From Monocercomonoides exilis PA203 (lineage: Eukaryota; Protista; Preaxostyla), in NCBI GenBank assembly GCA_001643675.2, contig LSRY02000039.1:1-64000 (forward strand): 64,000 bases of DNA. The letters are read 5' to 3'. The position numbers and the translations under genes are program-made. Below, piece after piece: positions 1 through 64,000 of this stretch. A model generated the notes under the pieces. That model saw only the letters and a program-made list of their open reading frames with translations. It did no database searches and was not told where the DNA came from. How positions within the stretch are numbered: position 1 is the stretch's first letter; every line of letters begins with the position of its first letter.

Positions 1-689
1 ATGTTAGGGTTTCAAACCCAAATTAACTTGTTGGGGTTGAATTATGTTGCATAAAATGCTCAATTAAAAAATATAAAATAATTTCACACTAAACAAAAAA
101 AAAAAGAAAAAAATTAAATAAAATAATAAAATAAAATAAAAAAATAAAATAAAAAAATAAAATAAAAAATAAAATAAAAAAATAAAATAAAAAAATAAAA
201 TAAAAATAAAGCTCTATTCAAATTGTGGACAAGTTAAATTGAATCTATTCAAAGTATATTTGAGTGCCTACTAGTTAAATTTCAATTATCAATCATTTTA
301 TTGAGATTGTTGTTGAATATAATTGATTTCAAAAATTTAGTTCAAAACTATATTTGCAGAGAAATAATAATTTGATTCATTCCAAAATAAAAATTTCCAA
401 ACAAAAGAAAGATAAAATCATTTGGTTAATCACGACTTTAAGTAACATTCAGAAACTCGTTTTTTTCGGATTTTTTGTGAAAGAATGATTTAACATCAAA
501 AATAAAACATGCCAAGGGTGAAATTTCCATTTTTAAAAACTTTTTTTTCAATGAAAAAAATTAAAAATTATAATTTTTTTGTGGAAATGAACAATTTGTG
601 TTCAAAAATTTCAAAAATTCAAAGATTCGAAAACAGAAAAATACATTATTATAATCTAAGATGTTTTCATTTCTTCATCAAAAATAGAA

Positions 690-1534
690 ATGTACAAAAT
701 TGTGGATTCCAAAAGAGATATTCATGCAATTCCCAAAATTCATAAGGATAACAATTCAACGTGGGATTGGATTTTTCATTTTTTCAATATCAATGCCCAA
801 AAATGTCCAAAATGTCGGAAATCTATAAAATTGGAGAATGTTGCTAAGATTTGTCGATGGAGATGCAATGACTGCTCTTAATATCTATCCATATTAGGTG
901 GAACTCCTTTTTTCATTGTCGCATTGAATTGAAAACGTTGGTTTTGATACAACTGTATAAACTCATTGGACCACACATTTATCAAACAAGTCTTTGAACA
1001 AACATAAGTGAAAATTCGATTGAGTTTTAAAATTCTGTCACCAGAGCAAGTCTTTTCACTTTGGCTGTTGAAGGATTTCGAAAACTTGGAAGAATTAATT
1101 CAATTGAAGAAAGAGATGAAGCTATTCTTAGAAAAGAAAATTTCACAAAGGGAGAAAGAAAGCTCAAATTTGGATTTATGGAATGATCGAACTGTCAGTG
1201 GATGGAGAAAAAGTCAAATGCATTCTGATAAGAGTGAAAGATCGAAAGAAAAACACTCTATTAAAAATTATTCGAGCGATTGTTATTGAGAGAACAACAA
1301 TCAATATAGATGAATGGAAAGCCTATTAGTTCTTGAAAGAACTCGGATATCCTCAGAAAACAGTGTGCCATAAATGTAACTTCAAAGGTCCAACAACAGG
1401 CATATGTTCTAACATAATTGAAGGAACCTGGAGCTTATTAAGGAAAAGCTTTCCTCCAACAGGAATAAGCGATAATTTCATTGATGATTATCTTTAAAGC
1501 TTCATAAGCTAAAGAGATAAAGAATTGACATCTG
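690..1534 (+). pseudogene. Decayed Merlin/IS1595-family transposase, 5' and catalytic part, interrupted by element C
   Basis: Across frames: KCPKC..WRCNDC, DEAILRKRKFHKGR, WIYGMIE, INIDEWKAY, TVCHKCNF, SNIIEGTWSLL, DDYL. In-frame stops and frameshifts present. Confidence 0.88.
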
Positions 1535-2260
1535 GGTATTTTTTTTGAAAAGTCACAAAATATTAATTGATCTGAAAATCAGATCAAAAATGATCAGAAA
1601 ATATTGATCATTCCGTTCCCATATTATTTCTCAAATTAAATCATGTTTTGTGTTTTTTCTGTCTCTTTCAAAAATATTTTTAAAAATTGTTTATATATGA
1701 TGAATATTTTTAACTTTATTATAACATTCACTTTTAGTTTATATTGTTTTCGTGTTGCTTGAATCTACGAATTGATATGTTTCTATTTCTTGATTTTCAT
1801 TTCATTGGTGATATTTTTCGTTAAAATCTTTTGAATTCTGTTAAATTATATAATGCTTTTAATTGCAAGAAAATAAATAAGAAAAAATAGTTCGTTTTGG
1901 TAATTTTTTCTTGATATTTTTGATTATTGAAATATTTTTGTTTCATACGCATAGCATTCAAATCACATTCAAATAAACGTGCAAGAAAGAAAAAGATTCA
2001 GATGTTGAATTGAAAAAATGAAATAAACAAACAATTTATTTTTCGAAAAGCACTTATTCTGTAAACAAGAAAAAGAACAAGTTAATCATTTTGAGGAACA
2101 AGTTATGAATGAAAATCCTTGCTGTTTTGATTATTTATCCTTCTTATTTTCATATATTTTTCATTTCATTTTGAATCCTTTGCGTGAAGACATCCAGTTT
2201 TGTACTTTTCAATCACTTGAGAAAAGGTTTGCAATTCTAACTGATCAGTATCTCTTGTCA

Positions 2261-5200
2261 CATGAAGATGTCATCTTTGTGCAGTTGTTGGAGCTTCCAG
2301 CAGGGGTGATGGGGTATCTGAAAAATCTTCTTGTTGCTGGTTCCGTGCAGCAGTCGTCTTTTCGCTCAAGTCCTTTGTCTTTTTTGTCTTCTTCAACTGG
2401 AGCATCACGCCGATCAACTTAACCTTTCAGGAGGTGGAAAAGCGAAGAGGAGAAGGTTGAAGGGCATAAGCCCATCATCATCCTCATTTGTATCTACAGT
2501 TGATCCTTCGGAGGCATCGGCGGTAGCTGTGTTTTACACGTCATTAGCAGCGATGGACAGCATCGAAAGACGGCTGCGGATTGTGATGCCAGAATAACTT
2601 GGGCATATGTTCTGCACATGTCGCTGTCGCTGAAGATGCTGTGGGAACATGCTGTCATGTGGCTTGCTGTGAGGTTCGTGGACATTTTGAACATACGCAA
2701 TGAAAAGCTTTCGGCGATGCTTTTTGTTCCGCTGGTGGCTCCACTTCAGTCGCTTGCAATGTCTGTGGGAAAGAAGTTGGGGAGAAAGCGGATATTATCG
2801 GTGGCAGATATGAATGAGTTATTGTCGATTAACGATCAATTTTTTCCCTTCGCTGAAGATATGGCAATTGCAGTTGTTGAGGTGTGTGGAGTGAAACTGG
2901 ACGATAAAATGACGGGAAGATGTGCAGCAATGTTTGAAAAGGGGAAGAGCTGAAGAACAAGAAGGAAGACTTAAAGAGGATGAAGGCGAATGCGGTGTAG
3001 AAGCTTAGCAAGACGGACGGGAAGTACGAGGGGCATGTTGTAAAGCTGGGGATGGAGAAGGAGGGGCTGGGACGGCAGATCCGGGAGCTGAAGGAGCAGC
3101 ACGAGGAGGTGAAGCAGGAGATGGAAAAGCTGTACTCGGAGTTCCACATGCTGCTGCAGAAGATCCGGGACGATGAGCGTATCTCGAAGCGGACGAGCGG
3201 GCTGTCGGAGCAGTTGCAGGAGAAGTACAAGATCATCCGGATGCTGTAGAGGAAGATTCTGGAGCTGAGTAAGGAGCACAACACAAAGGTGAAGGAAGTG
3301 AAGGAGCAGCTGTTGGTGATGAATGAGAATGTGGAGTTGACTGATGTAGTGATTGAGAAGGTTAAGAAGAAGCAGATGCAGGAGAGTGTGATGGTGAGTG
3401 TGGATGACAAGCGGACCACAGTTGTTTTGGTGGTAACTCTAGCTATGCCTTCTTCGTTGGCCTCAGCGGAAAGAGAGATGATTCTGTTTTCTTCTTCGCA
3501 GATTCTGCCTTCTGGGTTTTGTGAAAACACCCATGAGAAGCTTGAAGCAACCGTCAAAATTGCCGTGTTTCAAAGCTATTACCAAACTTGAACAGGAAGG
3601 TGGTTGCAGTGAAAGTCGGGAGCGGGATGAGTGTTGTGGGAAGAAGACAACGGTGGGGAGGATGAGGTGGAAGTTAAGGAACGAGACCTGGAATCAGAGA
3701 AAGATATGAAAAGAAAGGTTCTGTCGAAAGTGCAGGAAAAGACGATACACATGTAGAAGGCGTTGTTCAATAGATGACTGAGAAGCTGCAGACGGAGTTT
3801 GCGCAATAGAAGTGGGAGCAGAAGAAAATTAATGAGAAACATGAAGAGACAGATGAGTAGCTGACTGAAAAAGCGAAGAAGCTGAAAGAGAAGATGGAAT
3901 GAGGGAACTTTTATGGAAGAAGGAAGGTTCGCAGGAGGAAAATGTTGCAGGTTCAGTGCCTTTGGTGGAGTCCACTCCTATGGGGCTGATGACAAGCACA
4001 GAATTTGAATCGACGGAACATGTGGCGAACGAAACGGCGTATGAGCTTTTAATACCGATCACTTTACAGTCGTTCGTGCAGATGAAGTGTTTGTTGAAGC
4101 CGCAGAAAATAGGGCTGCAGCCGTCGTTGGTGTGGAAGCTGACGTTGATTCTGGGGATATTCGGAGACAAGATCGCAACAGACTTGGGAGAGGGCAGTGC
4201 TGTGTTGGCTAGAGTGGTGGTTCCGAGGCAGTGGTTTTGGGATTTTGTATTCATGTGGCTGAGGGTGAAGCATGCAGCGCAGAAGAAGAGCGAGGCAGCT
4301 ATATTAAGGATGATCTTCGTTGTGAAGCTGTTTCCAAATGACTTTGCGGATGTGTTGTTGCTAGGGAAGTTTGTGCGGGAGGAGAGCAAAGGAGACAAGT
4401 TGTGGTTTTCATGACAACTGCAGAGTGCTATTTGATAGTTTTCAGTTGAAGCCACTTGCAGAAGAGAGCTTGATCTTCCTGATGACTTTGGACAGGATGT
4501 TTCGGAAGTGAATCAATTCAGTGGTTAAAGAGTCTTCGGAGAAGAAAATTGAGATGTTGTTTTTGGGGAGTTTGAGGGATTTTATTCGGAGAAGGGAGAG
4601 GCAGACTCGTCTGTGTTTCTGGGGTGTCTGTTAAATAACACCTGAGCAGAAGAAAAGATGAAAAAAGGTGATAAAGGCGCTGCACGATTCAATATATAGC
4701 TGCGATCCATTGACTTTTTCATCATCATCTTCACACAAAGCTTGGTGAGGGATCATGTATTCGAGGCAGGAGTCTCTTTCGTGTGAGTGCATTCCGCAGA
4801 TACCATACGCGCTGTTGCTGCGGATCTTTCGGGATGTGTACATGTTGTCAAAAGGCCGTTTGCCATCATTTGTTTCGGTGCTAGAGGCGTGTCATCACAA
4901 TTACTTCTTCACACTGTTCCTGAAGAATCAGGATATATTTAATTCCTTCGAAATTTGAGCATATCTGTATCAATCTGAGAAAAGTACGGTAAAGAAGGCA
5001 GTTAGCCTGCATTCTACTCTGTTGAAGATGGCTCTTAATGGCCAGGCGCTGGTGATTTCGAGACATCAACAGGGGCAAGGGCAGGGGCGGTAGTGGAGGT
5101 GGTTCAGAAACGGCAGATGGAGTCAACGCAGTGGGCTATGCGGAAGAAAGAAGGGCAGCTGGCACTGTTGTGGATGGATGGGTTGGTTGTGGAGTTGGCG

Positions 5201-5300
5201 GAACTGCAGATGAAAAGAACGAGGTGGAAAAGGTGATCAGTTTTGGGCTGCTGCTATATGATTGGCAGTGTGTGGAGCTGTGTCACAAGGCAATGGAACG
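2261..5300 (+). pseudogene. GC-richer decayed gene of unknown family with coiled-coil segment (element C cargo 1)
   Basis: Sharp GC rise. Long reading frame broken by stops and frameshifts (…LEHHADQLNLSGGGKAKRR…; MEKEGLGRQIRELKEQHEEVKQEMEK…; SVLEACHHNYFF). Boundaries approximate. Confidence 0.55.
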
Positions 5301-5344
5301 GCAGAGGGAGAGAGGAGGAGTCAATGTATTGTCATGTGTCATCA

Positions 5345-5520
5345 TCTTCCTTTTCCTTCTTCTTTTCTCTCCTTCTCTCCTCCTTCTCCTCCTCCTTCTC
5401 CTTCTCCTTCTCCTTCTTCTCTTCTTTCTTCTCTTCTTTCTTCTCCTTCTTCTTCTCCTTCTTCTTCTCCTTCTTCTTCTCCTTCTTCTCTTCTTCTTCT
5501 TCTTCTTCTTCTTCTTCTTT
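5345..5520 (+). repeat. CTT/CTC pyrimidine microsatellite (mirror ~27888-28066)
   Basis: Directly visible. Unit structure differs between arms. Confidence 0.9.
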
Positions 5521-5937
5521 TATTAATTCTTCCTCTTTTTATTCTCTTTTCCCTTCATTTGAAAAGAAATATGTTCAAAGAAGACAATACGTATCAAGAT
5601 TATTGAAATGCTTGCATCGTACGATAACTACTGTGAAAGAAAATGAAGGTGATAATTAACAGGAAATGGAAGTTGAAAAAAGGATAATTGATGGAATGGA
5701 AGGAAATGCAGGAAAAAAATACAATTTATTTCTCAAAGAATAAGCAAAAATTAGAATCGATATGATTTGAAGAAGAGGAAGAATAAGAAAAAGAAGAAGA
5801 AAACTTATGCGATGAGAATGGCAAAGCCGATGAAAATGTGGATGGAGAAATTAAATGATCTATCTCCAAATGCACACTCAAAGGCTTTTTCACTCGAAAC
5901 CTGTTTGTGTTGTGCTGAAGAAGCAAAAGCAAAAGCA

Positions 5938-6319
5938 GAAGAAGAAGAAGAAGAAGAAGAAGAAGAAGAAGAAGAAGAAGAAGAAGAAGAAGAAGAAGAA
6001 GAAGAAGAAGAAAAAGAAGAAGAAGAAGAAGAAGAAGAAAAAGAAGAAGAAGAAGAAGAAGAAGAAGAAGAAGAAGAGGAAGAGGAAAAGGAAGAGGAAG
6101 AGGAAGAGGAAAAGGAAGAGGAAGAGGAAGAGGAAGAGGAAGAGGAAGAGGAAGAGGAAGAGGAAGAGGAAGAGGAAGAGGAAGAGGAAGAGGAAGAGGA
6201 AGAGGAAGAGGAAGAGGAAGAGGAAGAGGAAGAAGAAGAAGAAGAGGAAGAGGAAGAAGAAGAAGAAGAAGAAGAAGAAGAAGAAGAAGAAGAAGAAGAA
6301 GATGATGATGATGATGATG
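5938..6319 (+). repeat. (GAA)n/(GAAGAG)n/(GAT)n microsatellite (mirror ~27113-27470, 24 bp shorter)
   Basis: Directly visible. The overlapping poly-E ORFs are 186 aa versus 178 aa in the two arms. Confidence 0.95.
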
Positions 6320-6389
6320 AAACATAACAATACATATGCTTTTTCTACATCTTCATCTGTCAATTTATCGCCTTGCGAAATGCATCACA

Positions 6390-8110
6390 CGCTGCCATCC
6401 GCAAGTGGCAGCCCAAATCATATCGAATCTTCCACTTAATTCCAATTCATCTGCAGCCCTTATAGCTCCATTAGCAGTTGTTCTTTCCGGATAAATCCCT
6501 TCATCCTTGTTCCTCCTCATCTGCAGCTCCACAAGCTTCGCCAGCAGACGCACCATTCGGAACATTGCCTACAACACATTTTTTCTTCTCCACCTGCGAT
6601 TTCACAGCATCCACTCTCAGCTTCAGTCCAACCTCAATTTCCCTGTACAACTTCACCTACGATACCTCCGAAAATTTCTTGTGCTCCGTTTCATCAAGCG
6701 CCAAGTCTCTGTCTTATCAAATCGCTCTGAAATCAAACAGCATCTGAAGCACTCTCCGATCAACCACATTGTATTCATCCGGTTGGCTCAAGCGCATCGT
6801 GTAGAAGTTGTAACGATGACTCACATTTCCAGCACCGAATCGAATGATGGAAGAAGGAACACAGACAACTTGAATGCATCTAAATAGTTCCGTAACAACT
6901 GCTCCGGCTGTGTTGGCAGCTTAGACACAGAAAGAAAAGAATCCATTTTATCGTTCACATTGCCTCAACAAGCCCCGCCAAATGACGATGAGAATTTTTC
7001 TGTGATGAAATCGATGGATAGAATCAACATATCACATCAGATTCCATCTTCATCGTCTTTTTCCGATAAGCTGCTCCTCCGCTTCAATTATTCAGTTGTA
7101 ACACTAGAAACATTGTTGCATCTGCGTTTCCATCATCGGGTTCGAAATGCTCTCGTGTGTTGTATCTTATGCAGAAGCATGAAGAACTCTGCACGCCTCT
7201 TCTCTATCTACTTCTTGGTCTTTTTTTGCTAATTTTATTCTTCAACACCTCTCTCCCTCCATATTCTTCTCCCTTTTCTTCTCCCTCTTTGTCTCCCATG
7301 TCTCCTTCCTCTCCTCTGCGCGCTCATCCAGCACCGCCAGCGCAATCACTGCTGGAGACAGAACCACATCCTTCATCCTCAGCCCCATCACATACAGCTT
7401 CTTCTCCACAATCCCCCCCACTTCACACACTGCAATCCCTCGCCCCATCACTTCGTCATCCAGCTTCACCACCACACGCCTCGACTGCGGCGATCGCGAC
7501 ACAAGCCGCGCTATCGCCGACGGAAGCAGCGACGGGTGAAACAGATCGTTGATTAACTGTTACTCATTCAAACTTCCACATCAAATATCCGCTTGCTCCC
7601 CGACTTCGTTCCCACCGACGCTGCAAGAGCATGAAGCTCCACCACCAGCGAAACAGAAAGCATCGCCGAAATCGCCACATCGTACGCACACAACACCTCC
7701 ATACAGCACTCTCCGCCAAGCCACAACATATCCATGCAGCGTCTGTTGCTCCCTCAGTTACAACTTATTTTGATTTTCATACACCCCAGCCACCTCTCGA
7801 TGCAGTCCATATCTCCAGCCGACTTGTTTGACGCCGCCTCCGCCTAGGTATCCGAAGGGTCAATCGCAGGCGCTGATAATAATGGCTGCTCATTCTCTGA
7901 AGATTTCTTCTCTTCGCCCCTACGCCTCCGGAATGGCGAAGTTGATCGGAGTTATGCTCCAGTTAAAGATCTTAAAAAGTTCTGAGAGAAGAGACGACTG
8001 CTATGCTTCCCCGTTCACAAGAAGCTTGATGGGACATATCCCATCACGTCAGCCAGAATTTCAACCAGAAGCAGAAACAGCATCCACTTTCGTATATGAA
8101 TGGTCGACCA
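6390..8110 (-). pseudogene. Decayed paralog of cargo 1 in convergent orientation (element C cargo 2)
   Basis: Minus strand reads ctttaactggagcataactccgatcaacttcgccattccggaggcg, versus 2391+ cttcaactggagcatcacgccgatcaacttaacctttcaggaggtg. Also tttcggcgatgctttctgtttcgctggtgg versus 2709+ tttcggcgatgctttttgttccgctggtgg. Confidence 0.6.
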
Positions 8111-8766
8111 GCTAAGAATACCTGATTTTTTCGTGCAATTTGAAAAGATAGTAGCAGGATATTTTTCCACAATGTATCAATATTAAATGGAAGGGAGAAG
8201 GAAAAGGCACATTCTGAAATGAAAGAAACTTGTTTGATACAAACTGTTTGAATTTAAATATTAGAAGAGATTGCATTTTTGAGTTTGTTGCAAATGGAGA
8301 TTTATTTTGAAAATTCACATATCTAACTTCGATTTTTAACAATAATATTAATAATTGCTCGATGTTAACAGCTTTTAAAATATCTTATAATAACAATGAG
8401 TACAGTATCGATAAAATTTTCTTATTTTATAATTTCTCATAAAAATACTAAAATTAAAGCAAGTTAAAATCTATTTGTCTTTCAACATAGGAAAATATTT
8501 AAAAAGAGGTCTCCATTCGAAAAATCAAAACGTTTATTCGAACAATTGAAATGAAAAGAAAGAAATATGAACAAATTTTTCTGTTGTTTCAAAAAACAAG
8601 AAAAAGAATATTTTTTAACATAAATATGATTAGACAAAGAAAGTGATATATGAAATTTGTTTTATTGAAACGAAATTTTTGGGGATATGTGTGATAAAAC
8701 CAAATAGAAAAAAACAAAGCAATAAATGATGGGAACGGAAAGATCAACATTTTCTGATCATTTGTG

Positions 8767-9637
8767 GGCATAGGTGTATTTAAAGCACATTCCCAATCCT
8801 TGGATATTCTTTAAAACATTGTGATAAATAAAAAGTATATTTAATTATAAAACATTTGTATGGACTGGAATTTTGAAATTCTTTTTGATCCTTGAGAAAA
8901 AACAATTTTTGCAAATCACCCATAAACACTGGTATTTTTCTTATAAAAATGATAAAATAAGATAATTTTAAAATAATAAGCAGCTGTGAGGTCATTTATT
9001 ATTATATACTCTTATTTTATTTATGATTTTTCAAAAAATAAAACATTTTAAAAAATTAATTAAAAAATTTAAATATTTTGATCAATCCCACAATTATATT
9101 TTTAATGTCCAAAAAATTAGAATTTGCTTTCTTTCATCAAGAATTGAACCCTCGTTTGCGAACATACAACAAATCATATATATAAATATAGATTTAAAGT
9201 GTGTGATGAATTATTATCAATATATCATTCAAATCTTTATGAATTTTGTTTATGATTTTTAAGATGAAAATTTTTGTGCAGTTTGAGGATGATTATATTA
9301 CGCAATGATGATCATGAATAAAGAAGCTTTGTTGATGCCATGAAAGTGTGAATTTCATATAAATTAACTTATTTAAAGAATGTTTTAACGATTTTCATTA
9401 TTTTTTTTATTTATTTTTTTACTGAATCAATGTTGAATGTTAAATGCAAGAAGATATTTACAGAAGCAACAACTACTGCACAAATATGAAAGATGGAATG
9501 CGTTTTGCAGCAAATAAAAGAGGGTTTCTTGATTTCGCATTTGTGGGGATGAAATCCAATGCAAATACAGCAAAAGTGGGAAACGATATTTTCATTGAAT
9601 GTTACAACATCACATGCAATATTAACATGTGCAGAAT
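8767..9637 (+). repeat. Left TIR of element B (871 bp)
   Basis: Reverse complement of 17281-18151. Mirrored ORFs have a constant coordinate sum of 26918 (no indels). Confidence 0.95.
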
Positions 9638-12370
9638 TTCAATTTGATCTTCGAGAGCGATATTTCACTCGTAATAACGCAATATATGGTAGAGATGAAT
9701 GTGATTATCAAAAAAGATACAGATCTGATTGGATTTGTAACTATTCACCAGAGCGATACGATTATTGTGAGCAGCGTGAATGGATCAAACGAAAAACAGT
9801 GTGGAACCAACACACTTCCATGTTATTCGATTGAGCATGGACTAATGCATTTGACTTCAGATTTCATGAGTCAAATGATTGTTGTTGAAGAGAGTGCGAT
9901 TGGCTATGAGATAAATATGAGGGAAATGAGTTTGAGCTCAAAAAGAAAGGTTGAATGCAAAGTTGAAATGAAATCTGAAATTGAAAGAACAAAGGATTCT
10001 GTAATATCAACAACAGGAGAAGTTTCATTGCTGAGAGTGTATTTTGTGTTTGATTCGAATTTTATCTCTTCTCACGAATCAGTGATCTCACCAGAAGGAG
10101 GGATTCTTGAAATTATGAATTGCTCATTCACATCAACACAAATGATGCAAGGAGAATATGTTGTATTTGCAAACGTTCCATTTCACATCATTAATACAGC
10201 AGAAGGAGAATTACAAGTTGATGGATGCACAATATCAAATCTTGTACTTCATGAATCAGCATTGTATCTTTCATCGCCACTTCCATCGGTCATTGATTCA
10301 TTAACAATTTGCAATTCAACAATAGAAACTTCTCTGATGGATAAAAATGAATGTGGGCAATTTACACTTATAAATTTCAACACAGAAAATCTCACAGTTG
10401 AGGGAAATGAAGAATCACTTATATCTTGCTTGACAATGAAAAAGACGATGCAATTGACAAATTGCACAATTGGTGGAGTTAGTTCAAAGATTACAAAAGG
10501 GAAATTGATGAAAGTGGAGGATTGCACAGATGTGAAAATGGATAATTGAATATTTGATGGAAGCGTAAAGGAAAGAAATGAGAAGAATTTGAATGAAGGG
10601 GAAGAGATGTGCAGATGGTCAGGATCTCTTGTGGATGTTGTGAAGAGTTCTATGGTAATGAAAGTTTCAACAATCACAAATTCACCAGAAGGCGGAATAA
10701 CAATGAAAGGAGGAAATGTGATTATTGAGAAAGGAGAGTTCATTGACAACAATCCATCAATTGAAGTATATCCTTCTTTGAGAAGAAACATCATTTGTTC
10801 AGATTCCGGAACATTGAATGTGATGTGTTTGAAGGGAGGAGATGGATTGAAGGATAACACATCTCTTTGGATTTTGAATGAAGGGTGCAGTTTTGAAGGT
10901 ATTGTTTCAGAAAGGGATTCATCATTCTTCATTCCAGAGTTGGAAATAGTCGAAATGGAAGAGATGGGAGCAGAACTTCTTCTGAGGTTCAAGGGAAAGC
11001 TGTTGCTTCCATGCAACATATCGTTCAAGATTGTGAAACAAGTTGGTGATGAAGATGTTGTGGAAAGATATGAATTCAATGAAGAAGTACATGTTTCCGA
11101 AAATGAAGTGGATGGAAAAGTCCCCATTGAGACAATAAACAATGCAGGAGAAGAGACAGAAGTGAGTGTGAGTCTTCTGTTTGGAAAGAAAGAATCTCCT
11201 TCATCGATTGATTCATTTGTTCTGAAGAACAGAAGTGAAACAAAAGAAAAGGGAGATGACAGAATTGTCGAGGGAAGAAAAGAAGGAAAATCTTATTGGT
11301 TGTTGATCGTGATTGTGCTTGTTGTTCTTCTTTTGATTATTCTCATCATTGCAGTTGCATTTATTGTTCGATGGAGGAAAGTGAAGAATGAAGCAGAAGA
11401 TCTGAGAGAGATTGTGAATGACAACATCAGAAAAGATCCGAAGGCATTTGAGATGGTGACAATGGAGATGTCGCCTGAGGAGCAGTGGAGGAGAGCGGAG
11501 AGAGAAGCGGAGAAGAAGAACGATGAGAGGATGAAAAAGAGGGTGTATGTGAAAAGCTTGGGACATTCAGAATCATCAGAGCATTTGTTGAGTGAGAGTG
11601 ACTCCACTGAATACATCTTGGGAAAAGACTCAGATAAGATCCCTGATTGGGCATTAGAAAAGGAGGAGGAAGAAGAACTCAGGAAGAGAACGCCATCACC
11701 ATCCATTTCATCCACTTCAACCACAGATTCAGAATCAACTTTTGTTCGAGGGGAGGATTTGTGTCCCACTACCTCATCGATGTCGAATCTGGTGGATGCC
11801 ATGGCGTGCTCATCCCCTCATGAGAAGCTGATTGTGGATCTGAGGGATTCACTGTTCATGCTGCTTCATGGAAGGAATAAGACAAAAGAGATGCCAATTG
11901 GTTCATTGAAGGAAAGAGAACAAACAGCTGCCCAGATCCTGTTCTGGGTAGCTAATCTCGCCCTTCATTCATTTGATGAAATGGACAATCCTCTTCAGTC
12001 ACTTGCCAATCTCAGTCCTCACATTGTTCTGTTCTCCGAACACATGGTGATTTGTATTGTGATGCATTCTGACTTATTATCAGATGATGATTCAGACTCG
12101 TCATCTATCACATCATCAACCGTCGTGACATCTGCAACTGATGATGATGAAAGTGACTCCCTTCCTTCATCAGCGTTTGAGGATGAAGATAGCTTCAAAA
12201 AAGAGTGCTTGAGATGGAAGGCACCGGAACTGTTGATCAATAAGAAGATGGAAGCAACGAAGAAGACAGTGGTGTTTTCGATAGGGATGATGCTGTGGGA
12301 GTGCCTGACGCTGGAGATCCCGTTCGGGGAGTTTGAAGTGAAAATTATGGCTGAAAGCATGATTGTGTGA
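9500..12370 (+). pseudogene. Captured 3' portion of a giant surface receptor/pseudokinase family gene (end of ectodomain, TM, cytoplasmic tail)
   Basis: GNDIFIECYNI, NAIYGRD, QCGTNTLPC, LKGGDGLKDNTSLWIL, TM WLLIVIVLVVLLLIILIIAVAFIV, DPKAFEMVTMEMSPE, RWKAPE, FSIGMMLWECLTL are all collinear with 44250-47100. Frameshifts and a TGA at 10547-10549; no 5' end. Confidence 0.88.
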
Positions 12371-13055
12371 GGAGAGAGTGTGGTGGTGGAGTTGAGAAAG
12401 ATGTGGAAACTACACACCGAATGAGGAAGTGAGTGACATGATGATGGATGTGAATCTGGTGTTATTCAAGAGCATTCAATCGGACACAATTCTTTTGATG
12501 ATGATTCGCGATAATAGTTATCACAGAGACTTAAAGCGAGAATGCATTACTCGAGTATTTTCAAATGCATCGAGTGCGGATGGAAAAATGGAGAGATGAA
12601 AAAGTTCTTTCCAAACAATTCTTTAGGAGAAAGACCAGAATGATAATGCGAAACAAAAGAAAATATGATTCTAATGTATATTTATATGTTTGGAAAAAAT
12701 GAGAATGCAGTGATGAGAAAACAATTGAAACAAAACGAAACAGAAAACAAATTCAAACTTTTTAATAAATGAACGAAATTATCACACATGATTAATCTTT
12801 TGAAATTATGCATTCATTATTTTTATAAGAAAAAACAAAGCTGTGATTATATTTGTTTTTGATTATTTATTTGAGTTTTTTTTGTATATTGATTATGAAA
12901 AAAATTATGCAAATTATTCAAAAAAAATATATGTTTTTTATGTCAAAAAGAAGTTAAAAATCAAATTCCAAATGTGTGTTTTTTTTTAAATTTTCCATTA
13001 TAAATATCATAATTTTTAAATTTTTGATCATCTGCAGAACAATTATATCAAATAC

Positions 13056-14558
13056 ATGAGTGAATACGACTTATTGGAAAAAGAATAAACTTTCAACGAG
13101 TTTATAATTCAATCAAACAACAAAAATCATCTTGCAGTTGAATTGCTATCTAAATACGGATTGATAAAAAGAAATAGGAAATGTTGGAAATGCGACAGAA
13201 CGATGGAGCTGAAACTGTACAAAAAAGAAATTGATTACTATGCATACAGATGTTCAAAATGTGGAAGAATTTTCAGTTGGAGTTATGATTCGATATTCAT
13301 GGAATTTCGCTTATCACCTTTGAAAATTGCATCTCTATTATATCATTTTTGGTACAAGCATTCAATAAAGGAAGTTTCTTTCGAGTTGAATGTTACAAAC
13401 AAAACTGTTGTGAAATTTAATGAAAAGATGAGAAGAACATGCTGCTTTTTTTGAAACGAGCAAAATGGAAAAAGTCGGAGACAATCGCATAGTTGAAATA
13501 GATGAAACTTTGATTCACAAAAGAAAAAATGGAGTTGGGAGATGCAAAGAACAGCAGTGGTTATGGGGTGTTATCGAAAGAAAGGAAAAAGGAAAGCCTC
13601 AAAAACTAATTGTTGAATTTCTTCCTGATAGAAAAGCAGACACAATTTTATATTTCGTTAAAAAAAACATTGAAAGATCAGCAACTATCATGTCTGATAA
13701 ATGGTCAGCTTACAATTGCATCAGTGAAAATGGTTTTACAATAGACAGCGTTAATCATACTCTTTATTTTGTTAAACCAGAAAATCCAAAGGTTTACACA
13801 CAGACAATTGAAGGTATCTGGTCTCATTTGAAAAATCATATTCCAAAACGAGGGAGAACATATATGAAAACTAAGGAATATGTTTACGAGTTTCAATTTA
13901 GATATAATAATCGACTCACTCCAATCTCATTCATGAAAGAATTATCAAAAATTGACAAGAGAAGTTTGGATGTTTTTTTACGTGCCTACGACGAAAGTGC
14001 TTCAAATATGATAAGCGTTTTGAATAAAGAAAGAAAATTCAAATTATCATCTTACTATTTGAAAAAACAGGAAATGAAAAAAAGAAGAAACTATGAAATG
14101 GCTGATGAAAGTGAGCTGGATGAAGTATTGAAAAAAAAAGATTATCAAAGAAATTGATTGAAACAAATATAACAGAGAATTTCATAAGAAGAAAAATTGA
14201 AGATGAAGAAGAGAAAGAAGAGAAAGAAGAAAAAGAAGAAAAAAAAGAAAAAGAAGAAAAAGAAGAGAAAGAAGAGAAAGAAGAAACTATCTCAGATTTA
14301 GAAACAAAGACTGTAAGAAAAAAAAGAAATATTAGAAACAGATCAAAAAATGGTAGATTTGTGAAATTTATTGAGAATCAACAGATTGAAACTTTGATTC
14401 TTGAATCAAAAATGTTTTGTGAAAAAAAGAAAACAAAAATTGAGGAGATGGAGAAAAAAGAAAAAGAAAAGAAACATGAAATTGAAAATAAGCCAATACT
14501 CAGAAGCTTCATCAAATCAAAAGACATAGGAACGGAGCAATCTCCTATTAATTTGTAG
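13056..14558 (+). pseudogene. Merlin/IS1595-family transposase of element B (one early TAA, two homopolymer frameshifts), long charged C-terminal tail
   Basis: CWKC..YRCSKC; IVEIDETLIHKRK; WLWGVIER; IMSDKWSAY; VNHTLYFVKP; YTQTIEGIW; YVYEFQFRYN. Frameshifts at T7 (13446-13452) and A9 (14131-14139). TAA at 13086-13088. Confidence 0.9.
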
Positions 14559-15189
14559 ACAAATTCATCACTACACTTTATTTCACATCACATTTTTATA
14601 ATTTCGAAATAAACTTATTCAAGAAACAAATGATGATTCTTTTTTTGTTGCTTGCACTTTCTAGACATGAGAAAAGATTCTTAACAAATTGTTGGAATTG
14701 TATTTATTGAACTGAAATTCATTCATTCTATTTGAATATCTATATTACAATAACTCTCAGATTGAATACAATCACTCAACCACAATTTTCTCATTATCAA
14801 ACATAAAGAAAAGCTGTTATTACAGAAAAGAATTGGAGGATCAAATTCTTTCCAAAACAAACATTATCTCAATATTAACTGTTTTTTTGTTTAACCTTTT
14901 TATCATCCTCCACAAACTTCACTCTTCCTTTTTCTTTTCCGATCCTTTTTACCTGTATCCACATCACTCTCCAACTCCACACACTTCCTCAAACAACCCA
15001 GATAGATATTCCACAACTTCCATGCACTGTTCCTTTCACAAACACAACTCAAATCAGTTCTCCTTTAAACATTGTTCTTTGATATTCCTCTCCTGAAACT
15101 GTTTTAATTTCTCAAACTTCCACACACATACACATTCATTTTATTTTTTCATTCACAGATCAACATCATCCATTAGCACTTGCACTTCT

Positions 15190-16330
15190 CAACTAAGTTT
15201 TCTTTTCTCCACTCAGCTCAATCTCCATTACTCCCCCTTCTCTGTTCCTCTCACTTGTGATACCATCCGTCTCCAAGCTCTCCACAACCACACTCGAATG
15301 CACAGAAAATGGCACATTCTCAAACGATGCTCCACTGACAGAACAGTTCTGCACATTCAGCATCCACTTCAGCGTGCTCACAATCCTGTATCCAACAACC
15401 CCGCTCTCTCTCCACTCAAACCCCACATTCGACACATTCACCACCCAGCTTTCTGATCCCAGAACATGCTTTACCCAGTTCCAAACACCTGTGGAAGACT
15501 TATCACTAACATCCTCACACCCAGGCGCTCACCACTCCACATCACAGCTTCACATCCATCACTCTTCAGCTCCCATTCAACATGCATCTTCGCCTGCTTT
15601 GCTTCTTCTGCCTCAGGCCCACATATCATTGTTCCTCGCCCAAACACAAAGCAGTCACTCGCCACACATCTGTCGCTCACCACAACCTTCTGCTCTTTTT
15701 GCTCACTCTCTTCCTTCAGATGCCCAATCCCACACCAAAGCGTGCCACATGCAATCTCCTCTTCCCCACACCCCAGAACATCCATCCCGCTCCCTTCCGA
15801 CACATGCACCTCATCTCCGCTGAACTTCACCAGAAACAGAAGCAAATCAACACTCTCCCTTGCAAATCTTCCATTGTCCCTCCCTCGCATATCCACTTTG
15901 CACATTCTATCTTCATCCACAAGCTCTATCTCAAACCATTTCGGAAGGATTGTTTCCTTAAAATCCTCACACATCACATACACATCTTTCCTTTCACCTG
16001 CCCTAATCCTCTCGAGCACACATTCATTCACCCCAAAGCAATCTGCCCTGCTCTTCCCATCAGCACTTATGAAAATCTCTCCTCCTTTTTCTTCACTCCC
16101 CCTTACCGAGCATCCTTCAAATGTGCAGTTCTCAACAACAACCACTAGGCCTTCTGCAACCTCACGCTTCAATGCCCCTCCATTCACATATTCACTTATA
16201 CACATTGAAAATATCGAATCGATTCCCACTTTGCATCTATTCCCTCGCTTCTCATCAACAGCGTTCCAGAATTCCTTCTCTCATCTGTCAATCCTTCTCC
16301 AACTTATCTCTATCTTTGATCGTTTCTCTT
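15190..16330 (-). pseudogene. Captured internal ectodomain fragment of the giant receptor family
   Basis: NGGALK..KGGEIFI..KDVYVMCEDF..VDLLLFL..GMDVLGCGEEEIAC aligns with DGGFLH..RGGGIFL..NDVFLSCVDL..IDLSFLL..GFDILGCGTEEYPC of the 35284 gene (about aa 2230-2590). Confidence 0.78.
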
Positions 16331-16617
16331 CAACAATCACTCATTTCTTTTCCCTCAGTACCCCTCCTGCATAAAACATGATTACTTTCATAATAACACT
16401 ATCCATTTGTGTTTCTCTGCCTTTCACTCTCCTAACCCACGCATAAACCACCAAAGATCCACTTCCTTCCTCGCTTTCTTCTTTTTCATATTTGGTAGTT
16501 AACAAATTTCACTTCCCAAAAATTCAATTCTTTATTCTTTTTCTTCTCTGATTCACTATGTTGCTTCACAAAAAGAGTTTTCGTTGCGTTTGTATCTTCA
16601 TATTTTCTTCCTTCGCA

Positions 16618-17190
16618 TTAATAACTTTTGAATATTTTTCCACAATGCTCCACTTCAAATCCACTTGATGAGATAAATATCACAATTAAGCAGTGTGGTA
16701 CGATGAATATGAAAAATTCTTTGTTTGAATGATGACTATCACTTCCAACAAACAAATAATTATCACCTTTCATTGATGAATAATCAAACTTTAATGTATC
16801 GTTTGTCACAGAAGAATTAAAATTCTTTCCCTTAATGAACACATTCTTTCCAATGGCTGCATTATTATTCTCAAAAATTACTCCAACATCAAAAAGAAAT
16901 GGCTTCTCAATCAAACAATTTTGACAATCCAAATACAGGAATCCTCCTTTTCCATTGTTTAATGAAAGCGAACAAAATGAAGCATTAGTTGAATTAATGA
17001 TCAAATCTTCATTCCCTTTCAATATCACTTTTGCAACGCCTCCTTCATCGCTTCCAGTGTTCACAATATTAGAAAAGTTGTTGCTCTCATATAAATCAGA
17101 GAAAGCTATCACCAATAGTAATTTGACAAATGCTGGCCCTATAAAACTTCCCACTTGCAACATGTAACTTCCACCGGATGTTGTTCTCAA
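16618..17190 (-). pseudogene. Second captured ectodomain fragment of the giant receptor family
   Basis: NGKGGFLYLDC..PFLF..FENNNAAIGKNVFI..LKFDY..FVGSD..SSGFEVEHCG aligns with NGRGGAVFINC..PFIF..FEENNAFTGKNAFI..FAFDY..FTGSD..SAGCDVKRCG (about aa 2575-2715). Confidence 0.8.
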
Positions 17191-17280
17191 TGTATGTTGA
17201 ATAATATGCTTTGATATTTGAACATCAAATATGTATTAAATTAGTTGAAAATGTTTATATGATGAACTCAAGGAATTTTG

Positions 17281-18151
17281 ATTCTGCACATGTTAATATT
17301 GCATGTGATGTTGTAACATTCAATGAAAATATCGTTTCCCACTTTTGCTGTATTTGCATTGGATTTCATCCCCACAAATGCGAAATCAAGAAACCCTCTT
17401 TTATTTGCTGCAAAACGCATTCCATCTTTCATATTTGTGCAGTAGTTGTTGCTTCTGTAAATATCTTCTTGCATTTAACATTCAACATTGATTCAGTAAA
17501 AAAATAAATAAAAAAAATAATGAAAATCGTTAAAACATTCTTTAAATAAGTTAATTTATATGAAATTCACACTTTCATGGCATCAACAAAGCTTCTTTAT
17601 TCATGATCATCATTGCGTAATATAATCATCCTCAAACTGCACAAAAATTTTCATCTTAAAAATCATAAACAAAATTCATAAAGATTTGAATGATATATTG
17701 ATAATAATTCATCACACACTTTAAATCTATATTTATATATATGATTTGTTGTATGTTCGCAAACGAGGGTTCAATTCTTGATGAAAGAAAGCAAATTCTA
17801 ATTTTTTGGACATTAAAAATATAATTGTGGGATTGATCAAAATATTTAAATTTTTTAATTAATTTTTTAAAATGTTTTATTTTTTGAAAAATCATAAATA
17901 AAATAAGAGTATATAATAATAAATGACCTCACAGCTGCTTATTATTTTAAAATTATCTTATTTTATCATTTTTATAAGAAAAATACCAGTGTTTATGGGT
18001 GATTTGCAAAAATTGTTTTTTCTCAAGGATCAAAAAGAATTTCAAAATTCCAGTCCATACAAATGTTTTATAATTAAATATACTTTTTATTTATCACAAT
18101 GTTTTAAAGAATATCCAAGGATTGGGAATGTGCTTTAAATACACCTATGCC
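17281..18151 (-). repeat. Right TIR of element B (871 bp)
   Basis: Reverse complement of 8767-9637. Confidence 0.95.
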
Positions 18152-18211
18152 CATTTGTGATCTGATTTTCAGATCAATTAATATTTTGTGACTTTTCAAA
18201 AAAAAAATACC

Positions 18212-18426
18212 CATCTGAAAAAAATTTTTTTTGAATATTTTCAAAATTTAAAATATAAGAAAAGGAGGAAAATGATTTGTTCGAAATTGATAAAGAAGAA
18301 TATTTGGTTGAAATGGAAAAGGAAAAAAATGATGAAGAAACTGAAATTGAAAATGAAGATACAATCAAAATCGGAAATAATCATATCGGTTTTTACACAA
18401 CTTTTTGTGACTATATCCGATTGTGA
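18212..18426 (+). pseudogene. Probable displaced 3' end (acidic tail) of the 690-1534 transposase
   Basis: Removing element C joins ...RDKELTS to sequence encoding EKEENDLFEIDKEEYLVEMEKEKNDEETEIENEDTIK...IRL* (frame shifts at the poly-T/A runs). The transposase in element B also has an acidic tail. Confidence 0.55.
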
Positions 18427-18681
18427 TAATATACGACGCTGTTTAACACGGAAAAATAAAAAAATTAATTTTTGAAATAATTTATTTTGAGTCGATTTTT
18501 TTATTTTTGGATATTCCATACAAATACACATTTTTCACTTGTGAAAATATTCTTTATCATTAATATGCATTATTAATACTTATTTGAGCTCATTTTAGAA
18601 AAATCAAAAAATTGAGTTTTTTGATCAAAAAGTCGTTTTACAATGAAAAAAGAACCTTTAATAAACAAAATGCGATTATAT

Positions 18682-18937
18682 GGGTGATTTTTTTTAAAAC
18701 ATAACTTTTTTCGAGATGTTGTTTTTTCAAAGGATGTATGACATTGAAAATTCCTGTTGAAATCATATGCAAAAACGATTTCATATTATTAGAAAATTAT
18801 TGATTTTTCTTTAATACAGATGAAGACATTGAAAACAGATCTTTTCACTTTCGTGTGTGAAAAAATTTGAATTCAAGTGCATTTTTTTGATCGGAATTTT
18901 AAAACACATAAATTTGACTTCAAAAATAATCACACAC
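18682..18937. mobile_element. Decayed 256-bp GGG-ended MITE (mirror ~23887-24143), same family as 33833-34088
   Basis: atat|gggtgatttttttt...ttcaaaaataatcacacac|atat, with end-to-end similarity to the 33833 copy. Confidence 0.65.
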
Positions 18938-19739
18938 ATATATTTTGTATTGCGATCAAATGAGATGGAAAATGAATAAAAAACTGGACTAAAATGTCGG
19001 TGCATGGTTAAATGAGATTATTACCGATTGTGATTGAATTCGATGCGATTATATCAGGTTTTAACTGAATCTTTATTATTGAGTTTGATTATTATCCAAA
19101 TGATTAAATATAGATTGTGTATGAAATACCGGACAAAAATAAAAAATAAGGTTTGATCAAAAAGTCACTTATCAAAATAATTGCACGCACATGCACAAAC
19201 GATTGGAAAAAAGAGCTGAAATTGTTGAGATTCTGGAAAGTGAAAAAATGGCGAGATATAATCTAGTTGACAGACGAGTTGAGCAAAAATTCAAATAGTA
19301 AATGAAAAGCTCACTATTTCTAATTATTTTAAAATTATTATTATTTGGCGAAACTTCGTCTGTCATGTTCAGTTTTAAAAATGTTAAAAATAAAAAAATA
19401 ATGGATGTGATCATCAATTTTATATTTATATTTCCGTATCTCTTTGTATAGCTTACAATAATTAATGAACTCTGCTGTCTGTATGTTAATTTTTGTTGGT
19501 TATTTGTTTTTATCAATCTTTATTAAAAATATTTTATTTTTAGTTGCTTAATTTCGATCGTTCACTTAATCACTTTCACTTTTGCTCGAAACAAAAAGGT
19601 GAAGAAATTGGCATCACGGAAGTGTGATAACTTATTGAATATTATTAATTTTTATTCATTTTGAAATCTAAATACTCGATATGACGTTTTTTTTTATTTA
19701 AAAAACGATATTTTTAACTTTAGTGTTGCGCTGTATTTA

Positions 19740-20583
19740 AGATGATACCGAATTTTGAACAAACGAAAGAGTTAATCGAAGAAACGCATTAAGAAGAATT
19801 AATTCCTGTTTTTTACAGAAGAATTGTTCGACAAAATGCACAAAATGTTTGACGAAAGAAAATTACGTTGGAGAAAGCTGCTGATTGCTGAAGGACATGG
19901 GATATTACAAAGTGTTGAAAATGACTTTATTATATTCTTTTGATGAATCTTTTTTGAGAGATCGATTTCAGAAAATGATCATTGAAGAAGAAGAGAGAAA
20001 AAAAGATGAAAAGAATGAAAATCTTCTTGTTGGACTTTGTGAATGCTTTCTTTTGCTTCATGAGGATATTTCAAGAGAATTTGCTTCAATATGTGTCCGT
20101 TGCCTTCTGAAAGTTGCAGCGAAGAAAGAGGAAAGCGAGGAAACACAAAAAGAAGTGGAAATGGCATTGTTGACTTTGATCAATACTTTCCGTTACGTTT
20201 GAAATTTTCTATTTTCTTTTGATTTTTTTTAATTTTTATTTTAATTTTTTATCAGCCAATCAAAAAGGAACTGTATTTGAGTGAAATTATAGAAATTATA
20301 AAGCGTCATCAAGAATTCAACAATCTGACACGACTTGCTTGTCATTCTGCTTGGGTATTTTTAATAAACCGAGTTTACAGTGACAAAAGTTTGGAAAACG
20401 TGATTGCGGATAAGCTACATTTTGCGAGAGATGCGACAAGAGAATAGTAAGAGCTGATAAAATGCATAAATTGGAAGAATAAAGATGGATAGGAAAAAGG
20501 AGGAAAAGAATGAAGCAATAGAAGCAGCTGAAATGATGAAGGAAGCAGCAGAAGTGGCTGAAATGATGAAGGAAGCAGCAGAA
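19740..20583 (+). pseudogene. Fragment of a multicopy uncharacterised Monocercomonoides-type protein family, with intron ~20197-20255
   Basis: RFQKMIIEEE..NENLLVGLCECFLLL..SICVRCLLKVAAKKEESEETQKEVEMALL. After a GT..AG intron it continues PIKKELYLSEIIEIIKRHQEFNNLTRLACHSAW..LHFARDATRE followed by two stops. Family recognised from memory, not by search. Confidence 0.7.
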
Positions 20584-20908
20584 ATAGAAGGATAAATTAG
20601 GATTGTTAAGAAATTGAATTAGTATATATTAGAAATTGGAACTATTAATTAATGTTTTATTATTCGTTGAATAAATACTTTCAAACATTTTTTATTGAAA
20701 TTATGAAAAATGAGGATAGAAGAAATAAAATGTTATTTATGTTTATATTTTTGATATATCTTTTTGTTGATTTTTTTTATTGTAAGTTTTTAATGAAAGC
20801 TTTATTAATTATTGAAAATGAACTTCTAAGTTTTCACATCTTAGTATATTTTTTTATCAGTGGAATGAAAAAAATTTGAAAAAATAATTGAGACAAAATA
20901 TTCATTTT

Positions 20909-21796
20909 TTAATAATCAAAATTTTCAAAAATGTGTAAAAACTTAATGAATGAGTTACAAGGGCTTCTTTTAAATGTGAAAACATTTAAATAATCTTGCA
21001 TATATTTTTGTCTAACTCCGTATGGAGGAAGATATTTTCTGAGAAGGCTCCAAGTGCTTTCTATTCTTTGTGTGTGAGCCTTTGTAATAGGATCCACAAA
21101 TCTTTTTTTGTGATTGACAGTAAAATGCGTGTATCCAGCTCCATTTAAATTGTTATATCCCCTCCAACAATCCGTGTATATTTTTGTTTTTTCCTTCACA
21201 TAACTTTTGATTGCTTGATGCAGTATTTCTCTTGATCTTTTCAAAACAGGAATTAAAAACAGATTGGATTTTTGACCCTTTTTTTTCGGACGTTCGATTC
21301 CTCCAATGATCCAATTTTGTCTTTTAGTTCTTCCTCGATTGTATTTTCTTTTAGGAAATATTGCTTCATCAATTTCCACTTCAGTTCCTTTTCCTCCAAT
21401 AATTCGCTGATTTTCCATGTAAAATTTTGATACACATTTACGAAAAGAATCATAAGCATGCATCACAGTAATATTTGATTTTCCACAAATGAAACTACAA
21501 TGTGTCTGAGAAATGCCGACCCAAAAACATAAAGCCATCAAACAGATATTACAAATTTTGAATCTGAATTTTTCAAAATTTGTATTTTTCGAAATTTTGA
21601 TTTGTTTATGTTTGCAACGAAAGCGACTTGTTTCATTTTCATAAACGTAGATTTTCATATTCTTTTGGCACTTCCAGCAATAGCGGTCTTTTTCCAAGAT
21701 CTTATGATTTAAAAGCCAATCAATTGTTTCTTTTTCTGATCTGAATATTTGAAACAGTTTTTTAAACTGCTTTTGATTTTCTGCTTTGGTTGGCAT
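20909..21796 (-). CDS. Merlin/IS1595(ISXO2)-family DDE transposase, intact, 295 aa
   Basis: N-terminal Zn ribbon (CWKC...RCKH), GGKGTEVEIDE (D1), KRKYNRGR, WIIGGIER, IYTDCWRGY (D2), HFTVNHKKRFVDP, HTQRIESTW (E), YLNVF. No stops or frameshifts. Confidence 0.95.
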   Translation of the reverse strand: MPTKAENQKQFKKLFQIFRSEKETIDWLLNHKILEKDRYCWKCQKNMKIYVYENETSRFRCKHKQIKISKNTNFEKFRFKICNICLMALCFWVGISQTHCSFICGKSNITVMHAYDSFRKCVSKFYMENQRIIGGKGTEVEIDEAIFPKRKYNRGRTKRQNWIIGGIERPKKKGQKSNLFLIPVLKRSREILHQAIKSYVKEKTKIYTDCWRGYNNLNGAGYTHFTVNHKKRFVDPITKAHTQRIESTWSLLRKYLPPYGVRQKYMQDYLNVFTFKRSPCNSFIKFLHIFENFDY

Positions 21797-22241
21797 AATA
21801 TTTCAAATAGAGTGTCTGAAAAAAGATTTATTGAATTATTCAAGTTTTGATCTTCATATGTGAAAAAATAGAAATAAAAAGACAGATAAGTGAAGTGAAA
21901 TCAACAAATAGAATACTGAAGGCACTTCGAAATAAAACAAAAAAAAATTGCGAAAAATTTAAAATCTCAAGATCAAATAAAGATTTAAAAAATATTTGGA
22001 ATCGAATTTCAAAAATAATTAATAAATTATGCTCTGCAAAGATCAACAAACAATTTGCAAAATATTACACATTCAAAGTTCAACTTTGGTTCAAAAACAC
22101 TTATACAACCGAAATTTCAAAAAACATTTGACATTCAATATAATAAGCAAATAATTTCGTCGATACCAATATTTCTTACATTTTCGAAATAATTTTCATT
22201 GATCCTTCTAATTCTTTCGCTTCCATTTTCTTCTCAGCCAC

Positions 22242-23085
22242 TTCTGCTGCTTCCTTCATCATTTCAGCCACTTCTGCTGCTTCCTTCATCATTTCAGCTG
22301 CTTCTATTGCTTCATTCTTTTCCTCCTTTTTCCTATCCATCTTTATTCTTCCAATTTATGCATTTTATCAGCTCTTACTATTCTCTTGTCGCATCTCTCG
22401 CAAAATGTAGCTTATCCGCAATCACGTTTTCCAAACTTTTGTCACTGTAAACTCGGTTTATTAAAAATACCCAAGCAGAATGACAAGCAAGTCGTGTCAG
22501 ATTGTTGAATTCTTGATGACGCTTTATAATTTCTATAATTTCACTCAAATACAGTTCCTTTTTGATTGGCTGATAAAAAATTAAAATAAAAATTAAAAAA
22601 AATCAAAAGAAAATAGAAAATTTCAAACGTAACGGAAAGTATTGATCAAAGTCAACAATGCCATTTCCACTTCTTTTTGTGTTTCCTCGCTTTCCTCTTT
22701 CTTCGCTGCAACTTTCAGAAGGCAACGGACACATATTGAAGCAAATTCTCTTGAAATATCCTCATGAAGCAAAAGAAAGCATTCACAAAGTCCAACAAGA
22801 AGATTTTCATTCTTTTCATCTTTTTTTCTCTCTTCTTCTTCAATGATCATTTTCTGAAATCGATCTCTCAAAAAGATTCATCAAAAGAATATAATAAAGT
22901 CATTTTCAACACTTTGTAATATCCCATGTCCTTCAGCAATCAGCAGCTTTCTCCAACGTAATTTTCTTTCGTCAAACATTTTGTGCATTTTGTCGAACAA
23001 TTCTTCTGTAAAAAACAGGAATTAATTCTTCTTAATGCGTTTCTTCGATTAACTCTTTCGTTTGTTCAAAATTCGGTATCATCTT
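22242..23085 (-). pseudogene. Mirror copy of the 19740-20583 host-gene fragment
   Basis: ORF 22623-22871 is identical to part of 19885-20202. Confidence 0.7.
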
Positions 23086-25321
23086 AAATACAGCGCAACA
23101 CTAAAGTTAAAAATATCGTTTTTTAAATAAAAAAAAACGTCATATCGAGTATTTAGATTTCAAAATGAATAAAAATTAATAATATTCAATAAGTTATCAC
23201 ACTTCCGTGATGCCAATTTCTTCACCTTTTTGTTTCGAGCAAAAGTGAAAGTGATTAAGTGAACGATCGAAATTAAGCAACTAAAAATAAAATATTTTTA
23301 ATAAAGATTGATAAAAACAAATAACCAACAAAAATTAACATACAGACAGCAGAGTTCATTAATTATTGTAAGCTATACAAAGAGATACGGAAATATAAAT
23401 ATAAAATTGATGATCACATCCATTATTTTTTTATTTTTAACATTTTTAAAACTGAACATGACAGACGAAGTTTCGCCAAATAATAATAATTTTAAAATAA
23501 TTAGAAATAGTGAGCTTTTCATTTACTATTTGAATTTTTGCTCAACTCGTCTGTCAACTAGATTATATCTCGCCATTTTTTCACTTTCCAGAATCTCAAC
23601 AATTTCAGCTCTTTTTTCCAATCGTTTGTGCATGTGCGTGCAATTATTTTGATAAGTGACTTTTTGATCAAACCTTATTTTTTATTTTTGTCCGGTATTT
23701 CATACACAATCTATATTTAATCATTTGGATAATAATCAAACTCAATAATAAAGATTCAGTTAAAACCTGATATAATCGCATCGAATTCAATCACAATCGG
23801 TAATAATCTCATTTAACCATGCACCGACATTTTAGTCCAGTTTTTTATTCATTTTCCATCTCATTTGATCGCAATACAAAATATATGTGTGTGATTATTT
23901 TTGAAGTCAAATTTATGTGTTTTAAAATTCCGATCAAAAAAATGCACTTGAATTCAAATTTTTTTCACACACGAAAGTGAAAAGATCTGTTTTCAATGTC
24001 TTCATCTGTATTAAAGAAAAATCAATAATTTTCTAATAATATGAAATCGTTTTTGCATATGATTTCAACAGGAATTTTCAATGTCATACATCCTTTGAAA
24101 AAACAACATCTCGAAAAAAGTTATGTTTTAAAAAAAATCACCCATATAATCGCATTTTGTTTATTAAAGGTTCTTTTTTCATTGTAAAACGACTTTTTGA
24201 TCAAAAAACTCAATTTTTTGATTTTTCTAAAATGAGCTCAAATAAGTATTAATAATGCATATTAATGATAAAGAATATTTTCACAAGTGAAAAATGTGTA
24301 TTTGTATGGAATATCCAAAAATAAAAAAATCGACTCAAAATAAATTATTTCAAAAATTAATTTTTTTATTTTTCCGTGTTAAACAGCGTCGTATATTATC
24401 ACAATCGGATATAGTCACAAAAAGTTGTGTAAAAACCGATATGATTATTTCCGATTTTGATTGTATCTTCATTTTCAATTTCAGTTTCTTCATCATTTTT
24501 TTCCTTTTCCATTTCAACCAAATATTCTTCTTTATCAATTTCGAACAAATCATTTTCCTCCTTTTCTTATATTTTAAATTTTGAAAATATTCAAAAAAAA
24601 TTTTTTTCAGATGGGTATTTTTTTTTTGAAAAGTCACAAAATATTAATTGATCTGAAAATCAGATCACAAATGATCAGAAAATGTTGATCTTTCCGTTCC
24701 CATCATTTATTGCTTTGTTTTTTTCTATTTGGTTTTATCACACATATCCCCAAAAATTTCGTTTCAATAAAACAAATTTCATATATCACTTTCTTTGTCT
24801 AATCATATTTATGTTAAAAAATATTCTTTTTCTTGTTTTTTGAAACAACAGAAAAATTTGTTCATATTTCTTTCTTTTCATTTCAATTGTTCGAATAAAC
24901 GTTTTGATTTTTCGAATGGAGACCTCTTTTTAAATATTTTCCTATGTTGAAAGACAAATAGATTTTAACTTGCTTTAATTTTAGTATTTTTATGAGAAAT
25001 TATAAAATAAGAAAATTTTATCGATACTGTACTCATTGTTATTATAAGATATTTTAAAAGCTGTTAACATCGAGCAATTATTAATATTATTGTTAAAAAT
25101 CGAAGTTAGATATGTGAATTTTCAAAATAAATCTCCATTTGCAACAAACTCAAAAATGCAATCTCTTCTAATATTTAAATTCAAACAGTTTGTATCAAAC
25201 AAGTTTCTTTCATTTCAGAATGTGCCTTTTCCTTCTCCCTTCCATTTAATATTGATACATTGTGGAAAAATATCCTGCTACTATCTTTTCAAATTGCACG
25301 AAAAAATCAGGTATTCTTAGC

Positions 25322-27042
25322 TGGTCGACCATTCATATACGAAAGTGGATGCTGTTTCTGCTTCTGGTTGAAATTCTGGCTGACGTGATGGGATATGTCC
25401 CATCAAGCTTCTTGTGAACGGGGAAGCATAGCAGTCGTCTCTTCTCTCAGAACTTTTTAAGATCTTTAACTGGAGCATAACTCCGATCAACTTCGCCATT
25501 CCGGAGGCGTAGGGGCGAAGAGAAGAAATCTTCAGAGAATGAGCAGCCATTATTATCAGCGCCTGCGATTGACCCTTCGGATACCTAGGCGGAGGCGGCG
25601 TCAAACAAGTCGGCTGGAGATATGGACTGCATCGAGAGGTGGCTGGGGTGTATGAAAATCAAAATAAGTTGTAACTGAGGGAGCAACAGACGCTGCATGG
25701 ATATGTTGTGGCTTGGCGGAGAGTGCTGTATGGAGGTGTTGTGTGCGTACGATGTGGCGATTTCGGCGATGCTTTCTGTTTCGCTGGTGGTGGAGCTTCA
25801 TGCTCTTGCAGCGTCGGTGGGAACGAAGTCGGGGAGCAAGCGGATATTTGATGTGGAAGTTTGAATGAGTAACAGTTAATCAACGATCTGTTTCACCCGT
25901 CGCTGCTTCCGTCGGCGATAGCGCGGCTTGTGTCGCGATCGCCGCAGTCGAGGCGTGTGGTGGTGAAGCTGGATGACGAAGTGATGGGGCGAGGGATTGC
26001 AGTGTGTGAAGTGGGGGGGATTGTGGAGAAGAAGCTGTATGTGATGGGGCTGAGGATGAAGGATGTGGTTCTGTCTCCAGCAGTGATTGCGCTGGCGGTG
26101 CTGGATGAGCGCGCAGAGGAGAGGAAGGAGACATGGGAGACAAAGAGGGAGAAGAAAAGGGAGAAGAATATGGAGGGAGAGAGGTGTTGAAGAATAAAAT
26201 TAGCAAAAAAAGACCAAGAAGTAGATAGAGAAGAGGCGTGCAGAGTTCTTCATGCTTCTGCATAAGATACAACACACGAGAGCATTTCGAACCCGATGAT
26301 GGAAACGCAGATGCAACAATGTTTCTAGTGTTACAACTGAATAATTGAAGCGGAGGAGCAGCTTATCGGAAAAAGACGATGAAGATGGAATCTGATGTGA
26401 TATGTTGATTCTATCCATCGATTTCATCACAGAAAAATTCTCATCGTCATTTGGCGGGGCTTGTTGAGGCAATGTGAACGATAAAATGGATTCTTTTCTT
26501 TCTGTGTCTAAGCTGCCAACACAGCCGGAGCAGTTGTTACGGAACTATTTAGATGCATTCAAGTTGTCTGTGTTCCTTCTTCCATCATTCGATTCGGTGC
26601 TGGAAATGTGAGTCATCGTTACAACTTCTACACGATGCGCTTGAGCCAACCGGATGAATACAATGTGGTTGATCGGAGAGTGCTTCAGATGCTGTTTGAT
26701 TTCAGAGCGATTTGATAAGACAGAGACTTGGCGCTTGATGAAACGGAGCACAAGAAATTTTCGGAGGTATCGTAGGTGAAGTTGTACAGGGAAATTGAGG
26801 TTGGACTGAAGCTGAGAGTGGATGCTGTGAAATCGCAGGTGGAGAAGAAAAAATGTGTTGTAGGCAATGTTCCGAATGGTGCGTCTGCTGGCGAAGCTTG
26901 TGGAGCTGCAGATGAGGAGGAACAAGGATGAAGGGATTTATCCGGAAAGAACAACTGCTAATGGAGCTATAAGGGCTGCAGATGAATTGGAATTAAGTGG
27001 AAGATTCGATATGATTTGGGCTGCCACTTGCGGATGGCAGCG
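25322..27042 (+). pseudogene. Mirror copy of element C cargo 2
   Basis: Reverse complement of 6390-8110. Confidence 0.6.
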
Positions 27043-28114
27043 TGTGATGCATTTCGCAAGGCGATAAATTGACAGATGAAGATGTAGAAAAAGCATATGT
27101 ATTGTTATGTTTCATCATCATCATCATCATCATCTTCTTCTTCTTCTTCTTCTTCTTCTTCTTCTTCTTCTTCTTCTTCTTCCTCTTCCTCTTCTTCTTC
27201 TTCTTCCTCTTCCTCTTCCTCTTCCTCTTCCTCTTCCTCTTCTTCTTCTTCTTCCTCTTCCTCTTCCTCTTCCTCTTCCTCTTCCTCTTCCTCTTCCTCT
27301 TCCTCTTCCTCTTCCTCTTCCTCTTCCTCTTCCTCTTCCTCTTCCTCTTCCTCTTCCTCTTCCTCTTCCTCTTCCTTTTCCTCTTCCTCTTCCTCTTCCT
27401 TTTCCTCTTCCTCTTCTTCTTCTTCTTCTTCTTCTTCTTCTTCTTCTTCTTCTTCTTCTTCTTCTTCTTCTGCTTTTGCTTTTGCTTCTTCAGCACAACA
27501 CAAACAGGTTTCGAGTGAAAAAGCCTTTGAGTGTGCATTTGGAGATAGATCATTTAATTTCTCCATCCACATTTTCATCGGCTTTGCCATTCTCATCGCA
27601 TAAGTTTTCTTCTTCTTTTTCTTATTCTTCCTCTTCTTCAAATCATATCGATTCTAATTTTTGCTTATTCTTTGAGAAATAAATTGTATTTTTTTCCTGC
27701 ATTTCCTTCCATTCCATCAATTATCCTTTTTTCAACTTCCATTTCCTGTTAATTATCACCTTCATTTTCTTTCACAGTAGTTATCGTACGATGCAAGCAT
27801 TTCAATAATCTTGATACGTATTGTCTTCTTTGAACATATTTCTTTTCAAATGAAGGGAAAAGAGAATAAAAAGAGGAAGAATTAATAAAAGAAGAAGAAG
27901 AAGAAGAAGAAGAAGAAGAGAAGAAGGAGAAGAAGAAGGAGAAGAAGAAGGAGAAGAAGAAGGAGAAGAAAGAAAGAAGAGAAGAAAGAAGAGAAGAAGG
28001 AGAAGGAGAAGGAGAAGGAGGAGGAGAAGGAGGAGGAGAAGGAGGAGGAAAAGAAGAAGGAAAAGGAAGATGATGACACATGACAATACATTGACTCCTC
28101 CTCTCTCCCTCTGC

Positions 28115-31100
28115 CGTTCCATTGCCTTGTGACACAGCTCCACACACTGCCAATCATATAGCAGCAGCCCAAAACTGATCACCTTTTCCACCTCGTTCTT
28201 TTCATCTGCAGTTCCACCAACTCCACAACCAACCCATCCATCCACAACAGTGCCAGCTGCCCTTCTTTCTTCCGCATAGCCCACTGCGTTGACTCCATCT
28301 GCCGTTTCTGAACCACCTCCACTACCGCCCCTGCCCTTGCCCCTGTTGATGTCTCGAAATCACCAGCGCCTGGCCATTAAGAGCCATCTTCAACAGAGTA
28401 GAATGCAGGCTAACTGCCTTCTTTACCGTACTTTTCTCAGATTGATACAGATATGCTCAAATTTCGAAGGAATTAAATATATCCTGATTCTTCAGGAACA
28501 GTGTGAAGAAGTAATTGTGATGACACGCCTCTAGCACCGAAACAAATGATGGCAAACGGCCTTTTGACAACATGTACACATCCCGAAAGATCCGCAGCAA
28601 CAGCGCGTATGGTATCTGCGGAATGCACTCACACGAAAGAGACTCCTGCCTCGAATACATGATCCCTCACCAAGCTTTGTGTGAAGATGATGATGAAAAA
28701 GTCAATGGATCGCAGCTATATATTGAATCGTGCAGCGCCTTTATCACCTTTTTTCATCTTTTCTTCTGCTCAGGTGTTATTTAACAGACACCCCAGAAAC
28801 ACAGACGAGTCTGCCTCTCCCTTCTCCGAATAAAATCCCTCAAACTCCCCAAAAACAACATCTCAATTTTCTTCTCCGAAGACTCTTTAACCACTGAATT
28901 GATTCACTTCCGAAACATCCTGTCCAAAGTCATCAGGAAGATCAAGCTCTCTTCTGCAAGTGGCTTCAACTGAAAACTATCAAATAGCACTCTGCAGTTG
29001 TCATGAAAACCACAACTTGTCTCCTTTGCTCTCCTCCCGCACAAACTTCCCTAGCAACAACACATCCGCAAAGTCATTTGGAAACAGCTTCACAACGAAG
29101 ATCATCCTTAATATAGCTGCCTCGCTCTTCTTCTGCGCTGCATGCTTCACCCTCAGCCACATGAATACAAAATCCCAAAACCACTGCCTCGGAACCACCA
29201 CTCTAGCCAACACAGCACTGCCCTCTCCCAAGTCTGTTGCGATCTTGTCTCCGAATATCCCCAGAATCAACGTCAGCTTCCACACCAACGACGGCTGCAG
29301 CCCTATTTTCTGCGGCTTCAACAAACACTTCATCTGCACGAACGACTGTAAAGTGATCGGTATTAAAAGCTCATACGCCGTTTCGTTCGCCACATGTTCC
29401 GTCGATTCAAATTCTGTGCTTGTCATCAGCCCCATAGGAGTGGACTCCACCAAAGGCACTGAACCTGCAACATTTTCCTCCTGCGAACCTTCCTTCTTCC
29501 ATAAAAGTTCCCTCATTCCATCTTCTCTTTCAGCTTCTTCGCTTTTTCAGTCAGCTACTCATCTGTCTCTTCATGTTTCTCATTAATTTTCTTCTGCTCC
29601 CACTTCTATTGCGCAAACTCCGTCTGCAGCTTCTCAGTCATCTATTGAACAACGCCTTCTACATGTGTATCGTCTTTTCCTGCACTTTCGACAGAACCTT
29701 TCTTTTCATATCTTTCTCTGATTCCAGGTCTCGTTCCTTAACTTCCACCTCATCCTCCCCCACCGTTGTCTTCTTCCCACAACACTCATCCCGCTCCCGA
29801 CTTTCACTGCAACCACCTTCCTGTTCAAGTTTGGTAATAGCTTTGAAACACGGCAATTTTTGACGGTTGCTTCAAGCTTCTCATGGGTGTTTTCACAAAA
29901 CCCAGAAGGCAGAATCTGCGAAGAAGAAAACAGAATCATCTCTCTTTCCGCTGAGGCCAACGAAGAAGGCATAGCTAGAGTTACCACCAAAACAACTGTG
30001 GTCCGCTTGTCATCCACACTCACCATCACACTCTCCTGCATCTGCTTCTTCTTAACCTTCTCAATCACTACATCAGTCAACTCCACATTCTCATTCATCA
30101 CCAACAGCTGCTCCTTCACTTCCTTCACCTTTGTGTTGTGCTCCTTACTCAGCTCCAGAATCTTCCTCTACAGCATCCGGATGATCTTGTACTTCTCCTG
30201 CAACTGCTCCGACAGCCCGCTCGTCCGCTTCGAGATACGCTCATCGTCCCGGATCTTCTGCAGCAGCATGTGGAACTCCGAGTACAGCTTTTCCATCTCC
30301 TGCTTCACCTCCTCGTGCTGCTCCTTCAGCTCCCGGATCTGCCGTCCCAGCCCCTCCTTCTCCATCCCCAGCTTTACAACATGCCCCTCGTACTTCCCGT
30401 CCGTCTTGCTAAGCTTCTACACCGCATTCGCCTTCATCCTCTTTAAGTCTTCCTTCTTGTTCTTCAGCTCTTCCCCTTTTCAAACATTGCTGCACATCTT
30501 CCCGTCATTTTATCGTCCAGTTTCACTCCACACACCTCAACAACTGCAATTGCCATATCTTCAGCGAAGGGAAAAAATTGATCGTTAATCGACAATAACT
30601 CATTCATATCTGCCACCGATAATATCCGCTTTCTCCCCAACTTCTTTCCCACAGACATTGCAAGCGACTGAAGTGGAGCCACCAGCGGAACAAAAAGCAT
30701 CGCCGAAAGCTTTTCATTGCGTATGTTCAAAATGTCCACGAACCTCACAGCAAGCCACATGACAGCATGTTCCCACAGCATCTTCAGCGACAGCGACATG
30801 TGCAGAACATATGCCCAAGTTATTCTGGCATCACAATCCGCAGCCGTCTTTCGATGCTGTCCATCGCTGCTAATGACGTGTAAAACACAGCTACCGCCGA
30901 TGCCTCCGAAGGATCAACTGTAGATACAAATGAGGATGATGATGGGCTTATGCCCTTCAACCTTCTCCTCTTCGCTTTTCCACCTCCTGAAAGGTTAAGT
31001 TGATCGGCGTGATGCTCCAGTTGAAGAAGACAAAAAAGACAAAGGACTTGAGCGAAAAGACGACTGCTGCACGGAACCAGCAACAAGAAGATTTTTCAGA

Positions 31101-31156
31101 TACCCCATCACCCCTGCTGGAAGCTCCAACAACTGCACAAAGATGACATCTTCATG
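28115..31156 (-). pseudogene. Mirror copy of element C cargo 1
   Basis: Reverse complement of 2261-5300. Confidence 0.55.
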
Positions 31157-31883
31157 TGACAAGAGATACTGATCAGTTAGAATTGCAAACCTTTTCTCAA
31201 GTGATTGAAAAGTACAAAACTGGATGTCTTCACGCAAAGGATTCAAAATGAAATGAAAAATATATGAAAATAAGAAGGATAAATAATCAAAACAGCAAGG
31301 ATTTTCATTCATAACTTGTTCCTCAAAATGATTAACTTGTTCTTTTTCTTGTTTACAGAATAAGTGCTTTTCGAAAAATAAATTGTTTGTTTATTTCATT
31401 TTTTCAATTCAACATCTGAATCTTTTTCTTTCTTGCACGTTTATTTGAATGTGATTTGAATGCTATGCGTATGAAACAAAAATATTTCAATAATCAAAAA
31501 TATCAAGAAAAAATTACCAAAACGAACTATTTTTTCTTATTTATTTTCTTGCAATTAAAAGCATTATATAATTTAACAGAATTCAAAAGATTTTAACGAA
31601 AAATATCACCAATGAAATGAAAATCAAGAAATAGAAACATATCAATTCGTAGATTCAAGCAACACGAAAACAATATAAACTAAAAGTGAATGTTATAATA
31701 AAGTTAAAAATATTCATCATATATAAACAATTTTTAAAAATATTTTTGAAAGAGACAGAAAAAACACAAAACATGATTTAATTTGAGAAATAATATGGGA
31801 ACGGAATGATCAATATTTTCTGATCATTTTTGATCTGATTTTCAGATCAATTAATATTTTGTGACTTTTCAAAAAAAAATACC

Positions 31884-32732
31884 CAGATGTCAATTCTTTA
31901 TCTCTTTAGCTTATGAAGCTTTAAAGATAATCATCAATGAAATTATCGCTTATTCCTGTTGGAGGAAAGCTTTTCCTTAATAAGCTCCAGGTTCCTTCAA
32001 TTATGTTAGAACATATGCCTGTTGTTGGACCTTTGAAGTTACATTTATGGCACACTGTTTTCTGAGGATATCCGAGTTCTTTCAAGAACTAATAGGCTTT
32101 CCATTCATCTATATTGATTGTTGTTCTCTCAATAACAATCGCTCGAATAATTTTTAATAGAGTGTTTTTCTTTCGATCTTTCACTCTTATCAGAATGCAT
32201 TTGACTTTTTCTCCATCCACTGACAGTTCGATCATTCCATAAATCCAAATTTGAGCTTTCTTTCTCCCTTTGTGAAATTTTCTTTTTCTAAGAATAGCTT
32301 CATCTCTTTCTTCAATTGAATTAATTCTTCCAAGTTTTCGAAATCCTTCAACAGCCAAAGTGAAAAGACTTGCTCTGGTGACAGAATTTTAAAACTCAAT
32401 CGAATTTTCACTTATGTTTGTTCAAAGACTTGTTTGATAAATGTGTGGTCCAATGAGTTTATACAGTTGTATCAAAACCAACGTTTTCAATTCAATGCGA
32501 CAATGAAAAAAAGGAGTTCCACCTAATATGGATAGATATTAAGAGCAGTCATTGCATCTCCATCGACAAATCTTAGCAACATTCTCCAATTTTATAGATT
32601 TCCGACATTTTGGACATTTTTTGGGCATTGATATTGAAAAAAATGAAAAATCCAATCCCACGTTGAATTGTTATCCTTATGAATTTTGGGAATTGCATGA
32701 ATATCTCTTTTGGAATCCACAATTTTGTACAT
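31884..32732 (-). pseudogene. Mirror copy of the decayed Merlin transposase (tail at ~24399-24613)
   Basis: ORF 32089-32358 reads ERDEAILRKRKFHKGRKKAQIWIYGMIE...IDEWKAY. Reverse complement of 690-1534. Confidence 0.88.
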
Positions 32733-33449
32733 TTCTATTTTTTGATGAAGAAATGAAAACATCTTAGATTATAATAATGTATTTTTCTGTTTTTCGAATC
32801 TTTGAATTTTGAAATTTTTGAACACAAATTGTTCATTTCCACAAAAAAATTATAATTTTTAATTTTTTTCATTGAAAAAAAAAGTTTTTTAAAAATGGAA
32901 ATTTCACCCTTGGCATGTTTTATTTTTTGATGTTAAATCATTCTTTCACAAAAAATCCGAAAAAAAAACGAGTTTCTGAATGTTACTTAAAGTCGTGATT
33001 AACCAAATGATTTTATCTTTCTTTTGTTTGGAAATTTTTATTTTGGAATGAATCAAATTATTATTTCTCTGCAAATATAGTTTTGAACTAAATTTTTGAA
33101 ATCAATTATATTCAACAACAATCTCAATAAAATGATTGATAATTGAAATTTAACTAGTAGGCACTCAAACATACTTTGAATAGATTCAATTTAACTTGTC
33201 CACAATTTGAATAGAGCTTTATTTTTATTTTATTTTTTTATTTTATTTTTTTATTTTATTTTTTTATTTTATTTTATTATTTTATTTAATTTTTTCTTTT
33301 TTTTTTGTTTAGTGTGAAATTATTTTATATTTTTTAATTGAGCATTTTATGCAACATAATTCAACCCCAACAAGTTAATTTGGGTTGAAACCCTAACATT
33401 GAAACTGTGATCAATAGAAATAAAGCGAACAAATAAAAACCCTTAAAAA

Positions 33450-33597
33450 AAGATTTTTGAATTTCACGAAAATTGAAAATAAAATTTTATGAAAGTTTCC
33501 TCAAACAATCGACAGATAAAAACTTATGTGCACGAAATGTTATCATCATAGCTGCAACATATAACAATTTTGTTTCCTGTCGTATCCTGTGCATTGA
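33450..33597 (+). repeat. 148-bp inverted repeat, left copy (partner 48069-48216)
   Basis: aagatttttgaatttcac...atcctgtgcattga is the reverse complement of 48069-48216, with one mismatch seen. Confidence 0.92.
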
Positions 33598-33832
33598 CCA
33601 AAATAATTTGTTCATTATAGACTTTGCTAATTTAAATTGTTATTCAAATTTAAATAAAATCATTCTAATCTCTCATTGAATCTTTTATTTAATGATTTAC
33701 CATTATTTTTTTACATGAAAATGTTCAACTTGATTTTATATTAATTCAGAAAAAGTTTTAAATAAATCTTGGAATTTTTCAAAAAAGTACAATATTTGCT
33801 GAGATTGTCAAAACCCAATATGAATAATATAT

Positions 33833-34088
33833 GGGTGATTATTTTTGAAATCATATCTTTTTTCGGGGTGTTAATTTTCAAAGATTGTTTGTTTTTTGAA
33901 AGAAGTTTTTAATCCAAAAGAGAAGATGCATGATAATTGTTTTTAAAAACAAATGTTTTCACCTAATGAAAGATAAGAATGTCTTCAATAAGCCTTTTCA
34001 CTTTTTAACGTTCATATGAAAATATTCAAGATAAGTTTTTGAACCGAAAATTATGTATGAAAAAATTTGATTTCAAAAATAATCACCC
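33833..34088. mobile_element. 256-bp MITE with 21-bp perfect TIRs (GGGTGATTATTTTTGAAATCA), flanked by ATATAT
   Basis: 33833-33853 versus 34068-34088 form a perfect inverted repeat. A second diverged copy lies at 18682. Confidence 0.8.
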
Positions 34089-34525
34089 ATATATGAGACA
34101 AAATGGCAAAAGGGGATCATACGGCCAGAAATGATTTTTTTCTTGAAAATGCCAAAAACTGTTTCGAAACTGAGCTTAAGGTACTCATTAATAAAGTTCA
34201 GTCATTAAAGAAATGTCAAAAGTTAAATTATCTTCCATCAAAACTAACTTTTAGAGATTCAAAAATTTGATCAAACCCTTCAATTTATTTAACTCTTCTT
34301 TCTGTTAGGTTTTTTCACAGTATTAACAAATTCATATTTGAGAACTTTGTGAATTAGGGTTAACCCTAAAAGAAATTTCATTTCAACTTTATTTACAAAG
34401 ATATTAGGGCTTGAATATGAAGATAATTTTTTATCACAATTTAAAATTGAGAAAAAATAATAAGTTTTTTTTTAATCAAAATTGATGATAAAAATAGACT
34501 TTATCTTCATTGTACTAATGATTTA

Positions 34526-34921
34526 CAGATATCGCATAAAATACCGGACATCGCACAAAATACCGGACAAGATCCATTTCACAATAACTGCAACAGTAAT
34601 AATTCTGACAATTTTCCTCAAAATATATCTCATCAATACAAACTCATTTGATATACGAAACTTTCATTACTTCCTCGATTGTGCTCAGAAAAAGTTATTA
34701 TTGAAATTTCGGAGAAATAGAATTTTGAGTTTCTCCGAGAATTCGATAAATATTTTTTCTGAGCACAAATGAAGCTGTCCTGAAAGTCTTATATGTCACG
34801 TGAGTTTGTATTAATGAAATATGTTAAGAGGAAATTTAACAGAATTTTTCTTCTTGTTGTTATTGAGATATCGATCTTGTCCGGTATTTTGTGCGATGTC
34901 CGGTATTTTATGCGATATCTG
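34526..34921. mobile_element. 396-bp Tc1/mariner-type MITE, 49-bp perfect TIRs, TA target duplication
   Basis: TA|CAGATATCGCATAAAATACCGGACATCGCACAAAATACCGGACAAGATC, with its exact reverse complement at 34873-34921|TA. Each TIR holds two 19-bp direct repeats. Confidence 0.88.
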
Positions 34922-35283
34922 TATCTGATAGGAATATGAAAAAGAAATCGTTATTAATGGATTTTTTACTGGTCGTATCATACCCATTTTGCGACAAAAT
35001 TCTTGCTTTTATGAAAAAAACAACGATTTGTTTCAAACTTTTTCTGTTTTCATATCATAACAAGTCAAACATTCCCATGCAAAAATGTTTAGAAAAATTT
35101 AAAAAATGGGAAATTTGTTCGAAAATTCCGAATGGAACAAAATTTATAAAGCAAAAAATATCGTCTCACATTTTTGAATTGTTATATAATTAAGAAAAGT
35201 CACAAAAAAATGATAATATTGTTATGGGATAAATTATTTGATTTGACATTTTGGTTCTTCTTTTCTTTCATTGTTGAAGAATT

Positions 35284-38200
35284 ATGTCCAATGCCAAAAA
35301 TGCCTTTCAATTGTTCATCATCATTTTTAAAGCCCTATTCACTTGGCTGAACGCAACCTCAATAACCAATGAAACAGAAAATAGAAATACAGAAAATATT
35401 CAGATAAATTATCAATCTCCTTTTCATAATTTGAACAACTTGTACCACAACGAGTCAAAAAATTTGGAACAATTTTCAAACATTTGCAGAGAAGTTTCCA
35501 GTTTTTCATTTCCTAAACTTTCTAACAGTGCAGTTGAAACTGAGACTGATCTTGCGAATTCAACAATGAAACTGATGCAAATGGATTTTATCCAACAGCC
35601 TGATAAGTTTGGTGTTGTTTGTACAGATTTTTCGTTTTTGAAAGTTGAGTCTTGCCAAATAATTGTGAGTAACACTTTTTCAAGAAACATGTTTTTTGTT
35701 GCAAATTCATCAACTGTTATGTCAAACATTACCCTTTCTTATCCAATCAATTCTCAATCACTACAACCTCTTATATCTTCAATTCTATCATACAAAAGTT
35801 CTTATAATAAATGTGGAAACGTTGTATTTTCATCGTCATATATCAGTTCAATAAGCATTGGAGAAGAGCCACTCCTTTCACCTAGCCATGTTCCAGTTGT
35901 GGAATTGAAGAATAGCTTGTTCAGAAACATCACACAGAAAAGCAGATGTGGTACAAGCCAAGAAAAATATCAGAAAAATCAACGTGAACAATGCACATTA
36001 ATTGAAAGTTGCACCATGGAAAAAATAGACAATGGATATGAGGGAGGTATTGTTTTTGGAATGGCAGTTCGCCAAGGCTCTTTTCGTGCTTCGAATTCAT
36101 CTTTTCTTTGCTCTTCCAGAAACACTTGTCAAAGGATAAGTCATATGGACTCGGCAACTACTGAAGTTGACGGATGCTTGTTTGATGGAATGAAAGATTC
36201 TCAACGTGGAGGTGCTATTTTTCACAATTCAACAGGAAAATGTTCAATTCTAAATAGTGAATTTTCTCAATGCCAGGCACATGAAGGTGGTGCTTGTCTT
36301 TGCTTTTATTCATCAAATTTCTCCGTTTTTGGCTGTAATTTTTCAGACTGTTCGACAACTGGATGGAGTGGTTCATTGGAAGTCTATGGTAATGCGATGT
36401 GCAAAATTCAAGATTGTATTCTTTCAAATGGGCAAACAGTTGGCGGTGGGGGATTTATTTCGTTGAGATATACAAATATTGGAGATTATATTAAAAATTG
36501 TGAATTCATTAACGGGAAGACAAGCAATACAGATTATGAAGCAGGCGGAGCTATATGGGCATCAAATGATGTTTCTCTAACATTTTCTGAATGTTTTTTT
36601 ATTATGTGTAAATCAGTTAATAACGTTGGAGGAGCAATGGCTTTTTCAACTCGTACGCATACATCATTATATTCTAAATTGGCATTTTGCTTTTTTGAAG
36701 GAAACGAAGCAAAAGGAGTTGGTTCTGATATATATGCTGAGGAAAAGTGGAATTCGATATTGGTGGAGTCAAACGTTCTTTTTTGTCGCTCATTAACAAC
36801 AGCACAGAATCGTTTTTATGTTGGAAATACAGACAAAAGTTTCTTAATGCGCAATTATTTCAACCCTATTTCAGTAAATAATTCTAATGGAATTGACAGT
36901 CCTGTGTGCGGAAGTTCTGGAAGAGCTTGTAGAACTATCAAATATTCCTTTTTTGTGACAAATCCATCTGCTTCCCCAAATTTGATTAACGTTGCAGCAG
37001 GACAGTTCGAAGAAGAAGAAATGAATATTGGCAAATTAGACATTGCAGTAACTGGGAAAATGGACGAAACAACAATCATTTCGAAAATCTCAGATGTTTC
37101 GCTTTTTTCACTTTCAGAAGGAAAACTCTCACTTGATTCATTTTCAATCATCCACAGTTCTCAGGCAGCTGAATCAGCTTCTCAATCTCTTGTTTCTGTA
37201 TCATCGAATGGAATTTTTAACATTAAAAACTGTAAAATAACAACAGATACATCTCAGCAAAACGAATTTTCATCGCCATTTTTTGATATAACCAGAGGAA
37301 GCGGAACAATTGTCAATTGCGAAATCAGATCTGTTACATTTTCAAATGCACCTCTTATACGTGCAACAGATGCTGCAGAAGTTATTCTTACGAATACAAA
37401 GATAATCTCAATTCATAGGAACTTAGAAAATGGAGCAGCTATTGAATCTGAAATGGTGAGCGATGGAATAATCAAGATAAACAATGTTACGTTAAGCGAT
37501 TGTAGATGCTTGAGTGGGAATGGTGGTGGAATTTGCTGTTTGATGAGAAGTGACAATGTTTTTGATATTGGGAATTCCACAGCTGCATTATTCAGCTCAT
37601 GCGCTGTTCCCGTGGATGCAACGAAAAAAGGAAAGGGTGGTGGAATATTTCTTATTGTCGAAGATAGTGAATGCGATTTTTCTTTAAAAAATTTAACTTT
37701 TTCTAATTGCAGCGCATGGAAGGGAAGAAATTTATTTGTGGACGCACCAACTTTAAAAGATATCATAAATAATTCGTCTATAGGTTTCAGCAGAACCGGG
37801 ATGAATGATGAAGATATAATGGGTTATGAGCAAGGATATCAAGATATCCCAGTCACTTTAATTCCATTTCTTAAATCATTTTCTCCCCCTGCATTTGTAG
37901 GTGGAATGAAAGAAAGAGATTTCAACGCCTGTGGCTTTATTGATTATCCATGTTCAACAATTGAAAAGGTTGCATCAGTTCGTTTTCACAATTCAGCAAG
38001 AAGCCTCATTTTGCGTTTAGGATTTGTGTGGAAAGAAGAGATTGAGCTGAACGAGTATAATTGGAGCTTTCAATGCGAGGAAGCCGGAGATGAGATCGTT
38101 GTCGCACCTTCAACCGAGCCAACAAGTCAAGCATTGATTACAACAAATCAACAAACTCAATTCATCAATGTGATCTTTCTCCTTCCCGAAACATTATCAC

Positions 38201-41200
38201 AGACTACAAAACAATTTATGTGTTGCCAAGGGTTTTCTTTGAGGTTGACTTCATGTGAGATAAAGCCAATAACAGGAATAACTTCTATTGAATTTGCACC
38301 TTTTGCCGCTACGAATGGGATGATAATCGCCACAAATTTAGTGTGTTCATCATTTTCTTTGGAAAGCCAACCATTAATATCACTTGCTGGAATTGGTGTA
38401 ATTGGGGAATTTAATCGTATTACAGCTGAAGCAGTCAGTACAACAGCAGAATGTGGATTTTTTGAAGTGAAAGACAGAAGCACATTGAAGATGAGTAATT
38501 CTTTGATAACTTCATCGGAGACTCCATCGACAAATGCCTTTCTTAAAATATCAACAGCAAGCACAATTGAGCTTGTGAACAACACTCTTTCTAATTTTGA
38601 AAGAAACGGTTTCAATGGCGGTTGCTTTGAATGCACCTTAACTGATGGTGCATTCCTATCTGTGATTGGGGGATCTTTTAATAATTGCAAAATCGTTGGA
38701 GGGAATGGTGGGGCACTGAGTATTAAAATGGATGCTCAAAGTCGCTTTTGTATTGGAAATACATCAACAGCCGAAGACGTTGTCAGTTTTTCATCATGCT
38801 CCGCATCAAAAAAGACTGAAGAAAACACTGCTTTTGGAGGAGGAATATATTTACATGCGGAAGAAAATGCAAAGAATTTTGTTCTCAAGGAAATTTCTTT
38901 CATCGGGTGCACAGCAGAGAAAGGAAATGATTTATTTGTTTATGGATACAACCTGTCTGCTATAATAAATGAAGATAGTTTTGCGTTTCATCCAACTCTC
39001 ACAGACTTTTCAAAATTTGTTGGATTCGAAAAATGTACAACTGATACATCATATTATATTCCACTTGTGGTGTTTCTATGGAACAACTTCACTTCAAATG
39101 GCTTTGCAAGCGAATCGGAAGGAGGAGATTTCGGCAAATGCGGATTTTCTGAAGTTCCTTGTAAAACGGTTAATCATTTGATATTAACTCGTTTGACGCC
39201 ATTTCCTGCAGAACATAATACAATCACAATATTAAGTGAGGCTTCAATTCACATGGCATTTGACATTTCATTAACATCTTCTCCACCTTTTTCATCACTT
39301 CCATCACTTATCATTAAAGGCAATTCATGTGGAACGAAATTATCTATTTTTGATGAGAAATCAGTTGACCAAGCTTCGTTATTGCACTCATCCATTGAGT
39401 TGCCCCTCATGAATCTCACCTTTTCACTTCCACCTTCTTTGAATGAAACAAGATCTTGGCTTGTTTCTTCGAATAAATCACTTTCTTTCTTTAACTGTTC
39501 ACTTGAATTGAGAGAAGGAAATGGATTGACTTATTCTCTGATTTTGATTGAAGGAGGAACATTTTTTGCGAGTCAAATGTACATTGGATCCATCTCATCT
39601 GAAATAGCGATATCAACAACTACTCCATTGATTGTAATTCAAGTTACTGATTTGGCAAGTTTCATGAGCTGCTCATTTGAAAATGTCAATCATATGCAAG
39701 GTAATGGATCGTGCATTGAAGTTGAAAATCTATTAACCTCTGCAAAACTCATCATTAGCAACTGCACATTTTCAGAATGTTTTGCAACAGCAAAGGAAGG
39801 AGCTGGAGGAGCACTTCTTGGGAGCATTGCAGATGGCGCTTTTGTTGAAGTGAATGATTCATCATTCAATTCATGCAGAGTTCCAGATGATGAATCATTT
39901 GGAAGAGGGTTAGGTGGGGGCATGTATCTTGATTTCATTGGAACATCTTCACGCTTCCAGTTTTGCAACATATCATTTGAATCATGTGTTGCATGGAAAG
40001 GGAAGAATATATTTTTAAGAGCAGATTCTCTGTCAAGCAAAGTGACAAAAAAGACTATGAATTTCACATTTGATGTTGAAACAAGTGAAACACCTGATTT
40101 AGATGAGCTTAGCGGAGTGGAGAATGGAAATACCAATTATATGATACCTCTCGTTCTTCTCTTGAGGAATTTTTCGGGTTCATGCTTTGTCGGAGGTGAA
40201 AACGGAATTGATGACTTCCTTTGTGGATTTGAAGATTATTCGTGCCAAACAATTTTATATGCAGGAGCATATCGCTTTGGTGCATCTAAAGCGCTAATAC
40301 GCCTTCTTCCAACATTCTCGTTCAAAGATAGATTAAATCTGGATTCGCAAGCACTTTACATTGATTCTATAAAAGATGAAGCGCAGATACTTGTGGAGTC
40401 TAGTGGAAAGGGAGAAGGGAACGCGCTAATTGAAACAAGCATTGAAGTTAACATTTCTGGAATATGCTTTGTACTACCTTCAACTTTTTCGCCAAGTACA
40501 AGAACAGCATTATTCAGTTGCAGCGCATCCTCGCTTTCTTTTTCTGGTTGCTCAATATCTGTTCCATCATTTTCATTGATGTATTCTTTTCTTGTTGCAT
40601 CAAATGGTACAATTATCCAGAATAAACTCAAAATATGCAACACAGCCTTTGAAACAACATCTGGATTTATTTTCAGAGGAGATGGAACAAAAGGATCATT
40701 CATTCAAATTGACTTCCAAAATGTGACAACAGAAGCAGAAAATGGGTTAATTCGAGTTGATTCTGGTGCTTCTTTGTCTGTAGAAAATTCTCAAATAACT
40801 GACAGTTCAATGATTTCAAGTGAAGTCATCCGCTCACAACTGACAACCGCAATGCAACTGAAAAATTCTTCATTCAGGAATATTGAAAGAAGAAGCGGGA
40901 ATGGCGCATTACTTGTTGGAGCTGTGGGAGGAGGGAGGAAATATTCAATTGCTAACTGTTCGATAGAAAAGAGTTATTGCATCGAAAATGGAAATATAAA
41001 AGGAGGAGGAATTGTTGCGGAGGTGAAGAGGGATGGAGAATGGGAATTTGAGAAGAATAACGTGAAGGACTGCACAGTCGATGGATTGCACGGTTTTGGA
41101 GGAGGAATGTATCTTCGATTTGCGGAGGCATCTGTCAAATACTCAATGAAAAGCAATCACTTTGAATCAAACGATGCAAAGCTTGGGAAAGATGTGTATT

Positions 41201-44200
41201 TGCTGTGTCCAAGTCCTCAGGTTATGGTTAATGCAATTTATTGGGAAGGATCGGCAAAAGAAAATGACGCAACAAACACAAAATGGGTGTTTGACGATTC
41301 AGTTCCACAAGGAGCAAATATATCAATTCTGTTTTATCTGTTTCCTCCTTCAACCGAGATTATTTATGTGGAAAGTGGAGTGGAGACTTTTCAGGAGTGC
41401 GGTAGCAAAGTGTATCCCTGTTTGAGCATTCCAATTGGAGTCGATGCATTGAACGAAAACAAAAAGATTGTTCATTTGAACAACGAAAATGAGCTGAATG
41501 AAACAATTGACAGAAATGGACTTCCACTCACGATTGAAGGAGAAAGGGCAGATAGATCAGAGTTGAAGATCTATGAATTTGGGTGCTTTTCTTTGAACTC
41601 AGGAACAGCTGCAACAACATTCACGCTTTCTCAGCTTATTTTTGTTCTTCCCCAGCCGCAACATGGAACAGAAAGCTTGGTTAACTCGATGATTTTTGTT
41701 AGTACTGGTCGCTTCTCTGTTGTTAATTGTCTCTTTGGAGCAGACGATGAATTAGGCGTTGAAACTGACATGTTGATTTCGTCGGTGATTGGAGGATTCA
41801 TCGGTTTTGATTCAGTTTCATTATCAAAACTAAAATTTTCTGGAGAAAGTGGGATCACACACACAAGTGGTGGAAGAATTTTGATGGAAAATTGTAATGT
41901 GACTTCTGTTTCAAGTGACGGAGAAGGATTAATGATAGGTGAAGCAGGAAGCATAGTGTCTTTGAAAAATATTCTTGTAAAGACAAGCGTAAATGGAAAT
42001 GGGCATTTCTTGAAATCCATAAATGCCTCTCAGATTGAAATATCAGAAGGATGCATTTTTGAAGGATGCCAATCTGTGATAAAAGACGGAGGATTCCTGC
42101 ATTGTGAAACGAGCGATGAAGGAGAATTGAGTATTAAAGACTCAAAGATTCTATTGTGCTCCGTTTCAACGTTAAGCGGAAGGGGAGGAGGAATTTTCTT
42201 GCATCTATTATCTGAAGCAAATTGCAACTATCAGTTCACCAATATAATCTTTTCAAAAAATACTGCTCAGCACGGGAATGATGTGTTCCTTTCCTGCGTC
42301 GATTTGAACAAAAGCGTAAGCTCATCGAGATTTGAAACACTCGTTGGAGACCGAATGGGAACATCAACTGAAATGGAAGGAATGGATGGATTCGTTTTTT
42401 GTGATTCTCCAATAGATTTGTCTTTTCTTTTGAACCAGAGAAAAGCATCAGAAAATATCATTTCAGATCTTGGATTTGATATATTGGGCTGTGGAACAGA
42501 AGAATATCCTTGTAATTCATTCTGGAGGGGTTATATGAACATTAATTTTATGCTTTCTAAAAAGACACTGAACGTCATACAATCAACAAAGGTGACAGAT
42601 GCTTTTGACTTGTCAGGATTCACTGTACGTTCATCTGATGAATTGTTATATTGTTCGATTTTTGTGGATTCAACAATTTCTTCGTCTTTGCCTTCTTCAT
42701 CATCTTCATTAGCTGTTTTTTCATCCTCGTCAGAAACAAGTTTTCAACGAATAGCATTTCAAATTCCTTCTGGCTTCGCTTCTAGTCATCGAAATTTGTT
42801 TTCATCAAATTCTGAAAGCGATCTTTCGTTGATTAACGTTTCATTCTCCTCCTCCTCCTCCTCATCTTCATTAGACTATACATTGATAACTGCAATAGGC
42901 AACTTTGTTCTGTTGAAGAGATGTGCTGTCGAAATGCTTTCATTTTCTGAGGCACCGCTGCAATTAATGTGTTCTTCAACATTCAATGAAAGCAATTTTT
43001 TGAATGTTTCATCTCCGAATTGTGAAGAAGGAGGAATTATGAAAGTTGCATTGAGTGAAGATAATAAAATGATAATTGAAAACAGCTCGATGAAGCTGTG
43101 CTCTTGTTCATTGAGCAATGGAAGAGGAGGAGCTGTATTCATCAACTGCTCATCAGCAAATCAGAAATTACCTTTTATATTTAGCTCGACAATATTTGAA
43201 GAGAATAACGCATTTACGGGTAAGAATGCGTTCATTATTAGTTCTGACTTGAACCAAACTGTGTCAGAGCTTTCTTTTGCATTTGATTATTTGATATTTG
43301 CTGATGACTCAAATGCATTTACCGGAAGCGATGGAAGGTCAATCGATGTGGATCTATTTCGATATCTAATTTGGTATCAATCTGATGCAGTTTATCTATC
43401 TTCAGCTGGGTGCGATGTTAAGCGGTGCGGAAGCGAGGCAGATCCATGTGAAAGCTTTTGGAAAGGGATGATGCAAGTGGGTGGAGAAGCTTCGCGAAAG
43501 AAAATGATTATTGACAGATCAACAATCATTAGAGACATGTTTGATTTGTCAAATTTCTCTATCGAATCACAAAAAAGTGAAATTGAAGAGGAAGTTAAGC
43601 CTGCACTAAATATGGAGCTGAATTCTATGATCAAGAATCAACATTTTTTGCTTCTTGAATCAATTTCTATTTTCACTTTGGCTTCTTTTGTAAATGCAGA
43701 AAAGGCTGTAATTTTGAATGAAATAGGTGAGCTTCAATTTAGCAATTGTGCTCTTTCTTCATATGCATCGACACAGCAGCCAGGGGATTATTCATTTGTG
43801 ATTTCTAGAAGTGGAATTATCAAAGCAGATAAACTTTTAATCCAGGACATCAATGCGATTCAGTCAATTTTCGTTCTGGAATGGAATTGTAAATGTTTAG
43901 TTTCAGAAGTGACATCTATTTCTGTGAGAATAGTATCAGGAAGTCTCTTTTTTTTTGAAGAAGAAACAAAAATAAATGGTAATTCTGCTTCTTTAATATG
44001 CAATGGATCCAGTTTTAACACTATAACAAGATTGGATAATGGACCAAGTTGGTTATCTGTAAAAACAAATCAGTCCATTGAACTTCAGGTGAACAATTCA
44101 GTATTCGAGTCGATCAAAGCAGGCGATTCAGAAAAAGGAGGAATGGGATTTTTCGTCTTAACCGAAGAGAGTTCGATGAAGATTTCACAGTGCAAAATTT

Positions 44201-47200
44201 TGCAATGCGGATGCTCCAATACAAAAGGAAAAGGAGGAGGAGTGTACATTTTTTCAGAGTTATTCGGGAAACTTGATTTTGCCTTCATAAAATGTGACTT
44301 TGATGGAAATATCGCGTGGAGGGGAAAAGATGTTTTCGTAGAATGTCGGAATATTGAATCTCAAATAAACGAAACGCAATTCAAATTTGACATTCAAGAT
44401 GGAAGATACAATCGAATAAATGCCATTTACGGAATTGATGCAATCCACAACAACCCAACTGATTTGATGGATTTCATTACAATTTATCAGCAAAGCACTA
44501 TTTTTGTCTCATCTGGGCAAGAAATGCGAGGCGAAGATAGCAGACAATGCGGACCAGTCAAATTGCCTTGTAAAACAGTTTCATATGGAGTGGATCATGT
44601 TTATGGAGATTTGCTGAGAATGCTAATAATTGATGAAGAAAGTACGATCAGCAAGGAAATGGAATTGGAGAATCTGATACTTAAATCGCTGAATAAACAA
44701 AAAGCAACAATTCGTTTTGATGACCCCTTGGAAAAATCACGAGATTATATCATTGATGCACTGAATGATGTGTTGATTGAGAGAATTTCGTTTTCGTTTT
44801 CTTCTTTTCAGCAGATCACTCAAGGCTCAGTGTTTCATGCGAAAAACTGTTCTCTTGCAATGGCCATTTGCACTTTCACTTCATTTGATTGCTCATCGCC
44901 ATCATCCGTCAACATTCTAATTTCTGTTGATTCAGCAGTTTGTTCATTTAGAGATGTGAATATTAATAATTTGGCATGCAAGTCAATTGCAACTGCAAGT
45001 GGTGGCTTTTTACTGTTGCAAGAAGTTAATTTGGATAATGTTAAAAGTGAACAGAGTTGCATCATTGCAAAGGATACAGAATTAGATGTTACATCTTCAA
45101 ATTTCGTTGGAGTGGATGTAACTTCTGACACATCTGCTATTGTATTGGTTATTTCAAGCAATGAGAAAATGCATATTGACAATTGTACGTTTGATAAAAG
45201 TTCGTCTCTTTCAAAAAAGGAATTTCAGCCACTCTTATGCATTCAACAAACGTAATAATGGATTCTTGCTTATTCTCAAATAACACGCAACGAGAAAAAA
45301 ACGAAAATGAAAGCGTTCTGTTTGACGATGTTTGTGTTTGGAATGGATCAATGCTCCATTTAATTAATTGCTCAGCAATCGTCATGGACGCTTCCTTTTC
45401 CACTTGTGATGCCGGAGGATTGAGCGTAAATGGAGGTTGTGTCTCCTTGCAAGCTGTAAATTTCACGGATATCAGGAAGCAAATCAATAAGTATCCTTCC
45501 TCCAGAAGAAATATAATCTGTACCAATTCTGGGCTGTTGGATGTTGTCAGCCTGAAAGGCGGTGATGGATTGAAGGACAATACCTCTCTTTGGATCCTCA
45601 GCGACGGATGCGCTCTGTCTGGCCTGGCTGCTGAAAGGCCATCTCCGTTTTTCATGCCAACCCTCCAAGCGATCGACACAAACATAGAAGGCAATGAAGC
45701 TGTGCTGACCTTCACAGGAGCCCTGCTCCTCCCCTGCAATCTGTCCTTCCGCATCATCACAGCCATCGGCGATGTGGAGCTGATCGACAGGCACGATTTC
45801 CACGAAGACGGCTTTGTGTCTGAGAACAGCACAATCTCCAAAATACCAGCAGCTGTGATTTCAGATGCGCCAGACACTGCAGATGTGTACGGCTGCATTC
45901 TATTTGGGGATGCCATTAATCCATCTTCAACTGAGCTTGCTATTCTGAAGAACAAAACAGAATCGAAGACTGGAAATGATAATTTGGTTAAAGGAGGAAA
46001 AGAAGGAAAATCATCATGGGCTCTTATAATTGCAGTAATATTTGTTGTTCTGTTCTTGATTGTTCTTGTTGTTTCAATTATTGTCACCGTTCGATGGAGA
46101 AAACAAAAAAGACGAACAAAGGAGTTGGAGATAATTGTGGAAGATACAGTGAAGAAGGATCCGAAGGTGTTTGAGATGGTGACGATGGAGATGTCGCCTG
46201 AGGCGCAGTGGAGGAGGGCTGAGAGGGAGGCTGAGAAGAAGAATGAAGAGAGGATAAAGAAGAGGGCGTTTGAGAATAGCTTGGGACATTCAGAGTCATC
46301 TGAGCATCTTCTGTCCGAGAGTGGCTCCACAGAATACATTTTTGGCCAAGACTCAGACAAGATTCCTGAATGGATGCTGGAGAAGGTGGATGAGAAAGAA
46401 GAGGAGGAGGAAGAGGCCAGAAAGCGAACACCATCACCATCCATCTCATCCACTTCAACCACTTCAACGACTGATTCAGATTCCACTTTTGTTCGGGGAG
46501 AGGATCTGTGTCCGACAACCTCGTCGATGTCGAACTTGGTGGATGCAATGGCATGCTCATCACCTCATGAGAAGCTGATTGTGGACTTGAGGGATTCGCT
46601 GTTCATGCTGCTTCATGGAAGGAATAAGACAAAGGAGATGGCAATTGGAAGTCTTCAAGAAAGGGAGATGACAGCTGCCCAGATCCTGTTCTGGGTGGCT
46701 AATCTCGCGCTTCACTCATTTGATGAAATGGAAAATGAATTATCTTCTTTGGCAAATCTGAGTCCTCATATCATTCTGTTCTCAGAGCACATGGTCATCT
46801 GTATCGCTCTTCACTCTGATTGCTCATCAGACTCAGATACCTCTTCCATCTCTTCATCAACTGTTGTAACATCTGCCAGTGATGATGATGATGATGATTC
46901 CCTGCCCTCATCTGCCTTTGAGGATGAGGATGATTTCAAAAAAGAGTGCCTGAGGTGGAAGGCGCCTGAATTACTGATCAACAAGAAGATGATGGCAACA
47001 AAGGAAGCAGTTTCATTTTCGATTGGGATGATGCTGTGGGAGTGCTTGACACTTCAGATCCCATTTGGAGAATACGAAGCGGAAGTTGCCGGACAGAAGA
47101 TTGTGAAAGGAGAAAGGCCTGATATGTCTTCCGTGGAGGAGGGAAATGAAGAAAAAACAATAAAGGCCTGTCTTTCCCACAATCCCTCTGGCAGACCAAG

Positions 47201-47405
47201 TCTGGTCAATCTTAAGAGGGGGTTCATATCTCACTTTCCAAAGGGAATGGCAATCTTGACTGTTGCAGATGCAATCGACTTCGAGCAAGACACGCAATAC
47301 TATGCCAAATGCAGTTCAAGCGGAGTCAGCCATGCAAAAAGATCCGTTGACCATCACCAGATTGAGGATGATGAAAAATCACTTTTGACTCGCATGCATT
47401 TGTGA
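35284..47405 (+). CDS. Giant type-I membrane protein (~4,040 aa): beta-helix/Pmp-like GG-motif and CG..PC repeat ectodomain, TM, degenerate TKL-like kinase C-lobe; one frameshift at A6 run 45213-45218
   Basis: 3323-aa and 722-aa overlapping ORFs. Hydrophobic N-terminus; recurring GGAI/GGGIF/FxxC and CG-x(4-5)-PC modules; TM WALIIAVIFVVLFLIVLVVSIIVTV; RWKAPE, FSIGMMLWECLTLQIPF, GERP. No recognisable HRD or DFG. Confidence 0.88.
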
Positions 47406-48068
47406 AAGAAGACATTAGCATTACACAAGAATATGAAGAAAACATGCTAAGACGATTCTCAATCTTTACAATGGGGTTGGATCGATCGTTTTCTGAATAT
47501 ACAAAAACATGGAATGGATATAGCATAATTCCAAAACAAAAAAAAAAAAAATGAAATGAAATGAAAAAGAAAAAAAAAGAAAGAAAGAAAATTTTTTAAA
47601 TAAAATAAATAGCGGTTGTCCACAACGGAGACTCAACCCAATGATCATCATTTTCATTTTGTCACTCCATCTTTAAACAAAATAAACACACGTGTAAATT
47701 CATGCAAAGAATTTGAAGTTGCTGTCTCAGAAACATGAACAAAAAATAAAATAAAAACAAATCGCCTTTATCCAATTTGCAACTTGTTATCACCAAATCA
47801 CAAGCACTTCGCAATAAAAAAAACTTTATCGTCATAATTTGAAGAGAAAATTATCAAGAGCGCTCTTTAGTATGTTTTTAGATTACATTCGGGATTTTAA
47901 TGCACGCCATAAAATAATAAACCTCAATATTCATCTGTAGTCATGATATTCAAATTTTTCTATCTGTAAAAGTTTTATTATATATTTGATCATAAAATTT
48001 TAAAATTGGTTATTGCTGTTCACATCTTTTAATATAATATCAAATTCTGAACGTAATATTGTGATTGA

Positions 48069-48216
48069 TCAATGCACAGGATACGACAGGAAACAAAATT
48101 GTTATATGTTGCAGCTATGATGATAACATTTCGTGCACATAAGTTTTTATCTGTCGATTGTTTGAGGAAACTTTCATAAAATTTTATTTTCAATTTTGGT
48201 GAAATTCAAAAATCTT
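48069..48216 (-). repeat. 148-bp inverted repeat, right copy
   Basis: tcaatgcacaggatacgacagg...gaaattcaaaaatctt, followed outward by a T-rich (TTTA)n tract. Confidence 0.92.
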
Positions 48217-48257
48217 CTTTTTTTTTTTTATTTTTTTTTAATTTTTTATTATTTCAT

Positions 48258-48288
<31 letters not shown>

Positions 48289-48553
48289 TTTTTGTGGTGA
48301 ATGCCAGAACCTTCTTTTCATTTCTTTTTCAATTCAAAATCATTATTTGGCATTTAATCTTTAGAATTAATTCTAAAAGACTCATGAAATATTTTAATTG
48401 CAATTCGCGATTGCTTGTAAATAATAATTTCTAGAGACGAAAATTAATATAGAAATTAAAATAAAAAACTGAACAGTAAAATCCCTTTCAAAAATAAGAA
48501 CTCTTCAAGATTATAAATCTTCTCAAATAAATTGAAAAAATTTAAATTTCAAT

Positions 48554-49855
48554 TCAGTTTATAATTTTGATCAGCATTGGCAATGTGTGTTCAAGAACTT
48601 TTCCAACTGTTGCAGCAGCTTTATGGCTGACTTCCAGAATTTCTTCATGTGTTGGAGTGGCTTCCGGAGTGCACATATCTGTCACAACGCTCAAGCAAGC
48701 ACATCGAATACCGCTATAAAAATAATAATAATAATAATAATAAAATTGATATTAAATGATAGCCTTCAAATAAAAAACACATACGAATGACGTGCAACAA
48801 TCACTTCTGGAACTGTTGACATTCCCACAACTTGGGCGCCTGATATCTGCATCATTTTCTTTTCAGCATCTATCAAAATTCATTTATAAAATGAGCACAA
48901 AAAATTCAAATGAAAAGCTTGAATTCCATCGATCTATTTCAACCAAAAATATAATCTAAAAATAAATAAATCAAATAAATCACTTTTGCACATTCTCTCT
49001 CAATGCTTCAAAATCATTCATAGAATTAACTGAAAGCAACGAACAAGGAGCCTCCATTCTTTCCATACCGCTTTCATACGCAGGGCCAGCCATTCCAAAA
49101 TAAACTCCTTCCTTAAGCTTGACGCCAATATCCTCTGCTCCTTTTCGAATCATCTCTCTCATTTCTTTATCATAACAATTTGACATATCTGGAAATCTTG
49201 TTGAGAAAGGTGGAAACATATCAAGATTTGGACCAATGAGAGGATTTGATCCCATGAAATTAATATGATCGGTTATTAGTGAAATTTCTCCAAGATTCCA
49301 TCCAGGAACAAGGCAACTAAATTTTCATTTAAAACCAACATCAAAACAAAACAAAAATCAAACCCTGCTGCATTTGTAAAAACGATTCCTTTCACTCCCA
49401 ATTTTGCAAGGACTCGAACATAAAAAGTAATTTGCTGCATTGAATATCCTTCATAAAAATGGAAGCGTCCTTGCATGCAGAAAATTGGAACACCTCCAAG
49501 AGAAGCTAAAATAAGGTTTCCTAAGTGTCCTTCAACTGTGCATTTCAAAAAATTCGGAATTGTTGTGAAAGGAATTATCATTGGCGAAGGAGAAACATCC
49601 ATGTGATCTCCAATTTCTCCAAATCCACTTCCCAAAACAACAGCTAACATTTAAAGGCGCACAGAAATAAATTGTAAAGTTAAGAATGAAAAAAATTGTT
49701 CAATTAAAATTATATCGAACCAATTGAAGCCTTGAAATCTGGATTTTTCGATTTAATAAAACCTGCTGCTTCGATTACCTGTGCTTCGGTTGGAACTATT
49801 GATTTGAAATAAATGCGCAAAAAATGAAATTGAAAATGAAACCTTGGATCGACAT
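48554..49855 (-). CDS. PNP: Purine nucleoside phosphorylase (trimeric PNP/MTAP family), multi-exon
   Basis: Spliced reading MSIQVPTE..ASIAVVLGSGFG..EGHLGNL..MQGRFHFYEGY..TNAAG..DHINFMGSNPLIGPN..RFPDMS..GPAYES..VVGMSTVPEVIVARH..LSVVTDMC..THEEIL, with short GT-AG introns. Confidence 0.92.
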
Positions 49856-50029
49856 CTTCAACTTCAATATTATGTTATAATGGGTTATAATTATTTATTA
49901 ATATGATATCTTTTTCGCATTCCAAAACAGTAACTCACTTTTGCAACTTCTTTTTCGAAATATTCGAAATTATTAACCATAAGTGTAAAAATTTTTCAAT
50001 CAAAAATATTAATTATTGCTATTTTTGAA

Positions 50030-53000
50030 ATGGCAACTTCATTAAACGGACGCACAGACATTATTTCGCAAACAAAGACAAAGACTAGTAGTTTTAAAGA
50101 TACAATTGAGCAGTATGAAAATGCTCTTGCGAATATCAAAGCGTATGTTTTAATAATTATTGAATAAATAAGTAATTAATTCTTTTTTTGGAAACAGGAT
50201 ACTAAAAAATTCACCATCTTTTAATGAAGCAAAGATTGCAGAAAAAATGCATGATAAAAGGAATGAAAAAAAAGTGCAAAATACAGAAAAATGTTCTGGA
50301 TTAGATGATTTGAGCAAAAGCTCGCCACAAGAATCAAGTTACCAATGTGCACCTCAAAAAAAATATAATGAAATCGAAAATATTTCGGAATCATCCGATT
50401 CAATGCAAAATCTTACCAAAAACATAAGATTATCTCCCTCTTCATCACTTTCAACTTCATCCTCAAATGATTCTTTTATGCCTGTAACTTCATCTGCTTC
50501 AATAGCGCATGATGGTTACTTTAGCATTCGCGTTGAAAATCAACAAAAGTTAGACGACAACACAATTGAAAAGAATGTGAAAAGCATAAATGAAGAACAA
50601 TCAAAGTCTCCAGAACAGAACAACAGTTCTTTCGCTTACAAAGAAAATCAAGAAAGTAGCATGGAGTCGCATTCCTCCCTTTCAAGCTTGAAAAATCAAA
50701 CTTCTTCTCCAGTTTCTGCTCCGCCATTTTCTTTGAATGAACTACCGCCTCCTCCTTCCCCGCCTATTTTTCCTCCCTTCTTTCACCTTCCGCCTCCTCC
50801 GCCTCTTACAAGCAATTTGCAAAGCAAGGCAAGCCATCTGAATGCTTTGGATAATCGAGTTCGTTTCGACTTTTTATCATCTTCACCTATTTCTTCAGCA
50901 TCATCATCAGACACGTCTTCTCTTTCTTCATCTCCAACAACTTCTGCCAAGCAGGCCAAAGAAGAAACCGAACCAGAAACCGTAATAGAAAGCAAAACAG
51001 CTGAACCACTTTCTTCTTCAACTCAGACTGCAACTGAAAGTAGCTCTTCTTCTGTACCTCCTCCTTCATCCCCATTAGCTTTGGTGTCGAAGCCAATTGA
51101 ATTGCCCACAGCTTCGCAGACTGCCACACCCGAGCCCAAAAGAGAGATATCATCACAAGCAGCATTGCTAAGAGATGTTTCTCCTCCTCTCACCCACAAA
51201 ACAGAGCCTGTTTTCACAGAGCCCTTCGCAACCCCATCTTCTTCGTCTAATTCTTCTTATTCTTCTTATTCACTTCAATCAATTGATACGACTTCTGCTC
51301 AAATTCCTCCTTCTCTTTCTTTTCTTCCTCCTCCTCCGCCTCTTTCTGTTGATGCACTTCCAATCTCTCAGAAAGAAGAAGAGAAGATGTTCAATGCCCC
51401 ATCAGAACCACAACAACAAGCAAGCAAAATTTTTGAGTCAGAATCATCTCAAAATACTCAGCCATCTGAACTTGCAGTTATCTCGAACAAATTTTCTCAA
51501 ATTCAAATTCCTTTCTCTGCTTCTCCTTCTTCTGCTTCTTCTGCTTCTCCACTTTCTTCTTTCCCTTCTTCTTCTGTTTCTTCTTCACCTTCCTCCTCTT
51601 CCTCCTCTTCTTCTTCTTCTTCCATTTCAACTTCTCCTTCACATGTTCTTTCTGCTGTTCATCCTCTCATTTCATTTCCTCTTTCCACTTCCACACCATC
51701 TCCTGTTTTCACATCAAATTCATCAAATTCATCATCATCATCATCACCTTCTTCTTCTTCTTCTCTTTCTCCTTCTCAATCTTCTTCTTCTTCTAACACA
51801 CCTTCAACATTTCAAATTCCTCCTTATCTTCTCTCTCTACCCCTTTTACAACCTCAGATGTCTTCTTTTCTCTTCAACTCTTCTTCTTCTTCTTCTTCTT
51901 CTTCTTCTTCTTCTTCTTCTCAATCAAACTTGAAAGATGCCAAAGAAGACACAAAATTCGGGTTTTTTGAACAAGATCAATCACCTTCGCAAAGAATGAG
52001 AAGAAGAGAGGTTGAATTCAATGAAGAAAAAGATCACTTTTTTTCAGTGAGAAATGGAAATGTTGATGGGAAAACAGAAAGAGAAGGAGAAAGCAGCGAA
52101 GAGAAAGCGTTTGAACATGCAATAAACAAAGAATTTGGGCCAAGAGAAGGAAAAGAGATGTTTAATAATAATGTTGATACAAATAATAATGCTAATAAAA
52201 ACTATGGTCCCGTTTTAAGCAAACAAAATGCAAAAGAAGCTGATATTTTTGACACACGTTCGAGTTTTACTCGTCAAAAAGCAGATGAAAACATGGGAAA
52301 GTTCAATTTCCCATTGAAATTGACGAAATCTCCATTGCATTCTTCTTCTTCATATTCTTCTTCTTCTTTTGTGAATGACGAAGGGAAAGCGAAGAAATCC
52401 AAATCTCCTTCGAAGATGAAGATGAAAATGCCTTCGCCTTCTTTCTTCCGTTCCGTCTTTGAAAAGTTCCTTTCTTCCAACCCTTCTTTTTCTCCACCCT
52501 CTGCAAAATCAACAAGAACACCAGCTTCTTCATCTTCTTCTTCCATTTCTTCTCCTTCTTCTTCCTCCTCCTCCTCTCCTCACAAATCACTCCATCGTCA
52601 CTCTTCTCAGCCAAATTATATGCGTTCTTCTTCCACTTCTTCTTCCATGCGCTCTTCTGACAAGCGTAATTCTCCGTCCCCTAAGAAAAACAATACAAAG
52701 TTTCGTTCTATTTCTCCGTTTTCTCCTTCGCCGATTCGAAGGCCTCAGCACAAATCACCAAAAAAGCCTTCAATCAGACAATTGGCACTCAAAAATGGAG
52801 TTGATATCTCACCTCAGAAATATCAATCACCTTCTCATTCAAGATCATCATCATCATCTTCTTCTTCTTCTTCTCTTCCTTCTCCTTCATCTTCCTCTTC
52901 TTTCACATCATCAGACTCAAAAGCTCAGACATCCACTCGTTCATTTGGTGCAGTTCCTTCTTCTTCTCTTTCTCCTTCTTCTTCTTCTCCATCAGCGTTC

Positions 53001-56000
53001 TCATCCTCCACCCCATCTGCTCAGGCTGATCCTTCATTCCGAAGCCAATCAGCAAGAGAAATGATTCATTCACAAATGAATAATAACAATAATAACCAAC
53101 AACAGTTTCTGATGATGCAGCAATATCAAAAACAACAGCAGCAGCATTCATTCAGACAGTCTCTCGAACCGCCAAGCTATCAGCAGAGCACGAAGATGTC
53201 GATGTTCAGCCAGAACAGACCCTTCCATTCATTGTCTGCTTCTTCTTCGCCTTCTTCTTCTTCTTCTTTTCCTTCTTCTTCCATTCCATCTTCACTGAAA
53301 CCCGACATCAATCTTCGCAAATCCGAAGAGCAGCCTTTGATTCGTTCTTCTCATCCTTCTCGTCTTGTCACTCCTCCTCCTCTTCAGTCCTCTCCCTTTC
53401 AAAGACGCCCTCCTCAACTCACTCAGCCTTATGCTGCGCTGAATGAAAGGCCGCAATTCGATGCTGATGTTAGAAATAGCACAGAAAGGATTGCTGATAG
53501 AAGTTCATTTTCAATGACGAAAGAAGACAAGCCAATAAATGGAACACATTTATCTTCATCCACGTCATCTTCACATTCATCGTCACTGTTTCCTTCTTCA
53601 TCTTCTTCTTCTTCTTCTGTCATTCCTACTTCTTCAACACCTCTTCCTCGTCCTCTTTCTTCTTCATCTTCCTCCTCCTCCTCCTCTTCCTCTTCCTCTT
53701 CCTCTCTTCTCCGCCGCCCACCGCGCCAAGAAGAAAGCCCGATGTTCCCAACCCATCCGACTCTGTTCAGTTCGATTCCTTCTTCTCTCCGCTCTTCCAC
53801 ATCTTCTGTTTCAAGCAACATCACATCATCTCAGCAATTGCCTGAGCAGTCTCGTATTCATTCATTGGATTCTCGACAAAACGAATCAGTTTCTTCTTTC
53901 GCTGCACATTCATCCAATTCCTCTCGTTCTTCATCTTCTTCCTCCTCCTCTTCTTCTTCTTCTTCTTCTTCTTCGAATACTTTTCATTCAACTTCGAAAC
54001 TCTCTCCTTCCTTTTCAGCTTCAGACTCAATTTCTTCAATGAATGACAAACACACTCAACCACATCAACCTTTTAATGAAACAGACAAACAGAACAACTT
54101 TTCTGTTGCAGATCAACAATCAGCAAGAAATCATAACCCTTCTCAATGTTCTGAACAAATGTCTTTCCAATCTTCTTCAAACGATGCTATGCGCACTGCC
54201 CCTAACTCGTCCTCATCAAATTATTTATCTACCTCTTCCTCTTCCTCCACAATTCCTCCTTCTTCTTATCCAATTCAGCCCTCAAATCAATCAAAACCAA
54301 TTTTCCCAGAACAAATAAACCCCTCTCTCTCTTCAGAAAAGCCATATCAGCAGTCCTTTCCCGATCAAACAGAAACCTCTCCTCAACACACCAAGCAGCC
54401 TTCCCAGCGCAAATACCCAGCCATTCCTCTTCTCAACTTGAATCACGAACTCATCGCCCGCTCCCACCAGGCGCCAGTCACCATGTCACTCAACATCTCC
54501 CAAAATCCAGCTTTGTCTGCTTCAACTCCTTCGCATTCATTCACTTCTTCTTCCTCTTCCTCTTCCTCTTCCTCTTCCTCTTCCTCTTCCTCTTCCTCTT
54601 CTTCCACACCTTCGCATGGATCATCAGCTTCTTCCTCTCCGCATCGCTCAGTTTCTCCTTCTTCCCCTAACAACTCGTCCTTTTTATCAAATTCTTCCTT
54701 CGCTTCGTCCTTTTCCTATCAGCCAGACAACATTCAGCAGGAATCTTCTTCATTAAACACACCAACTCACAAAATTTCCTTGTTGAATGCTTCAATCTCT
54801 GAGCCCCCGCTTTATCACTCCACTCCTCAAAGTCGATCAACTTCTTCCTCCTCCTCCTCTTCTTCTTCTTCTCTTTCTACACCAGAGCATAAACCGTATC
54901 GCTACTCACATCCAGATGAAGGTGATTACATTTCATCATCTTCTTCTTCTCCTCAAGCAGCGGAATCTTCAATTCAGTCATCTTCAGTATCATCATCTCA
55001 TTTTCCTTCCTCTCATCAAATTTCTCCAATTGATGGATTCTCTTCTTCTTCCTCCTCCTCCTCTTCTTCTCATGCACTTCATCCACTTCGTCATCATCTC
55101 TCCCCTGAAATCCTTCGCACTTCAATCGAAGATTCGCCTCCACACCGATCAATCTTAACTCGCCCTTCCAACTCTTCTGCTTCATCATCGTCATCATCAT
55201 CTTCTTCTTCTTCTTCCTCATCTGTCCCTTCCCCTTCAGTTCCTGAATCAACTCTTTCTTCTCTGACATACCACTCAAATCAGGTGAACTCGATAGAATT
55301 TGAGCCAAACTCCTTTTCGTCCTCACCCGTCACTGCTTCCTCAAAGTTCCCCATTGCTTCGTCCACTCTCAGCTCAAATAGCGTCAACCCCAGCCAATCT
55401 CCCTTCCTCCGTGCATCTCCTCTTTCGCAGTCTCAAAACAAAGCACACTTTTCTTCTCCGCTGACCAACACAAACGGTTTGTCTTCTTCTCTTTCCTCGA
55501 CACAGTCAACACATCCGCTCAGCACCACATCGACCTTTCTTTCGATCCATTCTCCTCTCCAAAACACCACAAACAGCCTCCACTCGCCTCTGAACCAGGT
55601 GCGCTATGCCTCTCCGCGCCCTGTGCGCAAGTCATCGCTAAACACGTCCTCTTCTCTTTCTTCTCCACAAGAATCAGATTCTTCTCTTTCTCCACGCTCT
55701 TCCCTTTCTCCCCGCTCTTCTCGCTCTTCCAGCTCTTCGATGTATTTTGCGAAGGAAGAGGCTCATCAGGATGTCACCTCGTTCAGCCCGCAGCACATGC
55801 AAGTATCGACTCCTGTGTCTCTGCCTTCCTACCCGACAACGCTGACCCGCGCTGACTTGGTGCGCTTGGGGCTCGGCTCAGAGATCGAGCACATCCAACG
55901 GCAGCAGCAGGAGCAAAACAGAGAAGAGAAGGAGATTGTGGAGGTAAGCTTTATACACCCTGAAACAGGGAAGAGGATGGTGCTGAGGAAGAAAAGGAAA

Positions 56001-56027
56001 AGAGGGAAAAAGAATGAAGCCAAGTAG
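50030..56027 (+). CDS. Large Ser/Pro-rich low-complexity (probably disordered) protein, unknown function; intron 50143-50197
   Basis: 1926-aa ORF. An upstream ATG exon 50030-50142 splices in frame via gtatgt...aaacag. Basic C-terminus RKKRKRGKK. Confidence 0.75.
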
Positions 56028-56401
56028 ATTTTGAAAATTGTAAATGGAACAGAAATATTACTCTCTGTGTTGCATCTTTTTTGGTGTCTGACATTTATTC
56101 ATTTATTCAAAAATTGGATTTTCAGTTGAAATGTATTATTTTTCGCAAATCCTTTTTATTTCGTATTATTTTTTTTTTTAAATTAAGAGTTAATAAGAAG
56201 ATCAATTCATTCTATTGCATTAGCATTCAATGTTCTGAAGGAAAAATCGAGAAAATGAAGGAGCAACTCTCAAATACAACAATAAACGGAAAAGTATTGG
56301 GGAAAGGACAATAGCATGAACTATTGAACTCTTTTAGCCATTGAACAAATGAGAAAATTGATAATATAATCAGAAATATTTCAGAATGAAAAGTAATTTG
56401 T

Positions 56402-57058
56402 TCATCCTGCAGTTGTTCTCTTCAATTTTGATGCATTACTGACAGTTTTAGCGCGTGACGTCTTTTTCTCATTTGAAAAATCGGGTTCAGGAACAACATC
56501 TTTAAAATTTTTTTTGTAATTTAATTAATTACTAACAAAAAATAGTTGCAAACGTATAAGAAAATCGTACTCTGGGTTTGCATAAACAACATTACCTGTT
56601 AGAATTTTTTATTAAAAAAAAAAAATTAATTTATTTTTCTAAAAAATAAAAATAAAAAATTCAATACCGATATCCTTGGGTTGTATTATTCTTCTCCCAT
56701 CAGCTTTGCATGACTCCAATGCTTCCCTTGTTGTGTACTCCAAAAATTTCTCCTTTTTGAAAATCAAAGCCAAGTTTTAAATCGATTTAACAGTTTATCA
56801 TCAAACCGTAATTTTTCCAACAAGTGCAATTGCACTTTTCTGAACAAGCTTTACATCAGGATTTTGCTTCATAAGCCTTCGAATAAGTGCTTGAGCAAAT
56901 TGAATTGGCTAAACAATAATTTATTAATTTGGGGTTGTAATATTCGTTCATTCCATTAAAATCAGAAGGTAATACAAATAAACCTTTTGAGAAGCTTGTT
57001 GTTCTTCTTGTTCTTCGTTTGAGACTTCAATTTTTTCTTGCTGTTGAATATCCTCCAT
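56402..57058 (-). CDS. Histone-fold protein, NF-YC/Dpb3/CHRAC1-like, multi-exon (absent from the ORF track)
   Basis: Spliced: MEDIQQQEK..PIQFAQALIRRLMKQNPDVKLVQKSAIALVGKIT-EKFLEYTTREALESCKADGRRIIQPKDI-GNVVYANPEYDFLIHVVPEP..., matching the H2A-like histone-fold consensus (IKRLMKxDPDV, RKTIQxxDI, DFLxDIVP). Confidence 0.78.
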
Positions 57059-57283
57059 TTCTTGTTTTTCAAATAGTTAATAAATTAAAAAATGGTTGTA
57101 TCCATGTTTTCCAAGACTCAAAACGATAAAGAATGTATAAGTGTGTTTTTTGTTAAAGAAACAAATTCAAAGAGGTTCTTCATCTCTCAACAAATTCACA
57201 TTGCAATCTTATGGTTTTTGTAGATCGTGGATATCAATTTACTTTTCCGTGAAGCTTCTATTGTGAAAGTTTCAATTGAGTAG

Positions 57284-58290
57284 ATGTCTTCAACGCTATA
57301 CATAGGAAACCTTTCGAAGGATACAAGCGCAGAGACAATTGGGAAGTTATTTGAACAAGTTGGGATTGTGTTTGCATATTTTTTTTTCACTTTTAAAAAT
57401 ACAAAGTTATTTCATGTTTTGAAACAAATTATTTATATTTCGAAACTTTTGCTTTTAGGAAGAAAGCTTCAATCGCTATGAATGGTACTGTTTCAAGAGG
57501 ATATGGATATATAACAATGGAAGATCATGAAAAAGCAAAAGAAGCTTTTGAGAAATTTTCAGGGGCGGAAGTTGATGGAAGAGAAATAGTAGTGGAATTC
57601 TATACAGAAGAACAAGAGCAACAAGAAGCAGAGAAGAAAGAAGACAGTAGCTCTACTCAACCGTTTACTGCTCGTTATACGCCAAGAGGTCCGTTTGGTC
57701 TTCCAAGAAGAGGCGGACCGCGTCGTGGTGGCAGGGGCTATGGATGGCCACGAAGAGACAGAAGTTACGGAAAGGATAGTTCAGAATATCAAGGAGAAGC
57801 TGGCGAAGGAGAATCAAAGAAAGATTCTGAAACAAAAGTTCCTTCAAAAACAGTTGCGTATATTCACAACCTTCCTCTAAAAATGACACGTGAAGGGCTA
57901 TCGTATGTATTGAGGGAATACAGAATTAAAGATATATATCTTCCACCACAAAGAGGCGATGTGTTTTTGAATGCTGGACATGGTTTTATTGAAATGGTGG
58001 ATGAGGAAGAGCTGGATAAAATGCTTCGAGAAAGACCGAGTGTTTCGATTAAAGGAAGTGAATGCCATATGCGTCGTGCAGTCGATCCACCTAATGATGA
58101 AGAGAAGAGAAGAGAACGTCAAAGGCTGTTGAGCAGTGTTAAGAAGCGAAGAGACGACAAAAGAAGGGGAAGGGGAAGAGACGATGACGATGACGACGAT
58201 GACTATGACGACGCAGGAATCGAAGATTATGGAGTGCACTATGGCGGAGGTTATGGAGTACCTATGCCTGTATATGTGGTTTATCATTAG
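57284..58290 (+). CDS. RNA-binding protein with two RRM domains and an RGG linker (intron near 57360-57460)
   Basis: RNP2 LYIGNL and RNP1 RGYGYITM; second RRM AYIHNL and AGHGFIEM; RRGGPRRGGRG linker. Confidence 0.85.
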
Positions 58291-59191
58291 ACTGAAGAAG
58301 CGATACTTCTTGGATGAAGCTTTCTCATTTAAAAGAATGGAGAATTTGGAAGAATAGCAAAATTGTCAAACATTTTATTATCCTTCAAGCTTGAAAATTT
58401 TACAAACTACACATTTTTTAATGTTTTTTTTTATGGTACAATTATTAGTGGGAAGATTATTATTTTTTTGGAAAATGTCAGTTGCATGATAGAAAGAATG
58501 GGAGAAAGAAACATTTTGAAATGTGGATTTTGTTTTCTTTATTGTTAGTTTCATTTTACTTACACCGCCTTTGTTGCGTTGAAAAAAATCATTTCACCCT
58601 TTCACTGCTTTTTTGAATTGAATGGATGGCATTTTCTCGAAAGGTAGTTTCAAATATTATGTCTTTTTTACAAGTTTTCAACGCAGTTCATTTCAACTTA
58701 GATAATTTTTCTCAAAAAAAGAAAATAAATAAATAAAAATTTTATTTTTTAAAAGAAATTCATATCGAATTTGCTGGGGAAAAGTTTTTTATTTAAAAAG
58801 CTCAATCAAAACGAAGTTAAAAATGTTAAAAATGAAATTGTAAACAATAATTTGGTAAAAAAAAAAGGAAAGAGAATGATCCTCAATAAGAATAAAATAA
58901 ACTTGACAGTCTAAATTTCAAAGGCGAAAAACAATGAACTTTCACAACTTTGCTTAAACATGCTTTAAGGATAATCCAATTTGACAAACAGACTCTTAAA
59001 AAGGAACCGTAAAACACGAAAGAATTAAAATCGCACCATGAAAAAAATTCATCACAATCACAAATCTTCCATTTGATTTCGCAACATTTTAAAAGTCAAC
59101 AAAAATAAATCAAATAAGAAAAAAATTAAAAAAAAATCTGAAAAAACATTCCAAATTTTTAAAAAAAATGTTCATGCCAAATGAGCATCTT

Positions 59192-61312
59192 CTATTTAAT
59201 TGAGTCCAGTGCCTGTCTCAGATTCAGCATATCAGCATCGTCTATTCCTGTATCGTTCTTCCACTTCTGTGCCACTTCGAGTATTCTTTCCTTCTTCTCT
59301 GCAAAATGAGCCAAAATGACATCTGCAAATTCTGTCTGGTTGGCCTGCGCTTTGTGGATTTGATCGACAATGGCCAATCTGATTGTGTGCTGAAACATTC
59401 ACATTGAGAAACAAATAAGAATTATTCGATTTTTTTAAAAAAAAGAAGAAAACAGAAAGGAAAACGCTCATTCTCAATTCATCAGGTTAGTCTTTTTTGT
59501 ATAGGAGAAACAATACTAATATAGATTTTTATCTAAGTTTCTTTAATTTTCTAATATCCCTCCATAAAATTCCCCATACCTTCCTGACTTCTCTATTGTA
59601 GTTCTTGCTGCTCACTTTCCCTCTCTCGTCATTCATATGCGTCTCATATCCCGGCTCATTGTAGTACGGCTCCTCAACCAGAATCAGCGCCTGGATCGAC
59701 ACAAGCACCTGCAGCAGCGTCGAATGCGTCGGATTCCACGACTCCCCCGCGTCTCCCGACCACGTCCCCAGCAGCGACAGGCAGACTTTGCCGTTCGCAT
59801 ACAAATTGGGATTGAACCGGAAGCTGCCCCCGCCCGTCGTGACGATGAGGACAGACGGAGGAGAGTTGGGGTAGTTCTGAGGATACATTCTGTGTGTTAA
59901 TAGAGGCATGTTTCATGATTAGGTTAGCATTCATATTTGGAATAAGAATATTAACAAAAGATTAATAATAATAATCATAAATATTGAATGTAATGTAAGT
60001 TTGCACACATATCAAATTCAAACAGCCCGCCTTCATACGGCGTGTCCTTCGGACCGCTGATGAGCGCCTTCACAAGCTGCGAGGAGGCTGGATCTGCTGC
60101 CACAAACACAGACGAATCGAGTGAAAGCGGCAGAGAAGTGGTGAGTGTGGACAGCTCATTGAGAATCCGCCTCATGTTCGGATGCGTCTTCTGCTGCAGA
60201 AGCTGAGCAGAGAAGCAATGGCGCTGCCGGAAAAGCGCTGAGTCTTCAGACATCTTAAATTGCAGAGGCTTAAGGCGGGTTTTATAGTGCTCCTCGGCTG
60301 AAGAAGACGAAGATGAAGATGAAGATGACGAAGAAGATGGAGCAGGATTTTCATCTTTGGCACTCGACTCTTCGCTTTCTTTCTTCTTTCCTTCTTCTTT
60401 TTCTTTTTCTTTCAACATTTTCTCTTCATTTTCTTTTTCCTCCTTTTTGGCTTCAACAAGTTTCCATAGAACGCAAATGCTGTTTGCCAACAGTTCTCCA
60501 TAATCCGTTCCTTCTTCCTTCACTTGCACTGGTTGTGCGTTTCTGTGGTAATAAGGGTGGTATCCGATGACAAGCTCCGGAGAGATTTTTGGAGCTGGTA
60601 AATTAACTGGAGCAATTGGATGCTTTTTGCTCTCTTTCGCTGCATTTGACAATTTCAAGTAATTGTCTGCTGCGACATGAAGCTTTTGGAGGCGAAGGTA
60701 AAGAGACGTATCATCTTTTTTCTCATGCTGGAAGAATAACTTGCTCAGATATTTGTCCGTGCAAAAAAAGTATAATATTTCAATTGCAGGTAAAAATACT
60801 TGCGAAGAACGATTCATCGAAATGAAAGAATCATCGGCAAATAGCTCGCATAAGATGTAAACAAGTTTTGAATTTCCAATAACGTCTGACATTTGTTCAT
60901 AAAGTTCATTTGGAGCTTCAAGTAAATATGCGTAAAGTTCGTTCAATGCTTCGAATTTGTCCTGACGGGCTTTTTCTTCCTTTTTTGTTTGCTCATCCAT
61001 TGCACTGAAATCTCCGTGCTGATTGAGCGCGTTTGAACCATACCCAGTTCCTTTACAAAAATGATTTCTTTGAAATATTAAAAATAAAGATAATTCTACC
61101 TTTTGACCAAAAAGTTTCTTTTCAGAGTTACACCAAAATAAATTTTATATCATTTGTATAAAATAATATGAAATCAAACTCGATGGTGCAGGTGCCTTTG
61201 GCTTTGCTTTCAAAGCATTAGTTGGCTTGTCACCTTCTTCTGGAAGGAAAACAGGCCTAATTATTCCTTCTAAAATAACCCCAAGCCCATTTATATCATG
61301 AGCATCTGTCAT
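59192..61312 (-). CDS. Ubiquitin-conjugating enzyme of the BIRC6/UBE2Z-like class, multi-exon
   Basis: W-KGTGYG; ISGPKDTPYEGGLFEFD; YPNSPPSV..TTGGGSFRFNPNLYANGKVCLSLLGTWSG (catalytic Cys); STLLQVLVSIQ; EPYYNEPG. Start approximate. Confidence 0.9.
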
Positions 61313-62722
61313 TTTTGTAAATATTCTATATTTGGATGAAAAATTGTATTGAAAAATCCCCAATAAATATCCCATAACATAAATTCAAAATTCAGTTTTA
61401 GATTTGGTTCATTATCAAAAGATTCACATAGTATTTTCTTTTCTTTTGTGTGTTCTTGTTTATTAGTAAGTTATTCTTTTCCCTTGAAGTCGCTCAATTA
61501 TTATTTATTTTTGAATTTTTAGAAGAAGAAACAACATAACTTTTTTGATGAAAAAACTTTTATTTTCATTTTTGCATGCAAATTCCAAAAATTAATGAAT
61601 ACAAAAGATTGAGTTGAATGAAACAAATACTTTAATAATCATATTTAGAATTGAAGCGATGTGAGAAATCCAAGAAAAACACGTCAAAATAGAAAGGATA
61701 ACAAAATATTCGATAATTCATTTGTAGAAAAGCACAAGATAACAAGAATAGTGGAACACATAAAAACAAAGCAATACAACAAGATAGCACATAAAAGCTG
61801 TATTACTTCATCTTTTACACAATAAAAAAAAAGAAGAAGGAAAATATTGGGATATGAATCAGAATAGAAAGATAATAAAATGAAAAAAAAAAAATGAAAA
61901 AAATTGAAAAATAAACAAATAAAAACAAAGAACATAAATATCCAATCAGAATGAATGATGCACAATGCAACAGCAGATTCGATTGGATTACAAATGCTAC
62001 AAGCAGATGGGGGGCACAGGCACACAACGAGATAGAGAGATATAAAAAGACTGAGAAAGAATAACAAATTGGAAAATTAAAAAAATAAAAGAAAAGAAAA
62101 GAAAAGAAAAGAAAAGACAAAGAAAGAAAGAAATTAAATAAATAAATAGATAAAGTGGCAGAAGAAAGAATTCAGGAAGCGTCATATAAAACAAAAACGA
62201 AAGAAAGAGCGAAAAGGAATAAATGCAAGATAAGAAAGCTGAATGCTTAGATGTCTCATAAGCTAGTCTTTTTTATTTTCTTTGCCATGTCATTCCGTGT
62301 CTTTCCAGACATTTTTTGCTGGCAAAGTTAAAAAAATACCAGCAACATTATCACATTCATTAACTCTCCTTTTCTCTTTAATAGCTAATTATTCCTTCGC
62401 TCTTTCTCTCCGGAGCATTTCTAAGTTCACTCCGATGCAACCCAAAACTGTTCCATTGGAAATTGAACAAAATTATAACAGCCGTGTTTTCATAATGATT
62501 TGTCAATAAACATTTTTGTTTATCTACATTTTCTTTTCTTTTCTCTTTTAGTTTAATTTCTTTTATTCCTGTTATAATTCTGTTCAGATAGCTCTACTCA
62601 AATCACAAAAGATATTCAACCGATTTTATTCATCCTCCTCTTCTTCTTCTTCTTCACTCTCTCTTCAATTTGCCTTTTTCTTCTCTCCTCCATCATCTTC
62701 TTCACCTCCCTTCCTTCCCTCT

Positions 62723-63970
62723 TTAATTCGCCATTCTTTTCATCACCTCCAACAGCTCCTTTCTCTCCTTCGTTGCTTCTTCGTTGCTTCTCTTGATCTC
62801 TGCCAGCAGCTGCTCGTTCTGCGCCCTCAGCGCCTTGTTGATCTCCACCAGCATCTCCATCTGCTTCAACAGCGCATGCATATCTCCACTGCTAGCTGCA
62901 AATCCTCCTTTTCCAGACGCAGACGAGGGCGAAGAGCCTGCTCCTGAAGACGACGCTCCATCTTCCACAATTCGCTCTCCCGGCAGCACTTCGCTACGCT
63001 TCTTCTTCACCAGCACAGTCTTCTTCTCCTTCGGCAGTATCTTCACGTAGTTTGTGGGCACAATACCGGTTGCTCCTTTGCTGTTCTCGCAGGTGCTCCA
63101 GTTCGACTTCTGCTTCAGAACCTTCAACTTCTCTTTCGCTTTCATTGCAATCTGCTTCTTTCCTCCGTCTGTTGGCTGGAAGTCATACAATGCTACACAA
63201 TATTCATCAGAATCTTCTTCGACAATCTCCACAGTCACCATATCATCAACGGGTGATTTGACCTCTTCAACAACTGCAGTTGCACTTTCTTTGTTCTCTT
63301 CTTCTCTTCGGCGCTTTTCTTCCTCCTCTTCTCTCTTCTTTTCTTCTTCTCTTCTCTTTTCCTCTTCCTCTCTTCTCTTTTCCTCCTCTCTTCTTTTCTC
63401 TTCTTCTCTTCTTCTTTCTTCTTCTCTTCTCTCTTCTTCTCTTCTTCGTTCTTCTTCTCTTTCTCGCTCTTCCTCTTCTTTTCTTCGCCTTTCTTCCTCT
63501 TTTCTCTTTTCTTCTTCCCTCTTTCTTTCTTCTTCCCTTTCTCTTTCTTCTTCTTCTTCCTTTCTTCTCTTTTCCTCTTCAGCTTTCTTTTTCTCTTCCT
63601 CAGCTGCTTTACGTTTTTCCTCCTCGCTGTCAGAGCTGTCTTCGCTATCGTCTTCTTTTGCAGATGGTGATGCTGGCTTTGGTGAAGGAGAACTTTTGGC
63701 TGGAGTAGATGGACTTGCAGGTGGTGCAACAAACCCTGATCCAGCTGGTGCCATTCGAAGATATGAACCAGGGCAGAGACCTTTTTGACCACTTGCATTT
63801 TCGCAGGTCCACCATCCTCCTTGCTTTTGAATCAACTTCACTCTTTCTCCTTTTGTGAGAACTAAGAATTTGGGATCACCAGAAGGGTTTTTATAATTTG
63901 CAATTGCATCACAAAATTCTGGTTCTCCGGATGCTTGAGCAGGAAGAGCTTTTAAATATGTCATTGGCAA
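62723..63970 (-). CDS. Two-SH3-domain protein with E/R/K single-alpha-helix linker and C-terminal coiled coil (5' end may extend beyond the window)
   Basis: AIANY..LTKGERVKLIQKQGGWW..GLCPGSYL and ALYDF..KAKEKLKVL..NWS..GIVPTNYV SH3 signatures; EEEKRR repeats. Confidence 0.88.
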   Translation of the reverse strand: MPMTYLKALPAQASGEPEFCDAIANYKNPSGDPKFLVLTKGERVKLIQKQGGWWTCENASGQKGLCPGSYLRMAPAGSGFVAPPASPSTPAKSSPSPKPASPSAKEDDSEDSSDSEEEKRKAAEEEKKKAEEEKRRKEEEEEREREEERKREEEKRKEEERRRKEEEEREREEERRREEERREEERRREEEKRREEEKRREEEEKRREEEKKREEEEEKRRREEENKESATAVVEEVKSPVDDMVTVEIVEEDSDEYCVALYDFQPTDGGKKQIAMKAKEKLKVLKQKSNWSTCENSKGATGIVPTNYVKILPKEKKTVLVKKKRSEVLPGERIVEDGASSSGAGSSPSSASGKGGFAASSGDMHALLKQMEMLVEINKALRAQNEQLLAEIKRSNEEATKERKELLEVMKRMAN

Positions 63971-64000
63971 ATAACCTATGGTTGTGGAAAATAATCAACA

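Follow-up and report, generated by a model that had tools for sequence, protein, structure and literature searches.

How did an intact Merlin transposase come to stand at the centre of a long palindrome, and is this palindrome itself a mobile element or a piece of duplicated host DNA? The locus lies at the start of contig LSRY02000039.1 (C35) of Monocercomonoides exilis PA203. We analyzed the first 64,000 nucleotides of this contig (C35:1–64000), referred to below as the window. An earlier note, made from the sequence of the window, had read the structure as one giant Merlin with terminal inverted repeats (TIRs) of about 11 kb, enlarged by absorbed cargo.

Layout and outer limits of the palindrome

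Self-comparison of the window showed the following layout:

20584–22241: single-copy spacer of 1,658 bp, the loop of the palindrome
1–8766: outer part of the left arm within C35, mirroring 24666–33399; truncated by the start of C35 and resuming at C67:3669–18253
18152–19249: inner flank of the left arm, mirroring 23575–24673
23575–47988: right arm beyond the central transposon, an inverted duplicate of 24.4 kb made up of host sequence and old repeats

Positions 1–8766 were the reverse complement of 24666–33399 with 99.0% identity, the differences being mostly gaps, and positions 18152–20583 were the reverse complement of 22242–24673 with 99.9% identity. The near-identical inverted arms around the spacer, described in the earlier note, were thus confirmed, and the observation could be extended. 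The arm length of about 11.2 kb given there, with arm ends at 1 and 33399, had to be revised. The window starts with the first base of C35; hence base 1 and its mirror position 33399 mark the start of a contig and not the end of an arm. The left arm continues on contig C67, where positions 2–3668 are the reverse complement of C35:1–3673 with no substitutions. C67 has the left-arm variant, and not the right-arm one, at one SNP and at an indel of 24 bp in a microsatellite. Beyond the overlap, C67 extends the left arm to the equivalent of window position 48007 with 99.2–99.6% identity and then diverges.

The outer arm boundary was placed at ~47988 (±15 bp) in the window and at ~C67:18253 on the other side. 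The palindrome measures ~62.6 kb in total, with arms of 25.7 kb each and the 1,658-bp spacer. Neither a GG/Merlin terminus nor a target site duplication (TSD), which the earlier note had expected to be 8–9 bp long, is present at these outer ends (~47988 and C67:~18253). A genome search at ≥99% identity recovered arm DNA on C35 and the overlapping C67 only, i.e., at one locus.

The central Merlin and its copies elsewhere in the genome

The element at the centre of the palindrome is a Merlin/IS1595 transposon of ordinary size (4.3 kb) with unusually long TIRs. It comprises the following features:

19250–23574, minus strand: mobile unit, an autonomous Merlin/IS1595 of 4,325 bp with the 29-bp terminus GGCGAGATATAATCTAGTTGACAGACGAG, without a TSD at this locus
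19250–20583: left TIR, 1,334 bp, no substitutions relative to the right TIR
22242–23574: right TIR, 1,333 bp, delimited by window self-comparison
20508–20583: 30-bp tandem array at the inner end of the left TIR
19885–20202: ORF inside the left TIR, a fragment of a gene from a large family
20909–21796, minus strand: intact DDE transposase of 295 aa, the only long ORF of the spacer

The transposase matched Pfam family DDE_Tnp_IS1595 (PF12762) over residues 140–276 with an E-value of 2.1e-19. Alignment with 10 relatives showed no variation at its triad D143/D209/E246, which indicates an intact DDE. The N-terminal Zn_Tnp_IS1595 domain gave no Pfam match at E ≤ 0.01; the CxxC motif and the later Cys positions align with those of the relatives. 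An exact-protein look-up returned no record of an identical protein, and the closest relatives found by a wide protein search had at most 38% identity. The observation that the spacer holds one gene, an intact IS1595/Merlin transposase, was confirmed. Terminal 5′-GG is present at both ends of the element (the terminus starts GGCGAGATATAA). The flanks of the window copy, GAAAAAAT and ATTTTTTC, are reverse complements of each other and not a direct repeat.

The 29-bp terminus had 28 matches in the genome, all with 5′-GG and mostly arranged in facing pairs. Perfect 8-bp TSDs were found in six of nine copies (C17, C8, C18, C36, C9, and C35:244071–269122), and the TSDs of these sister copies sit exactly at the termini equivalent to 19250 and 23574. 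Similarity of the C23 and C36 copies to the window was confined to ~19250–23574 (window 23475–23511 and its mirror 19314–19350 were masked when further loci were compared later). TIR length was 1,425 bp in C23, ~1.3 kb in C36, and ~3 kb in C9. The long inverted repeats that the earlier note had proposed to look for around other copies of this transposase were not found; those copies have TIRs of ~1.1–1.4 kb, lose similarity at 19250/23574, and possess 8-bp TSDs of their own. These comparisons show that the limits of the mobile unit are 19250 and 23574. At other loci, the termini of the core Merlin bound units of 25 and 33.7 kb that are flanked by TSDs; the TIRs of such large units are just 0.5–3 kb long, and at least one unit has been enlarged by a nested element.

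TIR pairs were 99–100% identical within one copy and differed by 8–15% between copies. Merlin is defined by terminal 5′-GG TIRs and an 8–9-bp TSD, and a TIR range of 24–462 bp (Feschotte, 2004) is quoted for it, both as cited in Lopes et al. (2021, PMC8101967). Merlin elements of M. exilis were already reported in the latter work, from a fragmented 454 assembly and with TIRs of 23–29 bp. The TIR of the core element (1,334 bp) exceeds the quoted range, which is descriptive and no exclusion criterion. The element resembles Merlin/IS1595 in its DDE_Tnp_IS1595 transposase with intact triad, its 5′-GG termini, and the 8-bp TSDs of its sisters. It differs from described Merlins in that M. exilis TIRs reach 0.5–3 kb and those of the core element hold the gene-family fragment and the 30-bp tandem array; the family represented by this fragment has at least 150 members. 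TIRs of kilobase length whose two members stay identical in any one copy characterize this family and have not been described for Merlin before; the TIRs of 0.5–3 kb that Merlins of M. exilis can carry evolve in concert, copy by copy. Of the idea that TIRs had grown to kilobases with cargo, the part that stands concerns these 1.33-kb repeats with their gene-family fragment; the ~11-kb arms are not TIRs.

Differences between the arms and the chromosome that carries them

The arms contain the following further features:

8767–18151: element B, a Merlin of a second family, 9,385 bp, in the left arm only, with perfect 871-bp TIRs and the terminus GGCATAGG
13134–14157: IS1595-type transposase of element B, split by a frame change
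24666–24673: unfilled insertion site in the right arm, corresponding to element B
35284–47405, plus strand: giant receptor-like kinase gene, one per arm (3,323 + 722 aa)
36265–36684, plus strand: divergent patch of 420 bp, wholly different between the arms and in frame in both
27111–27491: hexanucleotide microsatellite, mirror copy at 5917–6321, varying between the arms in length and sequence
31753–32616, minus strand: fragment of a dead Merlin transposase from another family, mirrored at 1132–1494

The largest and the sole big difference between the arms is the insertion of element B, flanked by the 8-bp TSD CATTTGTG at 8759–8766 and 18152–18159. The earlier note had recognized a TSD-flanked insertion and had regarded element B as a smaller long-TIR Merlin, and both points agree with the 871-bp TIRs and the 8-bp TSD found here. 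Its other observations on the arms, namely dead transposase, unequal microsatellite lengths, and substitutions at ~250 and ~5199 (right-arm counterparts 33170 and 28216), were reproduced as well. The receptor-kinase copy in the window is broken in two by a poly-A tract near 45212; the C67 copy is a single ORF of 3,948 aa. The 420-bp patch probably represents a repeat unit of the receptor gene that underwent conversion. An inverted pair of 189 bp (33413–33601 and 48065–48253) was also examined as a possible boundary of an element of 14.8 kb; it showed neither a clear TSD nor a clear terminus.

When the patch and the microsatellite are excluded, the arms differ by ~13–14 substitutions in 25 kb. 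The substitutions cluster outward, with about 7 in the outer 3.7 kb vs. 3–6 in the inner 21 kb. Among 39 inter-arm indels, 26 are homopolymer-length changes, an error type of ONT sequencing, and the very low divergence of the arms could partly stem from polishing with ambiguously mapping reads. The arms are physically distinct DNA molecules, because one of them carries the TSD-flanked 9.4-kb insertion opposite an empty site and because the 420-bp patch differs in frame between them. The culture of M. exilis was reported to be clonal and monoploid (PMC6759080). We rejected the possibility that the arms are alleles on the basis of this published monoploidy and of the telomere at each end of the joined chromosome described below.

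A (TTAGGG)n telomere was present at the far end of C35 and at the far end of C67. Because of the 3.67-kb overlap, C67 and C35 would together constitute one telomere-to-telomere chromosome of 1.277 Mb (~1.28 Mb) in which the palindrome is interstitial. This length falls inside the range of 0.86–2.54 Mb of the complete chromosomes in the M. exilis assembly (PMC8767320). The reverse complement of C67 followed by C35 would be the eleventh telomere-to-telomere chromosome and would close a gap of the assembly.

Origin of the palindrome

The structure of the locus is best explained, with a probability that we put at about 0.72, by a fold-back inverted duplication of host DNA mediated by the TIRs of the core Merlin, which would have stayed intact at the symmetry centre. 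A break or a stalled fork would have arisen beside the element, and its two long TIRs would have annealed, whether on a single strand or across sister chromatids. Outward DNA synthesis would then have produced a reversed copy of ~24 kb of the flank on the right, and this copy would have been connected to other DNA of the chromosome, on the C67 side, at a second junction equivalent to ~47988. The original left flank of the Merlin and its TSD would have been lost through this replacement. Afterwards, element B would have entered one arm, microsatellite lengths would have shifted, and one 420-bp patch of the receptor gene would have been replaced. We infer this mechanism and its trigger, as well as the contig join, from the arrangement of the sequences.

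The features expected from a fold-back were seen at the locus: inverted segments with a single-copy spacer, substitution-free 1.33-kb TIRs at the boundary, and a replaced flank. One original flank of the Merlin was replaced, as its present flanks show by being reverse complements and not a direct repeat. Complementarity does not stop at the TIR tips but runs on into the flanking DNA, as predicted if the TIRs annealed and synthesis followed. The original left flank was not recovered when the assembly was searched for the expected TSD beside the terminus; no orphan terminus with this TSD occurs elsewhere in the assembly, and the near-matches belong to other subfamilies only.

Fold-back formation of inverted duplications is recognized in humans by a single-copy spacer with inverted repeats on either side (Hermetz et al., 2014, PMC3907307), and in yeast, inverted repeats anneal near a break (Ramakrishnan et al., 2018, PMC6103520). 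The M. exilis locus shares with these fold-backs the inverted copies, the single-copy spacer of kilobase size, and the inverted sequences exactly at the boundary between spacer and duplication; the original sequence of the far side is likewise lost, and the second junction leads into unrelated DNA. Unlike them, it is seeded by the 1.33-kb TIRs of an intact transposon and not by short or engineered repeats. Its product lies interstitially, has become fixed in a clonal line of a free-living protist, and includes a second copy of an entire 12-kb gene. If this origin is correct, the locus would represent a natural, fixed fold-back duplication seeded by inverted repeats, those of an intact transposon, with a complete duplicated receptor gene as the product.

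The palindrome could also be absent from the cell and result from assembly, either by a head-to-head misjoin made by Canu through the Merlin TIRs or from chimeric fold-back nanopore reads; we regard this as unlikely. Its location at the very beginning of C35, the near identity of the arms, the prevalence of homopolymer-length indels, and the still imperfect polishing of multi-copy regions stated in the assembly paper (PMC8767320) are consistent with such an artefact. However, the read N50 of the ONT assembly, 8.9 kb (PMC8767320), is above the 1.33-kb TIR and the 4.3-kb element; it also exceeds the 6.6-kb span from element B across the Merlin to the empty site, so the 1.3-kb TIR alone should not confuse the assembler. 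Haplotigs are not expected in a monoploid clonal culture (PMC6759080). A template–complement chimera would yield no 1.66-kb spacer, and two separate loci would predict two orphan Merlin flanks, whereas the assembly has none. The joined C67–C35 chromosome is telomeric at both ends, and the differences between the arms, with the 9.4-kb insertion opposite an empty site and the in-frame patch of 420 bp, exceed sequencing error.

A real palindrome might have been formed by another route, such as aberrant sister-chromatid transposition of the Merlin or an older inverted segmental duplication with a remodelled centre. The transposase at the centre is intact, and cuts at the element end could provide the initiating break; the concentration of substitutions in the outer 3.7 kb fits an older duplication homogenized near its centre. 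In maize Ac/Ds, however, sister-chromatid transposition joins the flanks head to head, and the loop is not formed by one intact element. That the Merlin inserted into a palindrome already present is excluded, because the flanks of the window copy mirror each other and no direct TSD is present at 19250/23574. Complementarity that passes seamlessly from the TIRs into the flanking DNA matches TIR annealing and synthesis. Other routes of this kind seem rather improbable. The giant Merlin proposed in the earlier note, mobile as a unit with TIRs of more than 11 kb, draws on the unusual length of TIRs in this genome, on the gene fragments within them, and on the 25- and 33.7-kb TSD-flanked units with the same termini. 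We rejected that reading, which is now very improbable. The arms outside 19250/23574 are unique to one locus, the termini recognized by the transposase lie 24 kb inside them, the apparent end at 33399 mirrors a contig start, and the other large units have TIRs of 0.5–3 kb, at least one having grown by nesting. Short TIRs in other copies and arm ends without a TSD, which the earlier note itself had named as evidence against its proposal, were both found.

Fold-back from TIRs might extend beyond this locus. It is possible, and we suggest it tentatively, that long-TIR Merlins are a distinct kind of Merlin in which frequent pairing of the two ends keeps the TIRs of a copy identical and recurrently seeds large gene-carrying palindromes. 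If true, the TIRs would be a main engine behind the duplication of giant receptor-kinase genes in this monoploid and apparently asexual eukaryote, and the palindromes might act as a repair template within the chromosome.

Galileo of Drosophila, a foldback-like, autonomous cut-and-paste element of the P superfamily, has kilobase-scale TIRs with internal tandem repeats and is associated with chromosomal rearrangement, producing inversions by ectopic recombination between copies. The M. exilis Merlin is similar in its kilobase-scale TIRs with internal tandem repeats and in its tie to a chromosomal rearrangement. It differs in belonging to another transposase superfamily and in that the palindrome is centred on a single copy. 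Palindromes of mammalian sex chromosomes consist of long near-identical gene-bearing arms around a short unique spacer and are homogenized from arm to arm. The M. exilis arms are also near-identical, gene-bearing, and least diverged near the centre. Ongoing arm-to-arm conversion is only suggested here by the ~13 substitutions, a number that polishing may confound. Unlike the mammalian palindromes, that of M. exilis has much smaller arms, is centred on a transposon, and resides in a reportedly monoploid host.

Extent and layout of the palindrome

Comparison of the window with itself bore out the palindrome around a unique spacer that the earlier note had described. Its parts, the elements within it, and the arms as they would run in the chromosome joined from contigs C35 and C67 are listed below (window positions; TIR, terminal inverted repeat; TSD, target-site duplication).

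Parts of the palindrome
1-8766: outer left arm present in the contig; reverse complement of 24666-33399, 99.0% identity (self-comparison)
8767-18151: element B, a Merlin of a second family, 9,385 bp, interrupting the left arm; perfect 871-bp TIRs, GG terminus, IS1595-type transposase, 8-bp TSD CATTTGTG
18152-20583: inner left arm; reverse complement of 22242-24673, 99.9% identity (self-comparison)
19250-23574: Merlin mobile unit, 4,325 bp; TIRs of 1,334 and 1,333 bp
20584-22241: unique spacer, 1,658 bp (self-comparison)
22242 to ~47988: right arm in the joined chromosome, 25.7 kb
Left arm in the joined chromosome: 25.8 kb, plus the 9.4-kb insertion of element B

The TSD-flanked insertion noticed earlier as a difference between the arms was confirmed as element B; its unfilled target is present in the right arm at 24666-24673. 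The arm length of ~11 kb, with an end at 33399, was not upheld. A genome search placed the start of the window at base 1 of contig C35, so base 1 is the end of the contig and not of the left arm, and the apparent right-arm end at 33399, which mirrors this cut, is merely its reflection. With the right arm as a query, matches of at least 99% were obtained only to the left arm and to the start of contig C67. C67:2-3668 and C35:1-3673 are reverse complements without any substitution (a head-to-head overlap of 3.67 kb), and C67:2-18271 matches window 29742-48007 with 99.2-99.6% identity. Past the equivalent of 48007 the two contigs are unrelated over at least 16-22 kb. In the overlap, C67 and the left arm agree with each other against the right arm in a SNP (T, instead of the C at 33170 of the right arm) and in a microsatellite indel of 24 bp, so they represent the same physical copy. 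The arms are really ~25.7 kb long, the left one continuing onto C67. Extension reached ~47988, and at this outer boundary no GG terminus or TSD was found. A 189-bp inverted pair (91% identity) lies at 33413-33601, inside the right arm, and at 48065-48253, ~77 bp past the arm boundary; it showed no clear terminus or TSD.

Arrays of (TTAGGG)n were found at the far ends of both C35 (1,025,343 bp) and C67 (255,432 bp) (loci L057 and L058). The reverse complement of C67 followed by C35 would make a telomere-to-telomere chromosome of 1.277 Mb, left as two contigs in the published assembly, and its length falls inside the 0.86-2.54 Mb range of the complete chromosomes (PMC8767320). In this joined chromosome the palindrome, ~62.6 kb in total, would be interstitial. 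On both sides it is flanked by ordinary gene-bearing DNA, which includes an F-box/LRR gene towards C67 and, among others, RRM and SH3 genes towards C35.

The central Merlin and its relatives

The earlier note was right that the only gene of the spacer encodes a complete IS1595/Merlin DDE transposase. The sole long ORF (20909-21796, minus strand, 295 aa) matches Pfam PF12762 (E 2e-19), and its residues D143, D209, and E246 were invariant in an alignment with ten relatives. A search of the genome (82,301,135 bp, 101 contigs) with the transposase revealed close copies on C23, C36, C8, C32, and C17, and 20 kb around each of the C23 and C36 copies was compared with the window. The C23 copy is a 4.6-kb element with TIRs of 1,425 bp; the C36 copy has TIRs of ~1.3 kb, one of them broken by a 5.6-kb insertion. 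Their resemblance to the window ends at ~19250 and ~23574, and the arm DNA outside is not common to them. Across the genome, 28 occurrences of the 29-bp terminus GGCGAGATATAATCTAGTTGACAGACGAG were counted, most of them in facing pairs, and pairs with perfect 8-bp TSDs were found on C17, C8, C18, C36, C9, and at C35:244071-269122. The limits of copy similarity, the termini, and the TSDs together define the transposon as 19250-23574. The reading of the whole palindrome as a giant Merlin with ~11-kb TIRs is therefore rejected: the mobile unit is 4,325 bp, arm DNA beyond it is absent from the C23 and C36 copies, and the TIRs of those copies reach only ~1.3-1.4 kb, not the length of the arms. The underlying idea, that Merlin TIRs have grown to kilobases with foreign sequence, holds on the 1-3-kb scale and fails for the arms, whether taken as 11 kb or as the real 25.7 kb.

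Most transposase copies at least 49% identical to that of the window lie between inverted repeats that measure 0.5-1.4 kb or more and are 99-100% identical within a copy, and families at 38% transposase identity have TIRs of 29-35 bp. The latter match the 23-29-bp Merlin TIRs reported for Monocercomonoides exilis from an older fragmented assembly (PMC8101967). Between copies, TIR identity is 91-92% (window vs. C23 and C36) or 85-86% (L008 vs. L011). As the two TIRs of each copy are almost identical and differ by 8-15% from those of other copies, they evolve in concert; this contrast, based on related transposase copies at loci L002-L012, L017, and L019, points to concerted evolution of both ends of each long-TIR Merlin. 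The TIR of the window copy contains a 105-aa ORF (19885-20202, mirrored in the right TIR) without a Pfam match; the ORF is a fragment from a family of at least 150 genes (52-67% identity; open frames of ~170-230 aa). At the inner end of this TIR lies a 30-bp tandem array whose copy number varies.

Two much larger units bear Merlin termini. The unit at C9:346160-379882 (L053-L056; 33.7 kb) has the 29-bp termini, a perfect 8-bp TSD CATTTTCC, and TIRs of ~3 kb with 97% identity. No Merlin transposase was found within it; ORFs of 398 and 1,039 aa have a ubiquitin C-terminal hydrolase (UCH) domain. Two readings fit this unit: a very large non-autonomous Merlin with cargo, or a small Merlin that nesting has enlarged. 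The unit at C35:244071-269122 (L059-L061; 25 kb) has termini with one variant base, a perfect TSD AAGAAAAA, TIRs of 478 bp, and a nested 8.5-kb element with TIRs of 1,264 bp. This nested element and the C9 unit have a 4.2-kb UCH-gene segment in common (84-88% identity). The size of these TSD-flanked units stems at least partly from nesting after insertion.

Origin of the palindrome

The 8 bp outside the termini of the window copy, GAAAAAAT and ATTTTTTC, are mutual reverse complements and not a direct repeat. Such mirrored flanks rule out insertion of the Merlin into an already existing palindrome and indicate that an inverted copy of one flank took the place of the original flank on the opposite side. 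Structurally, this is an inverted duplication whose single-copy spacer is bounded by inverted repeats and whose far-side DNA was lost. Human inverted duplications formed by fold-back carry the same signature, a spacer bounded by inverted repeats and loss of the opposite side (PMC3907307). The palindrome is also consistent with observations in yeast, where resection close to a break exposes inverted repeats, which anneal and, with a spacer of ~1 kb, do so mostly between sister chromatids, giving inverted dimers (PMC6103520). Our best reading, with a probability of about 70%, is that the inverted duplication is real, was seeded by fold-back of the TIRs, and spans the contig break. In this reading the two 1.33-kb Merlin TIRs would anneal to each other. 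Starting at the paired TIR tip, synthesis would proceed outward and copy the right flank, which would explain why complementarity continues without a break past the TIR tips into the flanking DNA, and a second junction at ~47988 would join the copied flank to the C67 side. A transposase cut at the left end is a possible trigger. The locus would be a new natural variant of already known processes, the novelty being that the palindrome turns on a full-length, autonomous Merlin, with the long TIRs of this element itself serving as the seed.

The palindrome could instead be an assembly artefact, either a misjoin of two loci via the TIRs or a template-complement chimeric read. The published PA203 nanopore assembly was made with Canu 1.8 from reads with an N50 of 8.9 kb, followed by Nanopolish and Pilon (ten rounds), and its authors mention poorer polishing in multi-copy regions (PMC8767320). 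Indels between the arms number 39, and 26 of them are homopolymer differences of 1-2 bp, a type of nanopore error; the low number of substitutions (~14 in 25 kb, patch and microsatellite excluded) may be partly an effect of polishing. However, the arms differ physically, by the 9.4-kb TSD-flanked insertion, a 420-bp patch that has diverged throughout but is in frame in both, and microsatellite lengths. A misjoin via TIRs predicts orphan Merlin ends with other flanks, and none were found in the assembly; both the element (4.3 kb) and the span from element B to its empty site (6.6 kb) are shorter than the read N50; and a 1.66-kb spacer is not expected from a template-complement chimeric read. 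The two arm versions are not alleles, since the culture is clonal and inferred to be monoploid, with 0.04 SNP per kb (PMC6759080). On this comparison of arms and flanks, we favour a real palindrome and disfavour an artefact. Arm substitutions concentrate in the outermost 3.7 kb (~7 vs. 3-6 in the inner 21 kb); small as these numbers are, the duplication may be not brand new and kept uniform near its centre.

A receptor gene and a repeat in the arms

Each arm has a copy of a giant receptor-like kinase gene with a C-terminal kinase domain (window 35284-47405 and C67:5823-17669). It is a single 3,948-aa ORF in C67 and is split into 3,323 and 722 aa at a poly-A run near 45212 in C35, where an error in the nanopore consensus, and not a real frameshift, may account for the split. 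The 420-bp patch (36265-36684) lies in this gene and has 179 positions differing between the arms; it is probably a repeat unit that was converted by a paralogue. A 400-bp MITE-like near-palindrome at 34524-34923 (194-bp arms, 12-bp loop) has many copies throughout the genome, with 80-90% identity and in both orientations.

Follow-up and report, generated by a model that had tools for sequence, protein, structure and literature searches.

A Merlin-type transposon of Monocercomonoides exilis carries receptor-kinase gene sequence that appears to evolve apart from its backbone

Introduction

Merlin is a poorly studied superfamily of DNA transposons. In Monocercomonoides sp. PA203, the Merlin families F1-F7 comprise more than 100 copies, several of them potentially active, according to a recent survey (PLoS One 2021, PMC8101967), which describes Merlin terminal inverted repeats (TIRs) of 24-462 bp. 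About 35% of the M. exilis assembly has been assigned to an "unclassified repeat" overlapping protein tyrosine kinases (PMC8767320). A search of the open-access literature turned up no description of a Merlin element with host-gene cargo.

Here, we describe element B, a 9.4-kb Merlin-type element located at 8767-18151 of a 64,000-nucleotide stretch of the M. exilis PA203 ONT assembly (GCA_001643675.2, LSRY02000039.1:1-64000), which is referred to below as the window. Its TIRs of 871 bp exceed the described Merlin range, which is descriptive and not defining, and the element bears segments of a receptor-kinase gene.

Results

The left TIR of B (8767-9644, plus strand) and the right TIR (17274-18151, minus strand) mirror each other exactly over 871 bp, with the first mismatch at element position 872, and the arms are about 99% alike up to 878 bp. 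The outer ~655 bp of the left TIR (8767-9421) are non-coding and element-specific, whereas receptor coding sequence makes up the inner ~220 bp (9422-9644). The TIR identity of B could also be kept up by intra-element conversion. The left terminus, starting at 8767, is GGCATAGGTG, and the right terminus, ending at 18151, is CACCTATGCC; GGCATAGGTG begins both TIRs of B and those of most other copies, with a 5′-GG start as in Merlin. On either side of the element stands the same 8-mer, CATTTGTG (8759-8766 and 18152-18159), a match that would arise at random with a probability of ~3e-5 at the local base composition. When B and one copy of this target site duplication (TSD) were removed, the rebuilt pre-insertion site coincided with the reverse strand of the right arm of a palindrome in the window, exactly over 1,400 bp (23966-25365); the match was tested with 30, 100, 300 and 700 bp per side and was exact each time. 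The empty site bears one copy of the 8-mer (24666-24673, minus strand) in flanks identical to those of B.

These data bear out the sequence-only reading, which had claimed the 871-bp TIRs, the exact 8-bp TSD and an uninterrupted target in the right arm (24651-24680), here matched over 700 bp on each side. Taken together, TIRs, TSD and exact empty site support its further claim that B is a recent insertion of a Merlin-superfamily transposon as one unit, with which ~4.8 kb of receptor-gene sequence (~4.5 kb in the original claim) would thus have moved. A near-identical sibling of B is absent among the genome copies, in agreement with cut-and-paste transposition, so that the term "recent" is based on TIR identity.

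The palindrome begins at base 1 of contig C35, its outer left arm (1-8766) mirroring 24674-33399. With B removed, the arms are free of substitutions between ~800 and ~20590, all their differences being indels in simple repeats. In the two largest arm ORFs (2829-3557 and 3829-4455), Pfam recognized no family. The centre is occupied by a second Merlin element, A (approximately 19251-23574, minus strand), which is ~4.3 kb long and unrelated to B; between its TIRs of ~1.33 kb lies a transposase ORF of 295 aa at 20909-21796 (PF12762, E=2.1e-19). Its GG start lies at 19251, and other genomic copies match from position 1078-1092 of the query 18160-22040.

The palindrome may be genuine, or the assembly may have produced it. 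Among the alternatives to our reading of B, the one that survives best, at a probability clearly below even, is that an assembly artefact underlies the junctions of B or the sister arm, i.e., a false palindrome joining alleles or isomers across the 1.33-kb perfect inverted repeats of A, the empty site being allelic or sub-clonal. It agrees with the opening of the window at base 1 of the contig, within the left arm, with the lack of substitutions over ~11 kb, and with an outer left arm of 8.8 kb, close to the published read N50 of this Canu/ONT assembly (8.9 kb). However, the palindrome has a 1.26-kb asymmetric centre with a transposase gene, which is not expected of a fold-back chimeric read, and palindromic flanks recur at another copy, C16, located 1.0 Mb inside a 1.4-Mb contig. 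Moreover, a misjoin would not yield a precise 8-bp TSD together with an exact empty site, so that B as an insertion stands either way.

The transposase of B is encoded in two frames at 13143-14157 (plus strand), a putative zinc-finger part (13143-13454) and a DDE part (13465-14157). The latter matches DDE_Tnp_IS1595 (PF12762) with E=3.6e-20 and 73 bits against a cut-off of 27, and the former bears two CxxC pairs, for which the Pfam zinc-ribbon matches are weak (E=0.018-0.09) and under the cut-offs. In the alignment of Merlin proteins, the catalytic D149 and D214 are invariant, and the catalytic E within a TIEG-W motif is present in B and in its relative C76, eight of the nine aligned sequences carrying E. 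The two frames are split by a single extra T in a T-run at ~13446-13452 (T7 in B, T6 in C76); in C76 and C20, the transposase is one intact 366-aa ORF (PF12762 in C76, E=5.4e-20). The frameshift in B may represent an ONT homopolymer error. The best homologues are eukaryotic Merlin-type proteins of at most 47% identity that carry PF12762, ladybird proteins among them; a search for independent contigs encoding the 230-aa transposase ORF of B gave no record. Judged by PF12762, the D/D/E residues, the GG ends and a TSD of 8 bp, where 8 or 9 bp is the rule for the superfamily, B is a member of the Merlin superfamily, as had been claimed, and the contents ascribed to it, a Merlin transposase and three receptor-derived tracts, were found inside.

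Paired TIRs were detected at ten other genomic loci, five of which (C76, C91, C6, C1 and C7) have a perfect 8-bp TSD, thus answering positively what the sequence-only reading had proposed as the decisive check; the TSD is absent at C20, C64, C17 and C80, and the flanks of C16 are inverted copies of one another. B aligned end to end with C76 and C20, both ~98% related and with the same termini, along the greater part of its length with C91, C16, C64 and C6, and at ~70% identity with C7 and C80. Backbone identity to B descends from 98% (C76) through 95% (C91) and 89% (C16) to 85% (C64 and C6). The TIRs of close relatives measure 370-871 bp, against 871 bp in B, and extend to 2.7 kb in C80 and to 3.75 kb in C7. 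C76 and C20 are 100% identical to each other, and their flanks are unrelated, which rules out a single locus assembled twice. A composite of two solo elements around host DNA was ruled out as well, all 9.4 kb being colinear with other TSD-flanked copies. The two identical copies with intact transposases and the filled and empty sites with identical flanks suggest that the family is currently active.

The receptor tracts of B lie at 9422-12377 (plus strand), 15648-16214 and 16638-17496 (both minus strand), ~4.8 kb in sum, so that host gene fragments are found between the TIRs of a TSD-flanked unit with an empty site. According to tblastn, blastn and ORF analysis, the left segment represents a TKL receptor-kinase gene in its 3′ ~2.95 kb, from the end of the ectodomain through the membrane span to the kinase-like tail. 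It finishes at a natural stop (12368-12370), with interruptions by an in-frame TGA (10547-10549) and a frame change near 9620-9690. It shows 60% identity over 625 aa to the neighbouring intact gene (tblastn) and is colinear with six host loci at 73-81% DNA identity (blastn), the host-gene homology beginning at 9422-9507. The right tracts (15648-17496) were compared by tblastn, and by blastn with host loci L043-L048. Proceeding inward from the right terminus, 17496-17308 is the mirror of 9422-9610, 17307-16638 matches a region ~780 bp farther upstream in the host genes, and 16214-15648 is an additional ectodomain-repeat piece. The parental family is TKL/protein tyrosine kinase (MONOS_ proteins with PF07714), the largest receptor-kinase gene family of M. 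exilis, with ~1,000 genomic paralogues.

The left receptor segments of B and C76 are only ~78% identical versus 98% for the backbones, and all element pairs are 75-80% alike in the left cargo, whatever their backbone identity. In the right tracts, a whole-element MAFFT alignment shows patches of 89-92% identity between B and C76 in surroundings of 97-100%. The low-identity patches in this comparison are confined to receptor-derived tracts; the right edge of the diverged block is the end of receptor homology at ~12377, and 9647-9860 forms an island of 97-99% identity within the receptor-homologous region. The differences are clustered and separated by perfect runs of up to 87 bp, and the PHI test was strongly positive (statistic 0.545, mean over permutations 0.595, z=-11.8, 0/300 permutations as low).

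Furthermore, when compared with six host loci and the identity tables from the genome search, the cargo of B proved to be a mosaic in which separate stretches match separate host subfamilies at about 90-96%: 9800-10030 is 94% identical to the contig-C2/C35 subfamily, 10967-11480 is 94% identical to the contig-C8 subfamily, and contig-C52 loci reach 93-94% identity over 11750-12100; in these three stretches, the remaining loci are only 55-87% alike. The cargo of B stands closer to host locus L047 (80.9%) than to any element copy, and the element-borne cargo is not monophyletic. Element-element pairs give the same values as host-host pairs (dN/dS 0.2-0.3, dS 0.6-0.8), and this dS far exceeds the backbone divergence. 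Given a backbone divergence of 2%, a simple recent conversion from a surviving donor should leave a cargo identity of ~98%. No such donor was found: among the 40 candidates scored of ~200-1,200 per search, identity to the complete left cargo reached at most 83% with B and 81% with C76, and four sub-windows yielded no match above 94%; hence, among those scored, no single parent locus emerged (best 83% overall, ~94% locally). At the level of the alignments, these results show that the cargo is decoupled from the backbone and is mosaic. The proposal that Merlins shuffle surface-protein modules is only half borne out: host-family sequence has evidently entered the element copies, and neither a transfer of cargo from an element into a host gene nor a new chimeric gene was found.

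Could the receptor-like ORF instead be a working element gene, for instance a truncated receptor-kinase expressed from the TIR and kept by selection, with old cargo lineages and homogenised or recombined backbones? The open frames in C91, C6 and C64, extending to 977, 1,215 and 1,075 codons, respectively, are intact despite a 5-15% backbone difference and are annotated as MONOS_16470, MONOS_9330 and MONOS_15353; dN/dS among element-borne copies is ~0.2, and near-identical host donors are absent among the scored candidates. Nevertheless, the B and C76 copies carry stops and frame changes, and visual inspection of the N-termini of the C91, C6 and C64 ORFs revealed no signal peptide. Neither the closer affinity of the B cargo to L047 than to any element copy, in a non-monophyletic cargo, nor the change of the matching host subfamily from window to window fits a lineage inherited within the elements, and the same holds for the diverged block ending with receptor homology at ~12377 and for the 97-99% island within the tract. 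We therefore regard this explanation as improbable.

The receptor 3′ segment occurs in all full-length relatives, down to ~72% backbone identity. The TIR/receptor junction is common to B, C76, C20, C91 and the ~72%-backbone C7, and in C64, C6, C17 and C80 the receptor-region alignments begin farther inward. Since every full-length relative carries the segment, B did not itself capture the gene, and its earlier description as "gene-capturing" has to be abandoned: the capture would be neither its own nor recent. A recent capture by B, although in keeping with receptor fragments between the perfect TIRs of a young insertion, is thus rejected as extremely improbable, given the same arrangement in all full-length relatives, a junction shared even with the ~70%-related C7, which has its own TSD, and the different flanks and 2-30% divergence that exclude the other copies as assembly duplicates of B.

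Discussion

The comparisons show, from sequence, an insertion, a family and a cargo common to its full-length members. As a whole, they are best explained, in our opinion with good probability, by a Merlin insertion from a family with one old capture, the cargo of which was then overwritten by paralogues. The B family represents Merlin-superfamily DNA transposons of M. exilis with unusually long TIRs. Long ago, this family may have acquired, once, the 3′ part of a TKL receptor-kinase gene, oriented from within the TIR inward; all full-length descendants carry this piece, some of them in both arms as TIRs of 2.7-3.75 kb. We infer that the receptor tracts have since been overwritten repeatedly by sequence from the ~1,000 paralogues, the likely route being ectopic gene conversion or template switching in double-strand-break repair, probably in short tracts. 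Such repeated overwriting would let the cargo evolve independently of the element backbone. B itself probably moved by cut-and-paste, thereby creating the 8-bp target duplication, with the help either of its own transposase or of one supplied by C76/C20, which are intact, 98% related to B and identical to it in their termini.

To what has been described for Merlin, the B family adds three features: TIRs of 0.37-3.75 kb with coding sequence, a transduplicated host-gene segment in an element of autonomous type, and a cargo whose history is decoupled from that of the element, probably via exchange with a paralogous family of ~1,000 members. Part of the M. exilis repeat fraction thereby gains a mechanistic explanation. 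Transposon cargo accounts for at least five annotated MONOS_ genes, so that counts of the "largest gene family" include mobile copies. A broader role is more speculative, and we consider it rather unlikely: Merlins might diversify and spread the largest surface-receptor family by bringing 3′ modules to new loci and by two-way exchange with paralogues, seeding both "genes" and "unclassified repeats" (a third of the assembly), with some truncated receptor-kinases being expressed and selected.

The B family shares with F1-F7 the same genome, the DDE_Tnp_IS1595 transposase and the 8-bp TSDs (PMC8101967). Compared by description, that survey gives F1-F7 TIRs of 23-29 bp, whose inner borders are unclear, and does not report host-gene cargo, whereas the TIRs of the B family range from 370 bp to 3.75 kb and include receptor coding sequence, and all its full-length copies carry receptor tracts. 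With bacterial IS1595/IS1016, as outlined in the same survey, B has in common a related DDE domain, a putative N-terminal zinc finger and the 8-bp TSD; the bacterial elements differ in their length of ~1 kb, their short TIRs and the normal absence of passenger sequence, and the best homologues of the B transposase are eukaryotic.

As in Turmoil-1 of Caenorhabditis elegans (Biol Direct 2008, PMC2572040), coding fragments have been transduplicated into the TIRs of a DNA transposon; Turmoil-1 is, however, another element in another host, its genes are rsp-2 and cpg-3, and no paralogue-driven cargo turnover is reported for it. Just as in plant Pack-MULE and Pack-TYPE elements (PMC8903248, PMC5861414), gene fragments between TIRs move with the element, are mostly non-functional and have a recognisable parental gene family. 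The plant elements, members of Mutator, CACTA and other superfamilies of plants, are non-autonomous and draw on many genes in separate captures. In contrast, the B family has a transposase gene of its own, which is intact in C76 and C20 and carries a frameshift in B. It would represent an autonomous-type Merlin whose cargo derives from a single gene family, was captured once in an ancestor and was later replaced in content by paralogues.

Results

Element B, a Merlin-type transposon in the left arm of the palindrome, spans 8767-18151, a length of 9,385 bp. The inverted copies at its two ends are exactly identical over 871 bp and ~99% alike out to 878 bp, and the termini in its family are of the GGCATAGGTG type. 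The 8-mer CATTTGTG is present at both flanks. To compare B with its empty site, 700 bp were taken on each side of the insertion point: the in silico removal of B and one copy of the 8-mer left a sequence exactly matching the opposite strand of the right arm at 23966-25365. B and the right arm are thus a textbook pair of filled and empty sites. These data bear out the sequence-only reading as far as the long terminal inverted repeats (TIRs), the 8-bp duplication, the empty site and the recent insertion are concerned, and B can be regarded as a real, recently inserted Merlin element.

The palindrome pairs positions 1-20775 with 33399-22038, the contig starting within the left arm. With B taken out, the arms show no substitutions from ~800 to 20590 (~11 kb), and only the lengths of simple repeats differ. 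The centre is occupied by A, an unrelated Merlin (~19251-23574) with TIRs of 1.33 kb and a 295-aa transposase ORF (20909-21796), and the palindrome runs past both ends of A, reaching back to base 1 of the contig. A true fold-back duplication formed via the TIRs of A is one possibility; an assembler path joining the B-filled and B-empty versions of one flank across the perfect repeats of A seems less likely. The choice bears only on the status of the empty site, paralogous copy or allele: since the flanks are identical with and without B, the recent insertion holds under either reading. Each palindrome arm also contains an older pair of inverted repeats (1585-2961 vs. 7398-8766, ~61% identity); the insertion point of B lies in the right member, and B looks as if it sits inside a decayed older element.

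M. exilis is a flagellate living as a gut commensal; the window makes up the opening 64 kb of its contig C35. The genome search covered 82,301,135 bp in 101 contigs of the PA203 ONT assembly, which Canu produced from ONT reads (read N50, 8.9 kb), with Nanopolish and Pilon used for polishing (PMC8767320). The TIR of B gave ~300 candidate matches genome-wide, the best 40 of which were scored, so that the family copy numbers are lower bounds; at least ten paired copies were found beyond B (copies are named here after their contigs). The sequence-only reading had staked its claim on the recurrence of such paired ends with 8-bp duplications, and these do flank C76 (C76:92963-102443, 9,481 bp; GTTGCAAC), the full-length copies C91 (CTCTTCTT) and C6 (AGCAAAAC), a 2.6-kb deletion derivative, C1 (CATCTATT), and C7 (9,831 bp, with TIRs of 3.75 kb at 99.4%; ATGAAAAA). 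C20 (C20:99983-109466), C64, C17 and C80 (TIRs of 2.7 kb) lack an 8-bp duplication. The full-length copy C16 (C16:1002264-1013083) has no target duplication either, and for 785 bp and more one of its flanks is the perfect reverse complement of the other. These palindromic flanks, similar to those in the window, lie 1.0 Mb inside a 1.4-Mb contig, and another Merlin transposase occurs once in each, at mirrored distances. Over 9.48 kb, only five single-base indels distinguish C76 from C20, while no homology was found between their flanks, which points to very recent mobility. Both retain an intact 366-aa transposase, and either is a candidate for a master element active at present.

The transposase of B comprises an N-terminal part with a CxxC...CxxC motif (13143-13454) and an IS1595-type DDE domain (13465-14157, E=3.6e-20), whose D149, D214 and TIEG-motif E line up with other Merlin proteins. 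The closest database proteins, two ladybird proteins among them, are eukaryotic members of PF12762 (27-47% identity). In C76, the nearest relative of B, the transposase is a single uninterrupted ORF, whereas B has one T more in a T-run (T7 vs. T6, ~13446-13452), reflecting either a true frameshift or an ONT homopolymer error. Directly after the transposase comes a low-complexity ORF rich in Glu and Lys (14154-14558), around which B is ~90 bp shorter than C76 and C20.

The cargo of B, i.e., its receptor-kinase-derived tracts, belongs to the tyrosine-kinase-like family, which the genome papers, including PMC8767320, describe as larger than any other gene family in M. exilis and as overlapping unclassified repeats. 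The left tract (9422-12377), whose initial ~220 bp fall within the TIR, corresponds colinearly to the 3′-terminal ~2.95 kb of host receptor genes. Its DNA identity to six fetched host loci is 73-81%, and its protein identity to the C-terminal ORF of an intact neighbour gene (35284-47405) is 60%; a single in-frame stop and a single frame change interrupt it. The right tract, on the minus strand, consists of three pieces: 17496-17308 mirrors the receptor part of the left TIR, 17307-16638 has a host-gene counterpart that lies ~780 bp farther upstream, and 16214-15648 derives from the ectodomain repeats. The neighbour gene itself is read as two overlapping ORFs in different frames (35284-45255 and 45237-47405), the place of interest being 45215-45255, with an A6 run just upstream; this split could stem from a frameshift or a homopolymer error, or mark an unusual splice. 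The in-frame stop of B (10547-10549) is homologous in place to that site.

Protein comparison matched MONOS_ gene models of M. exilis to element-borne sequences: the receptor ORFs in C91, C64, C6, C7 and C17 correspond to the public models MONOS_16470, MONOS_9330, MONOS_15353, MONOS_17342 and MONOS_12354, and the 587-aa ORF of B (10607-12370) is in the protein collection too. Transposon cargo has therefore entered the published kinase-family counts. In three “synthetic metagenome” metatranscriptome runs (X5-X7), 5-6% of the words sampled from 7800-10800 were found; part of the TIR or cargo, or a close paralogue, could be transcribed.

Against C76 and C20, the alignment of B is complete from one end to the other, and with C91, C16, C64 and C6 it covers most of B. 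C7 and C80 can be aligned too; their backbones are only 72-75% identical to that of B, and both copies carry an entire receptor piece in each arm. The C-terminal part of the receptor was found in every copy. The junction between the outer, element-specific TIR and the receptor sequence is common to B, C76, C20, C91 and C7; in C64, C6, C17 and C80, the alignment to B picks up again deeper in the receptor tract. Because the relatives share the cargo, and some of them its junction, there was most likely only one capture, well before B existed.

Backbone and cargo have different histories. Identity to the backbone of B (outer TIR and 12400-15950) falls off in a tree-like manner, from 98% in C76 through 95% in C91 and 89% in C16 to 85% in C64 and C6, whereas the left receptor tract is 75-80% identical between every pair of elements, and the right tract shows a patchy 92% between B and C76. 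Low-identity stretches between B and C76 are confined to receptor-derived sequence; the main diverged block has its right edge at the end of receptor homology (~12377), and within the tract an island at 9647-9860 is still 97-99% identical. The pattern fits an overwriting of receptor-homologous sequence after the two copies had split. Swapping of backbones does not fit this confinement, edge and island.

The left cargo of B is a mosaic. Positions 9800-10030 match a subfamily of contigs C2 and C35 (the present contig) at 94%, 10170-10470 match the host locus L045 at 90-93%, 10967-11480 match a cluster of contig C8 at 94%, and 11750-12100 match loci of C52 at 93-94%, the remaining loci in these windows giving 55-87%; the host side of this analysis comprised the six fetched loci and identity tables from the genome search. 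Differences between B and its best match are clustered and separated by stretches of perfect identity up to 87 bp long, and in the PHI test of ten sequences (z=-11.8) none of 300 permutations was as low. Open frames reaching 977-1,215 codons are retained in C91, C6 and C64, and dN/dS (0.2-0.3, at dS of 0.6-0.8) is alike for element-element, element-host and host-host pairs.

Discussion

The results allow us to correct the claim that B captured the receptor fragments. Receptor-gene sequence was indeed moved by transposition, lying as it does within the duplication-flanked B, but with the C-terminal part of the receptor in every copy B was its carrier, not its captor: an ancestral capture was followed by cargo turnover. 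In the simplest reading, coding sequence shaped in functional host genes would have been copied repeatedly into the element-borne tracts, probably by ectopic gene conversion or by template switching in break repair. One recent conversion from a surviving donor, however, predicts ~98% identity, and no cargo donor above 94% was found, short windows included, among the best 40 candidates scored per genome search. This shortfall could be due to short tracts from many donors, to fast donor turnover or to donors absent from the assembly. The main rival to host-to-element copying holds that selection acts on the cargo ORF as a gene of the element, with the backbones homogenised; we consider this rival improbable.

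Merlin elements of M. exilis have been described as seven families with more than 100 copies, 8-bp duplications and TIRs of 23-29 bp with unclear inner borders, cargo being unmentioned (PMC8101967). In open-access full texts, a search combining Merlin with gene capture or transduplication returned nothing relevant. Transduplication into TIRs is also known in Turmoil-1 of C. elegans, and the carriage of gene fragments in the Pack-type elements of plants; what is new in B compared to the known Merlin elements is the combination of long coding TIRs and exchangeable host-gene cargo.
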